Shown here: positions 1 through 64,000 of the stretch, piece by piece
How the letters are laid out: each line of letters opens with the position of its first letter
How positions within the stretch are numbered: position 1 is the stretch's first letter
Source: Candidatus Omnitrophota bacterium
Lineage (GTDB): Bacteria; Omnitrophota; Gorgyraeia; Duberdicusellales; 4484-171
DNA length: 64,000 nt
Assembly (NCBI GenBank): GCA_024231025.1
Contig: JAAEQW010000120.1
Coordinates: forward strand, 2,324 to 66,323
Direction of reading: 5' to 3'
Notes under the pieces: generated by a model
The model's input: the letters and a program-made list of their open reading frames with translations, nothing else
Told to the model about the DNA's origin: nothing
Databases searched by the model: none
Made by a program: the position numbers and the translations under genes

Positions 1-477
1 ATGAATGTTATGCTCAGCCATGCTCTCTATAAAGCAAACTTTAACAAAGAAGGCCACAAAGTAATAAACTCTATATATAAAATGGCAATAAACGAAAAAG
101 GGCAAATATACCCTACTCTTCCTGAATATTTTAACGGACAAGGCAAGGGGTTGTATCTTTATCTTACCGGATCAGCAAGTTGGTACATCTATACGTTACT
201 TGAAGAAGTGTTAGGCGTTAAATCTAATTTGGGTGATCTTGTTATTGAGCCAAAACTCGGTCCCTGGAATTTTACAACAAGGCAGATAAACACAAGTCTT
301 AATCTAAACGGCAAAAATATAGAAATAACTTTCATTGCTAAGAAAAAAGGAACTTGTGCTTATAAAATTGATAGCGTGGTCTTAAATGAACAGGAAATGA
401 TTTCAGCAAATAATAAATGCCTTATTGAGCAACAGGCATTAACTAAACACTCTCAAATTAAGATTTATCTTCACTAA
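1..477 (+). CDS. 3' fragment (C-terminal 158 aa) of a GH94-like glycoside phosphorylase / (alpha/alpha)6-barrel glycosidase; the 5' end lies outside the window
   Basis: The ORF is open from the window edge to TAA at 475-477. The motif LTGSASWYIYTLLEEVLGV resembles the conserved TGSxSWxY...ILG(I/V) segment near the C-terminus of cellobiose/chitobiose phosphorylase (GH94) family proteins. The family call rests on recalled motifs, not on a search. Confidence 0.45.
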   Translation: MNVMLSHALYKANFNKEGHKVINSIYKMAINEKGQIYPTLPEYFNGQGKGLYLYLTGSASWYIYTLLEEVLGVKSNLGDLVIEPKLGPWNFTTRQINTSLNLNGKNIEITFIAKKKGTCAYKIDSVVLNEQEMISANNKCLIEQQALTKHSQIKIYLH

Positions 478-534
478 CCCTGCATCGCGTAGACACAGAT
501 AAGTTTAAGTGAAACAAGAAAGACCTGACCCCTT

Positions 535-756
535 TTATACTTGCTCAACGCTTTTGATTTCGGGGATTGCTTCTTTTAATCTTTTCTCGATTCCCATCTT
601 TAGAGTATATGTGCTCATTGGGCATCCGCCGCAAGCGCCAGTCAAGCGAACTTTAACTATGCCGTCATCGCTAACGTCTACTAGCTCTACGTCTCCGCCA
701 TCGGCTTGCAGCATCGGTCTAACTTCCTCTAATGTCTTTTCTACTCTTTCACGCAT
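535..756 (-). CDS. NifU-like / Nfu-type Fe-S cluster assembly protein (73 aa)
   Basis: Carries the diagnostic CGGCPMS motif ([16 protein letters not shown]) of the NifU C-terminal/Nfu domain. A strong RBS AGGAGGTG lies 4-5 nt upstream of the ATG (rc of 761-768). The plus-strand ORF 509-775 is its shadow. Confidence 0.85.
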
Positions 757-950
757 GATTCACCTCCTGGTATAATTTTATTTATTGTCAAAATTTCCAA
801 ATTCCAAACATCAAATTACAATAACCAAATACCCAATCTCTCAAACAGTTTCGGTCATTTAGTAATTTGTAATTGGACATTGTTTGCGATTTATAATTTG
901 TGATTTTTCATAATATCTACTGCCTCTAAATTTAACCCTTTATTTAGCTA

Positions 951-980
951 TTGTCAAGAAACTTACCAATCTGGTACAAT
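951..980 (+). promoter_or_regulatory. sigma70-like promoter for the CinA-like gene (-35 TTGTCA 951-956, 18-nt spacer, -10 TACAAT 975-980)
   Basis: Hexamers read directly from the sequence. The -10 ends 7 nt before the ATG at 988 and no Shine-Dalgarno is present (agcctatATG), which implies a leaderless or near-leaderless transcript. Confidence 0.4.
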
Positions 981-987
981 AGCCTAT

Positions 988-1461
988 ATGGATAAGATAA
1001 AAGAGCTGGTGAAAACTTTTCAAAAAAAGAAACTTACTCTATCTGTGGCTGAAAGCTGCTCCGGAGGGTATGTGTCTTATTTGTTAACAAAAGTTTCGGG
1101 GAGTTCTGATTTTTTCAAAGGTGGAGTTATTGTTTACTCGCTGGAGTCTAAAAATAAGTTCTTTAAAATACCCTTTGCTCTATTAAGAAAAACTCAAGGT
1201 GTGTCCGATGAGGTTGCGTCTCTTTTGGCAAAACGAGTCAAGGGACTGCTTAACTCTGATATGGGAGCATCAATCGTTGGTTTTGCCGGACCCAAAGGCC
1301 AAAAAGTTGGCACTATCTATTTATCTGTGAGTTACAAAAAAACAGTAACTAAAAAACTCACGCTTAAAGGCGGTCGAGATTTAATAAGAAAACAAGCCAG
1401 TAGCGCACTAATTAACTTGATCCTGGGAGAAATAAAAAATGCTGACCTTCCTCACCGATAA
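988..1461 (+). CDS. CinA C-terminal domain protein / NMN amidohydrolase PncC-like (157 aa)
   Basis: The LSVAESCSGG motif matches the conserved AESCTGG signature of CinA_C/PncC, and the length is typical of stand-alone CinA_C proteins. Confidence 0.85.
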   Translation: MDKIKELVKTFQKKKLTLSVAESCSGGYVSYLLTKVSGSSDFFKGGVIVYSLESKNKFFKIPFALLRKTQGVSDEVASLLAKRVKGLLNSDMGASIVGFAGPKGQKVGTIYLSVSYKKTVTKKLTLKGGRDLIRKQASSALINLILGEIKNADLPHR

Positions 1462-1661
1462 AAAAATCCAACATAAATCATAAAAATTCCCGCAACAAAA
1501 TAAAATATACCTGTAGCCAAGCGATGGCTTTGCAATGTAGCTGAAATATCAATGACTACCTCTCTGCCCATTGCATCCAAGTAAGCGATAAAGTTGGGGA
1601 AAAAAATGAAAAACACAGCGAAAATTAAAGCAACTACTCCAATTATTCCAATGATAAACAT
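1452..1661 (-). CDS. small integral membrane protein (~69 aa, two predicted TM helices), hypothetical
   Basis: ORF on the minus strand. The internal ATG at 1661 is preceded by GGAGGGAGT (rc of 1662-1670), which lies inside the last codons of the giant gene (stop at 1672-1674). Hydrophobic segments are MFIIGIIGVVALIFAVFFIFF and IFYFVAGIFMIYVGFF. The longer track start at 1721 has no RBS. Confidence 0.4.
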   Translation of the reverse strand: MFIIGIIGVVALIFAVFFIFFPNFIAYLDAMGREVVIDISATLQSHRLATGIFYFVAGIFMIYVGFFYR

Positions 1662-1671
1662 ACTCCCTCCT

Positions 1672-4600
1672 TTATTGAACGGTGATTGTTGGAGAATCGC
1701 CGCTGATTGCTCCATCATCAACCGTTATGGTTACTGTTTGTCCAATGAGCGCGCCAACTGGAATTACAAATTGAAATGCTCCTTCAGCACTACCCATATC
1801 AACCGTTGCATCATCTATGCCGGTAACTGTTCCGCCAAAAGTTACATCGCTTGAATCACTAGGCACTGCGGTCCTGTTTACCGCGTTAGTTCCTGACAAA
1901 TAGCCACAAGCGTTTTTATGGTAAACCACAACTGAAACCGTCTCCCCTGCTAGAGGGGTTAACGTTGCCGGCTGAACTTCATACCAATCCTGACCAGAAA
2001 TCGCCCCGCCTTGATAATCAACAGAAGGCACATCACCGCTAACAGTTGTCATGCCACTAATGTAATTATTGTCCTTGTCTTTAATCCCACCGGTACCGTT
2101 ATCGTCTCCTCTAACATCTAAGTTAAAAGTTCCACCTAAGGTTAACGGGTTAGAAAGGTGCAGCGTTACGTTGTCTTCATACCAACAAACGGTATGGATA
2201 TCGCCTATGCCATTGTAATTATCTTTGTTTTGCGCGTTATCCGAATCGATATCCTCATCAAAGTAAACATGAACGAGGTATGGTGTTTCAGCCACTGCTT
2301 CTAAAACTTCCGGCGGATTAGTATCGCTTGATTGAAAACTAACTGTTATTTCAGCGCTTTTGATTGTTGCATCACCTGCATCCTCTAATTGGAATTTTAC
2401 ATTTTCAACTTGAGAATTTTCTAAAGCAAATTCGCCTATTCCATCAACGAAAGTGATTGAACTAGGGTCAACATAGCTACTGGAATCGTTTGTACTTTCC
2501 GAAAGAATGTTAACGTTCACCGTAGCGTTGTACCCACCAAGCCTTACCCCTGAGGCATCATTACCAGAGTAAGCAGTAAACCTTATCCTTGTTCCGGCTA
2601 CTTGATAACCACTGCTAAACGAAGCGCCAGAATAAACATAAAGTTTATCGACACCTAAAAAGTTAACATTTTCGGCAACATCACCTACGCCACTGACCGA
2701 GAATATAATATTCACTTCTTCCGCTTCGCTGTTTTCTAAGGTGAGTAATATTTCCCCGTTATCTCCACCGGCACCAGTAAATGAATAACTCCCCGCCACA
2801 ACACTACCACCTTTCCTTAAAACCGCACTGCCATTACTATTTTCCTCGCTTACGGTAATGTTTACTATACCGGCATAATCGGTAACAAGATTGCCTTGAT
2901 TATCAATTGCGCTTAGCCAAATTTGACCCTGTTGGTTGGTGCTAACTGCACCTGGCCCCTGACTAACAAGAGCATCAATAGCCGCACCGGTAACAGAAGT
3001 AAGGGCAACATTTAAAGTTCTCTCAGCTGAAGCATTGGTTCCCACCTCAACACTTACTGTAATTGTTTCTGGCTCAAGAGAATCCACGGTAAAATATCCC
3101 ACTCCATTAAACATCGCAACCTCACCTACACCACCGGTCATTCTGTCTCTCACCGAAAGAAGCCAGCTATTTTGCATACGACTAGAGCTTTCAATTACAT
3201 CAACAATAATTGAATCAGCAAAATTAGTTGCGACTATTGTTTCACCTGCATTCTGCCAAGCCGTAAGTTTAACCATTACCGGATCACCCACCGAAGAAGA
3301 AGCTGATCCTACTGCTGTAATGCCGACATGATCAACTCCAGTTGCTGGTGGAGTTTTTGCTGTTAAAATATACGCGTTGGTGTCCTGATTCGGTACTGAA
3401 TCTTCGGCTCTTACCCGAAAATGATATTCGGTATTTGCACTTAAGCCAGTAATGCCATAAGTGCACTCATTATCACTGGCACAATTAACATTAGCTTTGG
3501 TTAAATCAGCTACCGTTGTACCAAGGCTTGAAGTTTCGCCATAGTCAATGTCATAAAGAATCGTTGCATCACTGTCTGTGGCTGCATTCCACTCTAGAGT
3601 AATCGTACCAGCCGCACCAGGAGCATAAGCATGTTTTACACCGGCAAATGTAGGCGCAGCTGTATCTACGGGTAAGGCTCGTGCTGTTTCGCTTGCCTGA
3701 ACTACTCCGTTATCTTCAACGTCTTCGTCATCCGCTGAACGCACCAGAAAATCATAAGTTGTACTAGCCGTCAAACCAGAAACTTGATAAAAGCGCTGAG
3801 CCGTAATTGCATCTGGTGAACTAAAATCAAATGCTCCAGGCGATGCTACCCAATACACATTATAGTGATCAGTAGCCGCATTAGGGTCGCTCCAAACAAG
3901 ATCAACTGTTCCACCGGTACCAGCTATCGGAGTCAAAGAGGTAATCCCCTGGCGGTTTACAGCTATCTGAATTTGCATGCTGTCATAGGCTTCATCATTA
4001 TCGCGGGAACCGTTGCTATTGGTATCATTGTAAAAAATAAGACCGCCTTGATAGGTAACTGCTGATGCTTGCCCGGCTAAAACGGTAACTGCTATTTGAC
4101 GAGTATCGCTAGACTGCCCATCTAAACTAAAAGGCGAAAAATTATTGCTAATGCTGCTACCCGGCATTGCAAACGGCCCAGCGATTAAATCAGTGGCGTC
4201 AATATTAATTTGCATCGTGCTGTCGCTATTATTTTCTATGGTGATATTAACCCCCACCGACGTCTGGTTAGGATCAGCTCCGCCAAGATCAAGTGATTCT
4301 TCCTGAATATTTAAATCTATTCCTGCAGAGCCTGAAGAGCTTACCCCCAATATGATGACAATACCATCAAAAGGTTCACCATCATCGAAAAGTCCATTAC
4401 CGTTAAGATCGCCGTATACTCTCGCGCCTCCTGTGTAAGCGCCTGAAGGTTGGCTAGAAGGCACGCTTACCGTGATCGCTCGGCTAACTGATCCACTCCA
4501 AGGTTCTATGCTGATTGGAACAAATGTTATGTTGTTACTGCTAATCGTATTTACCCCTGAGATAAGATTACTAGGCTCAATTCTCACGACAATTGTTTGC

Positions 4601-7600
4601 GCCATATTATTCATGATGTTGACATTACGCTCAGCGCTAGCGCCGGCATCAACCGTCGCATAATTAAGTGACGCTTCGCCAACCTCTAGATCTCTGTGAC
4701 CTCCACCGCCGGCGGAGCTGACAAAAAGATGAAAGCCAATAGTTTCAAGCGGCTCATCAGTATCTAAGCTACCATTAGAATTAGTATCATTAAACATTGA
4801 CACCATTGTCCCGTACTCTCCGTCAACCGCATTATCAGGAATTACTACCCGCAAACGCCCTATATCGCTGGCACCAACAGCCAAAGAAGAAGGAATGTCA
4901 GCCTCGACGTTAAACCCTGCTACAGCCTCGAAAGATCCCTCACCAGGACCAGTAAACTTATAGAGCTGAATCGTAGTGGTAATAATATTATTTAGAGCTG
5001 TAGTAGCGGTATTCTGTAATGTAAATTCACCCCAAGAAGTGGTTGACCCTGGAGCATAATTCATAAAATCTAAGCCACCATCCCCAGAAATATCTAATCC
5101 TTCGGCACCGAAAAACAAAAAGATTTGCACATTTTCCCAATATTCATCATCATCTCTTATGCCATCATCGTCTTCATCATCATAAAAAGTAATCTCACCG
5201 ACATACTCTCCGGGAGTAACTCCGGTAGAAGGAATGCTAACGCTAGTTGAAATATCAAGCGAACTATTGGCCGCAACAGCATAAGGAGACGCTGGACTAA
5301 GATTAATATTGGAGCTATCAATTTGAGTTATCATATCAGTTGTATTACTCAAATAAGATGATAGTTCAACTTTTATATTAGCTTGGTGTGACGAAAGATT
5401 TTGTAGCGTAATCGTTTTGGTTTCGGTATCTTGACCAACCACAATTTCTTCAAAGTCGAGTTCCGGAGGATGATGAGCACTATCGGATGTTGTAATGTTT
5501 ATGCTCCCTCCAGATGCACCACCAGTTGCGAATGCCTCAACCTCACGAGGAGAATAACTGCTTTCGCTACCATCATTCATTGTGCAAGTCACTGTAATGT
5601 AATAAGGAACACCGGATTGCAAACCACCAATTGTTGTCCGAGTGATTGACGGATCACTGACTATTACAAAATCAGGATAGGTTCTGGAAGAACGACCATA
5701 ATAAATCTTGTACCCATCTACTCCGGAGACATAATCCCAACGAACTATTATTTCGCCAAAATTATAAGTCTGCTCAGTCCAAATGTTATTAGGATAAGGA
5801 ATGTTCGTTCCGGTAAGTTCAAGAAATTCCTCTAAAGTAGTATAACCAAGACCGCCATTAGCATCATAGGCCTTTATTACTGCATAATAAATTTGTCCAT
5901 CGGTAAGATCTGTTAACTGATGCTCTGTGACTTGTCCTACATTTTTGGGTGAGCCTTCACCATTGTAATTGCCCGGTGCCGTGCCATACCATATTTCATA
6001 GTAACTTGCCCAATCAATATAATCCCAACTTACATCCAACGTTCCAGAACCAGCTGAAGCAAGATACGCTTTTGCTTGGAGCATATTGCCAAAATAAATA
6101 TCTCCTAACAACATTCCACGATCATCCTCAGCAGCAATCCGATCTACTGGTTGATAAACCTCATTGGCTGAAATTGTTGTTTCATAAACTGATAGCCCAG
6201 GACCTTGAGGAAACCAAAATTCTCTTCGCTGTCCATCACTAAATTCTAAAACACACTTCGGTGTAAAATAAACTGGACTTGGAAACTCAAAACGCACGCC
6301 TAAATCCTGACCACCAATCGGCGGATCAGGATTAACCATAATATGGACTCCTTGGCTATAGGGACCTCCACTAAAAGGTCTATCGCCCAAGAAACCGCCC
6401 TTATCGTCAAAAGCAGCAATTCGACTGATTGGCGCATTTATTTCACTAGCTGCCACATAAATATCATAAGATGATCGCCCTTCTTCTCCGGTATAAAAAA
6501 ATCGCTTTGCTGTGCCATTATCAAATTCAACTTCAATTTGAGGCTTGAAAAATTCCGACTGAGAAAACTCCAATCTTACATTCAGATCAGCAAACACCAC
6601 CGGCGGATCAGGCATAACCATAATGTTGACACCGTCAGACCCACTATGACTCAATAAAAAATCACCAAGAAACATTCCCCGGTCATCTTCTATTACTACT
6701 CTATGTAAAGGGCCGACCATCTCAGAAGAAGGAATTGTTGCTTCATACATAGAAAGACCAACACCTTGAGGAAACGACAACGCTCTTCGCTGGCCGTCTG
6801 TAAACTCTAAGATTAATTTCGGTACAAAATAAATTGGACTCGGAAAAGACGTTTTTATAATTAAATCCTGCCCGGCAATTGGCGGATTAGGCATAATATC
6901 AATCATTGGGCCACCAACATTCATTGAACCGAATAAGCGTTCGGCAATTAGCGTTCCTTGCTCATCTTTAATTGCTATTCGTTCAATATTTTTGGTTATT
7001 TCCCCACCCGGAATAACCCGCTGATAAATAGTGTCACCAACATCTTGAGGGAATCCATACCCCGTATAACTGCCATCACTGTATTCCACAACTATAATCG
7101 GATGATAATAAGCTGCACTCTCAAGTTCTACCCTAAGATTTAAATCCTGATACGGCATTGGTGGATCAGGATTAACAGTAATCATACCTCCCGTTGGGGC
7201 AGGACCTGACATCTCTAAATTGTCTCTTACTACGCCATAAGGATCCAACAAATCAATACCCACCAAAGGCTTAGTTAAAGGATCAATAAAATCATGAAAT
7301 CTGCTACCCGGTAAATCGCCTTGCATTGTTATTTCTTCAACTACTCCATCCATATAGCGATAACGCAATCTCATTGCCAACGGAGAAACCAACGGAATCT
7401 CTGCGTTAACATCCAACCGCTGACCAACGATCGGCGGATAAGGATTAACTACCAGCCCTTGACCGTCAAAGTTTGTCTGCGCGCCAAACATCCGATCACC
7501 AAGATGCATTCCACCCTCGTCTTCAACATCAATAATTAGCAAGTTCGCATTAAAACGATCCGCACTAAGCATCGCCTTGTATTCTCGCCCCTGACCGGTA

Positions 7601-10600
7601 ACATTCAAAAATTCACGCGCGCCATTGTCGAGACCCGCCACTATTTTCGGCGTGAAGTAAGGCTCATAGTCAAAATGTACAACAATTTCTAAATTACTTC
7701 CGAGTTGCGGCGGATCAGGTATAACATCAATTAGAATTCCCCCCATCATTGGACCACCGGAGCCAAAGAAACGATCGCCTAAGAACATTCCTTTATCGTC
7801 TTGAACTTCAATGCGATGAATCGGACGACGAATATCGGAAGCCGGCAAAGACGTTTCATATCTAGTCTTGCCAGGTGCTTCATGTTGCATATAAATCGGA
7901 AATCTTCCTCCATCATTAAATTCTAGTTCGATTTTTGGCACAAAATAAACTGGACTTGGAAACTCAATTTTTATGTTTAACGGCTGATTTGCAATTGGCG
8001 GATCAGGCATAACATTAATATTTGCCGCAGCACTCATCATTGAACCAGTCGAAAATATTCTATCAACAATAAACATACCTCCACGATCATCTTCAATTGC
8101 TATTCGGTGTAGCGGCCGCATATTTTCAGCGGCTACCACATTTAACTCATACAATCTTGCCCCTGACTCCTGGGAGAACCAAAAATCTTTACGCGTTCCG
8201 TCTTCAAATTCTAAAACTGCTTTAGGCTTGAAATAAACAGGTTCTGGAAACTCAACTTTTATACCTAAATCCTGATGCGGCATTGGCGGATCAGGATTAA
8301 CGATTAAGTTGGCCCCCATTGCGCTACTTGAGCCACCGCCACCAACAAAACGATCAGCAATATGCATACCTCGATCGTCTTCGATAACAACACGCTGCAG
8401 CGGCTCAATAATTTCAACACCACGTAAGGTTATGTAGTAGGCATTATTGCCCGGAGACTGCGGAAAAATTTTCCCATTTCTTGCACCGGATGAAAACTCT
8501 AAAACCACTTTTGGCGTAAATTGAACCGGATAAGGAAAATCAACATGCACAGTCAAGTCCTGGTGCGGCACTGGCATATCCGGTGTCAATTTTATATCGG
8601 CACCATCTACTGGACCAGCGCCAGTGCCAAAAAATCTTTCAGCTAAAATTAATCCGGTTTCATTCTCAACCACCACTCGCTGCAAGTCTTCCTGCATTTG
8701 ATAGGCCGAGGCACTAAACTTATAAACAAATAATCCCGGCTCCTGAGGAAACCTAAATTCTTGACGCGCACCGCTAACAGATTCTAAAATCAATTTGGGT
8801 GTAGTTGGTAGTGGATAAGGGAACTCTACCCTTATCCCCAAAGGTTGATTACGACGCGGCGGATCAGGCATAGTCATAATATTTCCTGTGCCCATTACCG
8901 GTCCTCCTCCAAATGGCTGATCGATTAAAAACATTCCCCGGTCATCCTCAATTACCGCTCGACGAAGCGCACCTTTTATTTGACTACCGTCAATATTCAT
9001 GTAAAAAGTATTTACATTTTTTTGTGGAAAAACAAACTCTTCTCTTCGGCCATCATCATACTCTAGAAATAACTTAACCGCAAAATTAACCATATTAACA
9101 AATTCCAAATTAACATTTATACTGTCTCCGGGAAAAGGATTATGCGGAGTAACTCTAAAATCTCTTACCATTGTTTGCTGAGTTTGATGCATAAATCCGA
9201 CGCTATGCCTTACTGTGCCAAACGGATCAAGTAAATCCAACCCTACCGCTGCTTTCTCTAATTGTCCAATGTGAGCATTAAATCTTCTGCCCGGTAAGCG
9301 TCCATCAAAGGCGTACTCCTTACTGGAACCATCACTATAGATTATGCGCGCTTTTGGCGCTTGTGGAATTAACATTGGAAGCGTAAGCTCTATATCGAGC
9401 GGCTGCCCTTCTATCGGAGGATCAGGCATAATTCTTAAATCAGGTCCGCCGAAATCAGCCCCGCCACCGGATCCACCAAAGAAACGATTACCAATTGGTC
9501 GACCCCGATCATCCTGAACATCAATTGAAACAAGACTTGATTTAACTTTGCTGCCAGGAATAATTACCTTAAAATCTCTCTTTTCGCCAGCAGCAACTAA
9601 AAACTCTCCGTAACCTTCAAATTGCACGCTAACCTGAGGAACAAATGGAATATCCTGCATAAAATGTAAATAAATTTCAAGATCCTTACCAATTTCGCCA
9701 GCGGGTTCAGGATTTATTCCTATGTCTACGCCTCTAGCAACAAACTCTTCTAAATAAGCTACGATTTCTCTGCTTTCGCTAAGCATCTTTCCCTGACCCA
9801 AAGCAAAAACTTTAATAAAATTTGGTACTCCTTTTGGCAAATTAGTAAGCATATAACTTTTTTCAGAAGTTTCCATTGAATTTGCATATCCTCCGGGAGA
9901 ATTACCCCAACTAACGCGATAGCTGTCAGCTCCAGGATAATCACCCCAAATAAGACTAACTGAATCCGGCATTATAATGTCTTGGACATGCAATTCTCTA
10001 CGTAATTGACCGCACACCGATGAGACAATTGGCGAGCGCATAATTTCCTGTTTTCTGGAGTCATAGGCAATAATTTCAAAAGAATATCTTCGGCCCTGCA
10101 TTAATCCCCTTAATTGATGTCGAGATTGACCGCGAATTTCTATTTTCTCCTTTAGATTTTCTCCTTCACCATAAAGTAGCTCATAGAATGATACCCGCGG
10201 CAACCTTTCCCAAAACAGCTCAAAACCATCATTGCCTTGTGGCTTTACATCCAAATACAAACCGGGCATATTGCTTTCTTGCCCAAAATTAATCATTCTT
10301 TGGGTAAGCAACCGCCCTGTGGGATCAAATACGCTTACCGCAATATTATCCAAAGGCGCATCAACAGGAACAACGAATCTACCCATAAACTCCCGTGAAT
10401 ATGGAGATCCAGCCAGAGGAACATCAACAATCTTTCCTGCAAAATCTAAAGCTAAGCGAGGGACAAAAGGAATCTCATTATTAGCCCTAATCATAAGACT
10501 AGCTGTTTCGCCGCTGATTAAATCAGATGTAAGTTCAATATCAAATTCAAGTGAAACGTGACCACCACCGATAAACTCAACCGGCATGCTTACGAAAATA

Positions 10601-13600
10601 TTTCCCTCTTGATCTGATATCTCAACAGTTTCTAATGGGCTTTCTAACCTAGGCAATGTCGCACTGAACATATCACCAGGAATAGCCCCATAAAGCTTTG
10701 GCTCTTGGGAACCTTGGTCAAAAATAAGTTTCAACCGCGGTCTAAAATTTATTATCCCAGGAGCAACGACTTTCACTGTCAATGGCTGACCAATCATTGG
10801 CGGCATCGGCTCAATCATAATTCTGCCTCCTCCCGCATCAGGGCCATGTTGCTGCGGCCAATAATCGCCAATAATATTGCCACGATCATCGTAAACTTCA
10901 ATCACTGCCTCACGTGTAGGTTCCTCAGGAGCATTAAATTCCCCTTGAAACCTATTGCCAGGAATAGCACCTTTGAGATTGATTTTAATATCTTTTTGAT
11001 CGGAAATAAATTTCGCTTCCGGCTTAAAGAAAAGAGCTGCATCTGACTCCACATTAACAACCACTCTATCTTTTGGTCCAAAATCGCCGCCCTCGATCCA
11101 AACCCTTAATCCTCCTGGGGCCGGACCTCCGGCATCTTCAATAATTTCAGCCATACCGGCACCAACTAAATCTCCTCGATCATTATAAACTTCACCAATA
11201 ACCATTCCTGACGAAGCATAATCAGGTATAACAAAGTTTCCCCGATATGAATTGCCGGCTCCCTGCATAACAACATTGAGTTTTCTTCCATCAGCAAAAG
11301 TTAAAGAAGCCTTAAGCTCTCTCTTTATCGGACGGCGAGAATTTAATTGAATTGTGCCTGCCTGCATTCTTCGCAATACACCAGGCATTATATAAACCTC
11401 GGCCCCGCCACGCGCCCTTAAAGATGGCACAATTCTAGTTGGAAATGTATCCAAAACCATACCTTGGTCATCTTTCACAACAAAAACTCCCATACCACTT
11501 GGAACATCTTGGGCTAACTTCAATTCTACTTCAATGCTATTTAGCGGAGGCTTTTGTTTCACGGGCATATTTAAAACCTTACCGGTATTTAACCGCAGTT
11601 GAAGTTGCGGCACGAAATCGATCGTTTCTGAAAATACTGCTTTCGCATTAAATGACGCCCCGCTTACCAGCGGTGTTGGGTTAGTAGTTAAAAATACATC
11701 TGCTCGGTGCGCGCTCTCTGATTCATCCCAAACACCTATCCGACGCCGCACCTCATCAGGTGTTGCCGGATTAAGTATAAGTTGCGCCATGCCTAAAGGA
11801 ACGTCTTTAGGGCAGGCAAATTTTCCTCTGAACTCCCTGCCGCCTCCTGACAAAGCAACCGCAATTTTTTTACCATTGCTAAAGATAAAATCAAGCTTAG
11901 GGGGCTCTTCTAAATCACCTAAAGTATTTAACACAAATTCAACGCCCTCGCCCCTTGTAATTGGATCGGGCATTACCATCAAAGCATAAAAATCATCCTT
12001 GCGCGAAACTTTGAGCCATTCGCTTGATAAACCAATTTCAAAATAAGCATGATCATTCAATTGTCCGCTTGCGACTTCAACCATGCCCCTGCCAATAGGC
12101 GAATCATTATCGATAACATATTGACCATTATAGACTCTGCCATTTTTATTGAGTGCTAACGCAGCTTTTCTCCCATCAGGAAAACTAATTACCGCATTGA
12201 TATCATCTTCTAATCTCTTCAATGGTTCAATTACAACTGCTAAGGCTGCACCTTGGGCAACATGACGAGGCATATCAATCTTAAAATTTCCAGCACCCTC
12301 TGTAATGAGCAACGGCAATGGAACTTCAATTGCTAAAGGCATTGATTCCAATCCTGCATAATTTTTAGCTTTCAACTTAACTAAAATTACAGCTCCTTTC
12401 TCATGCATTTTACTAAGCTCTAAAAAATCAATAGGTTTGTTATAGGCAAATTTTCCTTCCGCATCCGCCATGATATCAGCAACAACCTCTCCATACTCCA
12501 AGTGAACAACTGCATCAGTTGCCGTTAAACCTCGAATTATGAAATGCTGTGGATTAAACTCTAAAAACTCCAAACTTAATGGCAAATCTGTTTGACGTTG
12601 CGGAGGAACAATGCCGACTATCTTCTCAGAGCTTGTGCCGGGATTACCCGATAGATCTTCTCCTCCGTTTAGTTTAAAAACCACTTCGCCCAACGGCGCA
12701 TCTAATGGGACCTGTATCTTCGATTGAAGCTCGCGTTCATTAACTTTTACCAAGTCAAGCTTTTTACTTTCTCCGGCCGGCATTTGCGCAAAAAGCTCAG
12801 GTGCAATTGCCAAGGCTTCGGAAGAAAAAACTTTAATGTTCGACTCAACGCCTAAGACTAAAGGTGAAGGATCAACTTCAATAGAAAAACTTGGCACAAT
12901 ATTATCTTGAGCAGTTAGTGTAAAGCTAGTTGCACCTTGCGTCTGGCTTGATTTATTACCAGCCTCATCTTGGCCCTGTACTTGGATCTCGACCAATGCC
13001 GGCGACAAGCCTTCGGTATCCATACGAGCAATAAACTGTGCGCCTTCGCCTTCAACGCTAAGACCAATTGTTTTTCCATCAACTACGGCAGTTACCGCTG
13101 GATTACCGGCTACAATATCTAAGCCGTTCGTCTGTGAATCAATACTGTTGATTTCAACATATACTGGATTACCGATAATCGCCGGAAGAGGCTTAACCTC
13201 CAAAACAAAAATTGGCGGCCACATATCAGGTGGTGTTATTTCCTTGGTTACTGAACTACTACTACCTATGTAGTCAGTAGCGGTAACGGTTAACATCCCT
13301 TCGGTGAAAGAAAATTTATGACTAAACTCTCCATTTTTGCCAAAATCAACGTTTACACCATTAATCATTAAAGACGCTAATCCACTTTCGCCATCAACTG
13401 CCTTACCCGAAACAACTACCACCTGTTCGTCTTTTAAGTATTCCAATTCACCCACCTCAAGTAACGGTGGATTATTTTCGAGTTCGACAACAATAATCGT
13501 AGATGTTTGGTAAGGATCATCTGCTTTGACTTCGATTTCCTTTGTGCCAGCAGATAAAACCTGCCTGCTCTCAAAAGCACCATCACTATCTACAGCAACG

Positions 13601-16600
13601 GCCTCTTGCGCAACAAAAACTTTCATATTTTCTTTTGCATAAGGAGTAATTGCATGAGCAAAAGGCTTAGACTTATTTCCCCAAAGATCTTGGGCCTCTA
13701 CAACTAAATCTAATGGCTCACAAAGTCCCTGACTAACCTTACCTTTTAAGCTCAATTGCCCATCAATGTAAAGAGGCTCCTCTAAAAGAAGTTGCGGTGG
13801 TTCGATTATCAGATCTAATTTCAATTTGAAAGCCCCATCTTCTGATACATCAACTAACTTATCCAAAACATAAACTCCCTTTATACCTGAGGAATCCTGC
13901 ACTCGACCAGAAACAAAAAGGCTCCTGCTATGATATTGAACCTCCATATCTTTTAACTCTGGGGGTTCTTTATCTTCGGGGATTTCTGTTTTACGCGGAC
14001 CCTCAATTGCTTGATTACCTGCAATATCAACCGCACTCACCGAAACCTCGCGCAAATGCTCTGTTAAAACTGCCTCGTAATTAAAGTCTATCACTTTTTT
14101 TATGTCGTAGATGATCGGTACTCCGTTTATCTCGATGCCTTTTACAGCCACATTATCCCTCACCTTACCGGAAATAATTAATTTACCCTCTCTAACTTCC
14201 CAAATATCAATTGTAATCTCCGGTGCAATAGTATCTTCTAAAGCTAAAATCTCTTTGGTTTCTTTGCCAGAAAGATCGCGCGCAAGGACCTCTATTGATT
14301 GGGTGTTGTTATCGACTACAATTTCATAATAAAAACGTCCGTTACCTTCTAACTCAACTTTCTGTTTAGCAATTAATAAGCTTTCAATTCCAGTATCATC
14401 CTCAACTGAACCAGAGATAATCACCCTGCCACCTTTATCAAAGACTGGTTGAGAAAGATATAGAGTTGGTGGTCTTTCATCAATTAACGGCTCAATTTTT
14501 AAGCGAACCTCTTCTGACTTTTTTCCTCCTACATTAAGCGCAACTAAAATAGCTTCGATTTGGTGTTTGGGTCTTTCTGTTTTAATGACAAATGAACCAT
14601 CACTTGATGCGGTAACTGCTGCATTAGGCAACTTGCCGCTTTCATCAAGCACTTGAGCCTGTGCTTCGGTATTTCCTGAAATTTTTACGCTATCTTTTTC
14701 GTAAATAATTGACGATATTTCCAATAACGGCGGATAAACACTGCTTAATGGAAATACCTGCGGAGTTGATTCGTTACCTTTAGCATCTTTGGCTTCGACA
14801 GTGATAGATTGCACTTCTCTGCTTAGGGCAAGTTCATATTCAAACCCTCCGTCCGAGCCCAAAGAAGCGGCATTCTTATTAATTAAAACTACCGGTGGCG
14901 GTAGGCTAAAATCTAGAGCAGCTTCTATTGTTTCTTTATTGCCCGCGCCGTCAATTGCTTCCAACGACGCTTTGATATTTCTTATCGTAACCGAAGAACT
15001 CACGCTAAAGCGCCCACCTTCAGTGGTTTCTACTTCTCTATCAAAAATGGTAAGTTTAGCTATCCCCAGACCCAAATCATAAACCGTACCCTCAACAGTT
15101 GCCATGAGTTTTTCTTCAACTGAACCAGTTACCTTCGCTATCTTGCCAATGTATTCAATAGGGCTAACACTAACTATTGGAGCAAGATTGTCAGTATATA
15201 CAATATTTGTTATTTCAATTATTGGCTTCCATTTATCTTCAATATTCACGCTTACTTCATTAGCCTTGCTTTGATCTAAATTTTGCCCTTTAACAATCAG
15301 GGGAGCGGCCAACATTCCCTTATCAGGAATTATTTTAACCTGGAATAAACCAGATTCATCACAGAAAACACTTTGCCCGGCTGTTTCAATTTTACCACCG
15401 GCAATAAACTTACCCTTTAGGATAAAGTGGTCTTCTTTATAATCAACTGCTGCATTTTCGATAGCTCCGATGAGAGTTCCAATTTGTGGCTCTACTTTTA
15501 TTTCCAATGGCGGAGATTGATTGTTGCCAATGTCTTGAGCAACAATTGTCAATTTATCCAGTTTGGGTGATGCGCTAGTTTTATAAACGAATTCTCCATT
15601 TTTGGCAAAATTAATCGCACAACCGTTAACAAAAATGGCGCTTACTTCAGTATTGTCAGTTGCTAATCCCTCTACTAAAATATCGGTCCCTTGCTGAGAA
15701 AAATTCATAACCTGAACCACCGGAGGCTGAGCGTCTTTTACTTCTTTTAATTTTTGCTTTGCCTGGGCAAGCAAAGACCGAGCAAGATTTACATCTCCTT
15801 TATCGACCGAAGCCTTTATCCGCTCGACTATTGCTTTAACTTCTCTGATGTCAAAACCTAGATCTCTCTTCCTTTGAAAATGCTTCAAAAACTGCTGCCA
15901 ATCTGCTTTGAATCCAGCGGGTAAGGCAAGTGCGGCCAAGGCCTTCTTGATTTTTTCGTATATCTCCTCTATCCCTTTAACATTGCCATCTTTTTGAGCA
16001 TTCTTTAAACTGCGTAAGTGATCGTAAATTACCCCTAATTCATAGCCCAATGATTTTTTGTATTCAACATCCTTTATTAAATCTTGAATTTTGCGTTCCC
16101 ATTCTAAAGGAACATTTTTTTTAACAACAACCAAAGCACTTTCGATTGCCTCTATAGCGGTTCTTAACTTTAAAAATGACTCTGCCTCTAAGAGCTTAAA
16201 CGCAATTTCAAGCTTGAGTTTTAAATCAACAACATCATAGCCTTCCCTTTCTTTGTTGCTAATCGCCTCACCGGCTGCCTTTAATTTCTTTTCCAAATAA
16301 ATCGGCATCTCTTTAAGGGCAGTATGAAGCTTTTCGTCGGCTTCCTTTAGCAGACTATACGCTTTAGCGTGATTTTTTTCTTGATAATATATGTAGCTTT
16401 GTCGCAATAATTCCTTCACCTCACCAACAGAAAAACCTTTCACTTCTTTAGCTAATACCAACTCCTGCAATTTTTGGTAGTCAGACAAAAAGTCTGAGTC
16501 TGTTTTTTTGCTGACCGAAGCTACTCTCTGCTCTAGGAGAGCAATCAATTTTTCCACTTGGCGAACATTTTTGTCTTGCAAGGCCTCTACGACTTCTCCT

Positions 16601-17502
16601 AATAACAGATAAAGCTCAACTACATCATAGTTTTCTTTTTCTTTAGCTTCTATTTGAGTTCTTAGTTCATCTAATTTTGTAACGTACTTCTCAACATTGT
16701 TAGGTTTCTTTGCTTTCTCAAGATAAACAAATGCTTTTTCGATCAAACCGTCAACGCGCGCATAATCACCCTTTTCCAGCAAAGCAAAAGCTTCCTCGAT
16801 AATGTTTTCTACTTTACTGACCAAATACCCTTGATTCTTCTTTTCCTGAAAAGCAGCAACCAATTCCCTCAAAAATAAACGCAGCTCTTGAGCTGCCTGC
16901 GTCTGGTGATCAGCCTCTTTTTGCACATCACCGCTAAATTCATCATGTGAATCTTCGTCTCTTGAATAAATATCACCCTCTTTTTGTGACGATCCATTTT
17001 CTCCTTGAGAATCGGTGTTGTAAGTCTCTCCTTCGATAAGGATATTTTTCGATTCTTTATCTTGTCCTTTGGTTTGCAGCAAGCCTTCCGTTCCGGTAAT
17101 ACCAACAATCGCAGTAGAAGAGTGAATCTTAAATTCGGACCCTTTCTCTTTAAACGGCGTTACTTTATAGCGCATCGCACCCAAATGTAATTTTAACTCG
17201 CGATTGCTTAATTTTGTTTTGGGGTTTTGCGAAAGGTCTTTGACCTCCATTAGGGAATTCTCACCAAGGCGAAATTCACTTTCATCAGGATAAACAAGTA
17301 AAACGCTTGACTCAAGAAACGTTCTAATCATATCACCGGTAATGAGTTTGGTTTTATTCTTTACCTTTGTCCATTCACCTTGACCGGATTTCTGAACTTG
17401 GACAAGACCGGTACGTTCTTTAATTTCCAAAAACGAATCTCCCGCAGATACCATAAGAGGAAAAGATATGATTATTAAAATAATTAAAATTTTCTTCTTC
17501 AT
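1672..17502 (-). CDS. giant secreted multi-domain surface/adhesin-like protein (~5,276 aa from the MKKK start). It contains a signal peptide, a FecR-like N-domain, an alpha-helical repeat region, Ig-like beta domains, at least 13 tandem ~93-aa PDPP/DDRG modules, FN3 domains, acidic Ca-binding-like loops and C-terminal Ig-like domains.
   Basis: A single uninterrupted 15.8-kb ORF. The start ATG at 17500-17502 has GGAG 5 nt upstream. The track's longer start at 17547 is a GTG with no RBS. The signal peptide is MKKKILIILIIISFPLMVSAG. A FecR-like block reads GLVQVQKSGQGEWTKVKNKTKLITGDMIRTFLESSVLLVYPDESEFRLGENSLMEV. Repeated helical E/K-rich ~45-aa units occupy aa ~215-620. Tandem modules with I/MPDPP...VEFPxPVYFxPK...LEFxDGxR...IEDDRGMFL...FGGGG follow. 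FN3-like blocks include WDYIDWASYYEIWYG and WDYVSGVDGYKIYYG. D-rich loops include DDEDDDGIRDDDEYW, NDTNSNGSLDTDEP and DLNGNGLFDDGEPFDG. Confidence 0.9.
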   Translation of the reverse strand: MKKKILIILIIISFPLMVSAGDSFLEIKERTGLVQVQKSGQGEWTKVKNKTKLITGDMIRTFLESSVLLVYPDESEFRLGENSLMEVKDLSQNPKTKLSNRELKLHLGAMRYKVTPFKEKGSEFKIHSSTAIVGITGTEGLLQTKGQDKESKNILIEGETYNTDSQGENGSSQKEGDIYSRDEDSHDEFSGDVQKEADHQTQAAQELRLFLRELVAAFQEKKNQGYLVSKVENIIEEAFALLEKGDYARVDGLIEKAFVYLEKAKKPNNVEKYVTKLDELRTQIEAKEKENYDVVELYLLLGEVVEALQDKNVRQVEKLIALLEQRVASVSKKTDSDFLSDYQKLQELVLAKEVKGFSVGEVKELLRQSYIYYQEKNHAKAYSLLKEADEKLHTALKEMPIYLEKKLKAAGEAISNKEREGYDVVDLKLKLEIAFKLLEAESFLKLRTAIEAIESALVVVKKNVPLEWERKIQDLIKDVEYKKSLGYELGVIYDHLRSLKNAQKDGNVKGIEEIYEKIKKALAALALPAGFKADWQQFLKHFQRKRDLGFDIREVKAIVERIKASVDKGDVNLARSLLAQAKQKLKEVKDAQPPVVQVMNFSQQGTDILVEGLATDNTEVSAIFVNGCAINFAKNGEFVYKTSASPKLDKLTIVAQDIGNNQSPPLEIKVEPQIGTLIGAIENAAVDYKEDHFILKGKFIAGGKIETAGQSVFCDESGLFQVKIIPDKGMLAAPLIVKGQNLDQSKANEVSVNIEDKWKPIIEITNIVYTDNLAPIVSVSPIEYIGKIAKVTGSVEEKLMATVEGTVYDLGLGIAKLTIFDREVETTEGGRFSVSSSVTIRNIKASLEAIDGAGNKETIEAALDFSLPPPVVLINKNAASLGSDGGFEYELALSREVQSITVEAKDAKGNESTPQVFPLSSVYPPLLEISSIIYEKDSVKISGNTEAQAQVLDESGKLPNAAVTASSDGSFVIKTERPKHQIEAILVALNVGGKKSEEVRLKIEPLIDERPPTLYLSQPVFDKGGRVIISGSVEDDTGIESLLIAKQKVELEGNGRFYYEIVVDNNTQSIEVLARDLSGKETKEILALEDTIAPEITIDIWEVREGKLIISGKVRDNVAVKGIEINGVPIIYDIKKVIDFNYEAVLTEHLREVSVSAVDIAGNQAIEGPRKTEIPEDKEPPELKDMEVQYHSRSLFVSGRVQDSSGIKGVYVLDKLVDVSEDGAFKLKLDLIIEPPQLLLEEPLYIDGQLSLKGKVSQGLCEPLDLVVEAQDLWGNKSKPFAHAITPYAKENMKVFVAQEAVAVDSDGAFESRQVLSAGTKEIEVKADDPYQTSTIIVVELENNPPLLEVGELEYLKDEQVVVVSGKAVDGESGLASLMINGVNVDFGKNGEFSHKFSFTEGMLTVTATDYIGSSSSVTKEITPPDMWPPIFVLEVKPLPAIIGNPVYVEINSIDSQTNGLDIVAGNPAVTAVVDGKTIGLSVEGEGAQFIARMDTEGLSPALVEIQVQGQDEAGNKSSQTQGATSFTLTAQDNIVPSFSIEVDPSPLVLGVESNIKVFSSEALAIAPELFAQMPAGESKKLDLVKVNERELQSKIQVPLDAPLGEVVFKLNGGEDLSGNPGTSSEKIVGIVPPQRQTDLPLSLEFLEFNPQHFIIRGLTATDAVVHLEYGEVVADIMADAEGKFAYNKPIDFLELSKMHEKGAVILVKLKAKNYAGLESMPLAIEVPLPLLITEGAGNFKIDMPRHVAQGAALAVVIEPLKRLEDDINAVISFPDGRKAALALNKNGRVYNGQYVIDNDSPIGRGMVEVASGQLNDHAYFEIGLSSEWLKVSRKDDFYALMVMPDPITRGEGVEFVLNTLGDLEEPPKLDFIFSNGKKIAVALSGGGREFRGKFACPKDVPLGMAQLILNPATPDEVRRRIGVWDESESAHRADVFLTTNPTPLVSGASFNAKAVFSETIDFVPQLQLRLNTGKVLNMPVKQKPPLNSIEVELKLAQDVPSGMGVFVVKDDQGMVLDTFPTRIVPSLRARGGAEVYIMPGVLRRMQAGTIQLNSRRPIKRELKASLTFADGRKLNVVMQGAGNSYRGNFVIPDYASSGMVIGEVYNDRGDLVGAGMAEIIEDAGGPAPGGLRVWIEGGDFGPKDRVVVNVESDAALFFKPEAKFISDQKDIKINLKGAIPGNRFQGEFNAPEEPTREAVIEVYDDRGNIIGDYWPQQHGPDAGGGRIMIEPMPPMIGQPLTVKVVAPGIINFRPRLKLIFDQGSQEPKLYGAIPGDMFSATLPRLESPLETVEISDQEGNIFVSMPVEFIGGGHVSLEFDIELTSDLISGETASLMIRANNEIPFVPRLALDFAGKIVDVPLAGSPYSREFMGRFVVPVDAPLDNIAVSVFDPTGRLLTQRMINFGQESNMPGLYLDVKPQGNDGFELFWERLPRVSFYELLYGEGENLKEKIEIRGQSRHQLRGLMQGRRYSFEIIAYDSRKQEIMRSPIVSSVCGQLRRELHVQDIIMPDSVSLIWGDYPGADSYRVSWGNSPGGYANSMETSEKSYMLTNLPKGVPNFIKVFALGQGKMLSESREIVAYLEEFVARGVDIGINPEPAGEIGKDLEIYLHFMQDIPFVPQVSVQFEGYGEFLVAAGEKRDFKVIIPGSKVKSSLVSIDVQDDRGRPIGNRFFGGSGGGADFGGPDLRIMPDPPIEGQPLDIELTLPMLIPQAPKARIIYSDGSSKEYAFDGRLPGRRFNAHIGQLEKAAVGLDLLDPFGTVRHSVGFMHQTQQTMVRDFRVTPHNPFPGDSINVNLEFVNMVNFAVKLFLEYDDGRREEFVFPQKNVNTFYMNIDGSQIKGALRRAVIEDDRGMFLIDQPFGGGPVMGTGNIMTMPDPPRRNQPLGIRVEFPYPLPTTPKLILESVSGARQEFRFPQEPGLFVYKFSASAYQMQEDLQRVVVENETGLILAERFFGTGAGPVDGADIKLTPDMPVPHQDLTVHVDFPYPVQFTPKVVLEFSSGARNGKIFPQSPGNNAYYITLRGVEIIEPLQRVVIEDDRGMHIADRFVGGGGSSSAMGANLIVNPDPPMPHQDLGIKVEFPEPVYFKPKAVLEFEDGTRKDFWFSQESGARLYELNVVAAENMRPLHRIAIEDDRGGMFIVDRIFSTGSMMSAAANINVMPDPPIANQPLNIKIEFPSPVYFVPKIELEFNDGGRFPIYMQHEAPGKTRYETSLPASDIRRPIHRIEVQDDKGMFLGDRFFGSGGPMMGGILIDVIPDPPQLGSNLEIVVHFDYEPYFTPKIVAGLDNGAREFLNVTGQGREYKAMLSADRFNANLLIIDVEDEGGMHLGDRMFGAQTNFDGQGLVVNPYPPIVGQRLDVNAEIPLVSPLAMRLRYRYMDGVVEEITMQGDLPGSRFHDFIDPLTKPLVGIDLLDPYGVVRDNLEMSGPAPTGGMITVNPDPPMPYQDLNLRVELESAAYYHPIIVVEYSDGSYTGYGFPQDVGDTIYQRVIPGGEITKNIERIAIKDEQGTLIAERLFGSMNVGGPMIDIMPNPPIAGQDLIIKTSFPSPIYFVPKLILEFTDGQRRALSFPQGVGLSMYEATIPSSEMVGPLHRVVIEDDRGMFLGDFLLSHSGSDGVNIMVMPDPPVVFADLNVRLEFSQSEFFKPQIEVEFDNGTAKRFFYTGEEGRSSYDIYVAASEINAPISRIAAFDDKGGFLGDRPFSGGPYSQGVHIMVNPDPPIGGQDLGVRFEFPSPVYFTPKCVLEFSDGQRREFWFPQGPGLSVYETTISANEVYQPVDRIAAEDDRGMLLGDIYFGNMLQAKAYLASAGSGTLDVSWDYIDWASYYEIWYGTAPGNYNGEGSPKNVGQVTEHQLTDLTDGQIYYAVIKAYDANGGLGYTTLEEFLELTGTNIPYPNNIWTEQTYNFGEIIVRWDYVSGVDGYKIYYGRSSRTYPDFVIVSDPSITRTTIGGLQSGVPYYITVTCTMNDGSESSYSPREVEAFATGGASGGSINITTSDSAHHPPELDFEEIVVGQDTETKTITLQNLSSHQANIKVELSSYLSNTTDMITQIDSSNINLSPASPYAVAANSSLDISTSVSIPSTGVTPGEYVGEITFYDDEDDDGIRDDDEYWENVQIFLFFGAEGLDISGDGGLDFMNYAPGSTTSWGEFTLQNTATTALNNIITTTIQLYKFTGPGEGSFEAVAGFNVEADIPSSLAVGASDIGRLRVVIPDNAVDGEYGTMVSMFNDTNSNGSLDTDEPLETIGFHLFVSSAGGGGHRDLEVGEASLNYATVDAGASAERNVNIMNNMAQTIVVRIEPSNLISGVNTISSNNITFVPISIEPWSGSVSRAITVSVPSSQPSGAYTGGARVYGDLNGNGLFDDGEPFDGIVIILGVSSSGSAGIDLNIQEESLDLGGADPNQTSVGVNITIENNSDSTMQINIDATDLIAGPFAMPGSSISNNFSPFSLDGQSSDTRQIAVTVLAGQASAVTYQGGLIFYNDTNSNGSRDNDEAYDSMQIQIAVNRQGITSLTPIAGTGGTVDLVWSDPNAATDHYNVYWVASPGAFDFSSPDAITAQRFYQVSGLTASTTYDFLVRSADDEDVEDNGVVQASETARALPVDTAAPTFAGVKHAYAPGAAGTITLEWNAATDSDATILYDIDYGETSSLGTTVADLTKANVNCASDNECTYGITGLSANTEYHFRVRAEDSVPNQDTNAYILTAKTPPATGVDHVGITAVGSASSSVGDPVMVKLTAWQNAGETIVATNFADSIIVDVIESSSRMQNSWLLSVRDRMTGGVGEVAMFNGVGYFTVDSLEPETITVSVEVGTNASAERTLNVALTSVTGAAIDALVSQGPGAVSTNQQGQIWLSAIDNQGNLVTDYAGIVNITVSEENSNGSAVLRKGGSVVAGSYSFTGAGGDNGEILLTLENSEAEEVNIIFSVSGVGDVAENVNFLGVDKLYVYSGASFSSGYQVAGTRIRFTAYSGNDASGVRLGGYNATVNVNILSESTNDSSSYVDPSSITFVDGIGEFALENSQVENVKFQLEDAGDATIKSAEITVSFQSSDTNPPEVLEAVAETPYLVHVYFDEDIDSDNAQNKDNYNGIGDIHTVCWYEDNVTLHLSNPLTLGGTFNLDVRGDDNGTGGIKDKDNNYISGMTTVSGDVPSVDYQGGAISGQDWYEVQPATLTPLAGETVSVVVYHKNACGYLSGTNAVNRTAVPSDSSDVTFGGTVTGIDDATVDMGSAEGAFQFVIPVGALIGQTVTITVDDGAISGDSPTITVQ
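6150..9800 (-). repeat. intragenic tandem repeat array of at least 13 copies at ~280-bp period (93 aa) inside the giant gene; more degenerate copies extend to ~11400
   Basis: A recurring DNA core, the reverse complement of ATTATGCCTGATCCGCC (encoding IMPDPP), appears at approximately 6321, 6601, 6881, 7161, 7441, 7715, 8000, 8285, 8570, 8860, 9135, 9420 and 9710. The protein copies are highly similar (for example LIVNPDPPMPHQDLGIKVEFPEPVYFKPKAVLEFEDGTRKDFWF versus INVMPDPPIANQPLNIKIEFPSPVYFVPKIELEFNDGGRFPIYM). Confidence 0.85.
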
Positions 17503-17532
17503 CCCGACTCCCTTACTAAAAAAATCGCTCAT

Positions 17533-17568
17533 ATAAAAAATCCCCACAACTTAGTAGCTATGGGGATT
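17533..17568 (-). promoter_or_regulatory. intrinsic-terminator-like hairpin plus U tract in the 5' leader of the giant gene (possible attenuator, or terminator of the upstream HTH gene)
   Basis: The minus-strand RNA reads AAAUCCCCAUAGCUACUAAGUUGUGGGGAUUUUUUAU. A 7-8 bp stem (AUCCCCA/UGGGGAU) with a ~14-nt loop is followed directly by UUUUUU, about 30 nt upstream of the RBS/ATG at 17502. Coordinates are +/-2 nt. Confidence 0.4.
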
Positions 17569-17687
17569 TATTGTAGTGTTTTATTCGGTAACTGACTGCC
17601 ATAGCTCCTAAGACCTTAGACTCTTGAGTTTTGCGCCCTCACCTTTCGATGAGTTTGCCTTTTTCGCAAAAAGAAATAACCTAATTT

Positions 17688-17912
17688 TTAAAGATCTTTT
17701 TGTCTATTTTTTCTTTTGAGTTGCTGTCTTCGTTTAATTCTTTTTTCAACCCAATGTTCAAGCAAATCTCTCTTAAAGCGCCACTGCCCTTTAAGCTTAA
17801 AAGCAGGAATGTCTGTATCTTGAATTAACCGATATATAGTAATCGTGTGCACCCCTAAGTATTTAGCGGCTTCGCTTGCACTCATTATTTGAAGACGTTT
17901 ATACTGGCTCAT
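17688..17912 (-). CDS. small HTH DNA-binding protein, excisionase/MerR-like HTH_17 family (74 aa)
   Basis: The segment SASEAAKYLGVHTITIYRLIQDTDIPAFKLKGQWRFKRDLLEHW is typical of the excisionase-family HTH_17 domain, followed by a basic tail. The RBS AGGGGG lies ~5 nt upstream of the ATG at 17912. The gene is on the same strand as the giant gene and 185 nt upstream of its start. Confidence 0.7.
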   Translation of the reverse strand: MSQYKRLQIMSASEAAKYLGVHTITIYRLIQDTDIPAFKLKGQWRFKRDLLEHWVEKRIKRRQQLKRKNRQKDL

Positions 17913-17987
17913 ATTTCCCCCTAATTTGGGTATAGCATATTTTGTTAAAAATTACCACTTTTTATCAAATATTTTCCATTTTTATGT

Positions 17988-18017
17988 ATTGCTATGCATT
18001 GCTATGAATTGCTATTG
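17988..18017. repeat. three head-to-tail 10-bp direct repeats ATTGCTATGC / ATTGCTATGA / ATTGCTATTG (putative operator/iteron array) in the divergent intergenic region
   Basis: Read directly: ATTGCTATGCATTGCTATGAATTGCTATTG at exact 10-bp (one helical turn) spacing. The array lies 45 bp upstream of the -35 of the plus-strand promoter and ~75 bp upstream of the HTH gene start. Confidence 0.6.
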
Positions 18018-18062
18018 TCATAAAATCAACGATTTTCCTTGAAAAACGGTATTTTTTTAGTG

Positions 18063-18091
18063 TAGACAGCCAAATAAACTACTGTTATAAT
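18063..18091 (+). promoter_or_regulatory. strong sigma70-like promoter for the OMP-lipoprotein-cyclase operon (-35 TAGACA, 17-nt spacer, extended -10 TGTTATAAT)
   Basis: TAGACA at 18063-18068, TG at 18083-18084 and TATAAT at 18086-18091. This gives a 5' UTR of ~32 nt before the ATG at 18130. Confidence 0.5.
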
Positions 18092-18129
18092 TAAGAAGAT
18101 TTTTAAAAACGACCACTATTACTCATAAA

Positions 18130-20481
18130 ATGATTAAAAAAACCTCCACAAGGCTTTTTATTCTACTGTGTTATTTGGGGTGCTGGATTGGCTTTTCTAC
18201 CGCAGCTAAAGAAGCTCCGAGTGAAATTTTCTCTCAAGGAATAGTTAATCTGCAACAAGGAAACTTAAAAAAAGCAAAAAGCCTCTTTGAAAAAGTCACC
18301 AAGCTTGAATTTGGTCACTATCCTTCATATTTCAATATCTCTTTAATATACCTAAATACCGGTGACTACAAAAAATCCATCAAATCTTTAGAAAAAGCCA
18401 AAAAATTTAACCCCTACGACCTACGGGTGGATGCACTTCTTGCAACCAGCTTCATTATGACAAAAAAAACAAAAAACGCTAAAGAGGCGCTATCAACTAT
18501 CATTTCAAAAAAACCTGACGATATAAACTCCCACAAAAAGTTAGGTATTTTGCACTTGCAAGAAGGCAATCTAAAAGAGGCGCTCTCGGAATTTACTACG
18601 ATAAAAAACTTATCCCCCGCAGATCAAGATGTTACCCAACTTTTAGAAACTGCCCAAAACAAGACAAGCAATAAGCTTATTAATTCTTTAAAAAGTAACA
18701 TTGTCACCCGTGAAATAGAATCAATAAAACCGGCAGAAAAATTCGAACTTAGCGAGGTGTCGAAACGAATCGTAAAAAAATTAAAAAAAGAAGAAGAGCA
18801 AACCGCACCCGCACCAACCGTAAAAAAACCAAAAAAGAAACTTCCGTTTAACACAAAAGCGACTTTAACTGAAACTTTCGAGCTCTACGACAGGAGCCCC
18901 CAAGCCAGTAGCCCAATTAATAAATTTCATAGCGCGTCAAATTTGAAATTTCAAGGAAAGATCAAGAAAAAAATAGATTACACCACTCAATTAGAGTGGT
19001 TTTTTAACACTTGGGATCACACAGTTTTAGACTATTATAAGGTGAACTTCAAAGAACGCGATAAATACGAGGTGGACGTCGGTAAATTCTCTGCAAAACA
19101 CTTTCCCAAATTAGTCAGCTACCCTACAGTTAATGACGGATTAAGGATATGGAAGAAATTTAAACGTCCTGATGCTCAAATCAGTGAAACATCCATAACA
19201 GAGACTAGTAATAAACCAATCAATCTAGGTGAACTTTATCGAAAAAATCAAGACTTACGCTGGTTTAAGTCTGCTGAACTTACCTATGTGATCGGGCGCA
19301 CTCTTGCCCCAGTCAATTTAGATCGACGAAAAGAAAAAAATGAAGATACATACGAAACCAGCGGGCAATTTGAGCAATGGACCACAGCTGTGCGTGCTTA
19401 CACAAAAGTTAATTCTTTTTCTGATTTTGGAGTGTCTTTTGCCTTAACCCAAGACAGAGAGCACTCAGCCAATATTAGCTCATCAACTAATCCAATAACT
19501 TCAAAGGCACTTGGCATCGATGGTAATTTTAGCTTGTTAAACGATAAGCTCAGCTTTGACTGGGAAATCGCAAGAAGCGACTATGATGAAAACAGTCTCG
19601 ATCCAACCGATAAACATCTTGAAGATAAAGCTTGGTACGCTAAGTTCACTTATAAGCCACAGAAAGAGTATACTTTCTCCTATGAACATACCGGAGTGGA
19701 AAAAAGTTTTAAAGTAGAAGGAGCTTATCAAACAGAAGATAAACTGAGTCACATTATTAACGCTCAATTTAAGCCATCGGAACCAAAAACTTGGAGCTTA
19801 AAATCGCTCTCATTAAAATTTCAACCTGAAGAAACTAACTTTAGAGGCTATGGAACAAGCAGAAAGAAGTATCGGACCTTTCAACCAGTAGTTGATATCA
19901 AACTTCCTGATGACGCAAAGCTAACTCTGGACTATAAATATTACCGGGAGTATGATAAGTGCGTATGCAGCTCTTATCGCACCCGAAAATTAAAATCAGC
20001 TATTGAATGGGAAGCAAAACCAATAAAAACCACTTTTAAACCATCATATACTTTTGAGCGTAAAGACGACCGCGTTGCTGCTGCTACTGATGAAAACTTA
20101 AAAGAAACCGTCCTGACAATTGAGAATAAATTAATAAAAAACTTAACCGTTAAGGGATCTATTGAGCGCGAAATAAAAACATACGTTGGGGCAACCACTA
20201 AAAGCTACCACCAACATGTTTATAGCGCTGAAGCAAAATATGACATTGTTCCTTCGCGCTTTGACGCAAAATTCAAACTATCGCGAGACAGAAAGGATTC
20301 TTCCGACACAAATGACACCGACATAATTACCCTTACCTGGGAACTTAACTATACGTCTAAGGATCGCGACCATAAGATAGCCTTAAAGATAGAACGCAAA
20401 AATAACACTTACGACCCCTGGTCAGAAACGTCTGCTTACCGGCAGAACTATGCAAAACTGAAGTATACCTATAAGTTCTAA
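18130..20481 (+). CDS. outer-membrane protein with N-terminal TPR repeats and a large C-terminal beta-barrel (783 aa); architecture is like the PgaA/BcsC family of exopolysaccharide export porins
   Basis: Signal peptide MIKKTSTRLFILLCYLGCWIGFSTAA. TPR-like helices at aa 30-200 (LQQGNLKKAKSLFEKV..., YKKSIKSLEKAKKFNP..., LQEGNLKEALSEFTT). A K/P-rich linker follows. About 530 aa of alternating amphipathic beta strands rich in Y/T/K end in the C-terminal aromatic ...KLKYTYKF, typical of OMP barrels. Confidence 0.55.
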   Translation: MIKKTSTRLFILLCYLGCWIGFSTAAKEAPSEIFSQGIVNLQQGNLKKAKSLFEKVTKLEFGHYPSYFNISLIYLNTGDYKKSIKSLEKAKKFNPYDLRVDALLATSFIMTKKTKNAKEALSTIISKKPDDINSHKKLGILHLQEGNLKEALSEFTTIKNLSPADQDVTQLLETAQNKTSNKLINSLKSNIVTREIESIKPAEKFELSEVSKRIVKKLKKEEEQTAPAPTVKKPKKKLPFNTKATLTETFELYDRSPQASSPINKFHSASNLKFQGKIKKKIDYTTQLEWFFNTWDHTVLDYYKVNFKERDKYEVDVGKFSAKHFPKLVSYPTVNDGLRIWKKFKRPDAQISETSITETSNKPINLGELYRKNQDLRWFKSAELTYVIGRTLAPVNLDRRKEKNEDTYETSGQFEQWTTAVRAYTKVNSFSDFGVSFALTQDREHSANISSSTNPITSKALGIDGNFSLLNDKLSFDWEIARSDYDENSLDPTDKHLEDKAWYAKFTYKPQKEYTFSYEHTGVEKSFKVEGAYQTEDKLSHIINAQFKPSEPKTWSLKSLSLKFQPEETNFRGYGTSRKKYRTFQPVVDIKLPDDAKLTLDYKYYREYDKCVCSSYRTRKLKSAIEWEAKPIKTTFKPSYTFERKDDRVAAATDENLKETVLTIENKLIKNLTVKGSIEREIKTYVGATTKSYHQHVYSAEAKYDIVPSRFDAKFKLSRDRKDSSDTNDTDIITLTWELNYTSKDRDHKIALKIERKNNTYDPWSETSAYRQNYAKLKYTYKF

Positions 20482-20506
20482 ATTGTCAATCACGCAAATG
20501 GAGGTA

Positions 20507-21418
20507 ATGATGCGATTAATAATGATTATTGTGGTGATTTTTACAGGTTGTTCAACCATTAACCCAAAAATGCTTGTAAACCCCTACGAACCGCTTTATT
20601 ACCGCGGGACCGACAGCTTTGATAACAAAGATTACACAACCGCTATCGAAGCATACTCTCGTTTTCTTGAAAAATGCCCTGATTCCTCTTTTACCATTCC
20701 GGCAAAACTAAATTTAGCAATGGCATATTACCATCAAGAAAAGTGGCAATTGACTCAAAGCACTTTAAAGGACGTAAAAATAACCGATTCCGCTATCAGC
20801 AAATTTGTCAACGATACATTAGCTACTTGCGAAAAAAAACTAAATCCAAATGGCAGCACAACGAGTGAAAAAACAGAAACACAACCACAAGAAGAAGTAG
20901 TAATTACGATTACTGACGCTTACTTAGATAACGCTGACATGCTTAATTTAACCGGAACCGTATCTAGAGAGGGTAAAATTTATATCGGCCAAATAGCAGC
21001 TGATTTTCAAAAAGATAATACGTTCACCATCATTTCGCGTTGGCGCAAGGGCAAGCCGATTATTATATCCTGGCGTAAAGACGGACTCGAGCAAACTCTA
21101 GATTACTATCCCGACAATGAAGAACCGCAAGCCCCTGATGGCCTTTTTCGACGCAATATGAGCGATAATACCGTTGAATTGGAATGGAACGACAATGATG
21201 AGGGCGATATTAAAGGCTACAAATTATACTATCAATTAAGCGGCAGTGGATCACTTCAGGAAGTGCGTGATATAATTGAAGATACAGACTTCGAAGTGGT
21301 TGGTTTGCAAAATTTAATTGATGGCGCAAATAAAACTTTTCGTTTTTACCTTAGAGCCGTAGATAAAATGAATAATTATTCTGATCCGTCAGACACCCTA
21401 GAGGTAACTTTGCCTTAA
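20507..21418 (+). CDS. lipoprotein with a TPR-like region and a C-terminal fibronectin type III domain (~303 aa)
   Basis: GGAGG at 20500-20504 is followed by ATGATG. The lipobox IFTGCS is present. TPR-like segments are DYTTAIEAYSRFLEKCPDS and LNLAMAYYHQEKW. An FN3-like block reads VELEWNDNDEGDIKGYKLYYQ...FRFYLRAVDKMNNYSDPS. It starts 2 nt after the OMP gene stop. Confidence 0.55.
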   Translation: MMRLIMIIVVIFTGCSTINPKMLVNPYEPLYYRGTDSFDNKDYTTAIEAYSRFLEKCPDSSFTIPAKLNLAMAYYHQEKWQLTQSTLKDVKITDSAISKFVNDTLATCEKKLNPNGSTTSEKTETQPQEEVVITITDAYLDNADMLNLTGTVSREGKIYIGQIAADFQKDNTFTIISRWRKGKPIIISWRKDGLEQTLDYYPDNEEPQAPDGLFRRNMSDNTVELEWNDNDEGDIKGYKLYYQLSGSGSLQEVRDIIEDTDFEVVGLQNLIDGANKTFRFYLRAVDKMNNYSDPSDTLEVTLP

Positions 21419-21419
21419 A

Positions 21420-24005
21420 ATGAAAAAGATTACCATCTGCATATTAATTAGCTTCCTGGTAGCCTTAATTTTAGGAGGACTGTCAATTTTTGCCCCGTAT
21501 CGCCTAATTGAGTCTAAGCTCTACGATGCACGAATGAATTTACGCCCTGCGCCTACTCAAGATAAAAGAATATTGTTTATCGAAATGGACGAACAAGCAA
21601 TAGATGACCTTGGACGCTGGCCATGGCCCCGAGACATAAATGCCCAATTAATTGAAACCTTAAAATCACTTGGAGCAAGGCAGGTTTTATTTGATGTCAC
21701 TTTTTCAAACACATCGCAGTTAGTTATCGATAAAGAAAAAATGAATGAGGTTTTTAAAGAAAAAAATATAATTTCTGACTTCATAGATCAGGTATCCGAT
21801 GGAATAAAATCAGGTGACATAAAAGAAAGAGAAGATATTTTATGGTATTTAACTCAAATCAACGATGGAATTGATGCCTTCAGAGGCAACCTTACCGACA
21901 GCATGCGCTATGCAATTACTGATAAAGATAAAATTCTCGCCTCAGCGCTTTCCAGCGATGATGTTTTTATTGGATATAAATTTGAAGTCATACACAAACC
22001 TCATGACATAGCAAAAGATGAAACCTACGCAACGCTAAAAAAGGAATTCGAAAACTGGATTATCAATAACCCAACAAAATTCTACCGAGATCTTCCTCAC
22101 CAATACAAAAGCATCTCGTCTTTTAGCGAAGAAGAAAAAAATCTTCTTTTTTTCCAACTTAAAATTCGCACCCTACTTAATGAAAATATACAAAGTAGCG
22201 TTGATCAAATAGCAAAAGCACTGAATAGACCAAAAAAAGAAGTGCGTCCCGAATTTAACAGTATAAAGAAAGATCTAGCGGAAGAAAAAATTATTTCTTT
22301 TTTAGAAGAAAATGCTCAAGCAAAATTCACTCAGGTAATATGGACCAGTCAAATCCATGATCGCCAAACAGCTCTGCTTTTTAAAAAAGCTTGGGCAAAT
22401 GTTAAGAAAAAACAACTTTTTATTGAAAAAATTGGACGCCATATAAAAACCGATCAAAAATTTCTAAAAGCAGTTAAACTCGACGTTCCCATCGCCGAAT
22501 TCACTAAAGCAGTTAACGGAGCGGGATTTCTCAATGGCATTGTCGACGATGATGGCGTACTGCGCAGCGTTCCGCTTTTCATAAAGTACGAAAACAAAAT
22601 ATACCCACATATGGCAATAACATCTGTTATAAATTTGCTTAAACCAAAAGAAATCAGTTTTGTTGGCGGAAAATTTTGCCTACTAAAAGGCATTGTCACC
22701 GAGGGCAAGCAAAAAGACCTGCGCATACCAATAGATGCAAAAGCAACTACCCTTATAAATTGGGTCGGTAAATGGCACGATACATTTAGACATGCTTCTT
22801 GCAGCGATGTTTATCGCCTTTACTCTTTACGGGAAAACGCAAAGCATAATGCCAATATCCCTAAAGAAGAATTAACCGCCGAAGCCTTAGGCGCAATCGC
22901 CAAAGAAAACGAACGCCTAGCTGAAAATGAAAAAAAGTTAACCGATAAGGTTGCTGGTTCAATTTGCATAATTGGCCTTACCGCAGCGGGAACTCATGAC
23001 TATAACCCTATACCGCAGGAATCAGCTTATCCCATGCTAGGCACTCATGCTAACATTATAAATTCGATATTAACCGAACAATTTATCACAAAAGCACCCA
23101 AAATTTATGACCTTGCCGTTACTCTCATTTTAGTAATTCTTCTGGGGGTGGTTTTAACACTGCTATCCTCTACGATTGGATTAATTTTTATAATTGCTGT
23201 AATTGCTGTAATTTTTTATTTATCGCTTTTTTTATTTAACCATGGTATCTGGATAAATTTAACATCTCCGATTTTGCTTTCTCTATTTTCGTATCTTGGA
23301 ATCACTAGCTACAAGTTCGCAACTGAAGAAAAAGAAAAACGCTGGATAAAAAAGGCATTCTCGCATTACGTTTCAAAAGAAGTAATAGAGGAAATCATAA
23401 AGGACCCGTCTAAATTAAAACTTGGTGGCCAGAGAAAGGTGCTAACCGTTCTTTTTAGTGATATAAGAAGTTTCACTACATATTCTGAAAAAAGAAAACC
23501 GGAAGAAGTTGTTACAGTGCTAAATGAATACCTCGACGAAATGACAAAAGTTATATTTGCCAATAGCGGAACGCTTGACAAGTATGTTGGTGATGAAATA
23601 ATGGCACTTTTCGGCGCACCACGCTATGAACCGCCTGATTTAAGCGCCGTGCATGCGGTAAAAACCGCCTGCGCCATGCTTGAAAAATTAGCTCTTCTGC
23701 AGGAAAAATGGAAAGCACAAGGCATAGAACCGCTTGATATCGGAATTGGCATAAACACCGGGGAGATGGTCGTTGGGAATATGGGATCAAGCTTGGTTAT
23801 GGACTACACCGTAATCGGTGATGCCGTAAATTTGGGTGCACGCATTGAAGCTTTAACCCGCCAATACAATAATCATATCATTGTTTCAGAATCTACTTAC
23901 GAGTACATAAAAGACATTGTGGATGCTAAACCGCTAGAAGCAATCAAGGTTAAAGGAAAGAACATTCCCGTTATGATATATCAAGTCAATGGAATGAAGA
24001 CTTAA
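21420..24005 (+). CDS. membrane-bound CHASE2 sensor domain / class III adenylate (or guanylate) cyclase (861 aa)
   Basis: An N-terminal TM helix is followed by a ~520-aa periplasmic-type domain (CHASE2-like length and position). A cluster of 3-4 TM helices follows (LAVTLILVILLGVV...IFIIAVIAVIFYLSLFLF...ILLSLFSYLGI). The C-terminal cyclase domain carries VLTVLFSDIRSFTTYSE, YVGDEIMALFGAP and VVGNMGS...YTVIGDAVNLGARIE, which are class III nucleotidyl cyclase signatures. Confidence 0.85.
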   Translation: MKKITICILISFLVALILGGLSIFAPYRLIESKLYDARMNLRPAPTQDKRILFIEMDEQAIDDLGRWPWPRDINAQLIETLKSLGARQVLFDVTFSNTSQLVIDKEKMNEVFKEKNIISDFIDQVSDGIKSGDIKEREDILWYLTQINDGIDAFRGNLTDSMRYAITDKDKILASALSSDDVFIGYKFEVIHKPHDIAKDETYATLKKEFENWIINNPTKFYRDLPHQYKSISSFSEEEKNLLFFQLKIRTLLNENIQSSVDQIAKALNRPKKEVRPEFNSIKKDLAEEKIISFLEENAQAKFTQVIWTSQIHDRQTALLFKKAWANVKKKQLFIEKIGRHIKTDQKFLKAVKLDVPIAEFTKAVNGAGFLNGIVDDDGVLRSVPLFIKYENKIYPHMAITSVINLLKPKEISFVGGKFCLLKGIVTEGKQKDLRIPIDAKATTLINWVGKWHDTFRHASCSDVYRLYSLRENAKHNANIPKEELTAEALGAIAKENERLAENEKKLTDKVAGSICIIGLTAAGTHDYNPIPQESAYPMLGTHANIINSILTEQFITKAPKIYDLAVTLILVILLGVVLTLLSSTIGLIFIIAVIAVIFYLSLFLFNHGIWINLTSPILLSLFSYLGITSYKFATEEKEKRWIKKAFSHYVSKEVIEEIIKDPSKLKLGGQRKVLTVLFSDIRSFTTYSEKRKPEEVVTVLNEYLDEMTKVIFANSGTLDKYVGDEIMALFGAPRYEPPDLSAVHAVKTACAMLEKLALLQEKWKAQGIEPLDIGIGINTGEMVVGNMGSSLVMDYTVIGDAVNLGARIEALTRQYNNHIIVSESTYEYIKDIVDAKPLEAIKVKGKNIPVMIYQVNGMKT

Positions 24006-24091
24006 GCTATAGTCCTCAAAGTGCAATCAAAAGCTTTTACTTTCTTCTTTATGCGAGGGAAATAGCGATGTTTATATCAGCGCGTAACGTA

Positions 24092-24112
24092 GGCCTGGAG
24101 CGAAGCCAGGCC
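24092..24112. terminator. GC-rich perfect hairpin (GGCCTGG-AGCGAAG-CCAGGCC) between convergent genes; possible bidirectional terminator
   Basis: A 7-bp perfect stem with a 7-nt loop in otherwise AT-rich DNA. It sits between the cyclase stop (24005) and the stop of the minus-strand gene at 24153. No clear U tract is present on either strand. Confidence 0.3.
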
Positions 24113-24152
24113 AGGTGATTTACCGCAGCAGAAAATAGAGAGTAAAAGTGTA

Positions 24153-24827
24153 TTAGCAGCCACAATCACCTTTAAAAGTAGGGCTTTTACCGGAAGATAT
24201 CGCATTACCACTTAAATCTTTTACTTCATCCACCTCAACATAACCTTCTTCATCATCATCAAACTCGATCCCAAATTTTAAAATTACTGTGTCCTTGTGA
24301 TATTCTATCGACTCCGGGTGAACTTCCCGCTTATTAGTGATCGCTGTGTAGTTTTCGCAACCTTGCGCACTTTCATCCTCTACTTCTTCGCTAAATTTTA
24401 CTGTGATTAAATTTTTTGCCTCAATCATTATCCCCTCAACAAATGGAGCCAAAACGTCTCGACACACAAAAGAAGCACTCAAATTAGTCGGCGCATTTAC
24501 CCCCTCTATTTCAACAACGAGATTCAAGCCAATTTCCTTTCGACACTTGATAGAAAAAATACCCTTGCCATTTTTAAATTTTAAATTTTTAGGAAAGCTG
24601 CAAGGTTTAGTGTCAGCCTTTGAAGAAAAAGTTACGTTCTTTTTCCCGCTAAACGCAGCATCAACTTCGCCTCGATCATTTAAAGCGTAAGCTAATACAT
24701 TGAGTTCAACACCACAAATAGCTTGGTTTTGTTTTTCTAGAAATAACTGAATGGGTTTAGCTAAAGCTAGCTTAAAAGATAACAAAAATAAAAAAAGAAA
24801 CAGTAGGCACCGTCTATAGGCATGCAT
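24153..24827 (-). CDS. secreted hypothetical protein (224 aa) with signal peptide and Cys-rich C-terminus (..KGDCGC)
   Basis: Signal peptide MHAYRRCLLFLFLFLLSFKLALA. No recognisable catalytic motifs were found. Confidence 0.45.
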   Translation of the reverse strand: MHAYRRCLLFLFLFLLSFKLALAKPIQLFLEKQNQAICGVELNVLAYALNDRGEVDAAFSGKKNVTFSSKADTKPCSFPKNLKFKNGKGIFSIKCRKEIGLNLVVEIEGVNAPTNLSASFVCRDVLAPFVEGIMIEAKNLITVKFSEEVEDESAQGCENYTAITNKREVHPESIEYHKDTVILKFGIEFDDDEEGYVEVDEVKDLSGNAISSGKSPTFKGDCGC

Positions 24828-24832
24828 CTGGC

Positions 24833-25273
24833 TTAAAAAACGAGTCCGCCCCCGGGATTATTTTTTCTGCGCAAGCGACGTGACATTTCAGTCATCATTT
24901 GATAAAGAATCTTTGCAACAATATGCGCAGACTTAGTAAAAAGTTTGTTAAAATCCTGCCTGTTTATCTCCAGAAGAATAGTGTTCTCTGTAGCAATAAT
25001 TGAGGCAGTTCTAACAGCATAATCAAAAAGAGCAACCTCACCAAAAAAATCACCCCCTGCCAACTGTATTATTTCTTCTGCGTTTTTAACAACTTTTACG
25101 GCACCGCTTTTTATGATGTACATGCTCTCGCCCTTGGACCCTTCGGAAAATACTGTCATATCTGGAAGATATATTTTTTTAGTAAAAATCGGCACTAACT
25201 CTTCCAACTCGTCAGGATGTAGCAATTGAAAAACGAACAATCCTTGCAGATCAGCTGAATTTAGTTCTTCCAT
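24833..25273 (-). CDS. stand-alone cyclic-nucleotide-binding (CAP effector-domain) protein, 146 aa, no DNA-binding domain
   Basis: A cNMP-binding beta-roll with phosphate-binding cassette GGDFFGEVALFDYAVRTASIIA. The segment VFSEGSKGESMYIIKSGAVKV is typical of CAP/PKA-R type domains. Confidence 0.8.
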   Translation of the reverse strand: MEELNSADLQGLFVFQLLHPDELEELVPIFTKKIYLPDMTVFSEGSKGESMYIIKSGAVKVVKNAEEIIQLAGGDFFGEVALFDYAVRTASIIATENTILLEINRQDFNKLFTKSAHIVAKILYQMMTEMSRRLRRKNNPGGGLVF

Positions 25274-25443
25274 AAATTATCCTCCAATAAAATTGTAGCT
25301 ATTTAGGGTAATTCCCTAAATTTTATTGGCACTGAGAGTTCCGTCTCGAAGTGCCTAGCACATTAGACATTGCCTGCCCGCCGTATTGGCAGGCGGGTAT
25401 CTTGTATCTTGATAATTATTTCTTTTTACAAGATTTAATAACT

Positions 25444-25896
25444 TTATATAAACAAATTGTCATTTTCAATATTCATACGCCGAATACGCTTACTCATATC
25501 CTGAATAACCTTATATAAGACCTTAACCCCCAGGCGCGGATGCTCTGAAACAAGTGCGCCAAAATCATCACGGATTATTTCAAAAAGCAAACATTCCTCA
25601 ACCGCAACCGCTGAAGCCGTACGCGGCACACGATCAAAAAGAGCAATTTCACCGAAAAAATCACCAGAATAAAGAGCGATGACCTCTCTCGTTTCCGTCT
25701 TAACCTTTCGAGTTATCCTGACCGTTCCTGAATCGATCAAAAACATCCCATTACTTGTTTCATTTTCCGAAAAAATTACGTCTCCAGCACTGAAACGTTT
25801 TTCTTTACAGATTGAAGCAACATTGTCGAGCTCATCTTCGGTTAAGAATTTAAACAAGAATACGCCCTTTAATCTTTCTAATTTGTCAGTAGTCAT
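25444..25896 (-). CDS. second stand-alone cyclic-nucleotide-binding domain protein, 150 aa (paralogue of 24833-25273)
   Basis: Phosphate-binding cassette SGDFFGEIALFDRVPRTASAVA, plus IFSENETSNGMFLIDSGTVRI. Confidence 0.8.
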   Translation of the reverse strand: MTTDKLERLKGVFLFKFLTEDELDNVASICKEKRFSAGDVIFSENETSNGMFLIDSGTVRITRKVKTETREVIALYSGDFFGEIALFDRVPRTASAVAVEECLLFEIIRDDFGALVSEHPRLGVKVLYKVIQDMSKRIRRMNIENDNLFI

Positions 25897-25936
25897 AAGT
25901 TAATTGTATTATTTTCTGCTCGTTATGTCTATACCC

Positions 25937-27157
25937 TCAAGCAAATTTTTTATTCGCTGTTGAATCTGAAATATATACGGCTACAAATGATAAAAGTAAC
26001 CAGAAAAATATTGAAAGCTTTAATGAGTAGAATTGCGTATCAAAAAAAGCACCGATCAAAAAACTTATCAACCCTAAGAATAAACCTAAATATCGAAAAT
26101 CAACTCTTCGTCTCAATTCTTTGTACCCTTTCAAAAGAAGCTCCCATAAAAACCACAGAAAAGTTCCTAAACCAAAAATGCCTGTTTCCGCTAAAATCTG
26201 TAAATAACAGTTGTGGGCATAATAAGCCCCCTCTAAGTTCACCGCGTACTCTTTTACACAATCCATAAATAGCCCTAACCCCCTGCCAAACAATGGGTTG
26301 TGTTTAAACATTAGAATTGCTGCCTTCCAAAGAACAAAACGTTGGGCATCACCTCCGGCATGAAATGTAAGCAGTAATTTCTGTTCAAAAAACGGTAAAT
26401 GACTAGTTACCGCCACAAAGATTGCCGCAAATATTGCTAAAAGCACTCTGCTTTGCTTATCAGCGCTAAAAGCAACCAACAAAATAATTCCCACTAAAAA
26501 CGAAAACCAACCCGCACGCGAATAAGTAAGAAGGAGCCCCCCCATTAACATCAAAGATGCGATAACTACTATAATTTTTACCCAATTTTTTTTACTCCTG
26601 TATAAAACCCCATAATTAATAAAAAACATTGCCGTTAAATAACTGGATAAATTATTTGGATTATAAAAAGTCGCACGAATAGCATTATTCGCAGAACTTA
26701 TGGAAAATCGCCTAATAAAATCAACGCCAACTATTTTTTGATAGAAACCGTCAATACAAATTAAAATCGAAGATGCCAAGAAAAGTTTTAATAGAAAAAT
26801 GACTTTCTTTTTAGTTAAAAATACCTGGGCGAAATAGAACAATAAAACTCCCTCGCCCCATTTAAAAAACCACGCAATAAAACTCTTTGAAGGCATCGGG
26901 CTAATCACCGTTGATACGGCAATTGAGAGGTAAAATATAAGCAAAGAAAGATTAATTTTATTTTGAAAAAAAAGTTTTGTTTTTGAAAGACTAAACCTGG
27001 CAAAAATCGTTCTCACCAAAAAACAAACAAGGATCGCGGTAAAGGAAATCTCAATGATAGCTGATGAGATCGGCAAAAAAAACACCAACACCACAAAAAG
27101 AAAAAAAGCTACCCTTTCCGCTTCTAAAACTATTTTATTCCTTAAGTCGCTATTCAT
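25937..27157 (-). CDS. polytopic membrane protein of the O-antigen ligase / Wzy_C family (406 aa)
   Basis: Ten or more predicted TM helices. The central LLLTYSRAGWFSFLVGIILL segment resembles the Wzy_C/O-antigen ligase conserved loop. Confidence 0.5.
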   Translation of the reverse strand: MNSDLRNKIVLEAERVAFFLFVVLVFFLPISSAIIEISFTAILVCFLVRTIFARFSLSKTKLFFQNKINLSLLIFYLSIAVSTVISPMPSKSFIAWFFKWGEGVLLFYFAQVFLTKKKVIFLLKLFLASSILICIDGFYQKIVGVDFIRRFSISSANNAIRATFYNPNNLSSYLTAMFFINYGVLYRSKKNWVKIIVVIASLMLMGGLLLTYSRAGWFSFLVGIILLVAFSADKQSRVLLAIFAAIFVAVTSHLPFFEQKLLLTFHAGGDAQRFVLWKAAILMFKHNPLFGRGLGLFMDCVKEYAVNLEGAYYAHNCYLQILAETGIFGLGTFLWFLWELLLKGYKELRRRVDFRYLGLFLGLISFLIGAFFDTQFYSLKLSIFFWLLLSFVAVYISDSTANKKFA

Positions 27158-27161
27158 AAAA

Positions 27162-28988
27162 TTATACCCGATCCGAAGAACAATAGTGCGGGACCAATTC
27201 TTTAATTATTTTTACAGTTTTTTCTGCATCCATTTTACCGGCAAGCGATTCAAGCTCTTTTATCTTCATCTGTAGTTTTCTTGAATCAAAATCATTAGGT
27301 TGAGCAATATATATCTTATCGTGCTTGGTTGTTTTATCCTCTTCAGCATTGTGCAGCATCTCTTCATACAATTTTTCGCCCCGACGCAGCCCAATAAACT
27401 CTATCGCGATATCCTCATCCGGCCTTAAGCCCGATAACGTAATTAATTCCTTGGCTAGATCAACTATTTTTATTTGCTCGCCCATATCAAGAATAAAGAT
27501 TTCTCCCCCCTTGCCAATCGCACCAGCCTGAATTACAAGTTGTGCCGCCTCAGACACCGCCATAAAAAATCTTCTAACCTCAGGATCAGTTACGGTAACC
27601 GGTCCACCGCTTTCAATTTGTTTTTTGAATATTGGAACAACTGACCCGCTTGAACCAATAACATTACCAAATCTTACTGCCATGAACTTTGTTTTAGCAG
27701 TTTTTGCTTTAGCTTGAATTTGCATTTCGGCAATACGTTTGGATGCTCCCATAATATTTGTTGGATGCACCGCTTTGTCGCTAGAGATCATAACAAAGCT
27801 TTCTACCTTGTAGTGCTCAGCGGCATACATAAAATTTCTTGTTCCGATAATATTATTCTTTACCGCAGCAATCGGGTTGCTTTCCATAAGCGGTACATGT
27901 TTATGCGCAGCAGAATGAAAAACTATTTTTGGTTTATGTTTTGTGAATGTATGCTTTAGCAAGCCAATGTCTTTAACGTCACCAATTATGGCCTCTATTT
28001 TTAAATCAGGATATTTATTGCGCAGTTCCAGCTCTAAGAAGTAAGTATCGTTTTCATTATAATCATACATTATGAGTTTAGCCGGATTGAACTTGCCTAT
28101 TTGCTTACATAGCTCACTGCCGATAGTTCCACCAGCACCGGTAACTAAAACCACTTTATTCTTTATAAAAGATGTTACTCCTTCGGTTTCGATAGTTACT
28201 GTTTCGCGACCCAAAAGATCAGCCGGGCGAACATCTCTAATTTGCCGAACGGTTACTTCTCCGGTTAATATCTTATGCAATGCAGGAACTATCTTTATTG
28301 CAGTTTCTGTATTTGCGCACTTGGATATGATATCTCTTATTAACTTCCCTCGAGCTGAAGGAATCGCAATAATTATATCGGTCGCTTCATATTTTTTTAC
28401 AATCTCTTCAATATCGGCAATCACACCCAATACTTTTATTCCCTGGATACGCGAATATGTCTTACGCCGATCATCATCAACAAATCCAACCGGTTGATAA
28501 ATTGTGCTTTTAGCGTTAATTAGCTCTCGCACAACCATTTCCCCTGCTGAACCGGCACCCACAATGATTGCTCGGCGCATATTGCAATAACGAGATTGCT
28601 TTATGCTGATCAACACTCTTGGTAAAAACCGCGACGTTGCCATAAGAAAAAGGCAGATAAGGTAATCAATCAGCAACACTGACCGGGTCATCATTTTATG
28701 CTGCGTAAAAAATACTACAACCACCAACAATAAGCTTCCAAGCGTGGTGGCCTTTACAATATTGGTTGCTTCACTAATACTGGCGTACCTAAACGACCAG
28801 CGATACATCCCGCAACAATAAAACATTATAATTCTTATACCGCTTGCCCAAAGTAAAAAAGAAACATACGCCCCAACAAGCACTTCTAAATTCCAATCAA
28901 AGCGAATCATAAAGGCTAAGAATAGCGAGATACTAATCAAAATAATATCAACTATCATCATCACCAATTTTCTTGTAGCTAATAACAT
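27162..28988 (-). CDS. membrane-anchored UDP-sugar 4,6-dehydratase of the CapD/PglF/WbpM family (608 aa)
   Basis: Four N-terminal TM helices, then a Rossmann domain (IIVGAGSAGEMVVREL), then an SDR dehydratase domain (VLVTGAGGTIGSELCKQI ... MISSDKAVHPTNIMGASKRIAE). Confidence 0.85.
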   Translation of the reverse strand: MLLATRKLVMMIVDIILISISLFLAFMIRFDWNLEVLVGAYVSFLLWASGIRIIMFYCCGMYRWSFRYASISEATNIVKATTLGSLLLVVVVFFTQHKMMTRSVLLIDYLICLFLMATSRFLPRVLISIKQSRYCNMRRAIIVGAGSAGEMVVRELINAKSTIYQPVGFVDDDRRKTYSRIQGIKVLGVIADIEEIVKKYEATDIIIAIPSARGKLIRDIISKCANTETAIKIVPALHKILTGEVTVRQIRDVRPADLLGRETVTIETEGVTSFIKNKVVLVTGAGGTIGSELCKQIGKFNPAKLIMYDYNENDTYFLELELRNKYPDLKIEAIIGDVKDIGLLKHTFTKHKPKIVFHSAAHKHVPLMESNPIAAVKNNIIGTRNFMYAAEHYKVESFVMISSDKAVHPTNIMGASKRIAEMQIQAKAKTAKTKFMAVRFGNVIGSSGSVVPIFKKQIESGGPVTVTDPEVRRFFMAVSEAAQLVIQAGAIGKGGEIFILDMGEQIKIVDLAKELITLSGLRPDEDIAIEFIGLRRGEKLYEEMLHNAEEDKTTKHDKIYIAQPNDFDSRKLQMKIKELESLAGKMDAEKTVKIIKELVPHYCSSDRV

Positions 28989-30001
28989 TTTTTCTCTTTC
29001 TCTTTAAAGGTTACCCATAAACTCAATGCCGACAAAACCGCAATTGCACTAAACGAAACTATAATTTTTAATACTGTCGCGGAACGTAAATACACACAGG
29101 CCAAAACCATCAATAAAACAAACACCAAAGAAAGCGCTCCGGTAACTTGACCGTGGCTGTAGCCCAAACCAATTGCTCTTTGATAAAAATGGCTCTTATG
29201 CGCCTTATACCAAGATTCACCTTTAATCGCTCTTCTTATTAAGGTGATCACCGTATCAAAAACAAACACTCCCGAGACAATTACCGTTGGAACCAATAGC
29301 TGTTCATGGGTTATAGCCATAAAAGCTATATAAAATCCTAAAAAATAACTGCCGACATCGCCCATAAATATTTTAGCCGGAGGATAGTTTAAAATAAGAA
29401 ATCCCGCTGTCGGCGCACAGATTGCAATACCGATGGGAATTAGATTTACTTCTTTTGAAATAAAACCAAAAAATACAAAAAAACATCCAACAGCTATTGC
29501 CTGGATCGCAGTTAAGCCATCGATACCGTCCATAAAATTATAAAAATTAGTTAGGCTAACCACCCAAAGAACAATAAAAAACGGCAATAAAAAACTCAAA
29601 TTCACATTAAAACCTAGAATATCAATCGAAGGCAAAATGCCTAAAGCAAAAACTACCGCAGCAGCCACAACTATTTGTAAGATAATTCGAATTAACGCGG
29701 GAATATGCGTGCGATCGCTATACAAACCAATTACGCTAATTGCCACCGCTCCAAGTGTAATTGTTAAATATTTACCGTAAAGAAGAGGGAAATCAAAAAA
29801 ATGCATCCCAAAAACTACCGCCAACGCACCAACAACTATCCCTAAACCACCCCCCTTTGGCGTAGGTCTAAAATGGGAACTTCTTTCGTTGGGCATGTCA
29901 ATTAAACCAAACCTTTTTGATTTTCTTATCAACCATGATCCAACCAATAGGGATAATAACCCACCTAAAAAAACCACAAGTAGGATGCCCATATAACTCA
30001 C
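28979..30001 (-). CDS. polyprenyl-phosphate HexNAc-1-phosphate transferase (WecA/WbpL/MraY superfamily initiating transferase), 340 aa
   Basis: FYNFMDGIDGLTAIQA carries the DGIDGL motif diagnostic of the PNPT family. The protein has ~10 TM helices. Confidence 0.85.
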   Translation of the reverse strand: MSYMGILLVVFLGGLLSLLVGSWLIRKSKRFGLIDMPNERSSHFRPTPKGGGLGIVVGALAVVFGMHFFDFPLLYGKYLTITLGAVAISVIGLYSDRTHIPALIRIILQIVVAAAVVFALGILPSIDILGFNVNLSFLLPFFIVLWVVSLTNFYNFMDGIDGLTAIQAIAVGCFFVFFGFISKEVNLIPIGIAICAPTAGFLILNYPPAKIFMGDVGSYFLGFYIAFMAITHEQLLVPTVIVSGVFVFDTVITLIRRAIKGESWYKAHKSHFYQRAIGLGYSHGQVTGALSLVFVLLMVLACVYLRSATVLKIIVSFSAIAVLSALSLWVTFKEKEKKCY

Positions 30002-30026
30002 TATTATAGTGAAAAAACACTAAATA

Positions 30027-30719
30027 TCAAGTATTGTTGAGATATTTCTCAACAGTGTCTAGCCCTTCGGGGACTCCCATGTCAAAAAATCTTTGACTTG
30101 TGGGAAAGGAGGTAAACTGACAATTTTCAATAAGTTGAGGAAAAATTTCCTCTTCCAATGAGCACATCTTTTTCTTGGGTATTAGGTTGACTATACTTCT
30201 TTTAAAAACAGCTACTCCGGCATTTATATGCGTATTATTGCTGTCATTTTTACCACAACCGATCACTTGATTATTACGACAAGTAATGTTACTTGGTCCT
30301 ACCTTCTTTTTGTTGTCATAGGCAACGACCATTGCATCTTTTTTGCTTTTATGAAAACTCTCTACTAGCTTAAAGTAATCTACTATCGTAATAGTATCAC
30401 CGTTCAGTAAGATAAATTCATCATTTAGTTTACTCTTAGCGTTTCTTAATGCTCCTGCGGTTCCCAATTGATTTTTTTCATAACAATAACTTATTTTTAG
30501 CCCTAATTTCTTACCATCTCCAAAGTGCGATTCAATTTTATCCCCTAAATAACTCACCAGAAGTAAAATATCATTGATTTTTTGTCGTTGCAGAAGAATA
30601 AGAAGATGTTCCAGGAAAGGCTTCCCGCAAACCTTAATCATCGGTTTAGGGGTATTGTCAGTTACGGGATTAAGACGACTACCCCTGCCGCCAGCAAGAA
30701 TTACTGCCTGAATATTCAT
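30027..30719 (-). CDS. short sugar-1-phosphate nucleotidyltransferase (HddC/RmlA-short type), 230 aa
   Basis: N-terminal MNIQAVILAGGRGSRLNPVTDNTPKPMIKVCGKPFLEHLL is the NTP_transferase G-x-G-x-R-L signature. The size fits D-glycero-D-manno-heptose-1-P guanylyltransferase-like enzymes. Confidence 0.7.
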   Translation of the reverse strand: MNIQAVILAGGRGSRLNPVTDNTPKPMIKVCGKPFLEHLLILLQRQKINDILLLVSYLGDKIESHFGDGKKLGLKISYCYEKNQLGTAGALRNAKSKLNDEFILLNGDTITIVDYFKLVESFHKSKKDAMVVAYDNKKKVGPSNITCRNNQVIGCGKNDSNNTHINAGVAVFKRSIVNLIPKKKMCSLEEEIFPQLIENCQFTSFPTSQRFFDMGVPEGLDTVEKYLNNT

Positions 30720-30738
30720 AAAGGGGTCAAATCTGTAT

Positions 30739-31701
30739 TTACAACATAACAGTCTTCATCTCTAAATTATTAACAACACTATCGTATTCCTTATCGTCCT
30801 TTATCTTTCGGTAAGATCTACTAATTGTTTCTGTCGATACTTCCAACTCTTTTGCGATATCAACATTTTGAAAATTTAGTTTTTCTCTACAATAACGCAC
30901 GACAAAACTTCTTACCTTACAATATTCATTTTGCTTGCTGTTGTATTGTTCTAATGTCATTCCAAAACATCTCAAAAACATATTTAATACATCTACTATC
31001 AACTTGGCAGGTAAACCATCCTTTAGCTCCTGCGATGAGATCTCAGATAAATCCTTTCCGAAAATAATTTGCTTGACCCTCTCTTTAAACGTATCGCTAC
31101 CTAAAACAGACGGCCAATTCGACCCTTTTAAGCGTTTTTCAAAGTCCTCTGATGCATTTCCGTGCACACATAGATTATATTCTTTCATCGCTATTTTTTT
31201 ATACTTTCCGAAATAAGATAATGCTTCATCAACACAGAACCAATTAGGCTGTTTTTCTTTACTTCCATGGTAATACTTATGGCTACTCCACTCATATATG
31301 CCTAATTTTCGTTCTAATCCTGCTTTAATTGGGTTACAGTGAATATAGCAAATGCATTCCTTAAAATAATTATCTCCATCAATTAGAATTGACTTATACC
31401 TTCCTTTAAATAATGCACCTTCCAGTTTATGTTTTTTGTTTATTTTTTGGGTATATACACCATTGATATGACGCATAACTCTTGAAATATTTGCCTCAGG
31501 AGTACTTAAAAGCAAGTGATAATGATTTGGCATCAAGCAGTACGAATATATTTTTGCATGAAATAATTTAAAAGCTTCGGAAAGAACCGATAAGAACAAA
31601 TACCGATCACCGTCGTCGATGAAAATATTTTCACGACGGCGACCGCGATTCATTACGTGATAAATAGCATCTTTATATTCTACCCTTAACGGACGTGACA
31701 T
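30739..31701 (-). CDS. IS200-like Y1 (HUH) transposase domain fused to a DnaA C-terminal-like HTH domain (320 aa); likely a domesticated transposase-derived protein
   Basis: The N-terminal 150 aa read AIYHVMNRGRRRENIF...YCLMPNHYHLLLSTPE...YIHCNPIKAGL, which gives the HxH motif and catalytic Tyr region of the IS200/RAYT family. The C-terminal region reads ...NVDIAKELEVSTETISRSYRKIK (a DnaA_C-like helix-turn-helix). Only 19 and 30 nt separate it from neighbouring genes, and no flanking inverted repeats or REP elements were seen. Confidence 0.65.
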   Translation of the reverse strand: MSRPLRVEYKDAIYHVMNRGRRRENIFIDDGDRYLFLSVLSEAFKLFHAKIYSYCLMPNHYHLLLSTPEANISRVMRHINGVYTQKINKKHKLEGALFKGRYKSILIDGDNYFKECICYIHCNPIKAGLERKLGIYEWSSHKYYHGSKEKQPNWFCVDEALSYFGKYKKIAMKEYNLCVHGNASEDFEKRLKGSNWPSVLGSDTFKERVKQIIFGKDLSEISSQELKDGLPAKLIVDVLNMFLRCFGMTLEQYNSKQNEYCKVRSFVVRYCREKLNFQNVDIAKELEVSTETISRSYRKIKDDKEYDSVVNNLEMKTVML

Positions 31702-31731
31702 AAGGAATTATACCTTTGATATTATTCAATG

Positions 31732-32919
31732 TCAAGAATACAGACTTGACCCCTTTTTTTTAAAACGTCTTTCGGTCCTCTCCCAAATTCCTTTTTGCTT
31801 GCCTAGAATTACTTCAAAAAATCCAAACAAAAGAGCTAAATTGAGGTTACAGAAATAAAATGGTATGTACACCAAAAATGGCACTTTTTTGTATTTTGTT
31901 AAACATAATCCACATATAGCTGTAGCATAAAATATTATCTGCAAAAATAAAATATACCTATAAAAATTTTGACCGAGAAGAAAGACATTTATCACCAAAA
32001 GCAAAGCAAGAATAAATGGAGCCAACCACCTCAAGACGCGATGCGACCAGTAAATAAAAGCTCTTATCCCCAAAAGCGGGCTTAAAAGTTCTAATAAATA
32101 TCTAATTGCAATATAGTGACCTGCGCCATCACGAACATGACGCTTAAACTCTCCTTGTGTAGTCGGCGCAACATATTCATACGCAACAGCTTTTTCTTCA
32201 TAAAGACACTTGAATCCTCTCTTCACAATACCCATAGATGTCATGAAATCATCATTGATAGTTCCACAAGGTAAAGATTTAAATAAATTGCGACGGATAG
32301 CATAAATTGCCCCATTAGCCCCAGCAACATAACCTAACCTGCTTTCTAACATTTTTAATTGAGTTTCATAGCGCCAATAAAAGTTTTCCCCCTTACCGCT
32401 AATCACTTCATTCGGATTTCTATAGATAAGCCTTCCGCAAACACAACCAACTGTTTCATCGTTAAAATGCTTAATTAGTTCCTTAACAGACCGCTTATCG
32501 TATTCAGTGTTGGCATCTGAAAATATTACAATTTCTGCATCAATTTTCTCCATAACGCTATTGATTGTTTGTGCCTTACCCTGTCGAGCGCACTCTAGAA
32601 AATGCAGGCAATCAATATCACTCGCTAACCTACTTACTATACGATTTGTGCCATCATTGGATCCATCAGAAGCAACCCAAATGTTTAATTGTTCGCGCGG
32701 ATAGTCAAGCAACAAGGAATTTTCTATCTTCTCCGTGATCACCTCTTCTTCGTTGTGGGCAGCAATCACAATAGCAACACTAGGGAATTGGGAAATTGCG
32801 GCAGGCTTACTGTAAACTACAAACATTTTTACTAAAATTAACAACGAAAAGTAGTAGCCAAAATAGGTGTGCATTAACAATGCTATAAAGAACCAAAAAA
32901 CAACAACAAAAAAGTTCAT
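31732..32919 (-). CDS. membrane-embedded GT2 glycosyltransferase of synthase (processive-like) type, 395 aa
   Basis: N-terminal TM helices, a GT-A domain with a D...D...D pattern (IVIAAHNEEEVI, VASDGSNDGT, VIFSDANTEYD) and an HRVLRW motif at the QxxRW position. The C-terminal region has 3-4 TM helices. Confidence 0.7.
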   Translation of the reverse strand: MNFFVVVFWFFIALLMHTYFGYYFSLLILVKMFVVYSKPAAISQFPSVAIVIAAHNEEEVITEKIENSLLLDYPREQLNIWVASDGSNDGTNRIVSRLASDIDCLHFLECARQGKAQTINSVMEKIDAEIVIFSDANTEYDKRSVKELIKHFNDETVGCVCGRLIYRNPNEVISGKGENFYWRYETQLKMLESRLGYVAGANGAIYAIRRNLFKSLPCGTINDDFMTSMGIVKRGFKCLYEEKAVAYEYVAPTTQGEFKRHVRDGAGHYIAIRYLLELLSPLLGIRAFIYWSHRVLRWLAPFILALLLVINVFLLGQNFYRYILFLQIIFYATAICGLCLTKYKKVPFLVYIPFYFCNLNLALLFGFFEVILGKQKGIWERTERRFKKKGSSLYS

Positions 32920-32927
32920 GACTATTC

Positions 32928-34376
32928 CTATCTATTATTGCAAAAAAGATATTTAAAAAAAATTCGACCAGCTTTTATAGTTTTCCCTAATTCTTTGGGG
33001 GTTCGCAAGATACTAATAGTTTTATACGCTAAATATCGTGGGTTTAAATAATATTTTTTGCGAGCATAATCACAAAAATCTACTAAATCCTGAGCGCTCA
33101 AAGAAGCGGTATTTATGACGCAATTATGCATCCCGTCGACATCAAGCCAATCCCGAAAATCTTTGGCTATAATATGCTCGTTGTCTTTGGCCCATTGATA
33201 GGCCTCGGTGCCAGGGTAAACCATTAAGGGGAAAAACTGTGCCGTATCAGCGTTGATCTTTTTTGCGAATTTAAGAGATTTCATTAAGGTTTCTCTGGTT
33301 TCACCCATATTCCCGGCCATAAAGCAAGAATGCAGTAATATGCCAGCCTTTTTTGCATCCACAACAAAACGTTGCATCTGCTGCAGTGTAGTTCCTTTTT
33401 TAACATTTTTAAGTATATCATCATCGGCACTTTCAAATCCAACGACTATTAAGCGACAACCTGCCTTCTTCATCATAGCCATCGTTTCATATTTCAAATT
33501 TGTCCGACATTCAACTGTCCAAGGAAGCTTTATCCCCTTTTCAATCATCAACTCACAAAATCTCATTGTATGTTTCTGGTCAAAAGAAAAAGTATCATCA
33601 TCAACCAAAACTTCTTGCACTTGAGGCAGCTCTTTCTCTATGTACTCAAATTCAGCAACAATATTTTCTGGAGTTCTCTGCCGCTGCTTACGACCAAACA
33701 TTTTTTCAGGATAAACACAGTAGTTACACTGTCCATAACATCCTCTGCTAGAAAAAATTGAAACAACCGGATATCTACAATGAGCATAAAAATAATTCTC
33801 TATGTTAAGGTGTTTTTTATATACAGCAGAGACAAAAGGAATAGAATCTAAATCCTCAATAAACGGTCTGGCATGGTTATGGATAAACTTTTCACCATCT
33901 CTAAAAGTAGTTCCGGAAATATTTTTTATAGGCTTACCCAACTGCAAACTATCGGCGATCTCAAGCAAAGTCGCATCATATTCACCACAAATCACCCCAT
34001 CTACTCTTTTGTCTAAATTAAGCGATTCTTCAATAAGCGCAGATACATGGGGACCAGCGAGAACAACCACACAATTGTCAAACAAATCTTTAATCTCTCC
34101 AGCAATTTGGACATCATTGTATATACTCGGTGTTGAAGTATATAAAACAGCTATGTCTGGTTTAAAATCACAAGCTATATCATAGCAATCCTGTCTTGAT
34201 AAGCCATCGGCACAAGCATCGATAAGCTTAACGGCATGACCTGAATTTTCAAGTACACCAGCAGCATAAGCATGCCAAATAGGATAATATATCGTACCAC
34301 TTTTAGTTACTGCTGGGCTGCGAGAAAATCGAGAAAACTTTGGTAAAAATGGTGGATTTAGCAGTAATACTTTCAT
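32928..34376 (-). CDS. B12-binding domain radical SAM enzyme (class B rSAM), 482 aa
   Basis: An N-terminal cobalamin-binding Rossmann-like domain and a CxxxCxxC cluster motif (SSRGCYGQCNYC). Confidence 0.8.
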   Translation of the reverse strand: MKVLLLNPPFLPKFSRFSRSPAVTKSGTIYYPIWHAYAAGVLENSGHAVKLIDACADGLSRQDCYDIACDFKPDIAVLYTSTPSIYNDVQIAGEIKDLFDNCVVVLAGPHVSALIEESLNLDKRVDGVICGEYDATLLEIADSLQLGKPIKNISGTTFRDGEKFIHNHARPFIEDLDSIPFVSAVYKKHLNIENYFYAHCRYPVVSIFSSRGCYGQCNYCVYPEKMFGRKQRQRTPENIVAEFEYIEKELPQVQEVLVDDDTFSFDQKHTMRFCELMIEKGIKLPWTVECRTNLKYETMAMMKKAGCRLIVVGFESADDDILKNVKKGTTLQQMQRFVVDAKKAGILLHSCFMAGNMGETRETLMKSLKFAKKINADTAQFFPLMVYPGTEAYQWAKDNEHIIAKDFRDWLDVDGMHNCVINTASLSAQDLVDFCDYARKKYYLNPRYLAYKTISILRTPKELGKTIKAGRIFFKYLFCNNR

Positions 34377-35749
34377 AATTTTTTCCCTTTAAAAAATTTA
34401 TTGTAAATTTTTGTTAATATTTCACGCAATGGCCCCCGTTTTAAATTCTTATAGGCGTAGCCAACGGCTTTAACTAATAATTTATTCTTAAACCTGCTAC
34501 CAACGATCTCACAGAGCGCTTTATTGGCATAGTCATAATCCACCCCTTTTATCTTTGACTTCTTAGGATCCCTGCTTAACTTAGCATAATCGCGTTCAAC
34601 AATTAAATCATTTTCCCGACAATAATCAAAAAGATACGATCCTGGCATAGGTGAATAAAAACTACAGCTAGATATTGTTGCGCTTATTTTTTTCGCCATA
34701 TCAGCAGTTTCTCTTATTTCGTTATTGGTCTCTGTGGGTAGTCCAATCATGAAATTTCCCACGATCCCAATACCATGCCTGTGCAGAATCTCGGCCGATC
34801 TTAAGTTCTGCTCAACAGTAGTTCCTTTGCCAATGAAATCCAATACCCGCTGGCTGCCACTCTCGAACCCTATAATCACCGCTCGAAGCCCTAGCTTTTT
34901 TAATTCTGCCATTTCATTATCCAAAGAACATATGTTATTGGACCTGCCTTGAAGCATGACTTCAACCTTCTTGACTCTAGATAGTCTTTCTAACAACTCA
35001 AACAAAAAATCCTTATGTGCCAAAATGCAATCATCATAAAACATAATTGAGTTAAATTCAAAGTGATTAGCAATATTTTCAACTTCCCTTAAAACCTGCC
35101 CAACGTTTTTCTGACGATATTTCTTGCCATAAAGAATCTGCTCTGCAGGCTGACAAAATTTACAATTATAAACACAACCTCGACTGGTAATAATCGGAAC
35201 CATCGGTGGCTTTACGATGCCGCCATACAGCGAAAAAGAAGTTGAAAGCTTATAATCATAGAGACCAATATCCTCAAAAGGAATATCGTTAATATCAGGT
35301 ATCTGACCACGAACTAATTTCTGAAAACCATCAGGCTCACGAAGCAATTTAGGCAAGGTAATGTCTGCCTCACCAGTAAATACATAATCAAAATTATTAT
35401 TTTTTACAAAATCGTCGGGAGATAGGCTTGGGTGAATACCACCTATTATTACTTTAGCATCTGGCTTAATAGTTTTTATAATCTTTGCTGACTTTTCCAC
35501 AATCGGCACATCGATAGTGCGACAAGTTATGCCATACCATAAAGACGAATCTTTGCTTACTGCTTCGAAAAAGCTTTCATAAGAAGAAAGCTGTCGAAAG
35601 TCTATCAATGAGCAGTCAATCTTATCCTTTTTACATATGGCCGATATTTGGGATACACCATGATTGACCGCGCTTGACCAATATGAATTACCCCACTTGC
35701 CGATTCCATATTCCCCCAAAAATCCCGGATCAATAATAGTAAACTTCAT
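34373..35749 (-). CDS. second B12-binding domain radical SAM enzyme, 458 aa
   Basis: TSRGCVYNCKFC is a CxxxCxxC motif, and an N-terminal B12-binding-like domain is present. There is a 4-nt ATGA-type overlap with the upstream gene. Confidence 0.8.
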   Translation of the reverse strand: MKFTIIDPGFLGEYGIGKWGNSYWSSAVNHGVSQISAICKKDKIDCSLIDFRQLSSYESFFEAVSKDSSLWYGITCRTIDVPIVEKSAKIIKTIKPDAKVIIGGIHPSLSPDDFVKNNNFDYVFTGEADITLPKLLREPDGFQKLVRGQIPDINDIPFEDIGLYDYKLSTSFSLYGGIVKPPMVPIITSRGCVYNCKFCQPAEQILYGKKYRQKNVGQVLREVENIANHFEFNSIMFYDDCILAHKDFLFELLERLSRVKKVEVMLQGRSNNICSLDNEMAELKKLGLRAVIIGFESGSQRVLDFIGKGTTVEQNLRSAEILHRHGIGIVGNFMIGLPTETNNEIRETADMAKKISATISSCSFYSPMPGSYLFDYCRENDLIVERDYAKLSRDPKKSKIKGVDYDYANKALCEIVGSRFKNKLLVKAVGYAYKNLKRGPLREILTKIYNKFFKGKKL

Positions 35750-36846
35750 GAAACATCTCCAATCACAACATTCTTATTCGCTATAGTTTCATAGTAATTT
35801 AATGTATTATCTACCATAATAGTACTAGTAAAATTTTGTCGATAAAAATCGTATGCTTCCCCTATCACTTCTTTCGTCTTATCTTTATTAGAAAACACAT
35901 AGGATATCTCCTCACTCAAAGCCAGACTATCACCCACTGGAAATAAAAATCCAGTAACTCCATGCTTAACTAACTCCGGAATTCCTCCGGCAGTTGAAGC
36001 AATAACAATTTTTTTCGAAGCAAAAGCTTCAACAATCGTAATGCCAAAAGTTTCATTTACAGAAGGCACAACTACAATGTCCATGTTTTGCATTAATTGC
36101 AAAACATCGCCCCGAAACCCTAAAAACTCAACTTTCTCTGACAAACCACTCGCCTCAACTTGACCTAGAAGCTCTTCCCTTAAGGGGCCATCACCAATTA
36201 CAATACACCTATAGTCTATTTCCTTCAAACATTTTAAAGCCTCGACTAAATAACGCTGACCTTTCTCGGGCGACAAGCGACCTACGGTCCCAATAATAAA
36301 TTGCTTTCCACTTCTTTCTTGCCTGGGAATACCCACCACTTCTTTATCGTCGATACCCGAATATATCACTTTAACACGATTTGGCCTCATTTTAGCAACC
36401 TCAACAAAATGATCTTTGTTTTGACTAGAATTAACGATAATTCCGTCGCAAAATCGATGAAGCAGGTGATAAAAAAAAGGGTACACATACATCTGCCATC
36501 TCTTCATCTTTTCATGAATTATAGCATTTAGCAAAGTGCAACAAAGTGGGATCCGGTAAAAAATATTGACTAAAGCAAACAACAAGCTGCATCTTGTTAG
36601 GTAAGTATTTATTACATCTACCTTTTCTCTCTTTAGTATTCTAAAAATACTTTGGAGGCTCTTGAGCGAAGAATAATCTACTATATAACAATTAACTTTG
36701 CTAGCTTTTAGCAAATCGGCCAGCGATCCAGACGACACAACAGTTACAAGCTCATGCTCCCTAACTAACAACTCCTTAACGCAAGAAAAAAATACATTCT
36801 GAGCGCCTCCCATTGTGGCTGAATCTATCGCTAGTAATATTTTCAT
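35746..36846 (-). CDS. GT4-family (GT-B, retaining) glycosyltransferase, 366 aa
   Basis: C-terminal VVPSVNETFGITIVEAFASKKIVIASTAGGIPELV is an E-x7-E type GT1/GT4 motif. Confidence 0.8.
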   Translation of the reverse strand: MKILLAIDSATMGGAQNVFFSCVKELLVREHELVTVVSSGSLADLLKASKVNCYIVDYSSLKSLQSIFRILKREKVDVINTYLTRCSLLFALVNIFYRIPLCCTLLNAIIHEKMKRWQMYVYPFFYHLLHRFCDGIIVNSSQNKDHFVEVAKMRPNRVKVIYSGIDDKEVVGIPRQERSGKQFIIGTVGRLSPEKGQRYLVEALKCLKEIDYRCIVIGDGPLREELLGQVEASGLSEKVEFLGFRGDVLQLMQNMDIVVVPSVNETFGITIVEAFASKKIVIASTAGGIPELVKHGVTGFLFPVGDSLALSEEISYVFSNKDKTKEVIGEAYDFYRQNFTSTIMVDNTLNYYETIANKNVVIGDVS

Positions 36847-36847
36847 A

Positions 36848-37819
36848 TTAGCTTAACAACCCTTGCTTACGATAATGATCCGTAACATTAGATATTGCGT
36901 CTTTAATGTTAAAGGCCGGTTTCCAACCCATATCATTCTGCAATAAGGAAGCAGAGTAAATCTTTCGATTAGTTAGCTCTACAAGCTTAGCCGAATTGAT
37001 CGGCATACTACAATTCGTTAGCTTAGCAGCCCAATCAAGGACAGATACCAACATTTTAACCGGCCAATACGGTAAATGCATTATTGGCCTATCGTCAGCA
37101 ATTTTTTCCTTAATCGCTGCTATAAAATCGTTTAATTTTACAGGAGTATTTATAATATAAATATCACTGGCGACATCAACAGAAAGCAAACTAAAAATCA
37201 ATTCACTAATTTCCTTAACATAAAGATAGTTCAAATAAAATTGACTCCTGTCTCTACCAACAAAACAAAATCTGTTATTTTTAATTTTTGTAAATAAATT
37301 CAATAGGTGCTTTTCGGGATCATCTTCACCAAACACATTAGTTGGTCTTAATGTAATAACTTTTTGCGGATTCTGTTGAGAATATTTTTTAACTATTAAT
37401 TCAGCCTGCAATTTAGTCTTTTCATACGCATTGCCAGGCTGACAAGTCGTTTTCTCGTCAATCACGATATTAGCACTATTACCAATAACTCCAACGCTGC
37501 TTAAATAAATAAGCCTTTTAAGGCTACAGTTTTTTTCACAAGCATCAATTATGTTTTGAGTTCCCTTAACGTTAACTTGATAAAAAAACCGAGGATCATT
37601 TTTGCATCCAGCCATGTGTACAACATAATCAGATTGCTCAATGCCATGGTTAATTAATGATGTGTCAGATATATCTCCCTGCAAATAAACCAAGTTTTTT
37701 TTGCTATCTCTCTTCTGCCTAGTTAAAGCAACAAGACTGTATTCACCCTGACCACAAAGTTTTCTTAACATATGTTTACCGATAAATCCAGTACCACCAG
37801 TAATAAATATTCGTTTCAT
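36848..37819 (-). CDS. NAD(P)-dependent sugar epimerase/dehydratase (extended SDR), 323 aa
   Basis: MKRIFITGGTGFIGKHM is the GxxGxxG motif, and YEKTK is the YxxxK motif. Confidence 0.8.
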   Translation of the reverse strand: MKRIFITGGTGFIGKHMLRKLCGQGEYSLVALTRQKRDSKKNLVYLQGDISDTSLINHGIEQSDYVVHMAGCKNDPRFFYQVNVKGTQNIIDACEKNCSLKRLIYLSSVGVIGNSANIVIDEKTTCQPGNAYEKTKLQAELIVKKYSQQNPQKVITLRPTNVFGEDDPEKHLLNLFTKIKNNRFCFVGRDRSQFYLNYLYVKEISELIFSLLSVDVASDIYIINTPVKLNDFIAAIKEKIADDRPIMHLPYWPVKMLVSVLDWAAKLTNCSMPINSAKLVELTNRKIYSASLLQNDMGWKPAFNIKDAISNVTDHYRKQGLLS

Positions 37820-37837
37820 TGTTGTCCTATTGAAAAA

Positions 37838-39118
37838 TTAAAGTTTTTCGGCTTTAAGGCAATTTTGAAACCACGGGAAAAACATAGGTAAAAGAGCCAG
37901 GCTCATCATAAACCAATAGATAACTGACTTCCAAAACGGAAAAATTACAAGAGATATGATCATGCCAATCAAAATAGCAACACAACCAAAAATGCGTTCG
38001 CGAAACTTATCGCCCATAGTCCTACAGCCTTTGACAAAAAATATTACTCCTGCAATGATAAGAGGCATCAGGCATGGTAAAAACATGAGCAAAACAGTAA
38101 TCCCTGATGCATGCCCCTCCGCTACAGGATGAGGTGAGCGTACGGTGCCCCGTAAAGCCAAACTAGCCGCTTCTCTTATGCCAAAAACTTGGGGCAACGC
38201 ATCTGCTATGTCATTCAGTCGAACAAACAAACTATATTTTATAGTGCCTAGACCAAGATTGTGCGTAAATAATCCAGGAAAGAAGAACGCGTACAAACAC
38301 AAAAAACACACCAGCATGATCGCTGATTTTCCAATCTCACTCCTTTGATCTTTAGACCCTTTGACTAAAACAAAGACGGTAACTATGAAAAAACCAACAA
38401 AAACTATCTTGCCCATAGCAAGAGCGACCATCGCAGAAAGAATTGCCGTACCGCCAACAACTCGATTGTTAGTCTTTGTAAAATGAAGCGGTAGAGCAAA
38501 CAAAAGAAATAAACTAACTAAAGTACCTGAGCGTAAAAGACCCGCTGGTCTAAAAACCCTTACATCATATGCTATTTGAGATAAAGGAGTAAACAAGGTT
38601 GACTGTACATCAGGAGCCCTGGCAACTTCATAGTAATGGCTAGACAATATTTGTGAAAGGCCGCCAACACCGGCGCTTTGCAATATCATCAATGGCACAC
38701 TCAAAAAACAAATAAACATCACCTGTTTATATATGATATCCGGCTTTTGGAAAGCAATCACACCTGCGGCAATAAAAATCATAACGTTTACTAAAAAAAC
38801 GTAACCCATAGAGCACCATGTTGAAGCAAATATTGTTGCAATAGTCTTTAACAATACTACGGTCACCGCAAGTATCAGTGGCCACGCTTTAGAGCGAAAT
38901 GCATAAAGAATAATGAAAAGAGCAGCCACATCATTAAACAAAACTACGATTTGGCCAATATAAAACGGCCTAGCCCACCCATGAGGCCCTATAACAACCG
39001 TCAAAAGAATGCCGGGAAATAGCCACCACATGCATACCTTCTTCAAATCATCTAGAGTAACAGCACCTCCGCCTTTAAATAAGTCTGATATTTTTTTAAT
39101 AAAGTTTTTGGAACCCAT
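37838..39118 (-). CDS. polytopic membrane protein (426 aa), candidate Wzy-type repeat-unit polymerase
   Basis: At least 11 hydrophobic helices and no catalytic motifs recognised. The call rests on position in the glycan operon only. Confidence 0.35.
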   Translation of the reverse strand: MGSKNFIKKISDLFKGGGAVTLDDLKKVCMWWLFPGILLTVVIGPHGWARPFYIGQIVVLFNDVAALFIILYAFRSKAWPLILAVTVVLLKTIATIFASTWCSMGYVFLVNVMIFIAAGVIAFQKPDIIYKQVMFICFLSVPLMILQSAGVGGLSQILSSHYYEVARAPDVQSTLFTPLSQIAYDVRVFRPAGLLRSGTLVSLFLLFALPLHFTKTNNRVVGGTAILSAMVALAMGKIVFVGFFIVTVFVLVKGSKDQRSEIGKSAIMLVCFLCLYAFFFPGLFTHNLGLGTIKYSLFVRLNDIADALPQVFGIREAASLALRGTVRSPHPVAEGHASGITVLLMFLPCLMPLIIAGVIFFVKGCRTMGDKFRERIFGCVAILIGMIISLVIFPFWKSVIYWFMMSLALLPMFFPWFQNCLKAEKL

Positions 39119-39120
39119 AA

Positions 39121-40086
39121 CTAACTTACCCCTTTTTCAATCGGTTTAATACCGTACAATAATTTAATGAAAAAATTAAAAACACCCCAGGCTTTAAGCT
39201 TGTCCTTGGTCCTATACATCTTCTCCTGAGTAAAGATCAAAAACACAAAAGAAATTAGAATATCTCTTGGATTAAAACTTAAATTTAAAAAAGCCGGCAG
39301 CAATCTGAATCCTGCAGCACGTAGATCGCTTTTAAGGCAATTTTTATAGCCTCTCGCTATCCCTTTCAGCGATTTTTTATCAAGTTTATCTTTATACTTA
39401 TCAAGCAGATAAGAAAAATCATGGGCTATTATATGACGTCGAGAGTTGCTAAAATTCGCCTGATGTTTTCTGTAAACCGCCAAAGAATCTTTAGCATAAT
39501 CAAAGTTGCCTAAAAATGAAAGCCGCAGAAAAAGATCATAGTCCGGGGCATATATCATCTTATTATCAAATACTGTATCGAGCTTTTTTAACCCATCTAT
39601 TTTGATGACTGCGGTCTGAAAGCCAACAAAGTTATTTCGACATAAATGCTTAGTAACGCCACCTCGGTAAAAGTTCTTTTTTGGATCATGAACAACATAA
39701 TCAAAGTCTACAATCATATTTTTGGCGATGTAGTTACTATAAACCAAGACTGTATCGTCATTAAAAAGTTGGATCTGCTCGCTCAACTTATTAGGCATCC
39801 ATAGGTCATCACAATCAAGAAAGGCCAGGTATTGACCGGTTGCTTTCTCTACAGCTTTGTTGCGAGCTATGCCAAGAGTATCAAAAATATCAGACTTAAA
39901 ATACTTAATGCGATTATCATAGCTTTTAGCTATTTTAGCACTATCGTCGGTTGACGCATTATCCCAAAAGATTATCTCCCAGTCTTTATATTCTTGCGCA
40001 TAAACACTACCAATAGACTCTTTTAAATATTGAGAACCATTGTGACAATTCATTATTATGCTTACTTTTGCCATCACATTCTCCAC
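39121..40086 (-). CDS. GT2-family glycosyltransferase (GT-A fold), 321 aa
   Basis: VSIIMNCHNGSQYLKESIGSVYAQ...WDNASTDDS...LAFLDCDDLW gives the D, DxD and DCDD motifs of Glycos_transf_2. Confidence 0.85.
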   Translation of the reverse strand: MENVMAKVSIIMNCHNGSQYLKESIGSVYAQEYKDWEIIFWDNASTDDSAKIAKSYDNRIKYFKSDIFDTLGIARNKAVEKATGQYLAFLDCDDLWMPNKLSEQIQLFNDDTVLVYSNYIAKNMIVDFDYVVHDPKKNFYRGGVTKHLCRNNFVGFQTAVIKIDGLKKLDTVFDNKMIYAPDYDLFLRLSFLGNFDYAKDSLAVYRKHQANFSNSRRHIIAHDFSYLLDKYKDKLDKKSLKGIARGYKNCLKSDLRAAGFRLLPAFLNLSFNPRDILISFVFLIFTQEKMYRTKDKLKAWGVFNFFIKLLYGIKPIEKGVS

Positions 40087-41102
40087 TTAATCTCTTCATC
40101 TACTCTATTATCATCAATAAGCTTCCTTATTGTTCTTATTCTAAAATATTTATTGGAATCAAAACCTTCTTGAGTCAGATTAAACTTCCTATAGGCATCA
40201 TAAAGCTCATTCACCCCCATCTCCAGATCCCAAACTGGGTTGAAATCCAAGGTGTTCTTTATTTTTGAAAAATCAACTCTATAGGAGCGCTCATCAGACC
40301 CAGCTGTATTTTTTATTTCAACACGACTACCCACAACAACCTTTTCTACACAGTGAGCTATATCTCTAACTCGATAGTTCTCACTATTGCGACCCACGTT
40401 AAAAGTTTGATTGTGCACCTTATCAACCGGTGCTTGAACAATAGCAAGAAAAGCCCGGCAAAGATCCTCGGCATGAGCTATGGGCCGCCAAGGGCTACCA
40501 TCGCTTAATATGGTAACTTTTCCAGTAATATGCGCCCAGGCTAAAAGGTTATTCACCACAAGATCAAGTCTTAGCTTTGGCGAAAGACCATATGCTGTAG
40601 CATTACGTAAAAACGTAGGATGAAAATTACTATCTGCCAACTTGGCCAACTCAATCTCTGAATCTACCTTGGCCTTGGCATATGCCGTTAAGGGATCCAC
40701 TTCATCCTCCTCAGTAAGTGCCTTATCTCCTGGGGCGATACCGTAAACACTGCATGATGATGAAAAGAGATATCTTGATATGCCGATGCTTTTAGCAAGC
40801 TTGGCAAGGTTTACCGACGAAACACAGTTAATCTTATGAGTAAGGCCAGGATTTAACTCACCCAAAGGATCATTAGAGAGCGCCGCCAAATGAATAACAG
40901 CTTCCACGCCATCTAAATCACAAGCCTCTATGTTATCAACATCCTTGAATATCTGTCTGAAAGGCCTCTCTTGGGCCGGATAAAATTCACACCCTTTATA
41001 GTAGTCGGAATCAACACCAACAACCTCATGGTCCCTATCTTGTAAAAATTTTGCCATGACCGTACCAATATACCCCGTATTTCCTGTAACTAGAATCCTC
41101 AT
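40074..41102 (-). CDS. NAD-dependent sugar epimerase/reductase (GalE-like extended SDR), 342 aa
   Basis: MRILVTGNTGYIGTVM, FSSSCSVYG (matching GalE SSSATVYG) and YAKAK. Confidence 0.75.
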   Translation of the reverse strand: MRILVTGNTGYIGTVMAKFLQDRDHEVVGVDSDYYKGCEFYPAQERPFRQIFKDVDNIEACDLDGVEAVIHLAALSNDPLGELNPGLTHKINCVSSVNLAKLAKSIGISRYLFSSSCSVYGIAPGDKALTEEDEVDPLTAYAKAKVDSEIELAKLADSNFHPTFLRNATAYGLSPKLRLDLVVNNLLAWAHITGKVTILSDGSPWRPIAHAEDLCRAFLAIVQAPVDKVHNQTFNVGRNSENYRVRDIAHCVEKVVVGSRVEIKNTAGSDERSYRVDFSKIKNTLDFNPVWDLEMGVNELYDAYRKFNLTQEGFDSNKYFRIRTIRKLIDDNRVDEEIKWRM

Positions 41103-41121
41103 TTCTTTTATCTCCTTTAAA

Positions 41122-41574
41122 TTACTTATTCTTTATATCCCAGTTATAAGGTATTTTATCAGTACGAGGGTCTAGCCTGTCCATCTCTCCCGAAGTATTA
41201 GGCATTGTGGCACAATTAGCAACAATGGCCGGTTTACCACCAACAGCCAAATGACCATTCCAAACCAATGGAGGTATTTTAACGAGACAGTAGTTCTGAT
41301 CTCCAATAAATAGCTCCATTAGCCCTCCTTTTGTAGCAGAACCATCTCTGTCGTCAAAGAGCACAAGCTTTATCATGCCCTGTATAACCGCATAGTTTAA
41401 AGTCATCTCTTTGTGACTATGCCACCCCTTTATCGCTTTAGGGTATATAGTAGAAAAATAGATCTCTCCAAACTTTTCAAAAATAGGGTCATCATTGCGC
41501 AACATATGATAAATACACCCACGCTCATCCGGTATTTTTCTTAAAGATCTTACAACTACTCCTTCAATACTCAT
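41122..41574 (-). CDS. RmlC-like cupin sugar-nucleotide 3,5-epimerase / 3,4-ketoisomerase family protein, 150 aa
   Basis: Small cupin with GWHSHKE and FSTIYPKAIKGWH, resembling dTDP-4-dehydrorhamnose 3,5-epimerase or the MlghB/FdtA-type small cupins. Confidence 0.55.
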   Translation of the reverse strand: MSIEGVVVRSLRKIPDERGCIYHMLRNDDPIFEKFGEIYFSTIYPKAIKGWHSHKEMTLNYAVIQGMIKLVLFDDRDGSATKGGLMELFIGDQNYCLVKIPPLVWNGHLAVGGKPAIVANCATMPNTSGEMDRLDPRTDKIPYNWDIKNK

Positions 41575-41595
41575 CTCATCCTCCTTTAATATCTC

Positions 41596-42825
41596 TTAAA
41601 TTATCTCTATTTCCGGATAGGGCTTTATGATCTTTAGCCCTTTATCCCTATATTTCTCAATACTTTTTACAATCTCATTAAAATAAGTATATGATGTAAT
41701 CAACAAATAATCAAGCGGCTGTTTGCTGAGCGCGTCTGAAGACGCTACTGGTATGCCAAGCAAAGGAATAAAGCGTTTTTGTTTGTTTATATCTGAGTCG
41801 ATAACGTAGTTAAAAAAATCCTCACCCTGATCGATGGAGCTTATCATGGTGACACCACGTGAACCTGCCCCCCAAGCCCCTATCTTTTTACCCTTGCTCT
41901 TTATCTCGGACAAACACTGCGATATATTCTGCCGCCAATCTTGATAACCCTTGGCAAAAGAATCAACACCGCTATAATCGGTGGCCAACTGATCAAGATC
42001 ATGATCTTGATCATTCGAACAAAAAATACGCAAAAACTCACCCTGGCTGCTCTCTATTTCGGTAACATTTTTCCAACCCAACTTCTTTAAAAAACTAATC
42101 AAATAATCGGATGTAAAATAATATATATGATCATAGTAGAAATCAAAATAAAGGTTATTCTCCATCAAAAAAGACACATTAGGCACTTCAAGAAATAAAG
42201 CCCTCTGATCCTGGGAAACCCTATAACATTTATTAAGCGACTCCAGATAATTTAAAGGATCCGATATATGCTCCAAAACATGTCTCAAAACAAACAGATT
42301 TATACTCTTACCTTCTAATTGCTTTTGTTGAGCTGGATCAAAGTAATCATTATGCACTTCTATATTTTCATATTTTTTTGCCATCTGAAATGTAGGAGAC
42401 GGCTCAAAGCCTACAGCTTGCTTGCAATAACGTGACATTTGTTCAAGAAAGAAACCATCACCACAGCCTATCTCACAAACGCTCTTACCTTTTAAATCCA
42501 TCATCTTTGCTACATCTTCGGCCAGCTGTTTTTGATAGTGCATAGACTGAGTTGAAAAAGACATAGAAGAATAATAGTCTGGATCCTTATAATCATGACT
42601 CTTTGCCTGCGAAGTAAAATAATCACCGTTAAAGACAATGCGACAATCTTGGCACATAACTATATCAAGTCCCGCACTTTGGCAGTTAACCGCTTCTCTC
42701 TGGCTTTTGTACAGACTCTGTGACGAAGCCGGCATCTTCGTTGCTCTAAGCAGCGGCTTAATGCCTCGGGAAGAACAAAAAATACACTTATCTATTTTTT
42801 CCAAGGCGCTATACCTTCTTGCCAA
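41596..42825 (-). CDS. NDP-hexose C-methyltransferase (TylCIII-like: Zn-ribbon + class I SAM MTase + C-terminal domain), 409 aa
   Basis: N-terminal CxxC...CxxC (CIFC...CQDC), SAM motif I VCEIGCGDGFF, and the ~410-aa three-domain layout typical of sugar 3-C-methyltransferases. Confidence 0.65.
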   Translation of the reverse strand: MARRYSALEKIDKCIFCSSRGIKPLLRATKMPASSQSLYKSQREAVNCQSAGLDIVMCQDCRIVFNGDYFTSQAKSHDYKDPDYYSSMSFSTQSMHYQKQLAEDVAKMMDLKGKSVCEIGCGDGFFLEQMSRYCKQAVGFEPSPTFQMAKKYENIEVHNDYFDPAQQKQLEGKSINLFVLRHVLEHISDPLNYLESLNKCYRVSQDQRALFLEVPNVSFLMENNLYFDFYYDHIYYFTSDYLISFLKKLGWKNVTEIESSQGEFLRIFCSNDQDHDLDQLATDYSGVDSFAKGYQDWRQNISQCLSEIKSKGKKIGAWGAGSRGVTMISSIDQGEDFFNYVIDSDINKQKRFIPLLGIPVASSDALSKQPLDYLLITSYTYFNEIVKSIEKYRDKGLKIIKPYPEIEII

Positions 42826-43553
42826 AGACCCTCAAGAACATTTCTGTCTCTTATAGTATCCATACAATGCCAAAAACCTTCATGTTTATGCACCATCAAC
42901 TGCCCATCTTTTGCTAGATTCTCAAGAGGATCCTGTTCCAAAATAGTCTTATCACTCTTAAGATATTTAAATATCTCCGGCTGGAAAACAAAAAAACCAC
43001 CATTTACCCAGCCTTCACCGGTTTGAGACTTTTCTTTAAAATCAACGACCTTCTCGCCATCAAAACTCATACAACCAAACCGTGCCGAAGGCCTTACGGC
43101 AGTCACCGTGGCTATCTTCCCATGTGATTTATGGAACTCTACCAACTTCTCAATATCTACATCGCTAAGACCATCTCCATAAGTAAGCATAAAAGTCTCA
43201 TTAAGCTTACCCTCAAGTCTTCCAAGCCTTCCTCCAGTCATGGATTTTTCTCCGGTATCAACGAGATCTATTTTCCAGTCTTTGATGTTGTTATTTTCAG
43301 CAGTAATTTTACCAGTTTTTAGATCTATATTAAGATTGCTTTGATGATGATAATAATTTATAAAGTATTCCTTTATCATCTCACCCTTGTAGCCAAGAGC
43401 CAAGGTAAACTCCTTATATCCAAACGACCTATATATATTCATAATGTGCCATAAAATAGGTTTACCACCTATCTCTACCATCGGCTTTGGCCTATACTCT
43501 GTTTCCTCTCGCAATCGAGTGCCCATACCTCCGCACAAAACTACAACTTTCAT
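42792..43553 (-). CDS. rfbF: glucose-1-phosphate cytidylyltransferase (CDP-glucose pyrophosphorylase), 253 aa
   Basis: MKVVVLCGGMGTRLREETEYRPKPMVEIGGKPILWHIMNIY is a close match to the RfbF/DdhA N-terminus as recalled. The 253-aa length matches. Confidence 0.8.
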   Translation of the reverse strand: MKVVVLCGGMGTRLREETEYRPKPMVEIGGKPILWHIMNIYRSFGYKEFTLALGYKGEMIKEYFINYYHHQSNLNIDLKTGKITAENNNIKDWKIDLVDTGEKSMTGGRLGRLEGKLNETFMLTYGDGLSDVDIEKLVEFHKSHGKIATVTAVRPSARFGCMSFDGEKVVDFKEKSQTGEGWVNGGFFVFQPEIFKYLKSDKTILEQDPLENLAKDGQLMVHKHEGFWHCMDTIRDRNVLEGLWQEGIAPWKK

Positions 43554-43554
43554 A

Positions 43555-44484
43555 TTAATCCTCCGATATTTTATAGAACTCTACTGTACGCTTCAACCCT
43601 TCTTCTAAACTTATCTGCGGCTGCCAACCAATCTTTTCCTTTATGAGAGAAGTATCCGCATAAAGCTGCATATTCTCACCCTTACGATAAGGATAAGTGC
43701 CCCACAAAGGCGTCCCTTTGCCTGTTATCTTAACAATTTTCTCAACCATCTCTCGGATAGTAACAGCCTGACCTGAACCAACATTAAATATCTTACCCTT
43801 GGCGCTATTTGACAACGCTAGCTGGGCCAAAGCCTGAACTGCATCCTCTACATAACAAAAATCACGAAGCTGCTTCCCCTCAGAGGTTTTAAACTCTTCA
43901 CCATTAAGACAAGCTTTTATTATTTGCGGTAAAAATCGTCGGTCATCCTGACCAGGTCCGTAAACCAGAAAGAATCTCGCAACAACCCCTGGAAAATCTT
44001 CGGTTTTGCTAATCATTTGTATAAAATGAGAGGCGGCTGTTTTTGCAAAAGAATACGGCGATATTGACATTTCACGCATAGCTTCATTCTGCGGTGCCAA
44101 AAGCCCTCCATACTCATCGCTTGAGCCGATCTGAACAAAACCTTTTAATCTGTCCCAATCAATGCTATCTAATAAATTCATCAAACCAATAAGATGAGCC
44201 TCTATCACTCTGCGCCCACCCTTAAAATAATGGGTATGATCTATATAGCCCCCTAAGTTAAACACGTAGTCAAAAGCTCTTGCTTTGAGAGCCTTCGCAA
44301 GAGAAGGCTTATCACATAAATCAGCCGTAATATATTCAACATCCTTAATAGGCTCTGTCTTCTCAGGCAAAGATAAAACGGAAACGTTCTCTGTATCCTT
44401 TAAGCATCTTTTAACCAGATGGCTTCCGATAAATCCCGTACCTCCTATAACCAATATTTTGTCTAAAGCTTTAAAATTTTTCAT
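43555..44484 (-). CDS. NDP-sugar 4,6-dehydratase-like extended SDR (candidate CDP-hexose or GDP-heptose 4,6-dehydratase), 309 aa
   Basis: LVIGGTGFIGSHL, GSSDEYGG (the dehydratase-type S-x-D-E dyad, compare RmlB STDEVYG) and YSFAK. Confidence 0.55.
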   Translation of the reverse strand: MKNFKALDKILVIGGTGFIGSHLVKRCLKDTENVSVLSLPEKTEPIKDVEYITADLCDKPSLAKALKARAFDYVFNLGGYIDHTHYFKGGRRVIEAHLIGLMNLLDSIDWDRLKGFVQIGSSDEYGGLLAPQNEAMREMSISPYSFAKTAASHFIQMISKTEDFPGVVARFFLVYGPGQDDRRFLPQIIKACLNGEEFKTSEGKQLRDFCYVEDAVQALAQLALSNSAKGKIFNVGSGQAVTIREMVEKIVKITGKGTPLWGTYPYRKGENMQLYADTSLIKEKIGWQPQISLEEGLKRTVEFYKISED

Positions 44485-45917
44485 GATAAAAATAACTTAG
44501 AATATGTTACTAATGGCTGACCGATCCCCAATCTTTCTTTCATTTTTATGGAGCCCCCCCTTAAACCTACGCTACCCACCAAATCCCGTAACGAAATATC
44601 TTGATAATCCTTTCGCAAAGATCCTTCAATGCCTTCAATATTTATATACTGCAAATAATCAGAATTTGTGATTTGAATAACTGGCCGCCCAAGCAACAAG
44701 GCCTCTTCCAAAACTGTAGTGCTCATGCCAACAACCGTAATGGCGCCCTCTATGTCTTCTTTTAAACTAACGCCTTTAGACATCTGGATCAAACCTTTTT
44801 TAAGCTGCGCGTTTAACCATCTCTGCTTACTGCGCTTGATCTGTGCGTAGGGATGCAATCTTATTCTTATTTTCATTGGATCTTTAAGCTTTTCAACAAC
44901 TCTTTGCAAAGATGCAATTAAAACATCATTGTCAAAACTGGCAAGAGCACCCGCAAATAAATAATATTTTCCTTTTTTATCTGGATTAGCAACTACATCT
45001 TTCCAATGCGAATATCGATAGCTGCAACCTAAAAAAAACTTGGTATTGGCATAATAAGGCCTTAACAGGCCCATGATATCTTTGTTAAATACGTGCATAA
45101 CATCCGGCAAAGCCAAACCTCCCTCTATTTCCTCAGGGTGAGCAAAATACCACAGCTTACCCGGAGTAATCGCCGCGTGTTGAACCGCATAGCTTTTGGT
45201 TTTATACTTTTTGGCCACCTGCCAGGCTACCCTGGCATAAAAATGCATTTCGTGCACGCAACCTATTTTTTTAATATCGTATTTTTCTACAACTTGGGAC
45301 AACGCATGTTCAAGGTAATAAGCATATAGCCATCGCTGGCTTACTGCCCATTCAAACCACAGAAAGGTCAGCAATATCTTATCAAAAAGATTACCACGAA
45401 CTTGGCCGAAGGCATACGCTCCGCTCTTTACAAGGGCTAATCCGTACAACAGTTTGTGCCCTAATCCTAATTTTTCTATATCTTGTTCATCTTTACCGCA
45501 ATCCTTAGTCCGTCCAAAAACGAAGATACCGTCATCCTCATTGGTATAAACATAGGGAGTATGGTATACTCCATCCGACCCCTGTAAACCACACGTCGAT
45601 GATACCACCAAAATACTATCGTCTACTTTACCGTATACTGCATACTTAAAAGAGCTCGGACTAAAGGCTAGCTTAATCATGCCTTTAACGCCACTATAGA
45701 TTGTTCGGATCAAAAGACCGCAAAATAATCTTGCCTTGTGTTTTTTCCTATACCTCTCATGCCAAAGCATACATAGATCGGGACTCCTTGCACTCAAGGG
45801 AGATGCAAAGACCAATGACAACAATCTAGGAGGGATCACGTTTACCGCCTTGGATACAAATTTAATTGCTAATAATTCAAAATCATCACTAAACATTGCA
45901 CTATTTATTTGTTTCAA
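44481..45917 (-). CDS. GT-B-fold transferase of TagF/KpsC-like (glycerophospho- or capsule-polysaccharide transferase) type, 478 aa
   Basis: C-terminal RIRLHP...ITVVGMSTTVLEEALLLGRPVI resembles the HP catalytic and nucleotide-binding (ITDYSSV-like) motifs of Glyphos_transf/Capsule_synth families. It is a paralogue of 62504-63964. Confidence 0.35.
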   Translation of the reverse strand: MKQINSAMFSDDFELLAIKFVSKAVNVIPPRLLSLVFASPLSARSPDLCMLWHERYRKKHKARLFCGLLIRTIYSGVKGMIKLAFSPSSFKYAVYGKVDDSILVVSSTCGLQGSDGVYHTPYVYTNEDDGIFVFGRTKDCGKDEQDIEKLGLGHKLLYGLALVKSGAYAFGQVRGNLFDKILLTFLWFEWAVSQRWLYAYYLEHALSQVVEKYDIKKIGCVHEMHFYARVAWQVAKKYKTKSYAVQHAAITPGKLWYFAHPEEIEGGLALPDVMHVFNKDIMGLLRPYYANTKFFLGCSYRYSHWKDVVANPDKKGKYYLFAGALASFDNDVLIASLQRVVEKLKDPMKIRIRLHPYAQIKRSKQRWLNAQLKKGLIQMSKGVSLKEDIEGAITVVGMSTTVLEEALLLGRPVIQITNSDYLQYINIEGIEGSLRKDYQDISLRDLVGSVGLRGGSIKMKERLGIGQPLVTYSKLFLS

Positions 45918-46833
45918 AAAATCTTATCAAATTCTGTGTCGCCTCTAACTCCATCTGAATACGTGACTCTTTTGTCAAAGTAGCCACGTGAGGAGTTAAA
46001 ACAATATTCTCGATATCGCAAAGTTTTCCTTTATAAGGCTCTTGCCCAAAAACATCTAAGCCAGCACCAGCCAAATGGCCATCTTTTAAGGCATCGTATA
46101 AAGCATTCTCATCAACAAACTGACCACGGGCAACGTTAATCAGCATTGCGCCTTTCTTCATAGAAGAAATTTCTTTCTTGCCCAAAACAAATGGAGCGTC
46201 TTCTCTGAAGGTAATATGAATACTTACAATGTCACAAGCTAAAAGCAATTGGTCAAGGGCAATAATTTTTACGCCTGCCTGCTTTGCCCAATCAAGATCT
46301 GGCGCAATATCGCATCCATAAACCTTTGCGCCTAAAGATCTTATAAGTTCGGCTGTGCGCCGCCCTATTCTTCCTAAACCAATAATGCCAAATGTCTGTT
46401 CACTTAAAAGATTGCCGGTTTTTTTCTCCCAGCGCCCAGCCTTCAGAGATGCCGTTTGAACTGAAACCCTCTTCAAAAGATCAAAAGCAAATCCAACGGT
46501 CAACTCAGCAACCGGCTGGCTGACAACATCAGGCGTATTGCGCACAGCTATACCCCTTTGTTTAGCTTTATCAAGATCAATATTATCAATTCCAACGCCT
46601 AGGCGCGATATGCACTTTAACTTTGGCATGCTCTCGATGACTTGTGAATTAAACGGTTCAAGGCCAGCTATTGCTCCCTCGCAATCACCACCCATATCCA
46701 TAAGCTCATCGGCTGTTAACCGACGACCAAGCGAGTTTATGCGATAGCTCAAACCGCTTCGATCCAAAAGTTTAAGCGGCTGATCACCGTGTTTAGCAAA
46801 TGTTGATGCCGAAATAAATATCTGTCCCTTCAT
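45901..46833 (-). CDS. D-isomer-specific 2-hydroxyacid dehydrogenase (NAD-binding), 310 aa
   Basis: FGIIGLGRIGRRTAELIRSLGAKVYGCD is the classical GxGxxG(17x)D NAD motif of the D-2-HADH family, and the HVA catalytic-His region is present (LTPHVATLTKES). Confidence 0.85.
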   Translation of the reverse strand: MKGQIFISASTFAKHGDQPLKLLDRSGLSYRINSLGRRLTADELMDMGGDCEGAIAGLEPFNSQVIESMPKLKCISRLGVGIDNIDLDKAKQRGIAVRNTPDVVSQPVAELTVGFAFDLLKRVSVQTASLKAGRWEKKTGNLLSEQTFGIIGLGRIGRRTAELIRSLGAKVYGCDIAPDLDWAKQAGVKIIALDQLLLACDIVSIHITFREDAPFVLGKKEISSMKKGAMLINVARGQFVDENALYDALKDGHLAGAGLDVFGQEPYKGKLCDIENIVLTPHVATLTKESRIQMELEATQNLIRFFETNK

Positions 46834-47618
46834 GCGATCTCTCCTTTAAGTTGTGCTATTTTTTCGTAAAAATCTTTTTGAGTTAAGTCATTTCTTAAAA
46901 TATCCTCTACACTCGCTACATCATCTTCTCGATCTACACCCACTGTTCTCTGGGAGTATATTACTCCTCTTATTGAGTAGCCATGCTCTAAGATGCGTAA
47001 AAAATCGACTGACTCCACCACCTCTTTTGGCGTAGGATCAAGACGAGAAAATTTATGTAAAAATTCTTTAGTAAATGCCGATATGCCTGTTTGACGATAC
47101 ATAGGACATTTATCATCAACTCTAAAGTAAGGTATTGGCGATCTGGAAAAGTACATCACATCATTTTTATTATTGATCACTGCCTTAACAATATCAATAT
47201 CGTCCAAATCTGCCTTATCTTCAATGACTGATAACAGGTTTGTGCAAATCATTGAATCACACTCAAACATGGGCTTTACCAAAACCTCTAAAACCTGCGG
47301 ATCAAACAAGGGTTCATCACCCTGGACTATTACAACAATATCAGCATCCAGATCCATTGCCGCCTCATCAACCCTGTCAGTACAACGTTGGTGAGTATCT
47401 TTTGTCATAACAGCCTTACCACCGGAGTTGTTCACTACGTCAAAAATCTCTTTATCGCAAGTGGCAACATATGTTTGGTCTATCACCTTTGACAAAGATA
47501 CTCTTCTTCTTACATGTTCGATCATCGGCAGATCTAATATTTTTGCCAAAGGTTTACCTGGAAAACGCGAAGCAGCCATCCTGGCTGGTATTATTGCAAC
47601 AACTTTTTTCTTACTCAT
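46830..47618 (-). CDS. CMP-3-deoxy-ulosonic acid cytidylyltransferase (KdsB-like, CTP_transf_3 family), ~262 aa
   Basis: VVAIIPARMAASRFPGKPL matches the KdsB IIPAR..S.R.PGKPL motif. The ATG at 47618 overlaps the stop of the downstream SDR gene (ATGA). Confidence 0.7.
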   Translation of the reverse strand: MSKKKVVAIIPARMAASRFPGKPLAKILDLPMIEHVRRRVSLSKVIDQTYVATCDKEIFDVVNNSGGKAVMTKDTHQRCTDRVDEAAMDLDADIVVIVQGDEPLFDPQVLEVLVKPMFECDSMICTNLLSVIEDKADLDDIDIVKAVINNKNDVMYFSRSPIPYFRVDDKCPMYRQTGISAFTKEFLHKFSRLDPTPKEVVESVDFLRILEHGYSIRGVIYSQRTVGVDREDDVASVEDILRNDLTQKDFYEKIAQLKGEIA

Positions 47619-48364
47619 AATGGCATCACTCCACAATCAACATTTATTGATTGCCCGGTTATGGCTGAGCTTGAGTTTGAAGCTAAAAATAGACAGCTGT
47701 CGGCCACCTCTTTTGCCTGCGGCAAACGCTTTAAACCCGATTGAGATTTAGCAAAACTACTTAAGTAACTTTTAATATTTTTACCTGCCGTTGGTGACAC
47801 CTTACTTTTTAGAGCCTGCAGCAAACCTTTGGTCTCGATATACACCGGGCAAATTGCATTAACCCTTATTCCATCCTTACCCAGCTCCTTTGACAAAGCT
47901 TGAGTCAATCCGGTTACTCCAAATTTAGAAGCGCAATATACAGAGTTATTCGCGCTACCCCGACGACCAGCAAGGCTCGAAATATTTATTATAGCTCCAC
48001 CTTTATTCAAGCTCTGTGCTGCAACCTTACATCCTAAAAAAGTACCTTTTAAGTTAGTATCGATCATGGCATTCCAAAAATCATTAGTTACCTTGCCAAT
48101 CGGTGACCATTTAGAAAAACCTGCGCAGTTAATATAAACATCCAAGCGCTTGGTCCATTTTTTTGCTGACTGGACCACCTTTTGGTGATCACTCTCTTTG
48201 CGTACATCACACTTGATGAAGCGAACATCTTCACCCAACTCTCTTGACAACCCTGTGTCGGTGCGAGCAGCAACAACAACTCGATATCCGGCCTGTGCAA
48301 AGCTGCGAGTTATTTGGGCCCCTATACCCTTATTCCCGCCAGTAATAACTACAGTTTTTTTCAT
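47615..48364 (-). CDS. classical SDR oxidoreductase, 249 aa
   Basis: TGGNKGIG, NISS...YCASK (YxxxK). Confidence 0.85.
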   Translation of the reverse strand: MKKTVVITGGNKGIGAQITRSFAQAGYRVVVAARTDTGLSRELGEDVRFIKCDVRKESDHQKVVQSAKKWTKRLDVYINCAGFSKWSPIGKVTNDFWNAMIDTNLKGTFLGCKVAAQSLNKGGAIINISSLAGRRGSANNSVYCASKFGVTGLTQALSKELGKDGIRVNAICPVYIETKGLLQALKSKVSPTAGKNIKSYLSSFAKSQSGLKRLPQAKEVADSCLFLASNSSSAITGQSINVDCGVMPL

Positions 48365-48378
48365 TTATAAATCCTTTT

Positions 48379-49158
48379 TTAAATGGTCATACTTGAAAAT
48401 CCGCCATCAACAGCAATCTCAGCACCAGTAACAAAGCTTGCCGCATCAGAACATAGCCAAATAACAGCTCCAATAAGCTCTGAGGGCTTCCCGTAACGCT
48501 TCATAGCCGTATGCCCCAAAATCGCTGCTTCTCTTTCTTTTGTGATAAAATTCTTTTTACTCCACTCTGTGGGAAAAAATCCTGGACGAAGAGCATTGAC
48601 TCTAACACCCTTGGTTGCCCATTCACGAGCTATATTTTGCGTAATATTTTTAACACCAGACTTAGCCACTGAATATGCAAAAGCCTTTGATAGTGGCGGC
48701 CCGGCTGATGCTGAAGAAATATTTATAATTGATCCACTGCCATTTTTAAGCATATGCTCTCCAAAAACCTGACAGCCTAAAAAAGTACCGGTTAAATGAA
48801 CTTCTATTATGGAATTCCATTCATCCAGTGGTATATCTAAAAATGGTGTAGGAGCATTAATGCCTGCGCCGTTTATCAAGATATCCACCTTACCAAACTC
48901 TAGGCTTGCCTTATCAAGAACTTGAGCATGCTCTTCTTTTGTAGTAACCCCGCTTACCACTCCAACGACTTTACCACCGTCTTTTTTAATTTCACTGACC
49001 TTTTCATCAACTCTCTTTTTATCATTGTCGACTATCACCACAGATACCCCTGACTTGGCTAAGGCACAGGCCATTGTGCCGCAAAGAAATCCCCCGCCAC
49101 CGGTTATAACTGCAACCTTGTCTTTAACGGTAAAAAGTTCTCCAACATATTCTGACAT
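48379..49158 (-). CDS. classical SDR oxidoreductase, 259 aa
   Basis: VITGGGGFLCGTMA, YSVAK. Confidence 0.85.
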   Translation of the reverse strand: MSEYVGELFTVKDKVAVITGGGGFLCGTMACALAKSGVSVVIVDNDKKRVDEKVSEIKKDGGKVVGVVSGVTTKEEHAQVLDKASLEFGKVDILINGAGINAPTPFLDIPLDEWNSIIEVHLTGTFLGCQVFGEHMLKNGSGSIINISSASAGPPLSKAFAYSVAKSGVKNITQNIAREWATKGVRVNALRPGFFPTEWSKKNFITKEREAAILGHTAMKRYGKPSELIGAVIWLCSDAASFVTGAEIAVDGGFSSMTI

Positions 49159-49171
49159 AATTAAACTCCCC

Positions 49172-49807
49172 TTAATTATTTAACAAAAAATTTTGAACTT
49201 GGGCCATGTTATTAAATATTGGAACATCGTCTCTACCAAATGGTTTCTTGCTATCGCGACCAATAAAGAATGTTTCTGTATCTTGCGCACTCTTTAAATC
49301 CTCAGGTGTATCGCCAATAAAAACCATATCGCCCAGAGAAACGCCTTCTCGCCCTGCAATATCTTTTAAAGTATCAACTTTAACCCAGGGATAGGCATAA
49401 ACATCTTTAAAATACTTGGCAATGCCTCGCTTATTAAGTATGCGCATAAATTCATCTTTTGGATTAACTGTAGCAATATACATCGGAACCTTATCATAAA
49501 AATAATCTAAAAAATCCATTGCCCCATCAACATAGGGGCAAGCTATGATAGATTTTAAAACATAGTCCGAATATTGCGCACACATTTGATCTTCTAGCTG
49601 TTGAGTATATGTTTTATTCAGAATATGCTCAGTTATATATTTAAATTTTGTATACCTTATAGTTGCGTTGTTGGCAAGATGATAGCGCATTATCTCATCT
49701 ATCTTATCAGGATAATTTTTAAAAAGATCTTCGAAAGCCTTATCCTTTATACCAACAGACTCAACCAAAGTACCGTCAAAGTCTAAAGCTATAACCTTAA
49801 ATTGCAT
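49172..49807 (-). CDS. HAD-superfamily phosphatase, 211 aa
   Basis: Motif I IALDFDGTLV (DxDGT) and FIGDTPED (motif IV). Confidence 0.75.
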   Translation of the reverse strand: MQFKVIALDFDGTLVESVGIKDKAFEDLFKNYPDKIDEIMRYHLANNATIRYTKFKYITEHILNKTYTQQLEDQMCAQYSDYVLKSIIACPYVDGAMDFLDYFYDKVPMYIATVNPKDEFMRILNKRGIAKYFKDVYAYPWVKVDTLKDIAGREGVSLGDMVFIGDTPEDLKSAQDTETFFIGRDSKKPFGRDDVPIFNNMAQVQNFLLNN

Positions 49808-49808
49808 A

Positions 49809-50588
49809 TTAACTTACTATTCCTTGCATCTTCTTACCCCACTCTAACAAAATAAAAATATCAGATGCCAAAACCACAAATGTGTACCCTTGATCAAATT
49901 TTTCACAAACACTTTTTTTACAAGGAGTTATATCCTGGGTTCCACACCCCTTGCCAAACTTTTTACAAGCATCAATTACCCGACCGGCTGCTTTTTTAAC
50001 CTTAGCATGCTCAATCTGCCCTGGTATCCCTAATGATCCTGATATATCATAAGGACCGATCATTACTCCATCAATAGCATCAACCGAAAGTATCTTATCA
50101 ATATTATCTACCGCGGTTATTGACTCTATCTGCACGATTAAAAACCCCGACTCATTCCAATCATTAATATACTGGTCAAAATCAAACCCATAACCTTGGG
50201 CACGAGAGATGCCAAATCCACGAATACCCTGTGGCGGATACTGCATCCACGAAGCTATCTCTCTTGCTTGGCTTGCAGTTTCAACCATTGGGACAATAAG
50301 ACCGTCGGCTCCAGAATCAAGCAGACGTTTGATCATCTCCATATTGTGCGTAGCTACTCTCGGCAAGCATAATGAGCCGCCGGATTGGCTTGCAGCAATA
50401 ATCCTCTGGGACTGCTCCTGGCTAATTGTACTATGTTCAATGTCAATTCCTATAAAATCAACACCAATCTTAGCGAACATTTCGGTAACCGATGGGTGGG
50501 CCAGAGACGTCCAAGCCGCAAACATGGTTTTACGACTTCTTAACTTGCCCTTAAGCTCGAATCTCTTCTGATTTAATTTTTTGGTCAT
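49809..50588 (-). CDS. HpcH/HpaI-family class II pyruvate aldolase (2-keto-3-deoxy-sugar-acid aldolase family), 259 aa
   Basis: GVDFIGIDIEH, GADGLIVPMVETA, YPPQGIRGFG and LIVQIES are the conserved HpcH/HpaI blocks. Confidence 0.85.
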   Translation of the reverse strand: MTKKLNQKRFELKGKLRSRKTMFAAWTSLAHPSVTEMFAKIGVDFIGIDIEHSTISQEQSQRIIAASQSGGSLCLPRVATHNMEMIKRLLDSGADGLIVPMVETASQAREIASWMQYPPQGIRGFGISRAQGYGFDFDQYINDWNESGFLIVQIESITAVDNIDKILSVDAIDGVMIGPYDISGSLGIPGQIEHAKVKKAAGRVIDACKKFGKGCGTQDITPCKKSVCEKFDQGYTFVVLASDIFILLEWGKKMQGIVS

Positions 50589-51270
50589 TGTTTACCTCTG
50601 ATTTTGCTGCATCATTTAAAAACATTTGCACCGTCTCTTTAGTATACGGATGCACAATCATCCCCTCAACTAACTTAGGTAACGCAGTTACAATATGAGC
50701 GCCAGCGTGCAACCACTCAATAATATTGAGAACTTCGCGAGTTGAGCCAATTATAATCTTTGCCTTCAGCTGAAAGTCGTCGAGAAGTTTGCGTAATTTT
50801 TTAATCTCTTCGATTGAGCTATAACCCATGTTGTTAACCCGGCCACCGAACAAAGAAACATAAGTAGCTCCTGCCATAGCTGCCACAAAGCATTGTTGCG
50901 CACTCATCATTGCTGTCACATTAACCCGAACGTTATGCATTGTCTCAAGCTCATGCACAACAGCTAAGTTATCCAACTCACCATTGGGGCCATGCACAGT
51001 AATCTTCACATTGATATTCTCGGCAAGAGAAGCAAAATACTTACCTTGAGCGATCATCTCTTTGCGATCGTTGGTTGTAACCTCAATAGAAAGCGGATAA
51101 GGATGAATAAGCTCCGCGATCTGGACTGCCACCTTTTCTACGGCGGCGATACCGCCGCGAACACCATCTTTAAGTAAAATCGTTGGATTAGTGGTAACTC
51201 CTCGAATTACCCCTAACTCATGAAACTTTTTGATGTCCTCTAACTTTCCTGTGTCTAAAAATATTGCCAT
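50551..51270 (-). CDS. transaldolase-family protein of fructose-6-phosphate aldolase / TalC type, 239 aa
   Basis: MAIFLDTGKLEDIKKFHELGVIRGVTTNPTIL matches the FSA/TalC N-terminus (LDTANV...GVTTNPSI) and the ~220-aa size class. Confidence 0.85.
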   Translation of the reverse strand: MAIFLDTGKLEDIKKFHELGVIRGVTTNPTILLKDGVRGGIAAVEKVAVQIAELIHPYPLSIEVTTNDRKEMIAQGKYFASLAENINVKITVHGPNGELDNLAVVHELETMHNVRVNVTAMMSAQQCFVAAMAGATYVSLFGGRVNNMGYSSIEEIKKLRKLLDDFQLKAKIIIGSTREVLNIIEWLHAGAHIVTALPKLVEGMIVHPYTKETVQMFLNDAAKSEVNNDQKIKSEEIRA

Positions 51271-51292
51271 AACAAACCTCCTCTAAAAATTT

Positions 51293-51898
51293 TTACTTCG
51301 CCGATAAAGTAGTCTCCCACTTATTACCCATAACCATTACTCGTGGATCAGAAACAATCATATGCCAAATAATAGCCTGAAAAGCTTCTGCCTGTGGGGT
51401 TAACATATTAGGCTGCGAAGCCGGCATCACAATACAAACATCCGCAACTTTTGGCGTATAACCGCCGGTTCTACCTACAATACCAAAAATCTTTGCCTTT
51501 TGTGATTGAGCGTACTCTAAAGCTTCAACGATATTGGTACTAATATTTTTCTCCTTATTGCCTCCGCCTACAGAAAATACCATAATGCCATCATTAGCGT
51601 TTAGCCTACTTCCCTTAAGCCATCCGCTAAAAATTGTGCTCCATCCTTCATCGTTAGCTCGAGCCGTAAGCTCAGCTACATTATCCACAGGCGAGTAAGC
51701 CTCAAAACCACCAATTTTACGAAAATCGTTTACCGCATGGGCACAGTTAGCTGCACTGCCACCTACGCCGATAAAAAATAGTCGTCCACCTTTTTTGCGT
51801 ATATCCAGCAATAAGGCAATCATCTCTTCCAATTGATCCCTGTCAACCGCGTTCAGGATATCCACGATACTTTTTAAATAATCATTTGCATACGACAT
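51293..51898 (-). CDS. SIS-domain sugar-phosphate isomerase, GmhA (sedoheptulose-7-P isomerase)-like, ~202 aa
   Basis: RLFFIGVGGSAANCAHAVNDF...GIMVFSVGGG are SIS signatures. The start ATG at 51898 has GGAGG 7 nt upstream. The track's longer ORF to 52063 would overlap the upstream gene and lacks an RBS. Confidence 0.7.
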   Translation of the reverse strand: MSYANDYLKSIVDILNAVDRDQLEEMIALLLDIRKKGGRLFFIGVGGSAANCAHAVNDFRKIGGFEAYSPVDNVAELTARANDEGWSTIFSGWLKGSRLNANDGIMVFSVGGGNKEKNISTNIVEALEYAQSQKAKIFGIVGRTGGYTPKVADVCIVMPASQPNMLTPQAEAFQAIIWHMIVSDPRVMVMGNKWETTLSAK

Positions 51899-51911
51899 AG
51901 TATAGCCTCCT

Positions 51912-52859
51912 TCAATTACTACCATTAGCCAACCGCGCCAAGCGATGTTGTGCTGGCCCATCATATAAATAATAGGCTGGTGGCATGCACTTATAGTATT
52001 TTTGTTGCCATGGGCACAATTCATCAACGATAATTTCATCATCGCTTCTCCATGGATAATCAAAAAAACGCGTCACTGTACCATCCGGCAGCATTTTTTC
52101 TACTCGATTGCAACAATATATATACGGATTAATGATCTTGGATGCGCGCAAAATACGAAAATATTGATCAATAATTTCAGGATTCATCTCCTGGAATGAA
52201 GCAATATTAGCAGCTAAACCAATAGGGCTGCCTGATAGCAATTCGCAGTTATCTGCCTGCAATGCAATAACCGAAACTTTTTTATCGCGAAGAGCTAATT
52301 GCATTTGATCTGCATTTTCGACCAAAGCCAACGATACACCTTTATTTGCCTTCAAGATACACGCTATATCTACCGCTAAAACTGGGGTTAAATTAACACA
52401 AATTATCTTAGTAATTTTGTTGCTCGGCAAGCAAGATAACAACATATTTGTCAAATTAGCGAACCCATCGCCAATTATACAAATATTGCCAGATAATTCA
52501 TTTAAACTTATCTTCTCCATCAGAAACGCCAAAGTCAAAGCCTGACGCAACTGATCAAGGTCAAAACATCTCCCCTGTTTTTTTGCAATCGCTTTACCGC
52601 TCTTGCAAATTTCTTGAATAAGATTCTTTTGTCCCCATCGATAATATGGCTTTTGCATCAAATGATGTACAAAATTAATAGAAAAATTATACTTTCTGTT
52701 ACCGCCAAAACCCTTCATTCCAGAAAAATTTCCATCATTAAAAGAAAAATCTTTCAAATAAAACTGCCAGTGAGAAGACCGCCCTTCCTCTAAATTATTC
52801 GCCAAAACTGCCAGTCGTGATATTGCTTCATCATTAAATTTTAATTGATCGGTAATCAC
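51912..52859 (-). CDS. hypothetical protein, 315 aa, possibly a Rossmann/methyltransferase-like fold
   Basis: NICIIGDGFANLTNML resembles a SAM motif I but is not diagnostic. Confidence 0.3.
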   Translation of the reverse strand: MITDQLKFNDEAISRLAVLANNLEEGRSSHWQFYLKDFSFNDGNFSGMKGFGGNRKYNFSINFVHHLMQKPYYRWGQKNLIQEICKSGKAIAKKQGRCFDLDQLRQALTLAFLMEKISLNELSGNICIIGDGFANLTNMLLSCLPSNKITKIICVNLTPVLAVDIACILKANKGVSLALVENADQMQLALRDKKVSVIALQADNCELLSGSPIGLAANIASFQEMNPEIIDQYFRILRASKIINPYIYCCNRVEKMLPDGTVTRFFDYPWRSDDEIIVDELCPWQQKYYKCMPPAYYLYDGPAQHRLARLANGSN

Positions 52860-52874
52860 CGTGGATACCTCCTT

Positions 52875-53888
52875 TTAGCCATTTTTCCTTATAACGATTC
52901 GTGCATAAGAACTTAACAAATTCGTCTGCAAAAACTCCTGAAAAGCCTGCCGAACAGAGTCGTCACCATCAACAATCATATTTTGCACAAATTTCGGCAA
53001 GGTAACATCAGGATTACGCCCCGCAGTGGCTTTAACATTTTCAACATCAAGAATGCCTGGAGTACTAAATTCCAAACATTCAAAGTTATGCCGAGTAAAT
53101 AAATTACGAAAGCCCTTTACGGAAAAAACATTAAGTCTATCCGGAGCAAATAAGTTTTCCGACTTATCCCAAAGTACTTGAAAATCAAAACCAGACGCTA
53201 AAATTGAAGTGATGAAACAAATTCCGCCAGGTTGGAGCATTTGACTCACTTTTTGGAAAAGTAAATTTATATCTGAGGTATGATCGCAAACTTCAAAAAG
53301 TGAAACAACATCAACATCACCTTCAAGCTCAATGCTATCTAGGCCTTTATCAACTATACTAAGATCTTTTTTTTCTGAATTAATTTGCAGAAAAGGGTTT
53401 ATCAATGTTTTCCGATCAAAAACTTGAGATTTCTCTATCGCTTCAATATAGACTTCTTGATCAGTATTTATATCGACATAGTGTTTTTGATTATCTAAAT
53501 ACTCTAAGGTAGAGTCTTCAATCCAAGCGAATCGTGGGTTTACAATCTTATTCTTACGAGTCTTATCCGTAGAGCGAGTGAGCCTTTCGCGCCATAGAAT
53601 GCGTGCCGGCGATTCCCTATAGTAACGAACAATATCGTTATCCGCCGGCCGCGGAGATATGTAAAGCGTACCGCAATTCTCACACTCATTATATTTTAAA
53701 CCGAACTTCTCAAAAGTTGTAGAAACCTGCTGACTTCCGCAGCCGGGACAGGTACATTTATTAAGTTCGCTATTGGTCAAGAAAAAACTCTGGATACTTT
53801 CGGCAGTAAGCTTAACATAGTCGTTAAACATCTCTGCTGGTTTTAGATCAACACCATTATACCGATCAAAAATAACAACACTTTTCAC
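52875..53888 (-). CDS. class I SAM-dependent methyltransferase with N-terminal Cys4 zinc ribbon, 337 aa
   Basis: CPGCG...CENCG, followed by a Rossmann-type methyltransferase core (LQPGGICFITS). Confidence 0.5.
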   Translation of the reverse strand: MKSVVIFDRYNGVDLKPAEMFNDYVKLTAESIQSFFLTNSELNKCTCPGCGSQQVSTTFEKFGLKYNECENCGTLYISPRPADNDIVRYYRESPARILWRERLTRSTDKTRKNKIVNPRFAWIEDSTLEYLDNQKHYVDINTDQEVYIEAIEKSQVFDRKTLINPFLQINSEKKDLSIVDKGLDSIELEGDVDVVSLFEVCDHTSDINLLFQKVSQMLQPGGICFITSILASGFDFQVLWDKSENLFAPDRLNVFSVKGFRNLFTRHNFECLEFSTPGILDVENVKATAGRNPDVTLPKFVQNMIVDGDDSVRQAFQEFLQTNLLSSYARIVIRKNG

Positions 53889-54910
53889 TTATAAACCTCC
53901 TGGTATGTTTGAGAATCAATGTAGGCTTTCTCAATAATCTTCATTACCTTTAATGCATCCTGTGATGAACTAATATCAACTGTTTTATCCTGATCAATGC
54001 AATCTAAGAACTCTTTAACCTCTAAATCCCAAGAGAGATCGCGATCAAAATGAGTGATCTCTTCCTCAGGATTACCCACAGCGTAAGCTTCATCCTCAAA
54101 CTGACGTTTACCCAAGATTAACCGCTCACGGCCATAGCTACCGCTCTTTGAAAGAAGACCCTCTACCGTCGCGTATCCTTCCTCTAAAATCATTTCCAAT
54201 TTAAAAGTATGCTTCCATAAAGTAGCAGAAGAGTGTAGCGAAGCTGTCTGACCGCTTTTGTTTTTCATAATCATGTGAGCGTTGTCTTCGATAGCAAACT
54301 TCCAAAAGGAGTTACTAGTAAAACACTTAACTTGTTCAAAATCATTACAAAAATAAAGAAACAAATCTAGCATGTGAATACCCTGGTCGAGCAAAATTCC
54401 ACCCCCGGAAACACTACGATCATTACGCCAGGAGCTGGGAAAATTTTTGCCACCAGATTTACCATAAACACCTCTGAGAGATACTATATCCCCAAGTCTG
54501 CCACTATTAATAATCGCTCTAGCCTTTATGATTCCTGGATGGAAACGATGATTAAAGCCAAACATTAGCTTTATTTTTTTATTACGCTTTTCGCTTTTTA
54601 TAATATCTTCTATATCTTTTACATCGCGACCAGGCGGTTTTTCGCAAAAAATATGCTTACCGGCATTCATCCCGGCTATACACAACTCAGGCGAAGAAGA
54701 GTTAGGCGTACAAACAAAAACTATGTCTAAAACATCTTTAAAGATATCCTCAGCTTTATCATAAAGCCTGCAACCCGTAATTTTACTACGTATTTGGGAA
54801 TTAACCTCAAAAATGCCAACAAGCTCCAAGCAAGGATTAGCCTCAATAACCTTTCTTCTAATCTCTCCCATATAACCATAACCGATAATCGCTGCTTTCT
54901 TAACTTTCAT
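53885..54910 (-). CDS. Gfo/Idh/MocA-family NAD(P)-dependent sugar oxidoreductase, 341 aa
   Basis: KAAIIGYGYMG...VFVCTPNSSSPELCIAGMNAGKHIFCEKP is the N-terminal Rossmann domain with the EKP motif. Confidence 0.85.
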   Translation of the reverse strand: MKVKKAAIIGYGYMGEIRRKVIEANPCLELVGIFEVNSQIRSKITGCRLYDKAEDIFKDVLDIVFVCTPNSSSPELCIAGMNAGKHIFCEKPPGRDVKDIEDIIKSEKRNKKIKLMFGFNHRFHPGIIKARAIINSGRLGDIVSLRGVYGKSGGKNFPSSWRNDRSVSGGGILLDQGIHMLDLFLYFCNDFEQVKCFTSNSFWKFAIEDNAHMIMKNKSGQTASLHSSATLWKHTFKLEMILEEGYATVEGLLSKSGSYGRERLILGKRQFEDEAYAVGNPEEEITHFDRDLSWDLEVKEFLDCIDQDKTVDISSSQDALKVMKIIEKAYIDSQTYQEVYK

Positions 54911-55448
54911 TCAAAACCACCTCTGTTCTTTTCATCACATAATCAACCAACTTTTTAACCGATTCTGCTGCTGTTTCTTTTTCCGAATCTATTATTAGGT
55001 CCGGCATTGTCGGCGCCTCATAATCCACTCCACCAAAACCGATTAGATCGATTATTTCGCGATCTTTAGCTTTACAATACAAGCCCTTCACATCACGTTG
55101 GGTTACGCAACCTAAGCCAGCGCTAAAATAAATTTCATAAAAATTGGGTGCTAGCTTAGAGCAAGCATCGCTACGGGATACTTTAAACGGCGATATTATA
55201 GGTACCATGATGACATCATAGCTATCTTTATTTTCTTCACAAATTAAAGTAATCAAACGATTATTCTCTTTGATATCTTCCGGAGTAAAGCTCAAATGCT
55301 GGTGATACCTTTCTCGTACCTGATCGCCGTCTACGATAAATGTCATCAGACCTTTCTTTTCTAAAACTTTAGCCGCCTGCACGGCAACGGTTGTTTTGCC
55401 TGAACCGGAAAGCCCCGTAAACCAAAAAATGTTAGAGTTTTTTTTCAT
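54900..55448 (-). CDS. cysC: adenylylsulfate (APS) kinase, 182 aa
   Basis: FWFTGLSGSGKTTVA P-loop and the FIVDGDQVR segment match APS kinase. Confidence 0.9.
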   Translation of the reverse strand: MKKNSNIFWFTGLSGSGKTTVAVQAAKVLEKKGLMTFIVDGDQVRERYHQHLSFTPEDIKENNRLITLICEENKDSYDVIMVPIISPFKVSRSDACSKLAPNFYEIYFSAGLGCVTQRDVKGLYCKAKDREIIDLIGFGGVDYEAPTMPDLIIDSEKETAAESVKKLVDYVMKRTEVVLNES

Positions 55449-57622
55449 ACAAAAATTTCACGTCCTTCTTTAGTATAACCTAAAACCATATCGCTTATCT
55501 CCCCCCTGGTCATCCAAGTTGGCGGACGTACGCCTTGAACGAAACTATCTCTTACTGCTGTTCCTGAAATTGACTTTTTTTGTTCATCAATATGCGTACA
55601 TTGTGCAACATAATTATCGCAGGCTGGGCAAAATTTAATCTCATCAAACATTACAGGAATAATCCCAATATCACCTAAATCATAAAATAGCTGTTGTGAC
55701 GCGGTAGGCGGATAAAATTTACCCACTCCAGTATGGTCACGACCAATAATAAAATGGCTACAGCCAAAGTTTTTTCGGCAAAGAGCAGTGAATACTGCCT
55801 CTCTTGCCCCCGAATAACGAGAATAGGTAGCAAAAGCTCCGATAAACGCCTTATCGGGAGGTAAGAAGCCGCCGTCTAACATAACCTGATACCCCTTAAG
55901 TAAGACATCAGAAGCAAAGTCACCCTTCTTTTTCTCACCGATAACCGGACTCACCAATAAGCCATCACAGTGGGTCCTTTCTAAGGCAATTTTCTGTAAA
56001 GCTTCATGGCCGCGATGAACAACATTACGAGTATGAAACCCCACTACACGACTCCACCCCTTACTATCAAAAATATGGCGCAGCTCTTGAGGCGTAAAGT
56101 TATATATTTTATGAGCACAACGCCTTTTCCTAACCAATGTTACTTCTCCCCCTATGAAACAATCCCCTTTAGCTTTTAAACCAATCACTCCAGGATGGGT
56201 TTGGTCCAATGTGCCAAACCATCTTTTACATACCGATTCAAAAGGAAACTTATAGATATCAGTTATTTTAAGAGTAGCGTAAACCTCCTTATCAACTTTG
56301 TTTGATAAAGCAATCATCTGTCCGGCTGTTAGCCCAACAAGATCTGCACTGTGCTGCTGTAAAACTATCGGTAAGGTCCATATCGCTCCATCAACCAACT
56401 TGTAGGTGTCCAAAACTGAATCGATTTGGATTCGATCCATAAACCCCTCTAAAGGAGAATATGTCCCTACGGCTATTTGCTCGCAATCCATGATCGCCGC
56501 ATCGCTGACTTCCAACATGCGAAAACTATTAACCATTCCCCAATCAGGGTCCTTGTCCCAACGTTGCACTAGTTCTCCTCCGTGAGGCTCAACCAAAAGA
56601 GAGCCTACAGAAGTTGAACTTTGAGTCAAATCCTGCTTTTGGGAGAGATTAAATTGATTAATTAATCTGACCACCATCGAAGCTGCCTGAACAGGGCGCT
56701 TGCCAATGGCGGTTTCCGCCGCTAAAACTAATCCATCCGCACCCATCGCTAGAGAATTAATCACATCATGCACCTCAGCTCGAGTAGGAGTAGCTTTTTC
56801 AATCATTGATTCAAGAAGATTGGTCGCGATATAAACCGGTTTTCCAACCTGATTGGCACGAGAAACGATTTTTTTCTGATAAAAAGGTACCTGTTCTATT
56901 TTAATCTCTCGAGATAGATCCCCTCGATCAATTAAAATAGCATCGGTGACAGAAAGAATATCATCTAAATTCTTATACCCCCGCTGACTCTCTATCTTAG
57001 AAATAATAAAAGCCTTGCCCTGAGTGAGGCGACGCATAGTTTCAACATCTTTCTTAGTATTAGCAAAAGAAAGAGCATAATGTTTAATATCCAGCTTATT
57101 GCCGATTTCAATTGCCTCAATATCCTTTTGTGTAAAAGCTGGTAGCTCTATCTGGCGCAAAGAAGTAACTGCTTTATTACTACCTACCCAGCCACTAGAT
57201 ATCACCCTGGCCCGGATAATACCTGACTCTATAGAAATAACTCTAATTAAGGCTGAATCAAAATCAATACTCAACAAATCACCTTCGGCTAACTGATCAA
57301 TGATAAAAGCCGGATAAAGCGGTATGTTATCTAAGCTATCTGCTCGGCTATTACCCAGCACTATTTTTTGATTGGCTTTTAGAAATTTTTCTTTCACTCC
57401 AATAAAACCAGTTCTTATCTGGGCTCCTTCACTATCAAGGCATATCGAAACGCTGCTGTAACGACGGATAAAATTAACACGATCCTCTATATCATCTAAT
57501 TTAGTATGCGATAAGTTAATACGAAATAAACTTACCCCCACCTCTTCTAGACGAACTATTGTTTTTTCATTAAATGATGCTGGGCCTAATGTGCATAATA
57601 TTTTCTTTTTACTTTTGATCAT
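55445..57622 (-). CDS. in-frame fusion protein: N-terminal pyruvate-kinase barrel domain + C-terminal ATP sulfurylase (sulfate adenylyltransferase), ~725 aa
   Basis: PK part: ILCTLGPAS, RINLSH, ICLDSEGAQIRTG, IISKIESQRG, ILIDRGDLS and YIATNLLESMIEKATPTRAEVHDV...LAAETAIG cover all PK barrel blocks, including the catalytic K/E/D/T positions, with no C-terminal allosteric domain. Sat part: LEVSDAAIMDCEQIAVGTYSPLEGFM, GAIWTLPIV, GFHTRNVVHRGHE and RYSGAREAVF...HFIIGRDHTGVG. The ORF is continuous. The ATG at 57622 was preferred over the TTG at 57658. Confidence 0.85.
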   Translation of the reverse strand: MIKSKKKILCTLGPASFNEKTIVRLEEVGVSLFRINLSHTKLDDIEDRVNFIRRYSSVSICLDSEGAQIRTGFIGVKEKFLKANQKIVLGNSRADSLDNIPLYPAFIIDQLAEGDLLSIDFDSALIRVISIESGIIRARVISSGWVGSNKAVTSLRQIELPAFTQKDIEAIEIGNKLDIKHYALSFANTKKDVETMRRLTQGKAFIISKIESQRGYKNLDDILSVTDAILIDRGDLSREIKIEQVPFYQKKIVSRANQVGKPVYIATNLLESMIEKATPTRAEVHDVINSLAMGADGLVLAAETAIGKRPVQAASMVVRLINQFNLSQKQDLTQSSTSVGSLLVEPHGGELVQRWDKDPDWGMVNSFRMLEVSDAAIMDCEQIAVGTYSPLEGFMDRIQIDSVLDTYKLVDGAIWTLPIVLQQHSADLVGLTAGQMIALSNKVDKEVYATLKITDIYKFPFESVCKRWFGTLDQTHPGVIGLKAKGDCFIGGEVTLVRKRRCAHKIYNFTPQELRHIFDSKGWSRVVGFHTRNVVHRGHEALQKIALERTHCDGLLVSPVIGEKKKGDFASDVLLKGYQVMLDGGFLPPDKAFIGAFATYSRYSGAREAVFTALCRKNFGCSHFIIGRDHTGVGKFYPPTASQQLFYDLGDIGIIPVMFDEIKFCPACDNYVAQCTHIDEQKKSISGTAVRDSFVQGVRPPTWMTRGEISDMVLGYTKEGREIFV

Positions 57623-57638
57623 ATGTAGCCTGCCTTTA

Positions 57639-58838
57639 TTACAATTGTTCTTTACCAAGCACTGGTTGCAAAAATTGCTTCCCAGATATTACACGTAAAT
57701 AATACTTAAAAAATAGTTTAACCCTTAACAGATACCAAATAACATTTGTAATAATAACTTTAAATTTAGATTTTTTCAAATTGTTCCAAATGTACTGAGG
57801 AGAAAAAAATCTTAGCTCAAAACTTAATGGGAGCAAAATCAAAAACGGAACCAAAAATATATCAAAAATACCTATCTTTTTGAGAGAATAACCATAAAAA
57901 ACAAGCCGATTGTTCATAATGCAATTAAGCACGGACTTATCGTGCCAGGATAATTTTTTCTCCCAATTATTAACCAATGCTTTTGCCGACCACCCTTTAT
58001 CCTTATGTTTTGCGGTAGAAAGGGCATCCCCGTGCCACGTTAACCCAGCCCATGTCGATCTTTTTAGGCAATCATTATGAGAAATACCTAGCCATTGACA
58101 CAAACCGTTTAATACCTTGTCGTTTCCCATATCCTCTAATTTAATTGCACAATATTCGTGATTAAGCCTCTCCAAAGCTTCCACATCCGCTAAGATTCTT
58201 CTTATATAGAAATATAAGAATGCTTCGTTGTCTTTTAGCAAATCGAATTTACGCCAATGTAAAATTCCTGATACAAAATTTGCCCGAGGGTCTCTGGTTG
58301 TGCAGATAATCTTACTGGTAGGAAAATCATCCATCAGCAAATCTAAACGATCAAAACCATGTTCATGATGGAAAATAATCTTTTTGCTCTCAATATCCTG
58401 ACCTAATACAATTGCATAAGCCCCGTAAATAGCCACAAAAATAGTTTTCAAATCAAGTCTTCTGTCAACTAATAGTTGGACAAATATTTCTTTGAAGCAA
58501 GAAATATCAATATCAATGGATTTATTGCGTCCATCACCCAGCTTATTCTTTCGCTCAAATAAATCATACCTGGACTTAAACCGTTCAATAAAAAACCCGA
58601 CGAACTCATCAATAAAATCTCTAGAATCAAATTCTCCAGCCTTAACACACACCGATCTGGCCCAAAAATCATGGAATAAAAGCGACCCGTTAAAAGTAGC
58701 AACCTCTGGATGTGAATCAAGTAAACTCTGCAAGAGATCGCTGCCGGTTCTTCCGGTTGTCACTAATATATATACCGGTAAACCCAAAAGCTTTTCCATT
58801 ATTAATGCACTATCCTTTAATTTCTCATCAGTTACCAT
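57639..58838 (-). CDS. PAPS-dependent sulfotransferase with C-terminal membrane anchor, 399 aa
   Basis: The 5'-PSB-like motif YILVTTGRTGSDLLQSLL and the 3'-PB-like motif ICTTRDPRANFVSG are present. A C-terminal hydrophobic stretch reads IFDIFLVPFLILLPLSF. Confidence 0.7.
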   Translation of the reverse strand: MVTDEKLKDSALIMEKLLGLPVYILVTTGRTGSDLLQSLLDSHPEVATFNGSLLFHDFWARSVCVKAGEFDSRDFIDEFVGFFIERFKSRYDLFERKNKLGDGRNKSIDIDISCFKEIFVQLLVDRRLDLKTIFVAIYGAYAIVLGQDIESKKIIFHHEHGFDRLDLLMDDFPTSKIICTTRDPRANFVSGILHWRKFDLLKDNEAFLYFYIRRILADVEALERLNHEYCAIKLEDMGNDKVLNGLCQWLGISHNDCLKRSTWAGLTWHGDALSTAKHKDKGWSAKALVNNWEKKLSWHDKSVLNCIMNNRLVFYGYSLKKIGIFDIFLVPFLILLPLSFELRFFSPQYIWNNLKKSKFKVIITNVIWYLLRVKLFFKYYLRVISGKQFLQPVLGKEQL

Positions 58839-58888
58839 TGTTTACACATCCTTGCCTATTTTTCTAATCATAACAAAATGACAAATGC

Positions 58889-59887
58889 CTACTCATCGTC
58901 AATATTTCCAATTTTGCGATCGCTATCAGCCCATCCCAAAAAAGATGACACATAAACGATATCTAATAGCCTTTTAAAAAGCCTATAGCCTTTTTTAAAC
59001 AACCAAAATCTTAGAATTCTGTTTTTCTTGGCAGCTTGAGCAATAATTTTTAAATATTCTCTACTCTCTGCATCACTTAAAAGACCTTCTTTCTTAGCCA
59101 AATCAACAATACCACCAGCATAATCATATACCCCGTACACTAAACAAGTAACAATAGATTTGCGAAGCTTATCTTTTGCATAAGCCAGATCATTCAACTT
59201 TTTTAAATATTTAATCCAAATATCTACATGCTTAAAGTATAGCGCATCACCAAAGACTAGTTGCCCTTTACCGCCGTAATTAAAAAAAGTTTTCCTCTTC
59301 CAGTATTGCCTTCTAATATCAATAAGGGTAAAACCTTTTTCATCTAAAAATCCATCTACATCTCTAAAAACGGGCTGGTCTGTATACAATTTGAGAAATT
59401 CTACCTCGCACTGTATGCCAAAAGTATGACTCAAGCACTCTTCTGCTCCACCCTTTAGAATAAAAAGCTCCGTTCCCTGGGTATCCAATTTAATAAAATC
59501 AGCGTCTTCTAATACATTCTCGGAAAAGAGCTTATCCAGAGTGGTTATCTTATGCTCCGGAATATCTACAGTACTAATAACTTTAAATCTTTCTACCTGA
59601 GGATAATCTTCCAACACATCAAAATTAGGCCTAAGGCAAGACGACTTTCCGGACTCCTGAGAAACATAATATTTTTGCTTAACCACATTTTCATAAAGAG
59701 CATAATTAAGATACACGACTTGATCGGTCGACTTTAATTTCGTAAACTCTCTATCATCTGGTTCAAACGCAATGACCTTCATCCGCTTCGATATAACATC
59801 CCACTTTGTAGCAATTCCCCCCATAGAACCGACATCAATCAAGATATAGTGTCCCTCCAACAATTCTTCTATTAGTTTTTTCATCAC
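58889..59887 (-). CDS. FkbM-family SAM methyltransferase, 332 aa
   Basis: YILIDVGSMGGIATKW...KVIAFEPDDREF resembles the FkbM (Methyltransf_21) hhDVGAN.G...AFEP core. Confidence 0.55.
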   Translation of the reverse strand: MMKKLIEELLEGHYILIDVGSMGGIATKWDVISKRMKVIAFEPDDREFTKLKSTDQVVYLNYALYENVVKQKYYVSQESGKSSCLRPNFDVLEDYPQVERFKVISTVDIPEHKITTLDKLFSENVLEDADFIKLDTQGTELFILKGGAEECLSHTFGIQCEVEFLKLYTDQPVFRDVDGFLDEKGFTLIDIRRQYWKRKTFFNYGGKGQLVFGDALYFKHVDIWIKYLKKLNDLAYAKDKLRKSIVTCLVYGVYDYAGGIVDLAKKEGLLSDAESREYLKIIAQAAKKNRILRFWLFKKGYRLFKRLLDIVYVSSFLGWADSDRKIGNIDDE

Positions 59888-59915
59888 ATCCTACTTTCTA
59901 ATACTAGTATATAAA

Positions 59916-60677
59916 TTACCAGGCGCTCCATCCACCATCAACATTCAAAACTTCACCTGTAACATAGCTTGAATTATCTGTCGCCAAAAAAAGACAAGCA
60001 TTGGCTACATCACGCGATTTACCCCATTTTTTCTGAGGCGTTCTATCTAATGTAAATTGATAGAGATCATTTTTTTTCTGAAAACTTTCCGTGTAAGACG
60101 TCTCACAAAATCCAGGAGCGATAACGTTAACATTTATATTATAGCTGGCCCACTCTAACGCTAAACATTTTGTTAAAGATATCATGCCCCCTTTTGATGC
60201 ACCGTAAACAGAAAGATCCGGAAGCCCTAAAGTACCTACAATAGAGGCGATATTAACTATTTTACCGCACCCTTTGTTAACCATATGTTTCCCTGCTTCA
60301 CGACAAAAAAAGTATACACTATCTAAATTATTAGCCATTACCCCTTGCCAGTCTTGGGTAGTTGTATCAAGGAATTTCTTTCTAAAACGCATACCGGCAT
60401 TATTTATAAGCACATCTATACAACCAAACTTATCTACGGTTTTTACGATAAAATCTTTTACCGAAACCTCGCAAGACACATCCCCTTGGAACAACAATAT
60501 TTTATCCTCATCTAAGCTAACTTCTTTCTTTAAGGAAGAAAAATCATTTGAGTCGCGAGTAATAAGCGCTAATCTTGCTCCTTGTTCATAAAAAAGTTTT
60601 GCAACCTCTCTTCCTATTCCTTTACCAGCTCCGGTAACAACACAAACCTTATCTTTTAGTAAAAATTGATTTTGCAT
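59916..60677 (-). CDS. classical SDR oxidoreductase, 253 aa
   Basis: VCVVTGAGKGIGREVA, NIAS...YGASK. Confidence 0.85.
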   Translation of the reverse strand: MQNQFLLKDKVCVVTGAGKGIGREVAKLFYEQGARLALITRDSNDFSSLKKEVSLDEDKILLFQGDVSCEVSVKDFIVKTVDKFGCIDVLINNAGMRFRKKFLDTTTQDWQGVMANNLDSVYFFCREAGKHMVNKGCGKIVNIASIVGTLGLPDLSVYGASKGGMISLTKCLALEWASYNINVNVIAPGFCETSYTESFQKKNDLYQFTLDRTPQKKWGKSRDVANACLFLATDNSSYVTGEVLNVDGGWSAW

Positions 60678-60678
60678 T

Positions 60679-61857
60679 TTAACTCCTTATAAGATAATTA
60701 AATGCCTGGGCAACCAGATCATCGGAAACATCACCATAGACCCCGCATTCTCCTATCACCTGCGGCAAAACAAATCGTAACTGACTATTTTTTTTCTTTT
60801 TGTCTTTATAAACATTCCTCACGCATTCATCAATAAGATCTTGTCGCCGAAAATTTATTGCCTTTGAATCAACCCTTGTCGGAAGACCATATTTTTTAAG
60901 TATTGCCTCATGTTCGCGCAAAATATTATCTGACTTGCCAAAATATTTAACAGCAATATACGCCGCACCAATCATCCCAATAGAAACACCCTCTCCATGA
61001 CGATAAGTCTCAGACAAAACATCAGTTGATATCTCTACAGAATGACCCAATGTATGTCCATAATTCAACCTTAATCTTTTCCCTTGCTCTCTTACATCAC
61101 CCGATACATGGTCAAGCTTTATTTCAATGGCACGAGACATAATATACAACAACGCATCCTGTTGGCGACTTAATACTTTTTCTGAGTTAACATCAAGATA
61201 CGCAAAGAGCTCTTTATCCGCAATAACTGCACATTTTATTATTTCTGCCAAGCCTGACCTAAAATCTCGATCGGACAAAGATTTAATAAAATCAAAATCA
61301 ATCACATCAAGCATGGGATGATAATAATTGCCTATAGCATTAATTGTTTTTCTGAAATTTATAGCTACCTTTCCTCCAATAGAGCTGTCAATCATCGCCA
61401 TTAGAGTAGTCGGAATGCTAATAAAATTAACTCCCCTCAGGTAAGTGCTTGCTACAAAACCAACCAAATCACCAATAACTCCGCCACCAAAAGCAATAAT
61501 TGTAGAATCACGCGAAAAGCCCTTTATTTCAAGAAACTCATAAAGGCCAATTGCACTAATGATAGTTTTGTTATGCTTACCCGACTTTAAAAGGTGGGTA
61601 TGCACTTGATATTGAGCACAAGTTAAGGCATCTTGAACCTTACCTTTAACTAAATCTTCAAAATAAGGATCAAAAACAATAAGAACTTTTTTATTCTTTG
61701 TTTTCGAGTTTAGATTCTCTATGAGGCTATCCGGTAACAGATCTCGACCCAGAAGTATATTATAGCAAGAACTGTCCAATTTAACTTCATAATTATTATA
61801 CATCACATTGCTCTTCATTATCTTTCTCCTATACCGCAAAAAGTCCGGTATCAACAA
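60679..61857 (-). CDS. 3-dehydroquinate-synthase-like (DHQS family) sugar-phosphate cyclase/oxidoreductase, 392 aa
   Basis: GGGVIGDLVGFVASTYLRGVNFISIPTTLMAMIDSSIGGKVAINF and LNYGHTLGHSVE match the AroB/sedoheptulose-7-P cyclase metal and NAD binding blocks. The true substrate cannot be decided by eye. Confidence 0.75.
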   Translation of the reverse strand: MLIPDFLRYRRKIMKSNVMYNNYEVKLDSSCYNILLGRDLLPDSLIENLNSKTKNKKVLIVFDPYFEDLVKGKVQDALTCAQYQVHTHLLKSGKHNKTIISAIGLYEFLEIKGFSRDSTIIAFGGGVIGDLVGFVASTYLRGVNFISIPTTLMAMIDSSIGGKVAINFRKTINAIGNYYHPMLDVIDFDFIKSLSDRDFRSGLAEIIKCAVIADKELFAYLDVNSEKVLSRQQDALLYIMSRAIEIKLDHVSGDVREQGKRLRLNYGHTLGHSVEISTDVLSETYRHGEGVSIGMIGAAYIAVKYFGKSDNILREHEAILKKYGLPTRVDSKAINFRRQDLIDECVRNVYKDKKKKNSQLRFVLPQVIGECGVYGDVSDDLVAQAFNYLIRS

Positions 61858-62491
61858 TTAGCTCCGCAATCTTAAAATCTTCAGGGGTATCGATGTCATG
61901 CCCCTCAAAATGGTTAATATTCTTAACGTAAGGTCGAGTTGAAATTCTTTGCCCTGTCTTCTCGAAAACCTCTCTCTTAAACACATACAAACTTGACTGT
62001 TCCGCGACCACCGGATCTATATCCTGAGTGCGCGGGGTTGGCTTATCAAGAGAATAATTCAAAGGCTTACCGTTAAACCAGCAAAACTTGTTTATTGCAT
62101 AAGCGGTAAAGCTTGAGTCGTATTCATCAGAATTAACTCTGCCCAAACAATCAACAATAGTTTCAGGCTTCAAAAAGGGTGATGTAATATGTAAAAGAAC
62201 TACTGTGTCCGCGCTATCCAATTTTAAAAATTCTCTTATCAGGTCTTGAATCGTTGTATTTTGATCATCAAGGGTATCCGGCCGCTTTAAAAATTTATAT
62301 TTTAGCCCAGGCTGAATATGTTCACAAATAGATGGCTCGGAAGCAAAAATTACAACCTCATCAATATCCGAAACTTTGTTTAAAGCACGCACTGTATAGT
62401 TCACCAAAGGCACTCCTCCCAACTCTTTTATATTCTTAGAAGGCAAACGCTGACTGTTAAGCCTCGACGGTATAAACCCCACTGTTCTCAT
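61829..62491 (-). CDS. acylneuraminate/ulosonic-acid cytidylyltransferase (NeuA/PseF-like CTP_transf_3), 220 aa
   Basis: VGFIPSRLNSQRLPSKNI matches the I-P-A-R-x-x-S-x-R-x-P-x-K-N motif of CMP-NeuAc/CMP-Kdo synthetases. Confidence 0.7.
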   Translation of the reverse strand: MRTVGFIPSRLNSQRLPSKNIKELGGVPLVNYTVRALNKVSDIDEVVIFASEPSICEHIQPGLKYKFLKRPDTLDDQNTTIQDLIREFLKLDSADTVVLLHITSPFLKPETIVDCLGRVNSDEYDSSFTAYAINKFCWFNGKPLNYSLDKPTPRTQDIDPVVAEQSSLYVFKREVFEKTGQRISTRPYVKNINHFEGHDIDTPEDFKIAELIVDTGLFAV

Positions 62492-62503
62492 AGCTTGTCC
62501 TCC

Positions 62504-63964
62504 CTATTGCAAAGATTTTCTGATAAAATTATAAAAATTACTACTGTTGTCTTCCTCATATCTAAATCGACTAACATCGATATCTTTTTTCTTGATGCCT
62601 TTGAGCCTGCTTAACATAAAATTTATAGCGTCATAAGACTTATCCTTGCTATTCACATAACAAACAGGAAAGATATCGGGTGATTGATAATTATTAAACA
62701 CTCCAGTCTTAAAATGATTGTACCTATCCCATTTATCATAGAGCAATACCGGTATTCTATTTATCAATGCCTCATCGATAACCGTAGATGAATAGCTTAT
62801 TAACATATCTGAAGCTGAAAGAACATCCTCAAATTTTCCTAATCTGCTTATACTGTACTTACTTGACTCTGGTAAAAATAATTTCATCTCCTCGTCACTT
62901 AAATCAAAGCCGGGATGCACTCTTATGATTAATTTGGTGTTATCCATTTTGTTTATCGCACCAACCACATCAGCTAGCCCCGATAAATATTCATCCACTG
63001 TCTCTAGAAAATAAAATCTTTCAGACCCTATGGGCTTAACTGTCGTAGCGTGGAGAATCACTTGTTCATCCGGCAAAAAACTTAAGTGAGCCTTCTTTGT
63101 AAACTTATCTGTTTCAGTTATATCAGCAAAAATGAGTGGGGCCGTTAACACCTCTTTATTTTTTATCCATTCATACTTGTTCTTGAAATATCGAAAATGC
63201 TCTTGCTGCACAGGAGTGCTCAGAGCTACATGACTATAATCTCCAAGCATAAAACCTCTACACAGATTAAAAATCGATATCTCATGATACTGATTAATTG
63301 GCATAGGATGAGTGCCATGAGAGATAAATAAAGATGGCCTGTCAAGTTTAGGCAGCAACTCAGCGGCAACATACCACAATCCTCTACCAAATGGCGATAT
63401 CAACAGAACAATATTAAATTTCTGAGTCAAAGCTTTAAACTTATAGGACCACTCTACCATCTGACGAAGACGCCCCACAAAAACACTCCTCTTTTGGTCC
63501 ATAACTTGTTTAACGTTAACTCCATTATAGGTAAAGACACTTTCGCATTCGTCATCAAATAATTTTTCTAGACTTTTGGTAACGCCGGCTTGGTCTATTG
63601 AGCTATCCCGACTTTGCACAAAGTTAATATCTATAAAAAAGACACCTGAAAATAATCCCCATATTAACCCACCATATCTCTGATACCACTTCAATCGCTT
63701 ATCATCTTTAAGAATTAAGAAGCTACTATGTGAGTTTTTAAATTTAACCTTATCTACCAATACTTTGAATCCATAGCTTAACGTAGGTAGCACAACCAGA
63801 ACCTTATTGAAAACTTTTAAGTACGCCTTTAATAAATCCAAAGAAAAATTATACATCGCCGACGCGTTCTCTTGCGTTCCGGTAAATCCTTTTTTCGCGC
63901 ACTCTTGGGAGTCCCCAAAATAATGAAATTTGATCTTATGCTTATCCGCGAACTTCTTTACCAA
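62504..63964 (-). CDS. GT-B-fold TagF/KpsC-like transferase (paralogue of 44481-45917), 486 aa; the upstream region runs to the window edge
   Basis: IIRVHP...DMLISYSSTVIDEALINRIPVLLYD resembles the TagF HP and ITDYSS motifs. Confidence 0.35.
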   Translation of the reverse strand: MVKKFADKHKIKFHYFGDSQECAKKGFTGTQENASAMYNFSLDLLKAYLKVFNKVLVVLPTLSYGFKVLVDKVKFKNSHSSFLILKDDKRLKWYQRYGGLIWGLFSGVFFIDINFVQSRDSSIDQAGVTKSLEKLFDDECESVFTYNGVNVKQVMDQKRSVFVGRLRQMVEWSYKFKALTQKFNIVLLISPFGRGLWYVAAELLPKLDRPSLFISHGTHPMPINQYHEISIFNLCRGFMLGDYSHVALSTPVQQEHFRYFKNKYEWIKNKEVLTAPLIFADITETDKFTKKAHLSFLPDEQVILHATTVKPIGSERFYFLETVDEYLSGLADVVGAINKMDNTKLIIRVHPGFDLSDEEMKLFLPESSKYSISRLGKFEDVLSASDMLISYSSTVIDEALINRIPVLLYDKWDRYNHFKTGVFNNYQSPDIFPVCYVNSKDKSYDAINFMLSRLKGIKKKDIDVSRFRYEEDNSSNFYNFIRKSLQ

Positions 63965-64000
63965 CAGCCCCGTAGATATTGCACCAAATATAGAGCCTTT

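Follow-up and report, generated by a model that had tools for sequence, protein, structure and literature searches.

A giant FecR-domain, Ig-like repeat protein of Candidatus Omnitrophota encoded in a conserved cluster with a CHASE2 adenylate cyclase

A 64,000-nucleotide stretch of Candidatus Omnitrophota DNA (hereafter the window) carries a giant gene whose product is composed largely of tandem Ig-like domains, and in related genomes this gene is kept beside genes for a TPR protein with a predicted outer-membrane β-barrel, a TPR-FN3 lipoprotein, and a CHASE2 adenylate cyclase. The main repeat of the protein, a ~93-residue module with PDPP and EDDRG signatures, belongs to an Ig-like domain family that had not been catalogued. 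We think it somewhat probable, a little beyond an even chance, that the product is a Sec-exported, non-enzymatic fibre of ~572 kDa, specific to Omnitrophota, which works as a fibril at the cell surface and is coupled to cAMP signalling across the envelope.

Gene structure and domain architecture

The giant gene is a single uninterrupted open reading frame on the minus strand, extending over 1672..17547 when counted from a GTG codon, and it is real. Its likely start is the ATG at 17502 (MKKKILIILIIISFPLMVSAGDS), giving a protein of 5,276 residues; we prefer this codon to the GTG because a Shine-Dalgarno-like AAGGGAG motif lies 7 nt upstream of it and because the GTG extension is occupied by a hairpin (Table 1). 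The N-terminal signal peptide is the sole hydrophobic 19-mer of the protein, which has no TM helix besides, and a hydrophobic N-terminus is found in all orthologues. Behind the signal peptide, most of this long protein is a tandem stalk, with ~47 Ig-like and FN3 domains in total.

Table 1. Features of the giant gene and its neighbourhood, in window coordinates
Feature	Residues	Positions	Strand	Basis or remarks
Giant CDS, 5,276 aa + stop		1672..17502	minus	mature protein ~572 kDa, pI 4.6, 11 Cys
Conserved C-terminal tail, candidate distal tip	5097-5276	1675..2214	minus	alignment of 13 orthologues
Three ~104-aa Ig-like domains	4770-5096	2215..3195	minus	in-protein HMM, 99-139 bits; no Pfam match
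FN3 pair	~4520-4765	3208..3945	minus	Pfam fn3; Pur_ac_phosph_N at aa 4632-4702
Four ~118-aa Ig-like domains with a DxDxDG/DxNxNG acidic loop at the end of each	4011-4514	3961..5472	minus	in-protein HMM, 141-164 bits each
FN3 pair	~3815-4005	5488..6060	minus	Pfam fn3, two stretches
PDPP/DDRG modules 9-21, 13 contiguous ~93-aa Ig-like	2594-3812	6067..9723	minus	HMM, 65-113 bits each
FN3 pair	~2417-2590	9733..10254	minus	Pfam fn3 at aa 2417-2492; second copy read from sequence
PDPP-type modules 1-8, diverged copies	1541-2413	10264..12882	minus	HMM; positional orthologue for each in related proteins
~10 Ig-like domains, Big_6/Glucodextran_B type	618-1437	13192..15651	minus	Pfam and in-protein HMM
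Helical-looking E/K-rich repeats, 5.5 units of 65 aa	229-593	15724..16818	minus	iterative in-protein HMM
FecR-like N-terminal domain	~30-200	16903..17415	minus	invariant IVG[IV]TGTEG and LxEGxTYNTD motifs
Signal peptide, Sec-type, ...LMVSA|GD, no lipobox Cys	1-20	17443..17502	minus	hydrophobicity
Hairpin, 14-bp, then T-run		17538..17569	minus	between HTH_17 gene and giant gene start; consensus match only
HTH_17 (excisionase/MerR-like), 74 aa, candidate regulator		17688..17912	minus	Pfam, 55 bits; directly upstream of giant gene
Predicted outer-membrane protein, 783 aa: signal peptide, TPR (aa ~30-225), ~26-strand β-barrel, end ...KYTYKF		18130..20481	plus	model
Putative lipoprotein, 311 aa, TPR and C-terminal FN3, lipobox-like FTGC|S		20483..21418	plus	neighbour kept at 37-42% identity
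CHASE2 sensor fused to class III adenylate/guanylate cyclase, 861 aa, inner-membrane		21420..24005	plus	Pfam CHASE2, 144 bits; Guanylate_cyc, 80 bits; periplasmic CHASE2 domain at aa ~25-575
224-aa protein, weak Big_5 match		24153..24827	minus	homologue also after cluster in L003
Pair of small cNMP-binding proteins (146 and 150 aa), candidate receptors for cAMP		24833..25896	minus	Pfam cNMP_binding, 70 and 77 bits

The N-terminal domain matches the FecR family (PF04773) at aa 58-158 with 32.1 bits, above the Pfam gathering cut-off of 24, and the orthologues are annotated as 'FecR domain-containing protein'. The E/K-rich repeats that follow returned weak matches alone, to helical proteins that include designed helical bundles; together with their composition, these matches suggest that the repeats are presumably helical. 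Residues 618-1437 scored 67 bits against Glucodextran_B and 50 bits against Big_6, with an in-protein HMM resolving 10-11 copies. The ~118-residue acidic-loop domains matched Cep192_D4, ASH, and DUF2141 weakly, and by their motif the loops are putative Ca2+ sites. No catalytic domain was recovered from the giant protein with Pfam, the families found being FecR, Big_6, Glucodextran_B, and fn3, and weak matches to PTS_IIA, PilN, DUF1997, CaM-KIIN, and CBM6 were taken as noise.

The C-terminal tail is set apart by motifs that are invariant across the 13-orthologue alignment: VCWY (containing C5106), VPxVDYQG, DWFEIQ, and VYHKNACGYLxGSNxxN (containing C5199). It has no PDB or Pfam relative beyond a weak Big_5 match, and no known adhesive domain was found there. 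The motifs of thioester and isopeptide chemistry, CxEQ and YC[LIV][DE], are absent from the sequence, and we do not claim such chemistry at the conserved tail cysteines.

Searches of the giant protein with Pfam and NCBIfam identified no T1SS/RTX, T5SS/TPS, or T9SS C-terminal domain, and no LPXTG or PEP-CTERM signal. The protein thus differs from the RTX/T1SS giants LapA, SiiE, and MpIBP in carrying a Sec signal and in having neither a C-terminal T1SS signal nor RTX repeats (no HemolysinCabind match), and from two-partner secretion (TpsA/TpsB) in that no Haemagg_act/TPS or POTRA-Omp85 match occurs in it or its neighbours and that the partner barrel has a TPR domain. Because no outer-membrane anchor or secretion signal is recognised, we infer, rather than observe, its display on the surface.

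Much of this layout had been anticipated by an earlier, sequence-only reading of the same DNA, whose continuous ~5,300-residue frame, Sec signal peptide, FecR-like N-domain, FN3 domains, and calcium-binding-like acidic loops were all recovered here, Ca2+ binding still being judged from the motif. Its ~400 residues of helical E/K-rich repeats hold as repeats, at ~365 residues; the helical part of that description again depends on composition and weak matches.

An uncatalogued Ig-like module in a variable array

The giant protein contains 21 PDPP/DDRG modules, 13 of them contiguous and eight being older copies nearer the N-terminus. The ten best copies share 27-52% of their residues (median 37%), the copies are 60-77% identical in DNA, and Tandem Repeats Finder reported no DNA tandem repeats in the giant gene. 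Given this divergence and the lack of a DNA tandem repeat, collapse or expansion of the module count during assembly is unlikely.

An AlphaFold model of a single module (pLDDT 91.9, seven strands) predicts a seven-strand, two-sheet β-sandwich of the Ig-like/E-set fold, which can be superposed on Ig-like, FN3, or filamin domains of known structure. Over aa 2594-3813 there was no real Pfam or NCBIfam match even at E<=1, so that the module falls outside Big_1-13, CARDB, cadherin, fn3, and Cna_B, and a sequence profile search of the PDB returned no relatives. The nearest families are Big_12, Big_5, and Big_13 of the Pfam E-set clan: hhalign aligned the module with Big_12 over 59 columns (probability 45%, E 2e-4), and outside the family the module profile gave weak matches to Big_12, Big_13, and Big_5 proteins, at only 2-10 bits per domain. 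The module shares with these families the predicted seven-strand sandwich and the pattern L.I.V.F..PV.f.P.l.L...G around strands B-C, but their Pfam models score nothing on it, even at E<=1, and only the Omnitrophota family carries the PDPP and EDDRG signatures. The PDPP...EDDRG module is therefore a previously uncatalogued Ig-like domain family.

An exhaustive HMMER profile search of 1.84 billion representative proteins yielded ~30 relatives of the module family. These are collinear 'FecR domain-containing proteins' of 3-5 kaa, and every named one is from Candidatus Omnitrophota; by this search the family is lineage-restricted. Orthologues align with the giant protein at 27-42% identity over 2,400-3,860 residues. 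The contig of the window likewise belongs to an Omnitrophica MAG, as shown by the 100% identity of a neighbouring protein, P0065. Other queries reached less far. Three modules searched against genome and metagenome contigs gave no match, and in a word-indexed protein search the three modules matched nothing, not even themselves, with the tail profile returning four short fragments only. No search pattern could be designed from the module alignment, which varied too much. The N-terminal FecR alignment, used as a contig query, returned 11 loci.

Conservation is distributed unevenly along the protein. Median identity to orthologues is 52% in the FecR domain, 43% in the C-terminal tail, and 26% in modules 9-21, making the FecR domain and tail the best conserved parts and the module array the least. 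Module copy number ranges from ~5 to 24 among orthologues. Modules 1-10 have positional orthologues, the best BLAST partner of each of modules 1-8 being the same-numbered module of an orthologue, and modules 11-15 and 18-21 are closer to one another than to any module of an orthologue. On these alignments, modules 9-21 appear to be mostly a lineage-specific expansion, with modules 11-21 mostly duplicated within the protein. Since the array combines the lowest conservation with a variable copy number, it is most likely a spacer stalk and not a contact site.

These results confirm the earlier count of at least 13 modules, the 13 contiguous copies being joined by the eight older ones, as well as the proposed β-sandwich fold and the placement of the module outside known domain families. 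The modules had also been called near-identical, which their protein and DNA identities contradict, and had been suggested to mediate adhesion or prey/host contact, a role at odds with the stalk-like profile of the array. The view that giant genes of this kind are rare and lineage-restricted stands in its second half, for the named relatives; rarity does not hold within this phylum, where 42.9% of high-quality MAGs encode at least one protein that reaches 10 kaa, according to a study that includes 176 complete Omnitrophota genomes (bioRxiv 10.64898/2026.06.07.730766).

A conserved cluster with a TPR barrel and a CHASE2 cyclase

The giant gene adjoins the genes for the TPR-barrel protein, the TPR-FN3 lipoprotein, and the CHASE2 cyclase in the window and in related loci (L001, L003, L006/L007, L009, L010, L011, L019, and L020). 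The clustering extends to at least ten genomes. In three of these loci the four genes all run in the same direction as a single operon. A partial cluster occurs in L004/L008, with a 2,012-aa gene between the giant gene and the TPR barrel and no cyclase within the locus. The CHASE2 cyclase is kept as a neighbour at 46-53% identity, and the HTH_17 gene holds the same position in L002, L003/L015, L012, L013, L016, L017, and L018. In L003, a cNMP_binding-GAF protein is encoded inside the cluster. The sequence-only reading missed this cluster, which is the most informative feature of the region. In the window, it adjoins a ~40-kb polysaccharide locus. PADLOC matches offered the cyclase as a Pycsar PycC defence component; these reflect generic class III cyclase homology, and we rejected a defence role because a CHASE2 sensor is present and no effector is.

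The model of the TPR-barrel protein (pLDDT 86.9, ~26 strands) is similar both to the barrels of TonB-dependent receptors and to MtrB, whose 26 strands surround a protein that passes through the outer membrane. Relatives of the TPR-barrel family itself are only Omnitrophota or unnamed metagenomic sequences.

In the window and at least nine related loci, then, a FecR-domain extracytoplasmic protein is encoded beside a CHASE2 membrane sensor, an arrangement with precedents. The FecR domain of E. coli contacts the outer-membrane receptor FecA (PMC5498481), and periplasmic FecR-domain proteins share operons with CHASE2 histidine kinases in Burkholderia (the BiofilmReg operon) and P. aeruginosa (PA4035/36), where, as here, the FecR-domain protein is encoded next to the CHASE2 sensor (PMC5192318). 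In Sinorhizobium meliloti, a host protein acts on the CHASE2 cyclases CyaD1, CyaD2, and CyaK via the outer-membrane barrel NsrA (PMC13001267), and a FecR-domain protein and a TPR protein belong to the regulon of these cyclases (PMC5498481). The Omnitrophota cluster resembles this circuit in uniting FecR and TPR proteins, and an outer-membrane barrel may likewise feed the CHASE2 cyclase. These FecR-CHASE2 precedents differ from the present case in that their FecR protein is small (LysM-FecR) and their output is often a histidine kinase, and neither a giant fibre nor a TPR-fused ~26-strand barrel has been described in FecR/CHASE2 systems. With FecA-FecR-FecI, the cluster shares the pairing of a FecR-type domain with a large barrel structurally closest to TonB-dependent receptors, and possibly the logic of trans-envelope signalling. 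That system, however, has its FecR domain on the periplasmic side of an anti-sigma factor of the inner membrane, plug and STN domains in its barrel, and an ECF sigma factor as its output; here the FecR domain lies at the N-terminus of a secreted fibre, the barrel carries a TPR domain and lacks plug and STN domains, the output would be a CHASE2 cyclase, and no sigma factor is encoded in the cluster.

Proposed function and competing explanations

We propose that the fibre consists of a variable stalk set between a base and a tip that are both conserved. The base would comprise the N-terminal FecR-like domain and the 5.5 helical repeats; the stalk, the ~10 Big_6-like domains, the 21 PDPP...EDDRG modules, the FN3 pairs, and the four acidic-loop domains; and the tip, three Ig-like domains and the Cys-bearing conserved C-terminal tail. 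The PDPP/DDRG modules would act as stalk spacers, their number altered by segmental duplication. The TPR ~26-strand barrel, with its TPR domain placed in the periplasm, the TPR-FN3 lipoprotein, and the CHASE2 adenylate cyclase would be the three co-inherited envelope partners of the fibre. In the mechanism we envisage, the FecR/helical base would be held at or in the barrel while the Ig array reaches out from the cell by ~150-200 nm; when the tip binds a ligand or is pulled, the stimulus would travel by way of the base and the TPR proteins and arrive at the periplasmic CHASE2 domain; and cAMP synthesis would thereby be altered and could be read by the nearby cNMP-binding proteins.

We propose that the FecR domain and the TPR barrel together form a new kind of anchor for the giant protein, and hypothesize, by analogy, that the protein is threaded through the barrel. 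One functional analogue is MtrCAB, whose large 26-strand MtrB barrel encloses a protein that crosses the outer membrane, although the cluster described here has no haem protein. Another is the inverse autotransporter design of intimin and invasin, in which an N-terminal anchor is followed by a C-terminal array of Ig domains pointing outward; unlike these proteins, the giant protein has no barrel in the same polypeptide and no IAT_beta or LysM domain.

The strongest competitor, possible but to our minds a clear minority prospect, is a plain structural adhesin or coat protein, with the CHASE2 cyclase, the HTH_17 protein, and the cNMP-binding neighbours regulating only its expression or export and no signal passing inward. 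The tandem stalk with a distinct end fits the definition of a fibrillar adhesin, as set out in PMC8286594 and PMC9210967, and an adhesin or coat role has been proposed for Omnitrophota giant proteins (PMC10066038). Like SiiE, LapA/MpIBP, and CdrA, which fall under the Monzon and Bateman definition, the protein is very long and extracytoplasmic, has a tandem Ig-like stalk of variable number with acidic, putative Ca2+ loops, and has two distinct ends better conserved than the stalk; a small HTH gene conserved directly upstream would also suit this explanation. The giant protein differs from those adhesins in that its main stalk domain is not in Pfam, no adhesive tip domain is recognised, and, with LPXTG, a TPS domain, and a T9SS C-terminal domain all missing, it possesses the tandem stalk but no recognised surface anchor. 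Three observations speak against a plain adhesin or coat: conservation is highest in the FecR domain, a type of module that is known to make signalling contacts in the envelope; the sensor domain of the cyclase is periplasmic; and the single four-gene operon of three loci is a tighter linkage than is usual between a regulator and its target.

A role for the cluster in polysaccharide export or organisation, with a BcsC/PgaA-like porin, a giant Ig protein that organises the polymer, and cAMP control of production, appears improbable. Exopolysaccharide porins such as BcsC and PgaA consist of TPR plus barrel, a design that the TPR-barrel protein resembles; the neighbouring ~40-kb polysaccharide locus abuts the cluster, and Poly_export, Bac_transf, and PEP-CTERM genes lie downstream in L004. 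Such genes are, however, not kept beside the cluster in the other loci, and the four-gene unit is without a synthase or glycosyltransferase. Known polysaccharide porins have 16-18 strands, and the ~26-strand barrel modelled here is much larger, while Pfam detected no carbohydrate-binding module in the giant protein.

Still less credible is a secreted, 'Archaeovorin'-like predatory effector that degrades the cell wall of host or prey, even though a host-dependent or predatory way of life is predicted for the phylum and its giants have been implicated in cell-wall degradation (bioRxiv 10.1101/2023.11.21.568195; PMC10066038). The giant protein shares with the 39,678-aa protein of V. archaeovorus, the 'Archaeovorins', and other Omnitrophota proteins of >=10 kaa its phylum, its unusual length, and a proposed role in cell contact. 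Unlike the 'Archaeovorin'/dockerin giants, it has no TM helices and no dockerin, TSP3, glycoside hydrolase, peptidase, or glycosyltransferase domains. At 5,276 residues it is 5-30 times shorter than they are and falls under the length thresholds of the Omnitrophota giant-protein studies (PMC10066038; bioRxiv 10.64898/2026.06.07.730766), and neither FecR nor CHASE2 is mentioned in three papers on Omnitrophota. Finally, we give almost no credence to an assembly or annotation artefact in the reading frame or repeat count: the sequence comes from a short-read MAG and repeats are prone to misassembly, but the module copies are diverged and without a detected tandem repeat, modules 1-10 match position for position, and the 3-5 kaa orthologues are collinear end to end in independent assemblies that include single-cell genomes.

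Returning to the fibre coupled to cAMP signalling, a more specific and decidedly speculative version, which we are inclined to doubt, is that the four genes encode an undescribed contact- or mechano-sensing organelle, in which a ~150-200 nm fibre, its FecR/helical base seated in a dedicated ~26-strand TPR barrel, would pass on binding or tension at its conserved Cys-bearing tip to the periplasmic CHASE2 domain and so switch the cyclase, and cAMP would turn on an attachment programme in an ultra-small, host-dependent cell. If true, this version would supply the first defined protein input for CHASE2, a widespread sensor domain without an established ligand, and a new way for a diderm cell to present a Sec-exported giant protein at its surface. 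The signal for CHASE2 has been described as unknown (PMC5192318), and the cluster provides a testable hypothesis for what it senses, as well as for how a Sec-exported giant may be mounted on a diderm envelope.

The module constitutes a new Ig-like family with ~30 carriers, the named ones within one candidate phylum, that merits a Pfam entry and would improve the annotation of 'dark' Omnitrophota proteins. Poor conservation has been reported for the giants of Omnitrophota (PMC10066038); in contrast, the present proteins form a well-conserved orthologous family of 3-5 kaa with fixed synteny, and its clear orthologues make it tractable for comparative and structural work. In a phylum whose members are believed to live in attachment to other cells, the cluster is a candidate attachment-sensing device.

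Reading frame and architecture of the giant protein

The giant gene, continuous as the sequence-only reading had held, is a single unbroken ORF that lies on the minus strand (1672..17547). We accept the ATG at 17502 as its start codon, for a predicted product of 5,276 aa, because AAGGGAG stands 5′ of it and a hairpin with a T-run takes up the GTG extension from 17547; this ATG opens MKKKILIILIIISFPLMVSAGDS and matches the span first proposed, 1672-17502. The 14-bp hairpin lies between a 74-aa HTH_17 gene, directly upstream, and the ATG, and may serve to terminate HTH_17 transcription or to attenuate the giant gene from its 5′-UTR. The proposed signal peptide was borne out as the sole hydrophobic 19-mer of the protein, whose mature form is ~572 kDa with a pI of 4.6 and 11 cysteines.

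Iterative HMMs built within the protein, together with Pfam/NCBIfam searches, gave the domain census tabulated below. Pfam/NCBIfam placed FecR above cut-off at aa 58-158, found Big_6 and Glucodextran_B Ig domains and several fn3, matched Cep192_D4, ASH and DUF2141 weakly near the acidic-loop domains, and returned no dockerin or IAT barrel. The initial outline (FecR, E/K-rich repeats, at least 13 modules, FN3, acidic loops) was accurate overall, except that the modules are not near-identical: the ten best copies share 27-52% identity (median 37%). Because the copies have diverged in protein and in DNA (60-77% identical), and TRF reports no tandem repeat in the gene's DNA, assembly collapse or expansion is no realistic concern.

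Features of the giant protein and of the window. Median identity is for the window protein against up to 16 long relatives (fewer where relatives lack the region); 30-41% is the range over all regions so marked.
Feature	Residues (aa)	Window position (strand)	Median identity
Signal peptide	1-20		
FecR-like domain	30-200		52%
5.5 E/K-rich, presumably helical repeats of 65 aa	229-593		30-41%
About 10 Big_6-like Ig domains	618-1437		30-41%
Linker			30-41%
8 PDPP-type modules (1-8)	1541-2413		30-41%
FN3 pair	~2417-2590		30-41%
13 contiguous PDPP/DDRG modules (9-21)	2594-3812		26%
FN3 pair	~3815-4005		30-41%
Four domains of ~118 aa with a terminal DxDxDG/DxNxNG loop (putative Ca-loop)	4011-4514		30-41%
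FN3 pair	~4520-4765		30-41%
Three ~104-aa Ig-like domains	4770-5096		30-41%
C-terminal tail	5097-5276	1675-2214 (-)	43%
Hairpin, then T-run		17538-17569 (-)	
224-aa protein, weak Big_5 match		24153-24827 (-)	
Stand-alone cNMP-binding proteins, 146 and 150 aa		24833-25273, 25444-25896 (-)	
Polysaccharide locus, ~40 kb		25937-64000 (-)	
320-aa Y1 transposase-domain protein		30739-31701 (-)	
737-aa fusion		55445-57658 (-)	
Sulfotransferase		57639-58838	

The module and the conservation profile

The claim that the module fits no known domain family held: aa 2594-3813 drew no Pfam model even at E<=1, and a 13-copy profile found no match among PDB sequences. An AlphaFold model built with the 13 copies as alignment is confident (pLDDT 91.9) and has seven strands, and Foldseek gave TM-scores of 0.5-0.6 with no match at E<=1e-3; the predicted fold is thus an ordinary Ig-like/E-set sandwich. 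Hence the "new beta-sandwich repeat class" is indeed a sandwich, but its novelty is that of an uncatalogued sequence family and not of a fold. At the weak end of an exhaustive module-profile search come Big_12, Big_13, Big_5 and Cna_B proteins, matched over profile positions ~10-70 only at 2-10 bits per domain, and hhalign against 40 "VTGTPQLTLN"-type repeats gave 45% probability (E 2e-4). Remote kinship with these bacterial Ig-like repeats is plausible but unproven.

For each of modules 1-10 the best match is an orthologue's module of the same number. Modules 11-15 and 18-21 match best among themselves, and the pairing of modules 16 and 17 with 9 and 10 points to a segmental duplication. Orthologues carry about 5 to 24 modules. 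The tail, which has no family or PDB match, retains VCWY, VPxVDYQG, DWFEIQ and VYHKNACGYLxGSNxxN invariant in 13 orthologues. From its sequence, the protein appears to combine a conserved base, a stalk of variable length and a conserved tip, in which the PDPP/DDRG modules serve most plausibly as spacers of the stalk and not as the surface that makes contact. Their suggested role in adhesion or contact fits poorly with the low identity of modules 9-21 and the varying copy number. Two tail cysteines (C5106 and C5199) are likewise invariant in the 13 orthologues and, with a thioredoxin-like gene after the cyclase in three related loci, hint at a disulphide or redox-sensitive tip.

Relatives and gene neighbourhood

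The giant protein family is taxonomically restricted. Searching 1.84 billion representative proteins with the module profile yielded 62 with E<=1e-3, of which 20 reached E<=1e-30; strong relatives measure 3,000-5,045 aa and match the profile in 10-22 stretches apiece, and those named are all titled [quoted passage not shown]. By BLASTP, relatives are collinear with the window protein: one (P0001) is 38% identical over 3,864 aa, another (P0004) 42% over 3,019 aa with the C-terminus also matching. Scanning 185,579 species-representative genomes for the conserved FecR motifs gave 11 loci, ten titled Candidatus Omnitrophota and one a 4.4-kb contig labelled Planctomycetia.

Divergent from the giant gene are genes for three proteins. 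The first, a 783-aa TPR protein (the barrel), shares 100% identity with GY858_02740 from a Candidatus Omnitrophica MAG, which gives the window's source; the second is a TPR-FN3 protein of 311 aa bearing a lipobox-like FTGC|S, and the third an 861-aa CHASE2 class III cyclase. These partners also flank the giant gene in other genomes, at 38-48%, 37-47% and 46-53% identity, respectively. The divergent arrangement recurs in related loci L001, L006/L007, L009, L010 and L011; L003, L019 and L020 have a co-directional operon (HTH_17, giant gene, barrel, TPR-FN3, cyclase, thioredoxin), and L004/L008 the cluster in part only. Homologues of the barrel part number 43, every one from Omnitrophota or unnamed metagenomes. 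Gene calling in L001 (1498-4062) gives the cyclase as two genes (443 and 370 aa), probably a frameshift or gene-calling split; tblastn gives one continuous 835-aa match.

The cyclase motif DKYVGD...MDYTVIGD appears to hold the Lys and the Asp that we take to define the substrate in adenylate cyclases. Two small cNMP-binding proteins adjoin the cyclase, and the L003 cluster encloses a cNMP_binding-GAF protein and a T2SSE/PilT-like ATPase; this suggests that the cAMP signal is passed to ATPases of pili or secretion. The 224-aa protein with the weak Big_5 match may be another conserved neighbour: L003 has a 445-aa homologue just past its cluster, and genes of the same size are called in L019 and L020. 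Three arrangements that otherwise differ (L001, L002, L004/L005) each have a DUF3307 protein of 213-246 aa close to the giant gene. In one lineage, a 2,012-aa PPDK_N-domain protein (L004 3244-9282, GCA_029261055.1) separates the barrel and giant genes; other giant proteins of Omnitrophota are reported to carry PPDK_N among their domains.

Beyond the cluster lies an O-antigen or EPS locus encoding a Wzy_C ligase, Polysacc_synt_2, GT1/GT2/GT4 transferases, two B12-binding radical SAM enzymes, C-methyltransferases, epimerases and a sulfotransferase; its polymer is probably methylated and sulfated. A sulfotransferase adjoins an unusual fusion of a pyruvate-kinase barrel domain, PUA_2 and ATP-sulfurylase. 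Inside the polysaccharide operon lies an IS200-like Y1 transposase-domain protein whose 320 aa exceed the ~150 aa of a typical TnpA.

A candidate fibre and its proposed coupling to a CHASE2 cyclase

Three precedents bear on the mechanism: in the summary given by PMC5498481 the outer-membrane receptor FecA is a contact partner of the FecR domain, CHASE2 kinases have small periplasmic FecR-domain proteins as operon partners (PMC5192318), and S. meliloti CHASE2 adenylate cyclases answer a host protein through an outer-membrane barrel (PMC13001267). Taken together with the anatomy of protein and cluster, these precedents give as the best-supported model, which we consider somewhat probable, a fibrillar surface protein coupled to the CHASE2 cyclase. 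The FecR/helical base of a presumably surface-exposed fibre would be held at or within a TPR barrel dedicated to it, by anchoring or threading; the condition of the fibre, its tip bound by a putative ligand or pulled, would be relayed inward to the cyclase and alter cAMP. The analysis itself shows the architecture, the fold, the restriction to one phylum, the conservation profile and the synteny, from which exposure at the surface, the hold in the barrel, the direction of the signal and the ligand are inferred.

The giant protein would work like a fibrillar adhesin but shows the hallmarks of no known display system; Pfam/NCBIfam detected no known secretion or sorting signal (RTX, TPS, T9SS C-terminal domain, LPXTG, PEP-CTERM). 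A purely structural adhesin or coat, merely regulated by its neighbours, is a less likely alternative that we regard as doubtful, and a polysaccharide-export system seems improbable. A lytic predatory effector is poorly supported and very unlikely; Pfam/NCBIfam found no catalytic domain. An assembly artefact, also poorly supported, is scarcely credible.

Neither FecR nor CHASE2 is named in the three Omnitrophota giant-gene papers; at 15.8 kb, the giant gene falls outside their sets because it is below their thresholds (ORFs >20 kb or proteins >=10 kaa). On present evidence the finding is of moderate interest; if the coupling of fibre, barrel and CHASE2 is real, its interest would be high.

Follow-up and report, generated by a model that had tools for sequence, protein, structure and literature searches.

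A diverged tandem array of Ig/FN3-like domains, probably old, in a giant FecR-domain protein of Omnitrophota

Introduction

Several bacterial surface proteins are built from near-identical tandem repeats and show copy-number polymorphism, among them alpha C/Rib of group B streptococci, SasG/Aap of staphylococci and MpIBP of Marinomonas; their arrays are nearly identical at the DNA level and recombine readily. In E. coli, efficient RecA-dependent exchange requires approximately 23–27 nt of perfect identity and falls off steeply with divergence. Titin and twitchin carry diverged Ig/FN3 arrays with super-repeats, in which FN3 domains start with proline-rich motifs. The giant proteins described from Omnitrophota include the Archaeovorins and a Dockerin type (bioRxiv 10.1101/2023.11.21.568195), and a 2026 preprint on tandem-repeat scaffolds describes, for long Omnitrophota proteins, a general pattern like the one proposed here (bioRxiv 10.64898/2026.06.07.730766); FecR is mentioned in neither. 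In Burkholderia, the BiofilmReg operon encodes a LysM+FecR protein (gene of about 1.4 kb) and a CHASE2 sensor that is a histidine kinase (PMC5192318).

The window analysed here, a 64,000-nt stretch of a contig from a Candidatus Omnitrophota bacterium, encodes a giant FecR-domain protein with 13 tandem units (table 1). Like alpha C/Rib, SasG/Aap and MpIBP, it is a large exported protein made mostly of tandem β-sandwiches of approximately 80–130 aa, a design in which array length would set the reach, but its units share 46% DNA identity, their synonymous sites are saturated and Tandem Repeats Finder (TRF) draws a blank. As in titin and twitchin, the sandwiches appear old and diverged, with a higher-order pattern and a conserved proline-rich motif near the domain start; this array, however, is bacterial and unrelated in sequence, and its unit is not matched by the Pfam fn3 model (PF00041) and reaches a Foldseek TM of only about 0.5 against FN3. 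With the giants of both preprints the protein shares great length, export, a repeat architecture and probably the phylum, although it is far shorter than those of 30,000 aa or more and has no HEAT, dockerin or TSP3 domain in the Pfam mapping. As in BiofilmReg, an exported FecR-domain protein is encoded beside a CHASE2 membrane sensor, whereas here the FecR protein is 5,291 aa long, a cyclase acts as the sensor and two TPR proteins lie in between. We consider it likely that the units form an old, diverged tandem array of Ig/FN3-like β-sandwich domains, which grew long ago by duplication of one subtype (C-type) and is now stable.

Results

The giant protein

The likely true start of the giant ORF is the ATG at 17502, giving 5,276 aa, with an AAGGGAG ribosome-binding site 5 nt ahead of it. 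Its parts are, in order, a signal peptide, a FecR domain (PF04773, residues 73–173; 33.2 bits against a Pfam gathering cut-off of 24), helical repeats, Ig-like domains, the uncatalogued 93-aa units, three FN3 pairs, acidic-loop Ig-like modules and a C-terminal region without a family match in the Pfam mapping. The single hydrophobic segment is N-terminal. The protein is probably secreted, and its domain content suggests a location at the surface.

Table 1. Features of the giant gene, its unit array and its neighbours; positions are those of the window.
Feature	Position	Strand	Basis or remark
Giant ORF, 5,291 aa	1672..17547	−	ORF list and translation
Units R1–R13, contiguous, strong part of array	6073..9735	−	own-gene profile, hmmsearch: 74–125 bits per unit
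Unit R1	9460–9735	−	first of 13 contiguous units
Unit R13	6073–6354	−	last of 13 contiguous units
R1 + R2, first A-type/B-type pair	9175..9735	−	positional counterparts in relatives P0002, P0004
R3–R7, five C-type units	7747..9171	−	best matches are same-protein paralogues
R8 + R9, second A-type/B-type pair	7192..7743	−	R8 nearest R1, R9 nearest R2
R10–R13, four C-type units	6073..7194	−	pairwise identity, best matches, tree
FN3 pair interrupting array, approx. 177 aa	9736..10266	−	Pfam fn3 E = 1.4e-9, one matched stretch
Older N-type units, same fold as array	10267..11703	−	own-gene profile
Two strong N-type units	10555–10833, 11428–11703	−	one-to-one counterparts in four relatives
Two weak N-type units	10267–10524, 11149–11409	−	own-gene profile
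P-x-P-P core sites, 11 of 12	6319..9432	−	typical codons GTT ATG/AAT CCT GAT CCG CC
Twelfth P-x-P-P site, divergent	10798–10809	−	motif scan of protein
26-nt exact run, first arm (R7)	7942..7967	−	encodes EFPSPVYF; sole inter-unit run >18 nt
26-nt exact run, second arm (R13)	6265..6290	−	partner of 7942..7967
Divergent partner genes: TPR (783 aa), TPR+FN3 (311 aa), CHASE2 adenylate/guanylate cyclase (861 aa)	18130..24005	+	Pfam

The unit array

The 13 tandem units, of 91–95 aa (approximately 93 residues each), follow the higher-order pattern A-B-C5-A-B-C4 with 7-unit offsets: R8 is 32% identical to R1 and R9 40% identical to R2, each pair lying seven units apart, and the autocorrelation of the DNA shows peaks at offsets of 1977 and 2256. 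The second domain of the interrupting FN3 pair is putative, assigned from the length of the region and a ‘YRVSWG’ motif, and the region as a whole is 41–51% identical to four relatives. Upstream of the N-type units, as far as about 12880, the first profile picked up no more than marginal traces.

Modelling with AF2 gave a single unit of seven strands (pLDDT 93.7). A three-unit model, from an alignment built of non-overlapping segments, contained three separate sandwiches, each predicted with seven strands in two sheets over approximately 90 aa, with linkers of pLDDT <50 and a pTM of 0.41. Each unit would form a sandwich of its own, joined by a short Gly-rich linker to the next, and a (V/I)-x-P-D-P-P motif would fall just after strand A of the AF2 model. 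The unit also carries a conserved E-D-D-R-G loop. No Pfam family matched more than one of 15 units at E ≤ 1, no NCBIfam family matched the unit, and a sequence-profile search of the PDB with it yielded nothing below E = 1. The unit is also rare (73 hits among 1.84 billion representative proteins). As an object it is of an ordinary kind, from a domain family that is uncatalogued, and the analysis defines that very rare β-sandwich family.

The conserved DNA core

A sequence-only reading of this DNA had described a 17-nt core recurring at least 13 times at a strict period of approximately 280 bp with few synonymous changes. A core does recur in phase on the minus strand across the interval of the 11 main P-x-P-P sites, far above chance. 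No site reproduces the quoted 17-mer, ATTATGCCTGATCCGCC, exactly, but six match it with up to two mismatches (0.00 expected) and eight with up to three (0.11 expected); the commonest exact 17-mers occur twice each, and the 11-mer CCTGATCCGCC occurs six times. Instead of at least 13 DNA copies there are 12 P-x-P-P sites at the protein level, and the spacing varies from 273 to 288 nt. Plotting the DNA against itself (windows of 30 nt with 22 or more identities) confirmed the periodic similarity, with 610 off-diagonal windows, 96% of them at offsets near multiples of 281 nt, against 0–6 windows in codon-shuffled controls. The stretch at 9800–11400, read as degenerate copies, includes most of the FN3 pair, which does not consist of such copies; upstream of the pair come the N-type units, two of them strong and two weak, with the same fold as the array.

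What the core encodes is the conserved peptide (V/I)-x-P-D-P-P. CCT spells its Pro in 11 of 13 units, compared with 35% of Pro codons gene-wide, GTT its Val in all eight cases and CCG the following Pro in 8 of 11. This uniformity is concentrated in four or five codons, and the paucity of synonymous changes applies to about four, whole units being synonymously saturated. In the other ORFs, CCT makes up 40% of the Pro codons that precede Asp, and CCG 55% of those for the first Pro of Pro-Pro. Relatives retain PDPP in mixed spelling: all three Pro codons vary, and both GAT and GAC are used. The core DNA is thus conserved because of the amino-acid motif together with codon bias. GATC methylation sites were considered as a cause of core conservation and rejected, as GATC follows automatically from GAT-CCN.

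Divergence between units

Identity between units averages 31% for protein (maximum 53%) and 46% for DNA (33–61%). Nei–Gojobori pS has a mean of 0.69 and a minimum of 0.51, which amounts to saturation, so dN/dS between units was left uninterpreted. Where two units share an amino acid, 1052 codons are identical against 931 expected, 1.13 times as many as codon usage predicts. With the protein sequences fixed, codon resampling predicted a DNA identity of 0.451 for whole units (observed 0.461) and 0.664 for the core (observed 0.738, reached in none of 1000 simulations), with the proviso that the procedure ignores neighbour-residue-dependent codon preferences, which favour CCT-GAT and CCG-CCN. Exact runs between units are short, with a median of 10 nt among C-type units. 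One of 26 nt, shared by R7 and R13, exceeds the longest in all 1000 simulations (maximum 24); it is followed by runs of 18 and 17 nt. Even with the score threshold lowered to 30, TRF reported no array of a period close to 280 nt. Recent or concertedly evolving arrays are marked by DNA identity of approximately 90% or more with low synonymous divergence, and by long exact tracts able to support homologous exchange; these units have neither. Assembly collapse of the array was rejected, the units being too diverged to confuse an assembler.

Relatives and copy number

Searching for homologues of the 13-unit region by word index gave nothing at E ≤ 1e-5, and relatives were found by exhaustive profile search. 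An N-terminal query returned fragments only (38–43% identity), a scan of genome contigs with the FN3-pair alignment found no relative, and a scan of metagenome contigs found one weak locus (L001, 23% identity). The resulting family of Omnitrophota giant FecR-domain proteins includes P0001, P0002, P0004 and P0005, all with the same domain order, and the giant protein is colinear with its relatives at 36–42% identity over about 3,000–3,860 aligned residues.

The order N1, N2, FN3 pair, A and B units is common to the relatives. N-, A- and B-type units have counterparts across lineages, and R1 and R2 match theirs in P0002 and P0004 better than any paralogue. C-type units group by lineage, not by position; R3–R7 are closest to paralogues in the same protein and group in the tree with the single C unit of P0004. 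In relatives too, C-type pS is saturated (0.70 in P0001, 0.76 in P0002). Units scoring at least 15 bits number 4–19 in the relatives against 15 here. Since the relatives compared are just 36–42% identical overall, ‘lineage-specific’ here means very long times, and these data support a change in unit copy number that has probably taken place over a long timescale only. Two pairs of near-identical alleles of relatives, taken from different samples, were of equal length. Because the collections searched hold no close relative of the giant gene (>50% identity; none above about 42%), we infer present-day stability of array length rather than observe it.

Origin and stability of the array

We suggest that the A-B-C5-A-B-C4 block, which sits downstream of the older N-type units and FN3 pair, grew by tandem duplication of the C-type subtype, separately in each lineage and long ago. 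The DNA likeness between units would then be what purifying selection on the protein and codon bias have left after synonymous saturation. The present array sequence appears to offer almost no substrate for homologous recombination, so copy number should be stable within populations and would change only over long evolutionary time. Judging from domain content, the array probably acts as a spacer or stalk and so determines how long the exported protein is.

Two findings count against an old array, namely the somewhat greater uniformity of core codons than gene-wide usage predicts and the 26-nt run; they may reflect somewhat more recent common ancestry or small tracts of conversion. Occasional short gene-conversion tracts, or duplication of some C-type units at a later date, superimposed on an old array would account for both, and the simulation lends this some weight (P < 0.001 for the R7/R13 run and P = 0.017 for the second-longest run, of 17 nt), as do the core identity above expectation and an R7/R13 pS of 0.58, among the lowest of all unit pairs. 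We nevertheless regard it as unlikely, given that the whole-unit effect is tiny, that the simulation disregards the neighbour-dependent preferences noted above and that any longer tract is absent.

The sequence-only reading had gone further, proposing recent expansion or homogenisation by gene conversion, with active RecA-mediated unequal recombination and a copy number that varies now among cells or strains. The in-phase DNA similarity behind this is real, C-type units are nearer to one another than to any unit of relatives, and copy number is unequal among relatives. The saturated pS and low inter-unit DNA identity largely refute it, however; the relatives among which copy number differs are themselves distant, the near-identical alleles do not differ in length, and only the one 26-nt run stands above 18 nt as a possible slippage substrate. 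With synonymous sites saturated, no TRF array and almost all of the DNA similarity predicted by protein conservation and codon usage, neither recent expansion, concerted evolution nor RecA slippage is supported, and we judge this account very improbable. Least credible of all is a nucleotide- or translation-level constraint on the core (ribosome pausing at D-P-P, or a DNA or RNA motif) that holds synonymous sites regardless of ancestry: the confinement of uniformity mainly to the core codons and a GATC site at every GAT-CCN junction fit it, but relatives keep the peptide while varying its codons, Asp-Pro written with the preferred GAT codon yields GATC in any case, and an RNA element has no support from structure or motif tests.

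If the array is old, as we favour, the giant gene should assemble reliably and hold a stable length. Conservation of a short DNA core in the gene of a repeat protein is not necessarily a sign of recent expansion or instability.

A conserved gene neighbourhood

The divergent partner genes adjoin homologous giant genes in the same order at L002, L004/L005 and L006, which defines a conserved four-gene neighbourhood of a giant FecR protein, two TPR proteins and a CHASE2 cyclase. The exact sequence of the neighbouring TPR protein has no database record. The phylum is one of host-dependent nanobacteria noted for their giant proteins, and the neighbourhood gives research on surface structure or signalling a concrete candidate. 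As a speculation that we think improbable, the four proteins could form a module sensing contact or reach, in which the array would be an extensible stalk, the number of C-type units would tune reach to host or prey, and contact between FecR and CHASE2 would trigger cAMP or cGMP synthesis.

Periodicity of the repeat and layout of the gene

No exact copy of the 17-mer quoted in the sequence-only reading was found, but approximate sites were present, six with up to two mismatches and eight with up to three (chance expectation 0.00 and 0.11, respectively), all within 6320-9432 on the minus strand. In the protein there are 12 P-x-P-P sites, with successive spacings of 282, 279, 279, 273, 276, 288, 288, 288, 285, 558 and 1383 nt. 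The repetition is therefore real, in frame and periodic far beyond chance, although neither the claimed minimum of 13 DNA copies nor a strict period of approximately 280 bp holds. Tandem Repeats Finder detected no array of period near 280 nt, even with the score lowered to 30. A DNA self dot-plot (30-nt windows, at least 22 matches) gave 610 off-diagonal windows, 96% of them at in-phase offsets, compared to 0-6 in codon-shuffled controls; off-diagonal lines thus exist, as that reading expected, but are faint and broken.

A profile made from the units resolved 13 contiguous copies (R1 at 9460-9735 to R13 at 6073-6354) and further units upstream of an FN3 pair; beyond 11703, the first profile gave marginal traces only. 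The stretch 9800-11400, previously described as degenerate copies, consists of the FN3 pair at one end but does contain diverged units beyond it.

Features of the giant gene (window positions, or residues of the encoded protein)
Feature	Position	Strand	Basis or remark
Giant ORF	1672-17547	-	5,291 aa; contains the whole repeat
FecR domain	residues 73-173	-	Pfam
Ig-like domains Big_6, Glucodextran_B	to ~residue 1550	-	Pfam
Two strong and two weak units upstream of FN3 pair	10267-11703	-	unit profile
13 contiguous units, 91-95 aa each	6073-9735	-	profile made from units
FN3 matches, three places	9736-10266, 5488-6072, 3328-3927	-	Pfam

The gene probably starts at the ATG at 17502 rather than at the annotated GTG at 17547, since the ATG is preceded by an AAGGGAG ribosome-binding site and the GTG is overlapped by a 20-nt inverted repeat with a T-run (17532-17575, minus strand), which resembles a terminator of the HTH gene described below. 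Read from this ATG, the protein begins MKKKILIILIIISFPLMVSAGD, its sole strongly hydrophobic segment, and is for this reason likely to be exported or N-terminally anchored. Domain order was derived from Pfam mapping. Following the FecR domain are helical repeats of approximately 65 aa (195-nt spacing; 16226-16644, minus strand, residues ~200-615), a second repeat system unrelated to the 93-aa units. Pfam gave no family match for this region, for the long stretch beyond approximately residue 1550 or for the C-terminal 550 aa. At ~3930-5460 (minus strand, residues ~4030-4540) are Ig-like modules that match ASH, Cep192 and DUF2141 weakly, and their four acidic loops (DDDGIRDDDE, NDTNSNGSLDTDEP, DLNGNGLFDDGEP and NDTNSNGSRDNDEA) resemble calcium-binding DxDxDG motifs.

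An uncatalogued domain family with an ordinary fold

An AlphaFold2 model of a single unit yielded a seven-strand β-sandwich (pLDDT 93.7), uncertain only in the last ten residues. The PDPP motif is predicted to follow strand A, and the Gly-rich 'FGxGG' segment to form the linker between units. A three-unit model comprised three separate sandwiches (pTM 0.41) with linkers below pLDDT 50 (residues 90-94 and 183-188); this prediction leaves the geometry between domains unfixed. Foldseek comparison with the PDB returned generic FN3/Ig matches only (top hit 5dft_B, E = 0.042, TM 0.51). At E ≤ 1, no Pfam family matched two or more of 15 units, NCBIfam contained no match to the unit, and a profile search of PDB sequences gave nothing below E = 1. 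When 1.84 billion representative proteins were searched exhaustively with the profile, 73 matched at E ≤ 1e-3 (21 at E ≤ 1e-30), and the full-length proteins among them are mostly 3,000-5,000 aa with many unit copies. Although its fold class is ordinary, the domain family is thus both rare and uncatalogued. We conclude that this is a familiar kind of object, a diverged β-sandwich array in a giant, likely exported protein, with units that belong to a so far uncatalogued domain family.

Conservation of the core and recombination

Pairs of units share on average 31% protein identity (maximum 53%) and 46% DNA identity (maximum 61%), and the proportion of synonymous differences (Nei-Gojobori pS) averages 0.69, with values from 0.51 to 0.85, and is saturated or nearly so. 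The view that the conserved DNA core reflects recent expansion or concerted evolution is not supported by these values. At 2,184 same-amino-acid pairs, 1,052 codons were identical compared to 931 expected from the codon usage of the gene. Resampling codons on a fixed protein gave a DNA identity of 0.451 for whole units (0.461 observed) and 0.664 for the core (0.738 observed), so that the peptide motif, together with the usual codon bias, accounts for about nine-tenths of core DNA conservation. The rest is confined to four codons: Val GTT (8/8 units), Pro CCT (11/13), Asp GAT (9/9) and the next Pro CCG (8/11). Neighbour-residue preference explains part of this excess, as elsewhere in the window CCT encodes 40% of the Pro residues that precede Asp, and CCG 55% of those that open a Pro-Pro pair. 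Relatives retain the PDPP peptide with mixed codons (CCA/CCT/CCC/CCG, GAT/GAC), so that no nucleotide-level constraint holds across the family.

In E. coli, RecA-dependent exchange requires approximately 23-27 perfectly matched nt and becomes sharply less efficient as sequences diverge. RecA-independent slippage between short repeats declines fast with distance. The longest exact run between two units is 26 nt (R7 7942-7967 and R13 6265-6290, encoding EFPSPVYF), followed by runs of 18, 17, 17 and 16 nt. Except for this one pair, whose arms are separated by 1,677 nt, the array contains no substrate for such recombination, and the proposed RecA-mediated instability is not supported. The 26-nt run, longer than any in 1000 codon-resampling simulations, is the sole feature that hints at more recent common ancestry or a short stretch of gene conversion. 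Among alleles of relatives, the giant genes encoding P0005 and P0075, which stem from two sequencing runs, match in length and at all but 1 of 12,405 nt, and that of P0002 is identical in two JGI samples; as these are short-read assemblies, the agreement in length is weak evidence. The same general conclusion appears in a 2026 preprint on Omnitrophota long proteins (10.64898/2026.06.07.730766).

Relatives and history of the array

The window protein aligns colinearly with its closest relatives (P0001, P0002, P0004 and P0005), at 36-42% identity over 3,000-3,860 residues, and no relative above approximately 42% was found in any collection searched. Named family members are titled 'FecR domain-containing protein [Candidatus Omnitrophota bacterium]'. 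The two strong upstream units and those of types A (R1, R8) and B (R2, R9) each have a counterpart in at least one relative that scores above any paralogue, except the second A-type unit, for which the top paralogue and the P0005 match score equally; in a neighbour-joining tree, these units fall in clades that cross lineages. The C-type units (R3-R7, R10-R13) are instead nearest to paralogues in their own protein. In the tree they cluster with the one C unit that P0004 has, while C-type groupings in P0001 and P0002 consist wholly or mostly of their own units. Assigned by best match to the units of the window, the layout is A-B-C5-A-B-C4 in the window, A-B-C-A-B in P0004 and a long, mostly C-type run in P0001 and P0002; unit counts at 15 bits or more are 15 in the window protein and 4-19 in relatives. 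Lineage-specific grouping and differing layouts and counts support independent, long-term change in copy number by C-type tandem duplication in each lineage.

These duplications are old. pS among C-type units is saturated in the window (0.68), P0001 (0.70) and P0002 (0.76), and in P0001 this is despite 63% protein identity among nine C-type units (L002, the P0001 locus, 8486-23422; longest exact shared run 37 nt), which points to old duplication under purifying selection. Gene conversion is disfavoured because it would depress pS too. The P0001 array has been more strongly conserved than that of the window. Within 6073-9735, R1 is similar to R8 and R2 to R9, at a distance of seven units in each case, and DNA autocorrelation peaks at offsets of 1977 and 2256 nt. 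This higher-order pattern, A-B-C5-A-B-C4, suggests that a block was duplicated long ago or that a common ancestor had the A-B-C-A-B layout seen in P0004.

Genomic neighbourhood and candidate role

The giant FecR-domain gene is divergent from genes for a TPR protein (~830 aa), a TPR/FN3 protein (~310 aa) and a CHASE2 adenylate/guanylate cyclase (~860 aa) at 18130-24005 (plus strand). Homologous giant genes in loci of relatives (L002, L004/L005 and L006) are flanked by the same genes, sometimes with a DUF3307 gene inserted, and this conserved neighbourhood points to a signalling module. FecR-domain proteins are paired with CHASE2 sensors in Burkholderia (PMC5192318). The N-terminal FecR domain may likewise work with the CHASE2 sensor, and the domain arrays could form a long, flexible exported stalk. 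Assuming approximately 4 nm per β-sandwich, the 13 units would contribute approximately 50 nm.

The giant gene and the TPR gene are separated by a 74-aa ORF (17688-17912, minus strand) matching Pfam HTH_17 (E = 7e-15). As the same intergenic spot in relatives spans only 135-274 nt, this ORF appears to be a genome-specific insertion. The divergent promoter region (17983-18015) carries 3.3 copies of a 10-nt tandem repeat, TATGAATTGC, which may be an operator.

A neighbouring polysaccharide gene has its top genome matches in Omnitrophota MAGs (64% and 59%), so that the window probably derives from a member of this phylum. Elsewhere in the window, a 737-aa ORF (55445-57658, minus strand) is a fusion of a pyruvate kinase barrel with a PUA_2 domain and ATP-sulfurylase, and adjoins a sulfotransferase gene (57639-58838); both lie in a glycan-synthesis cluster of approximately 40 kb, and together they suggest a sulfated surface polysaccharide.

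Follow-up and report, generated by a model that had tools for sequence, protein, structure and literature searches.

The window, by which we mean the whole 64,000-nt stretch of DNA that was analyzed (Candidatus Omnitrophota bacterium, GCA_024231025.1, JAAEQW010000120.1, positions 2,324 to 66,323 of the forward strand), contains a giant gene, a small HTH_17 gene upstream of it on the same strand, and a divergent operon on the other strand (table 1). A full-length c-di-GMP-I riboswitch aptamer and an intrinsic terminator lie in the gap that separates the HTH gene from the giant gene, and a putative promoter and three tandem 10-bp repeats are located upstream of the HTH gene. The initial annotation of this region overlooked the aptamer, but the HTH gene, the repeats, and the hairpin of the terminator are all present as it described them.

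Table 1. Features of the region, with positions in the window
Feature	Position	Strand	Basis or remark
Giant gene, 5,276 aa, 15.8 kb, secreted FecR-domain protein with Ig-like and fn3 repeats	1672..17502	-	
RBS AAGGGAG (17514..17508) and start ATG (17502..17500) of the giant gene	17500..17514	-	Sequence reading
Intrinsic terminator, expression platform	17535..17569 (hairpin 17569..17538)	-	Energy, shuffles
Candidate antiterminator 3' strand CCAUAGCUACUAAG	17550..17563	-	Most of terminator 5' arm, loop, first bases of 3' arm
c-di-GMP-I (GEMM-I) riboswitch aptamer	17584..17669	-	Rfam RF01051, compensatory pair changes versus relatives
Candidate antiterminator 5' strand CUUAGGAGCUAUGG	17599..17612	-	Loop, 3' strand, and receptor half of aptamer P3
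HTH_17 gene, 74 aa, minimal MerR-like winged helix-turn-helix protein	17688..17912	-	Pfam, homologues, AF2, Foldseek
Putative extended -10 of HTH promoter, TGcTATACC	17929..17937	-	Conservation
Three tandem 10-bp units, candidate HTH_17 operator	17988..18017	- (HTH direction)	TRF, conserved in L100 and L001
Near-consensus extended -10 promoter TAGACA-17-TGtTATAAT	18063..18091	+	Divergent operon; 11/12 positions plus TG
Divergent operon: TPR (18130..20481), TPR/fn3 (20483..21418), CHASE2-cyclase (21420..24005)	18130..24005	+	Promoter 18063..18091

The giant protein has FecR, Big_6, Glucodextran_B, and fn3 domains and a signal-peptide-like N-terminus (MKKKILIILIIISFPLMVSAG). Its start codon makes 17503 the first base of the leader; GTG at 17547 was rejected as the start of the ORF, being inside the 3' arm of the terminator, whereas the ATG has an RBS. 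The giant gene, with its FecR domain, has a conserved partner in the CHASE2 adenylate/guanylate cyclase operon of the opposite strand. The near-consensus extended -10 promoter that had been placed beside the repeats does exist, but it is on the plus strand and faces the divergent TPR gene rather than the HTH or giant gene.

Orthologues of the giant gene are present at loci L006 (40% identity), L100 (34%), and L101-L104 (39-42%). Locus L006, from an Omnitrophota SAG, has the same order as the window: the HTH stop codon, 17 nt, an aptamer (55.6 bits), and the ATG of a giant FecR gene whose protein exceeds 5,045 aa. In L100, the HTH and giant genes are separated by a 35-nt gap without a riboswitch, and the four other orthologous loci have neither the HTH gene nor a riboswitch. 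When the N-terminus of the giant protein was used as a single-protein query, the genome contigs gave no matches; scanning of the metagenomes yielded one locus (L100). A 17-mer of the aptamer core (CGCAAARCTCAAGAGTC) occurs in 93 stretches of the genome contigs versus ~100-140 estimated by chance. Among 18 loci scanned with Rfam, real riboswitches are present only in L013 and L030 (same contig as L006); the 17-mer matches in L042 and L050 are coincidences within coding sequences.

The aptamer of the window, the sole Rfam match within the 64 kb, scores 72.7 bits against RF01051 versus a gathering cut-off of 35, covers all 87 positions of the model (E = 2.4e-12 over the whole window), and begins 17 bases past the HTH stop codon (18 from the last base of the stop). 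In the Rfam alignment, hairpin P2 is CUCAUC-GAAA-GGUGAG with a GAAA tetraloop, and P3 bears a CUAAG/UAUGG receptor of the 11-nt type. The G at 17659, directly 5' of GCAAA, aligns to the G20 position, the A following the closing GC aligns to A47, and ACC at 17590..17588 aligns to the C92 position. In the Vc2 structures, G20, A47, and C92 (Vc2 numbering) are the ligand-contacting nucleotides. Pairing in P2 and P3 is preserved by compensatory changes in L006 and L013, in a comparison of four sequences only. By sequence and predicted structure, the element is a class I aptamer and would sense c-di-GMP. We rejected a 3',3'-cGAMP riboswitch (GEMM-Ib), which has an A at position 20, because the base here is G and RF01051 outscores the other members of the clan. 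The P1 stem is weak and ambiguous, and folding suggests that a mini-hairpin (CUUUUU-GCG-AAAAAG) could sequester G20. Because nearest-neighbor folding recovered neither the Rfam aptamer fold nor the P1 stem for the window, the call of an aptamer rests on the covariance model, and we infer the switch logic from constrained and nascent folds.

Downstream of the aptamer, the hairpin has a 14-bp stem with five GC pairs and a 4-nt ACUA loop, and a U6 tract follows immediately, the combination of a stable, GC-containing hairpin and a U tract that characterizes an intrinsic terminator. Its folding energy, the sign of which had been proposed as a check on the hairpin, is negative at -19.8 kcal/mol (z = -5.8), and none of 200 shuffles fold equally well. 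Since a complete aptamer lies past the HTH stop codon and just ahead of the hairpin, we interpret the hairpin as the expression platform of a riboswitch. The U tract ends ~20 nt upstream of the RBS, with the RBS and ATG about 20-30 nt past the terminator, and the promoter scan is empty there, in agreement with the earlier suggestion that the giant gene has no room for a separate promoter past the hairpin. Matches to the trpB-motif and BTnc005 Rfam families over the terminator are sub-threshold and hairpin-driven. A trp-type leader-peptide attenuator was also rejected, as the minus strand of 17503..17687 has no leader ORF of at least 20 aa apart from codons that extend the giant ORF upstream in frame.

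Parts of the aptamer and of the terminator are predicted to pair with each other in an antiterminator. The two strands (table 1) form 13 of 14 bp with a duplex energy of -16.5 to -17.3 kcal/mol; shuffled aptamers gave a mean of -10.2 (sd 2.4) versus -17.3, with 13 of 2,000 shuffles as good. The antiterminator is in the minimum free energy structure of the nascent RNA for 3' ends 17556..17546, until the 3' arm of the terminator has been made. The full leader folds at -40.1 kcal/mol with the terminator versus -31.8 with the antiterminator, and once the 3' arm is transcribed, the terminator is the thermodynamic ground state. The terminator wins at equilibrium, and therefore read-through would depend on kinetics.

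The HTH protein consists essentially of the HTH_17 domain (PF12728, 55.4 bits versus a cut-off of 27, residues 10-58 of 74). Its homologues are 52-63% identical; the subfamily is known mainly from metagenomic contigs, and the members with a named source are from Omnitrophota. Sequence searches of the PDB with the protein, both single and profile, returned only noise (sorting nexin, eS26), so a fold search was needed. The top Foldseek matches in the PDB of the AF2 model (pLDDT 87) are RacA, BldC (6ama, 6amk), RdfS (8dgl), and Pukovnik Xis, with a probability of about 1.0 and rmsd of 1.5-3.0 Å; E-values are only 0.03-0.15 because the HTH domain is small. Hence, the predicted fold resembles those of BldC, Xis, RdfS, and RacA. 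A role as an excisionase or in a mobile element was rejected because the flanking genes (Wzy_C, two cNMP-binding proteins, and CinA) are chromosomal, with synteny across Omnitrophota, and no integrase is present among the annotated neighbor genes (annotation up to 35.7 kb). Stand-alone cNMP-binding proteins adjoin the HTH gene in several relatives.

Upstream of the HTH gene, the repeat units read head-to-tail ATTGCTATGC / ATTGCTATGA / ATTGCTATTG (ATAGCAATTC / ATAGCAATGC / ATAGCAATAC on the minus strand; TRF period 10, 3.3 copies, 91% matches), and their "helical phasing" amounts to this tandem arrangement. The TAGCAA cores are at -102, -92, and -82 relative to the HTH ATG. Triplets of TA[G/T/A]CAA also precede HTH homologues in L100 (-110/-100/-90) and L001 (-96/-86/-76), so that three loci agree in the core, in the period and orientation of the repeats, and in their distance from the ATG (about -80 to -110). 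Such a triplet is absent from all 20,000 dinucleotide shuffles made for each region, the pattern having been defined post hoc, after inspection of the data. Since they recur before HTH homologues at two further loci, one of which lacks a giant gene, the repeats are most likely the operator of the HTH protein itself and part of the promoter of its gene. For the same reason, they are not specific to control of the giant gene, as the initial annotation had implied: the HTH homologue of L001 has no giant-gene neighbor. We suggest that the repeats are located just upstream of the HTH promoter and are probably bound head-to-tail by several HTH monomers.

The repeats could instead be a chance microsatellite, an UP-like AT-rich element, or the site of another factor, a view that we consider possible but less likely. 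There are only three units, copies in L005, L106, and L107 are degenerate or single, and elsewhere in the window, the 9-mer shows no enrichment (21 matches with at most one mismatch versus 22.3 expected). However, chance does not readily account for a triplet that is absent from all shuffles and conserved at three loci with HTH proteins only about 56-60% identical to that of the window, one of them with unrelated downstream genes. Furthermore, the closest structural relatives of the HTH protein bind direct repeats as head-to-tail multimers.

In the HTH promoter, the assignment of TGcTATACC as the extended -10 is inferred from its alignment with TGgTATACT in L100 and TGtTATATC in L001, L106, and L107; the promoter scan offers TTGATA-18-CAAAAT (17968..17939) as an alternative. 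The scan found no promoter-like site from the HTH start to the aptamer, nor between the HTH and giant genes. Likewise, no terminator is present between the HTH stop codon and the aptamer, and the sole terminator in the window past the HTH gene is that of the riboswitch. The HTH homologue of L001, which is in another context, has its own terminator behind it. With this arrangement, the HTH and giant genes may plausibly be cotranscribed. The HTH protein would be expressed from its own weak promoter, and transcripts would most likely start there, in which case the riboswitch would lie between two cistrons, with its terminator also serving as a conditional end of the HTH mRNA.

A weak start inside the 3' end of the HTH gene, used instead of the HTH promoter, is also possible. 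In L006, a perfect TGgTATAAT (188-196) overlaps the HTH stop codon about 17 nt before the aptamer, and an internal promoter could make the giant gene independent of HTH transcription. The riboswitch and giant gene would then be a separate unit, with the HTH gene and repeats as mere neighbors. We view this arrangement as somewhat unlikely, although the riboswitches of L013 carry their own TTGACA/TATAAT promoters, HTH homologues precede unrelated genes at other loci, and synteny suggests that the giant gene was inserted beside a pre-existing HTH gene. In the window, the counterpart of the L006 -10 is TTTAAAAAT, which lacks the TG and has a poor hexamer, and the promoter scan is empty at that site. 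The 35-nt gap in L100 argues for an operon at that locus, and in the window, the stretch from the HTH stop codon to the aptamer is free of terminators. We therefore favor transcription from the HTH promoter through the riboswitch into the giant gene.

The layout of the riboswitch predicts a Cd1-type OFF switch, with c-di-GMP terminating transcription ahead of the giant gene. At low c-di-GMP, the 3' half of P3 would pair with the emerging 5' arm of the terminator, delaying the terminator so that RNA polymerase enters the giant gene. When c-di-GMP is bound, the P3 strand would be locked within the folded aptamer, the terminator would form, and transcription would stop. Such a switch would work under kinetic control. 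The attenuator-type or antitermination checkpoint envisaged in the initial annotation thus holds insofar as a conditional terminator is predicted to guard the giant gene; the sensor differs, being a c-di-GMP-I aptamer and neither the HTH protein nor a leader peptide.

The opposite polarity, with binding of c-di-GMP promoting read-through into the giant gene, appears improbable for this architecture. High c-di-GMP usually favors adhesins and surface proteins, and the secreted giant protein has many Ig and fn3 domains. Large surface and adhesin genes under c-di-GMP riboswitches are often switched ON, as in the case of Bc2 before a collagen adhesion protein, an ON terminator/antiterminator switch (PMC4933901), and for this reason an OFF switch is biologically less expected for an adhesin-like protein. 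Nevertheless, the terminator and the aptamer have no nucleotides in common, and a bound aptamer is therefore unable to block the terminator. The sole strong competitor for the 5' arm of the terminator is the 3' strand of P3, which is unavailable in the folded aptamer. In L006, the P1 stem (GUCUUUUG/CGAAAGAC) ends 2 nt before the AUG, and a ligand-stabilized P1 would occlude the ribosome site, also predicting OFF. That the hairpin is a constitutive HTH terminator and the aptamer a decaying relic, with the giant gene expressed from elsewhere or only through leaky read-through, is very improbable: the terminator is the thermodynamic ground state and four orthologous giant genes lack any riboswitch, but the aptamer covers the full model, exceeds the cut-off by 37 bits, is intact at all conserved core positions, and is conserved at a second orthologous locus, an antiterminator of 13 of 14 bp is improbable by chance, and only ~20 nt with no promoter-like site separate the U tract from the RBS.

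Taken together, sequence features suggest that the region is probably a two-layer control unit. The first layer would comprise the HTH gene with its own weak promoter and operator repeats, and the second, the c-di-GMP OFF riboswitch before the giant gene, in which the identity of the aptamer is established and the OFF logic is a prediction. The class of riboswitch is already known and the window adds one more member in a moderately interesting setting; knowledge of riboswitch mechanisms is unchanged. The interest is in the host and the target. Giant genes are a hallmark of Omnitrophota. Among the dedicated Omnitrophota papers that were searchable, regulation of giant genes is absent, with riboswitch, c-di-GMP, promoter, and FecR unmentioned. 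A riboswitch before a giant gene, conserved in a second genome, provides a concrete and testable statement on when the gene is transcribed, and its presence would imply c-di-GMP signaling in these uncultured cells, although a motif-level search saw no GGDEF or EAL motifs among the ORFs of the window. The terminator of the window versus the overlap of P1 and start codon in L006 points to an expression platform that turns over while the aptamer is conserved. The HTH_17 subfamily to which the HTH protein belongs is uncharacterized, and the phased TAGCAA repeats provide it with a candidate operator. A further reading, quite speculative and in our view unlikely, is that the giant gene was wired into a pre-existing cassette on which two second messengers converge, with the HTH protein setting the promoter and the intercistronic c-di-GMP OFF riboswitch vetoing elongation. 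If true, the giant protein would be made only at low c-di-GMP, perhaps in a free-swimming or host-seeking state, and this would be the first regulatory handle on the deployment of giant proteins by putatively predatory or parasitic nanobacteria.

Vc2 of Vibrio cholerae is the structural reference of the c-di-GMP-I class, and its action is generally placed at the level of translation. The aptamer of the window is like Vc2 in docking two hairpins through a GAAA tetraloop and its receptor and in having G, A, and C at the positions aligned to G20, A47, and C92, but it differs in having a terminator platform and a weak P1.

For the HTH protein, the comparison is with BldC of Streptomyces, a minimal MerR-like winged helix-turn-helix protein that forms head-to-tail oligomers on direct repeats (PMC5859096), and with RdfS and Xis. 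Like these (PMC5859096; PMC11963761), the HTH protein has about 70 aa and a winged helix-turn-helix fold only, without an effector or dimerization domain, and target-normalized TM values of its predicted fold are 0.68-0.78 for BldC, 0.67-0.68 for RdfS, and about 0.7 for Pukovnik Xis. In contrast, sequence identity is only 14-33%, and there is no HMM-level match to any PDB chain. Direct repeats upstream of a promoter are common to BldC and the window, but the core in the window is TAGCAA with a period of 10, and the BldC consensus AATTxxxx(C) is unmatched. Unlike the excisionases Xis and RdfS, the HTH gene is not adjoined by an integrase or mobile element.

Among class I riboswitches, Bc2 of Bacillus thuringiensis, located before cap, resembles that of the window in combining the aptamer with a terminator before a large surface-protein gene, but ligand binding in Bc2 gives the antiterminator (PMC4933901), whereas the architecture in the window predicts OFF. 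Cd1 of Clostridioides difficile, before the flgB flagellar operon, is a transcriptional OFF switch which, like the element in the window, consists of a class I aptamer and a separate intrinsic terminator (PMC9262584). In Cd1 (PMC9262584) and, by prediction, in the window, the aptamer does not exclude the terminator, and each of them competes with a transient antiterminator that is made of the 3' part of the aptamer and the 5' strand of the terminator and is only kinetically stable. The host of the riboswitch in the window belongs to another phylum, Omnitrophota. Cd1 has a promoter of its own and belongs to a 5' UTR, whereas the riboswitch in the window is directly behind the HTH gene and probably intercistronic, and in place of flagellar genes, its predicted target is one 15.8-kb gene for a secreted FecR/Ig-repeat protein.

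The regulator gene, repeats, promoter and hairpin listed in the initial annotation are all found in the window. The hairpin, followed by U6, folds at −19.8 kcal/mol (z = −5.8; none of 200 shuffles is as good), and its proposed role as an attenuator-type checkpoint was right in spirit but overlooked the sensor, a c-di-GMP-I riboswitch aptamer that precedes it. When the whole window was scanned against Rfam, this full-length aptamer was the sole match (72.7 bits; gathering score 35; E = 2.4e-12). It starts 17 bases past the HTH stop codon (18 counted from the last base of the stop); 14 nt separate its end from the hairpin, which is therefore the riboswitch expression platform. In alignment to the Rfam model, the first aptamer hairpin has a GAAA cap and the second a CUAAG/UAUGG receptor; P1 is weak and ambiguous. 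The conserved G, A, and C are kept at positions aligned with G20, A47, and C92 of the Vibrio cholerae reference Vc2, which contact the ligand in published Vc2 structures, and the G at position 20 points to c-di-GMP, not 3'3'-cGAMP, as ligand. A mini-hairpin just 5' of the aptamer core (CUUUUU-GCG-AAAAAG; 17673..17659, − strand) would pair the base at the G20 position and could rival formation of the ligand pocket.

Features of the giant-gene locus and its flanks (window positions)
Feature	Position	Strand	Details
CinA gene	988..1461		window flank
Giant ORF	1672..17502	−	5,276 aa
RBS of giant gene	17514..17508	−	AAGGGAG
Terminator hairpin	17569..17538		followed by U6
c-di-GMP-I aptamer	17669..17584	−	
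HTH_17 gene	17912..17688	−	74 aa; Pfam 55.4 bits vs 27
Suggested −10 of HTH promoter	17937..17929		
Three 10-bp repeats	17988..18017		TRF period 10, 3.3 copies
Promoter of divergent operon	18063..18091	+	TAGACA-17-TGtTATAAT
Divergent operon	18130..24005	+	TPR, TPR/fn3, CHASE2 adenylate/guanylate cyclase
cNMP-binding genes	25444..25896 and 24833..25273		window flank
Wzy_C gene	25937..27157		window flank

The giant protein begins with MKKKILIILIIISFPLMVSAG, which is signal-peptide-like; its FecR domain (aa 58-158) precedes Big_6, Glucodextran_B, and fn3-type repeats. Because of the signal-peptide-like sequence and the RBS, we favor the start at 17502 over an alternative in-frame AUG (17532..17530, − strand) located 10 codons before it, directly after the terminator U tract and 8 nt downstream of GGGGA in the terminator 3' arm. 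A weak, G-U-rich hairpin predicted over the Shine-Dalgarno of the giant gene (CGAUUUUUUU-AGU-AAGGGAGUCG; 17527..17505, − strand) could act as a further, translational layer or be no more than noise.

The extended −10 promoter of the initial annotation is real and strong but points away from the HTH and giant genes. A scan from the HTH start to the aptamer found no promoter-like site, and the riboswitch terminator is the only terminator after the HTH gene in the window; an HTH homologue in another context (L001) has its own terminator after the gene. Because only 35 nt separate the HTH gene from the giant FecR orthologue in metagenome locus L100, the two genes can be argued to form an operon, and we lean toward their co-transcription, which would make the riboswitch intercistronic. 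Counted against this is a possible internal promoter at the HTH 3' end: in L006, from Omnitrophota SAG AM-312-C06, TGgTATAAT overlaps the HTH stop, and the aligned window sequence is TTTAAAAAT.

Terminator and aptamer do not overlap. The aptamer segment CUUAGGAGCUAUGG (17612..17599), comprising the P3 loop, 3' strand, and receptor half, is complementary at 13 of 14 positions to CCAUAGCUACUAAG (17563..17550), a stretch that includes most of the terminator 5' arm and runs through the loop into the start of the 3' arm. The best duplex between aptamer and terminator 5' arm reaches −17.3 kcal/mol, a value attained by 13 of 2,000 dinucleotide-shuffled aptamers (mean −10.2 kcal/mol, sd 2.4). When transcripts of increasing length are folded, the antiterminator helix is within the MFE for ends 17556..17546 and is displaced by the terminator from 17544 onward; over the full leader, the fold with the terminator is favored (−40.1 vs −31.8 kcal/mol with the antiterminator enforced). 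In Cd1 of the Clostridioides difficile flgB operon, the aptamer is present together with the terminator, both in competition with an antiterminator that is stable only transiently, and termination is favored by c-di-GMP (PMC9262584). Because the window element shares this layout, coexisting structures and transient competitor alike, we infer a kinetically controlled transcriptional OFF switch in which bound c-di-GMP would cause termination ahead of the giant gene. An ON switch such as Bc2-cap (PMC4933901) would be the less likely reading, with nothing in the window structure to back it.

The HTH gene adjoins the giant gene in three of seven loci, and two of the seven have a riboswitch, both with the HTH gene. 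In L006 (also L030), an HTH_17 gene cut by the contig end is followed, 17 nt after its stop, by an aptamer (55.6 bits) and then the ATG of a >5,045-aa FecR protein with 40% identity to the window giant protein over the N-terminus. Locus L100 has the HTH_17 gene and no riboswitch (orthologue 34% identical), and four more orthologues (L101-L104; 39-42% identity) have neither. At least L101-L103 have an opposite-strand gene directly upstream of the FecR-domain giant gene, with TPR hits on record only for that of L103. L006 has no terminator; the P1 stem (GUCUUUUG/CGAAAGAC) ends 2 nt before the AUG, so that ligand-stabilized P1 would mask the ribosome site, which predicts that this platform is likewise OFF. 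Present in only two of seven loci and coupled to a different platform in each, the aptamer is thus a lineage-specific addition. Another Omnitrophota MAG (L013), lacking the upstream HTH_17 gene, has two GEMM-I riboswitches (7019..7103, − strand; 448..531, + strand), each with its own canonical TTGACA/TATAAT promoter; the former precedes a terminator and a small secreted protein. One of the pair scores best as a c-di-GMP-I-GGC variant, and its aptamer P2 has a complement in the 5' arm of the terminator that follows it, upstream of a small secreted protein.

An NCBI entry from a Candidatus Omnitrophica MAG matches the HTH protein with 100% identity. Sequence searches against PDB found nothing, and the best fold matches of the protein's AF2 model (pLDDT 87) are RacA, BldC, RdfS excisionase, and Pukovnik Xis (TM 0.6-0.78, target-normalized; E-values 0.03-0.15). 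BldC forms head-to-tail multimers on direct repeats (PMC5859096). In the orientation of the HTH gene, the window repeats read ATAGCAATTC / ATAGCAATGC / ATAGCAATAC, and their TAGCAA cores lie at −102, −92, and −82 relative to the HTH ATG. Upstream of the HTH gene, L100 has TATCAA / TAGCAA / TATCAA (−110, −100, −90); in L001, where unrelated redox genes lie downstream, the motifs are TAGCAA / TAGCAA / TAACAA (−96, −86, −76). The phased triplet, a pattern chosen post hoc, occurs in none of 20,000 dinucleotide shuffles of each of these three regions. The version in locus L107 is phased but degenerate, L106 and L005 have one copy each, and L105 has no intergenic region upstream of the HTH gene. Conservation of TGnTATA(Y)(Y) at a fixed distance after the repeats suggests the −10 of the HTH promoter. 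By this comparison of upstream regions, the repeats would be a conserved feature of the HTH subfamily's own promoter and most likely the candidate operator of the HTH protein; they would act on the giant gene only via a shared transcript. Elsewhere in the window the 9-mer ATTGCTATG is not enriched (21 matches with at most 1 mismatch; 22.3 expected). The annotated start of the L005 homologue P0010 (MWYTLG...; 4917..4935) overlaps TGgTATACT, which aligns with the −10 element of other loci, and the true start is probably further downstream.

Gene order in L107 is Wzy_C, two cNMP_binding, HTH_17, and, in opposite orientation, CinA; this order recurs in L106, where no Wzy_C gene was recognized. L001-L004 have two cNMP-binding genes ahead of the HTH gene, and in L105 a CHASE2 cyclase gene is directly before, and runs into, the HTH gene. 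The window keeps the L107-type flanks (first cNMP-binding protein 46% and CinA 42% identical to those of L107). Here the HTH gene is separated from the cNMP pair by the cyclase/TPR operon and from CinA by the riboswitch and giant gene. It would thus seem that the HTH gene was there first and that the giant-gene module was placed around it. These conserved chromosomal flanks rule out an excisionase or mobile-element role for the HTH protein. The stand-alone cNMP-binding domains (about 150 aa in L106 and L107) beside an HTH protein that is itself stand-alone resemble a "split CRP". Elsewhere in the window, a 320-aa ORF with an IS200-like Y1 transposase domain (aa 10-121; 30739..31701, − strand), about twice the usual length of its family, is within the polysaccharide-biosynthesis cluster, and two neighboring B12-binding radical-SAM genes (32928..35749, − strand) are inside the glycosyltransferase/Wzy cluster. 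An unrelated Omnitrophota contig (L042), which entered the comparison via a chance 17-mer match, has a 6S RNA gene (671..861, + strand; 101.6 bits).

A literature search found no paper tying a c-di-GMP riboswitch to an Omnitrophota giant gene. The probable intercistronic position of the riboswitch, the platform turnover from one orthologue to another, and the conserved operator-like repeats all provide concrete, testable points. Because the giant gene faces the CHASE2 cyclase operon, and a Burkholderia biofilm operon encodes a FecR-domain protein beside a CHASE2 sensor (PMC5192318), the FecR domain of the giant protein may communicate with the CHASE2 sensor. The finding itself is real, and its core is a further member of a well-known riboswitch class with a textbook mechanism.
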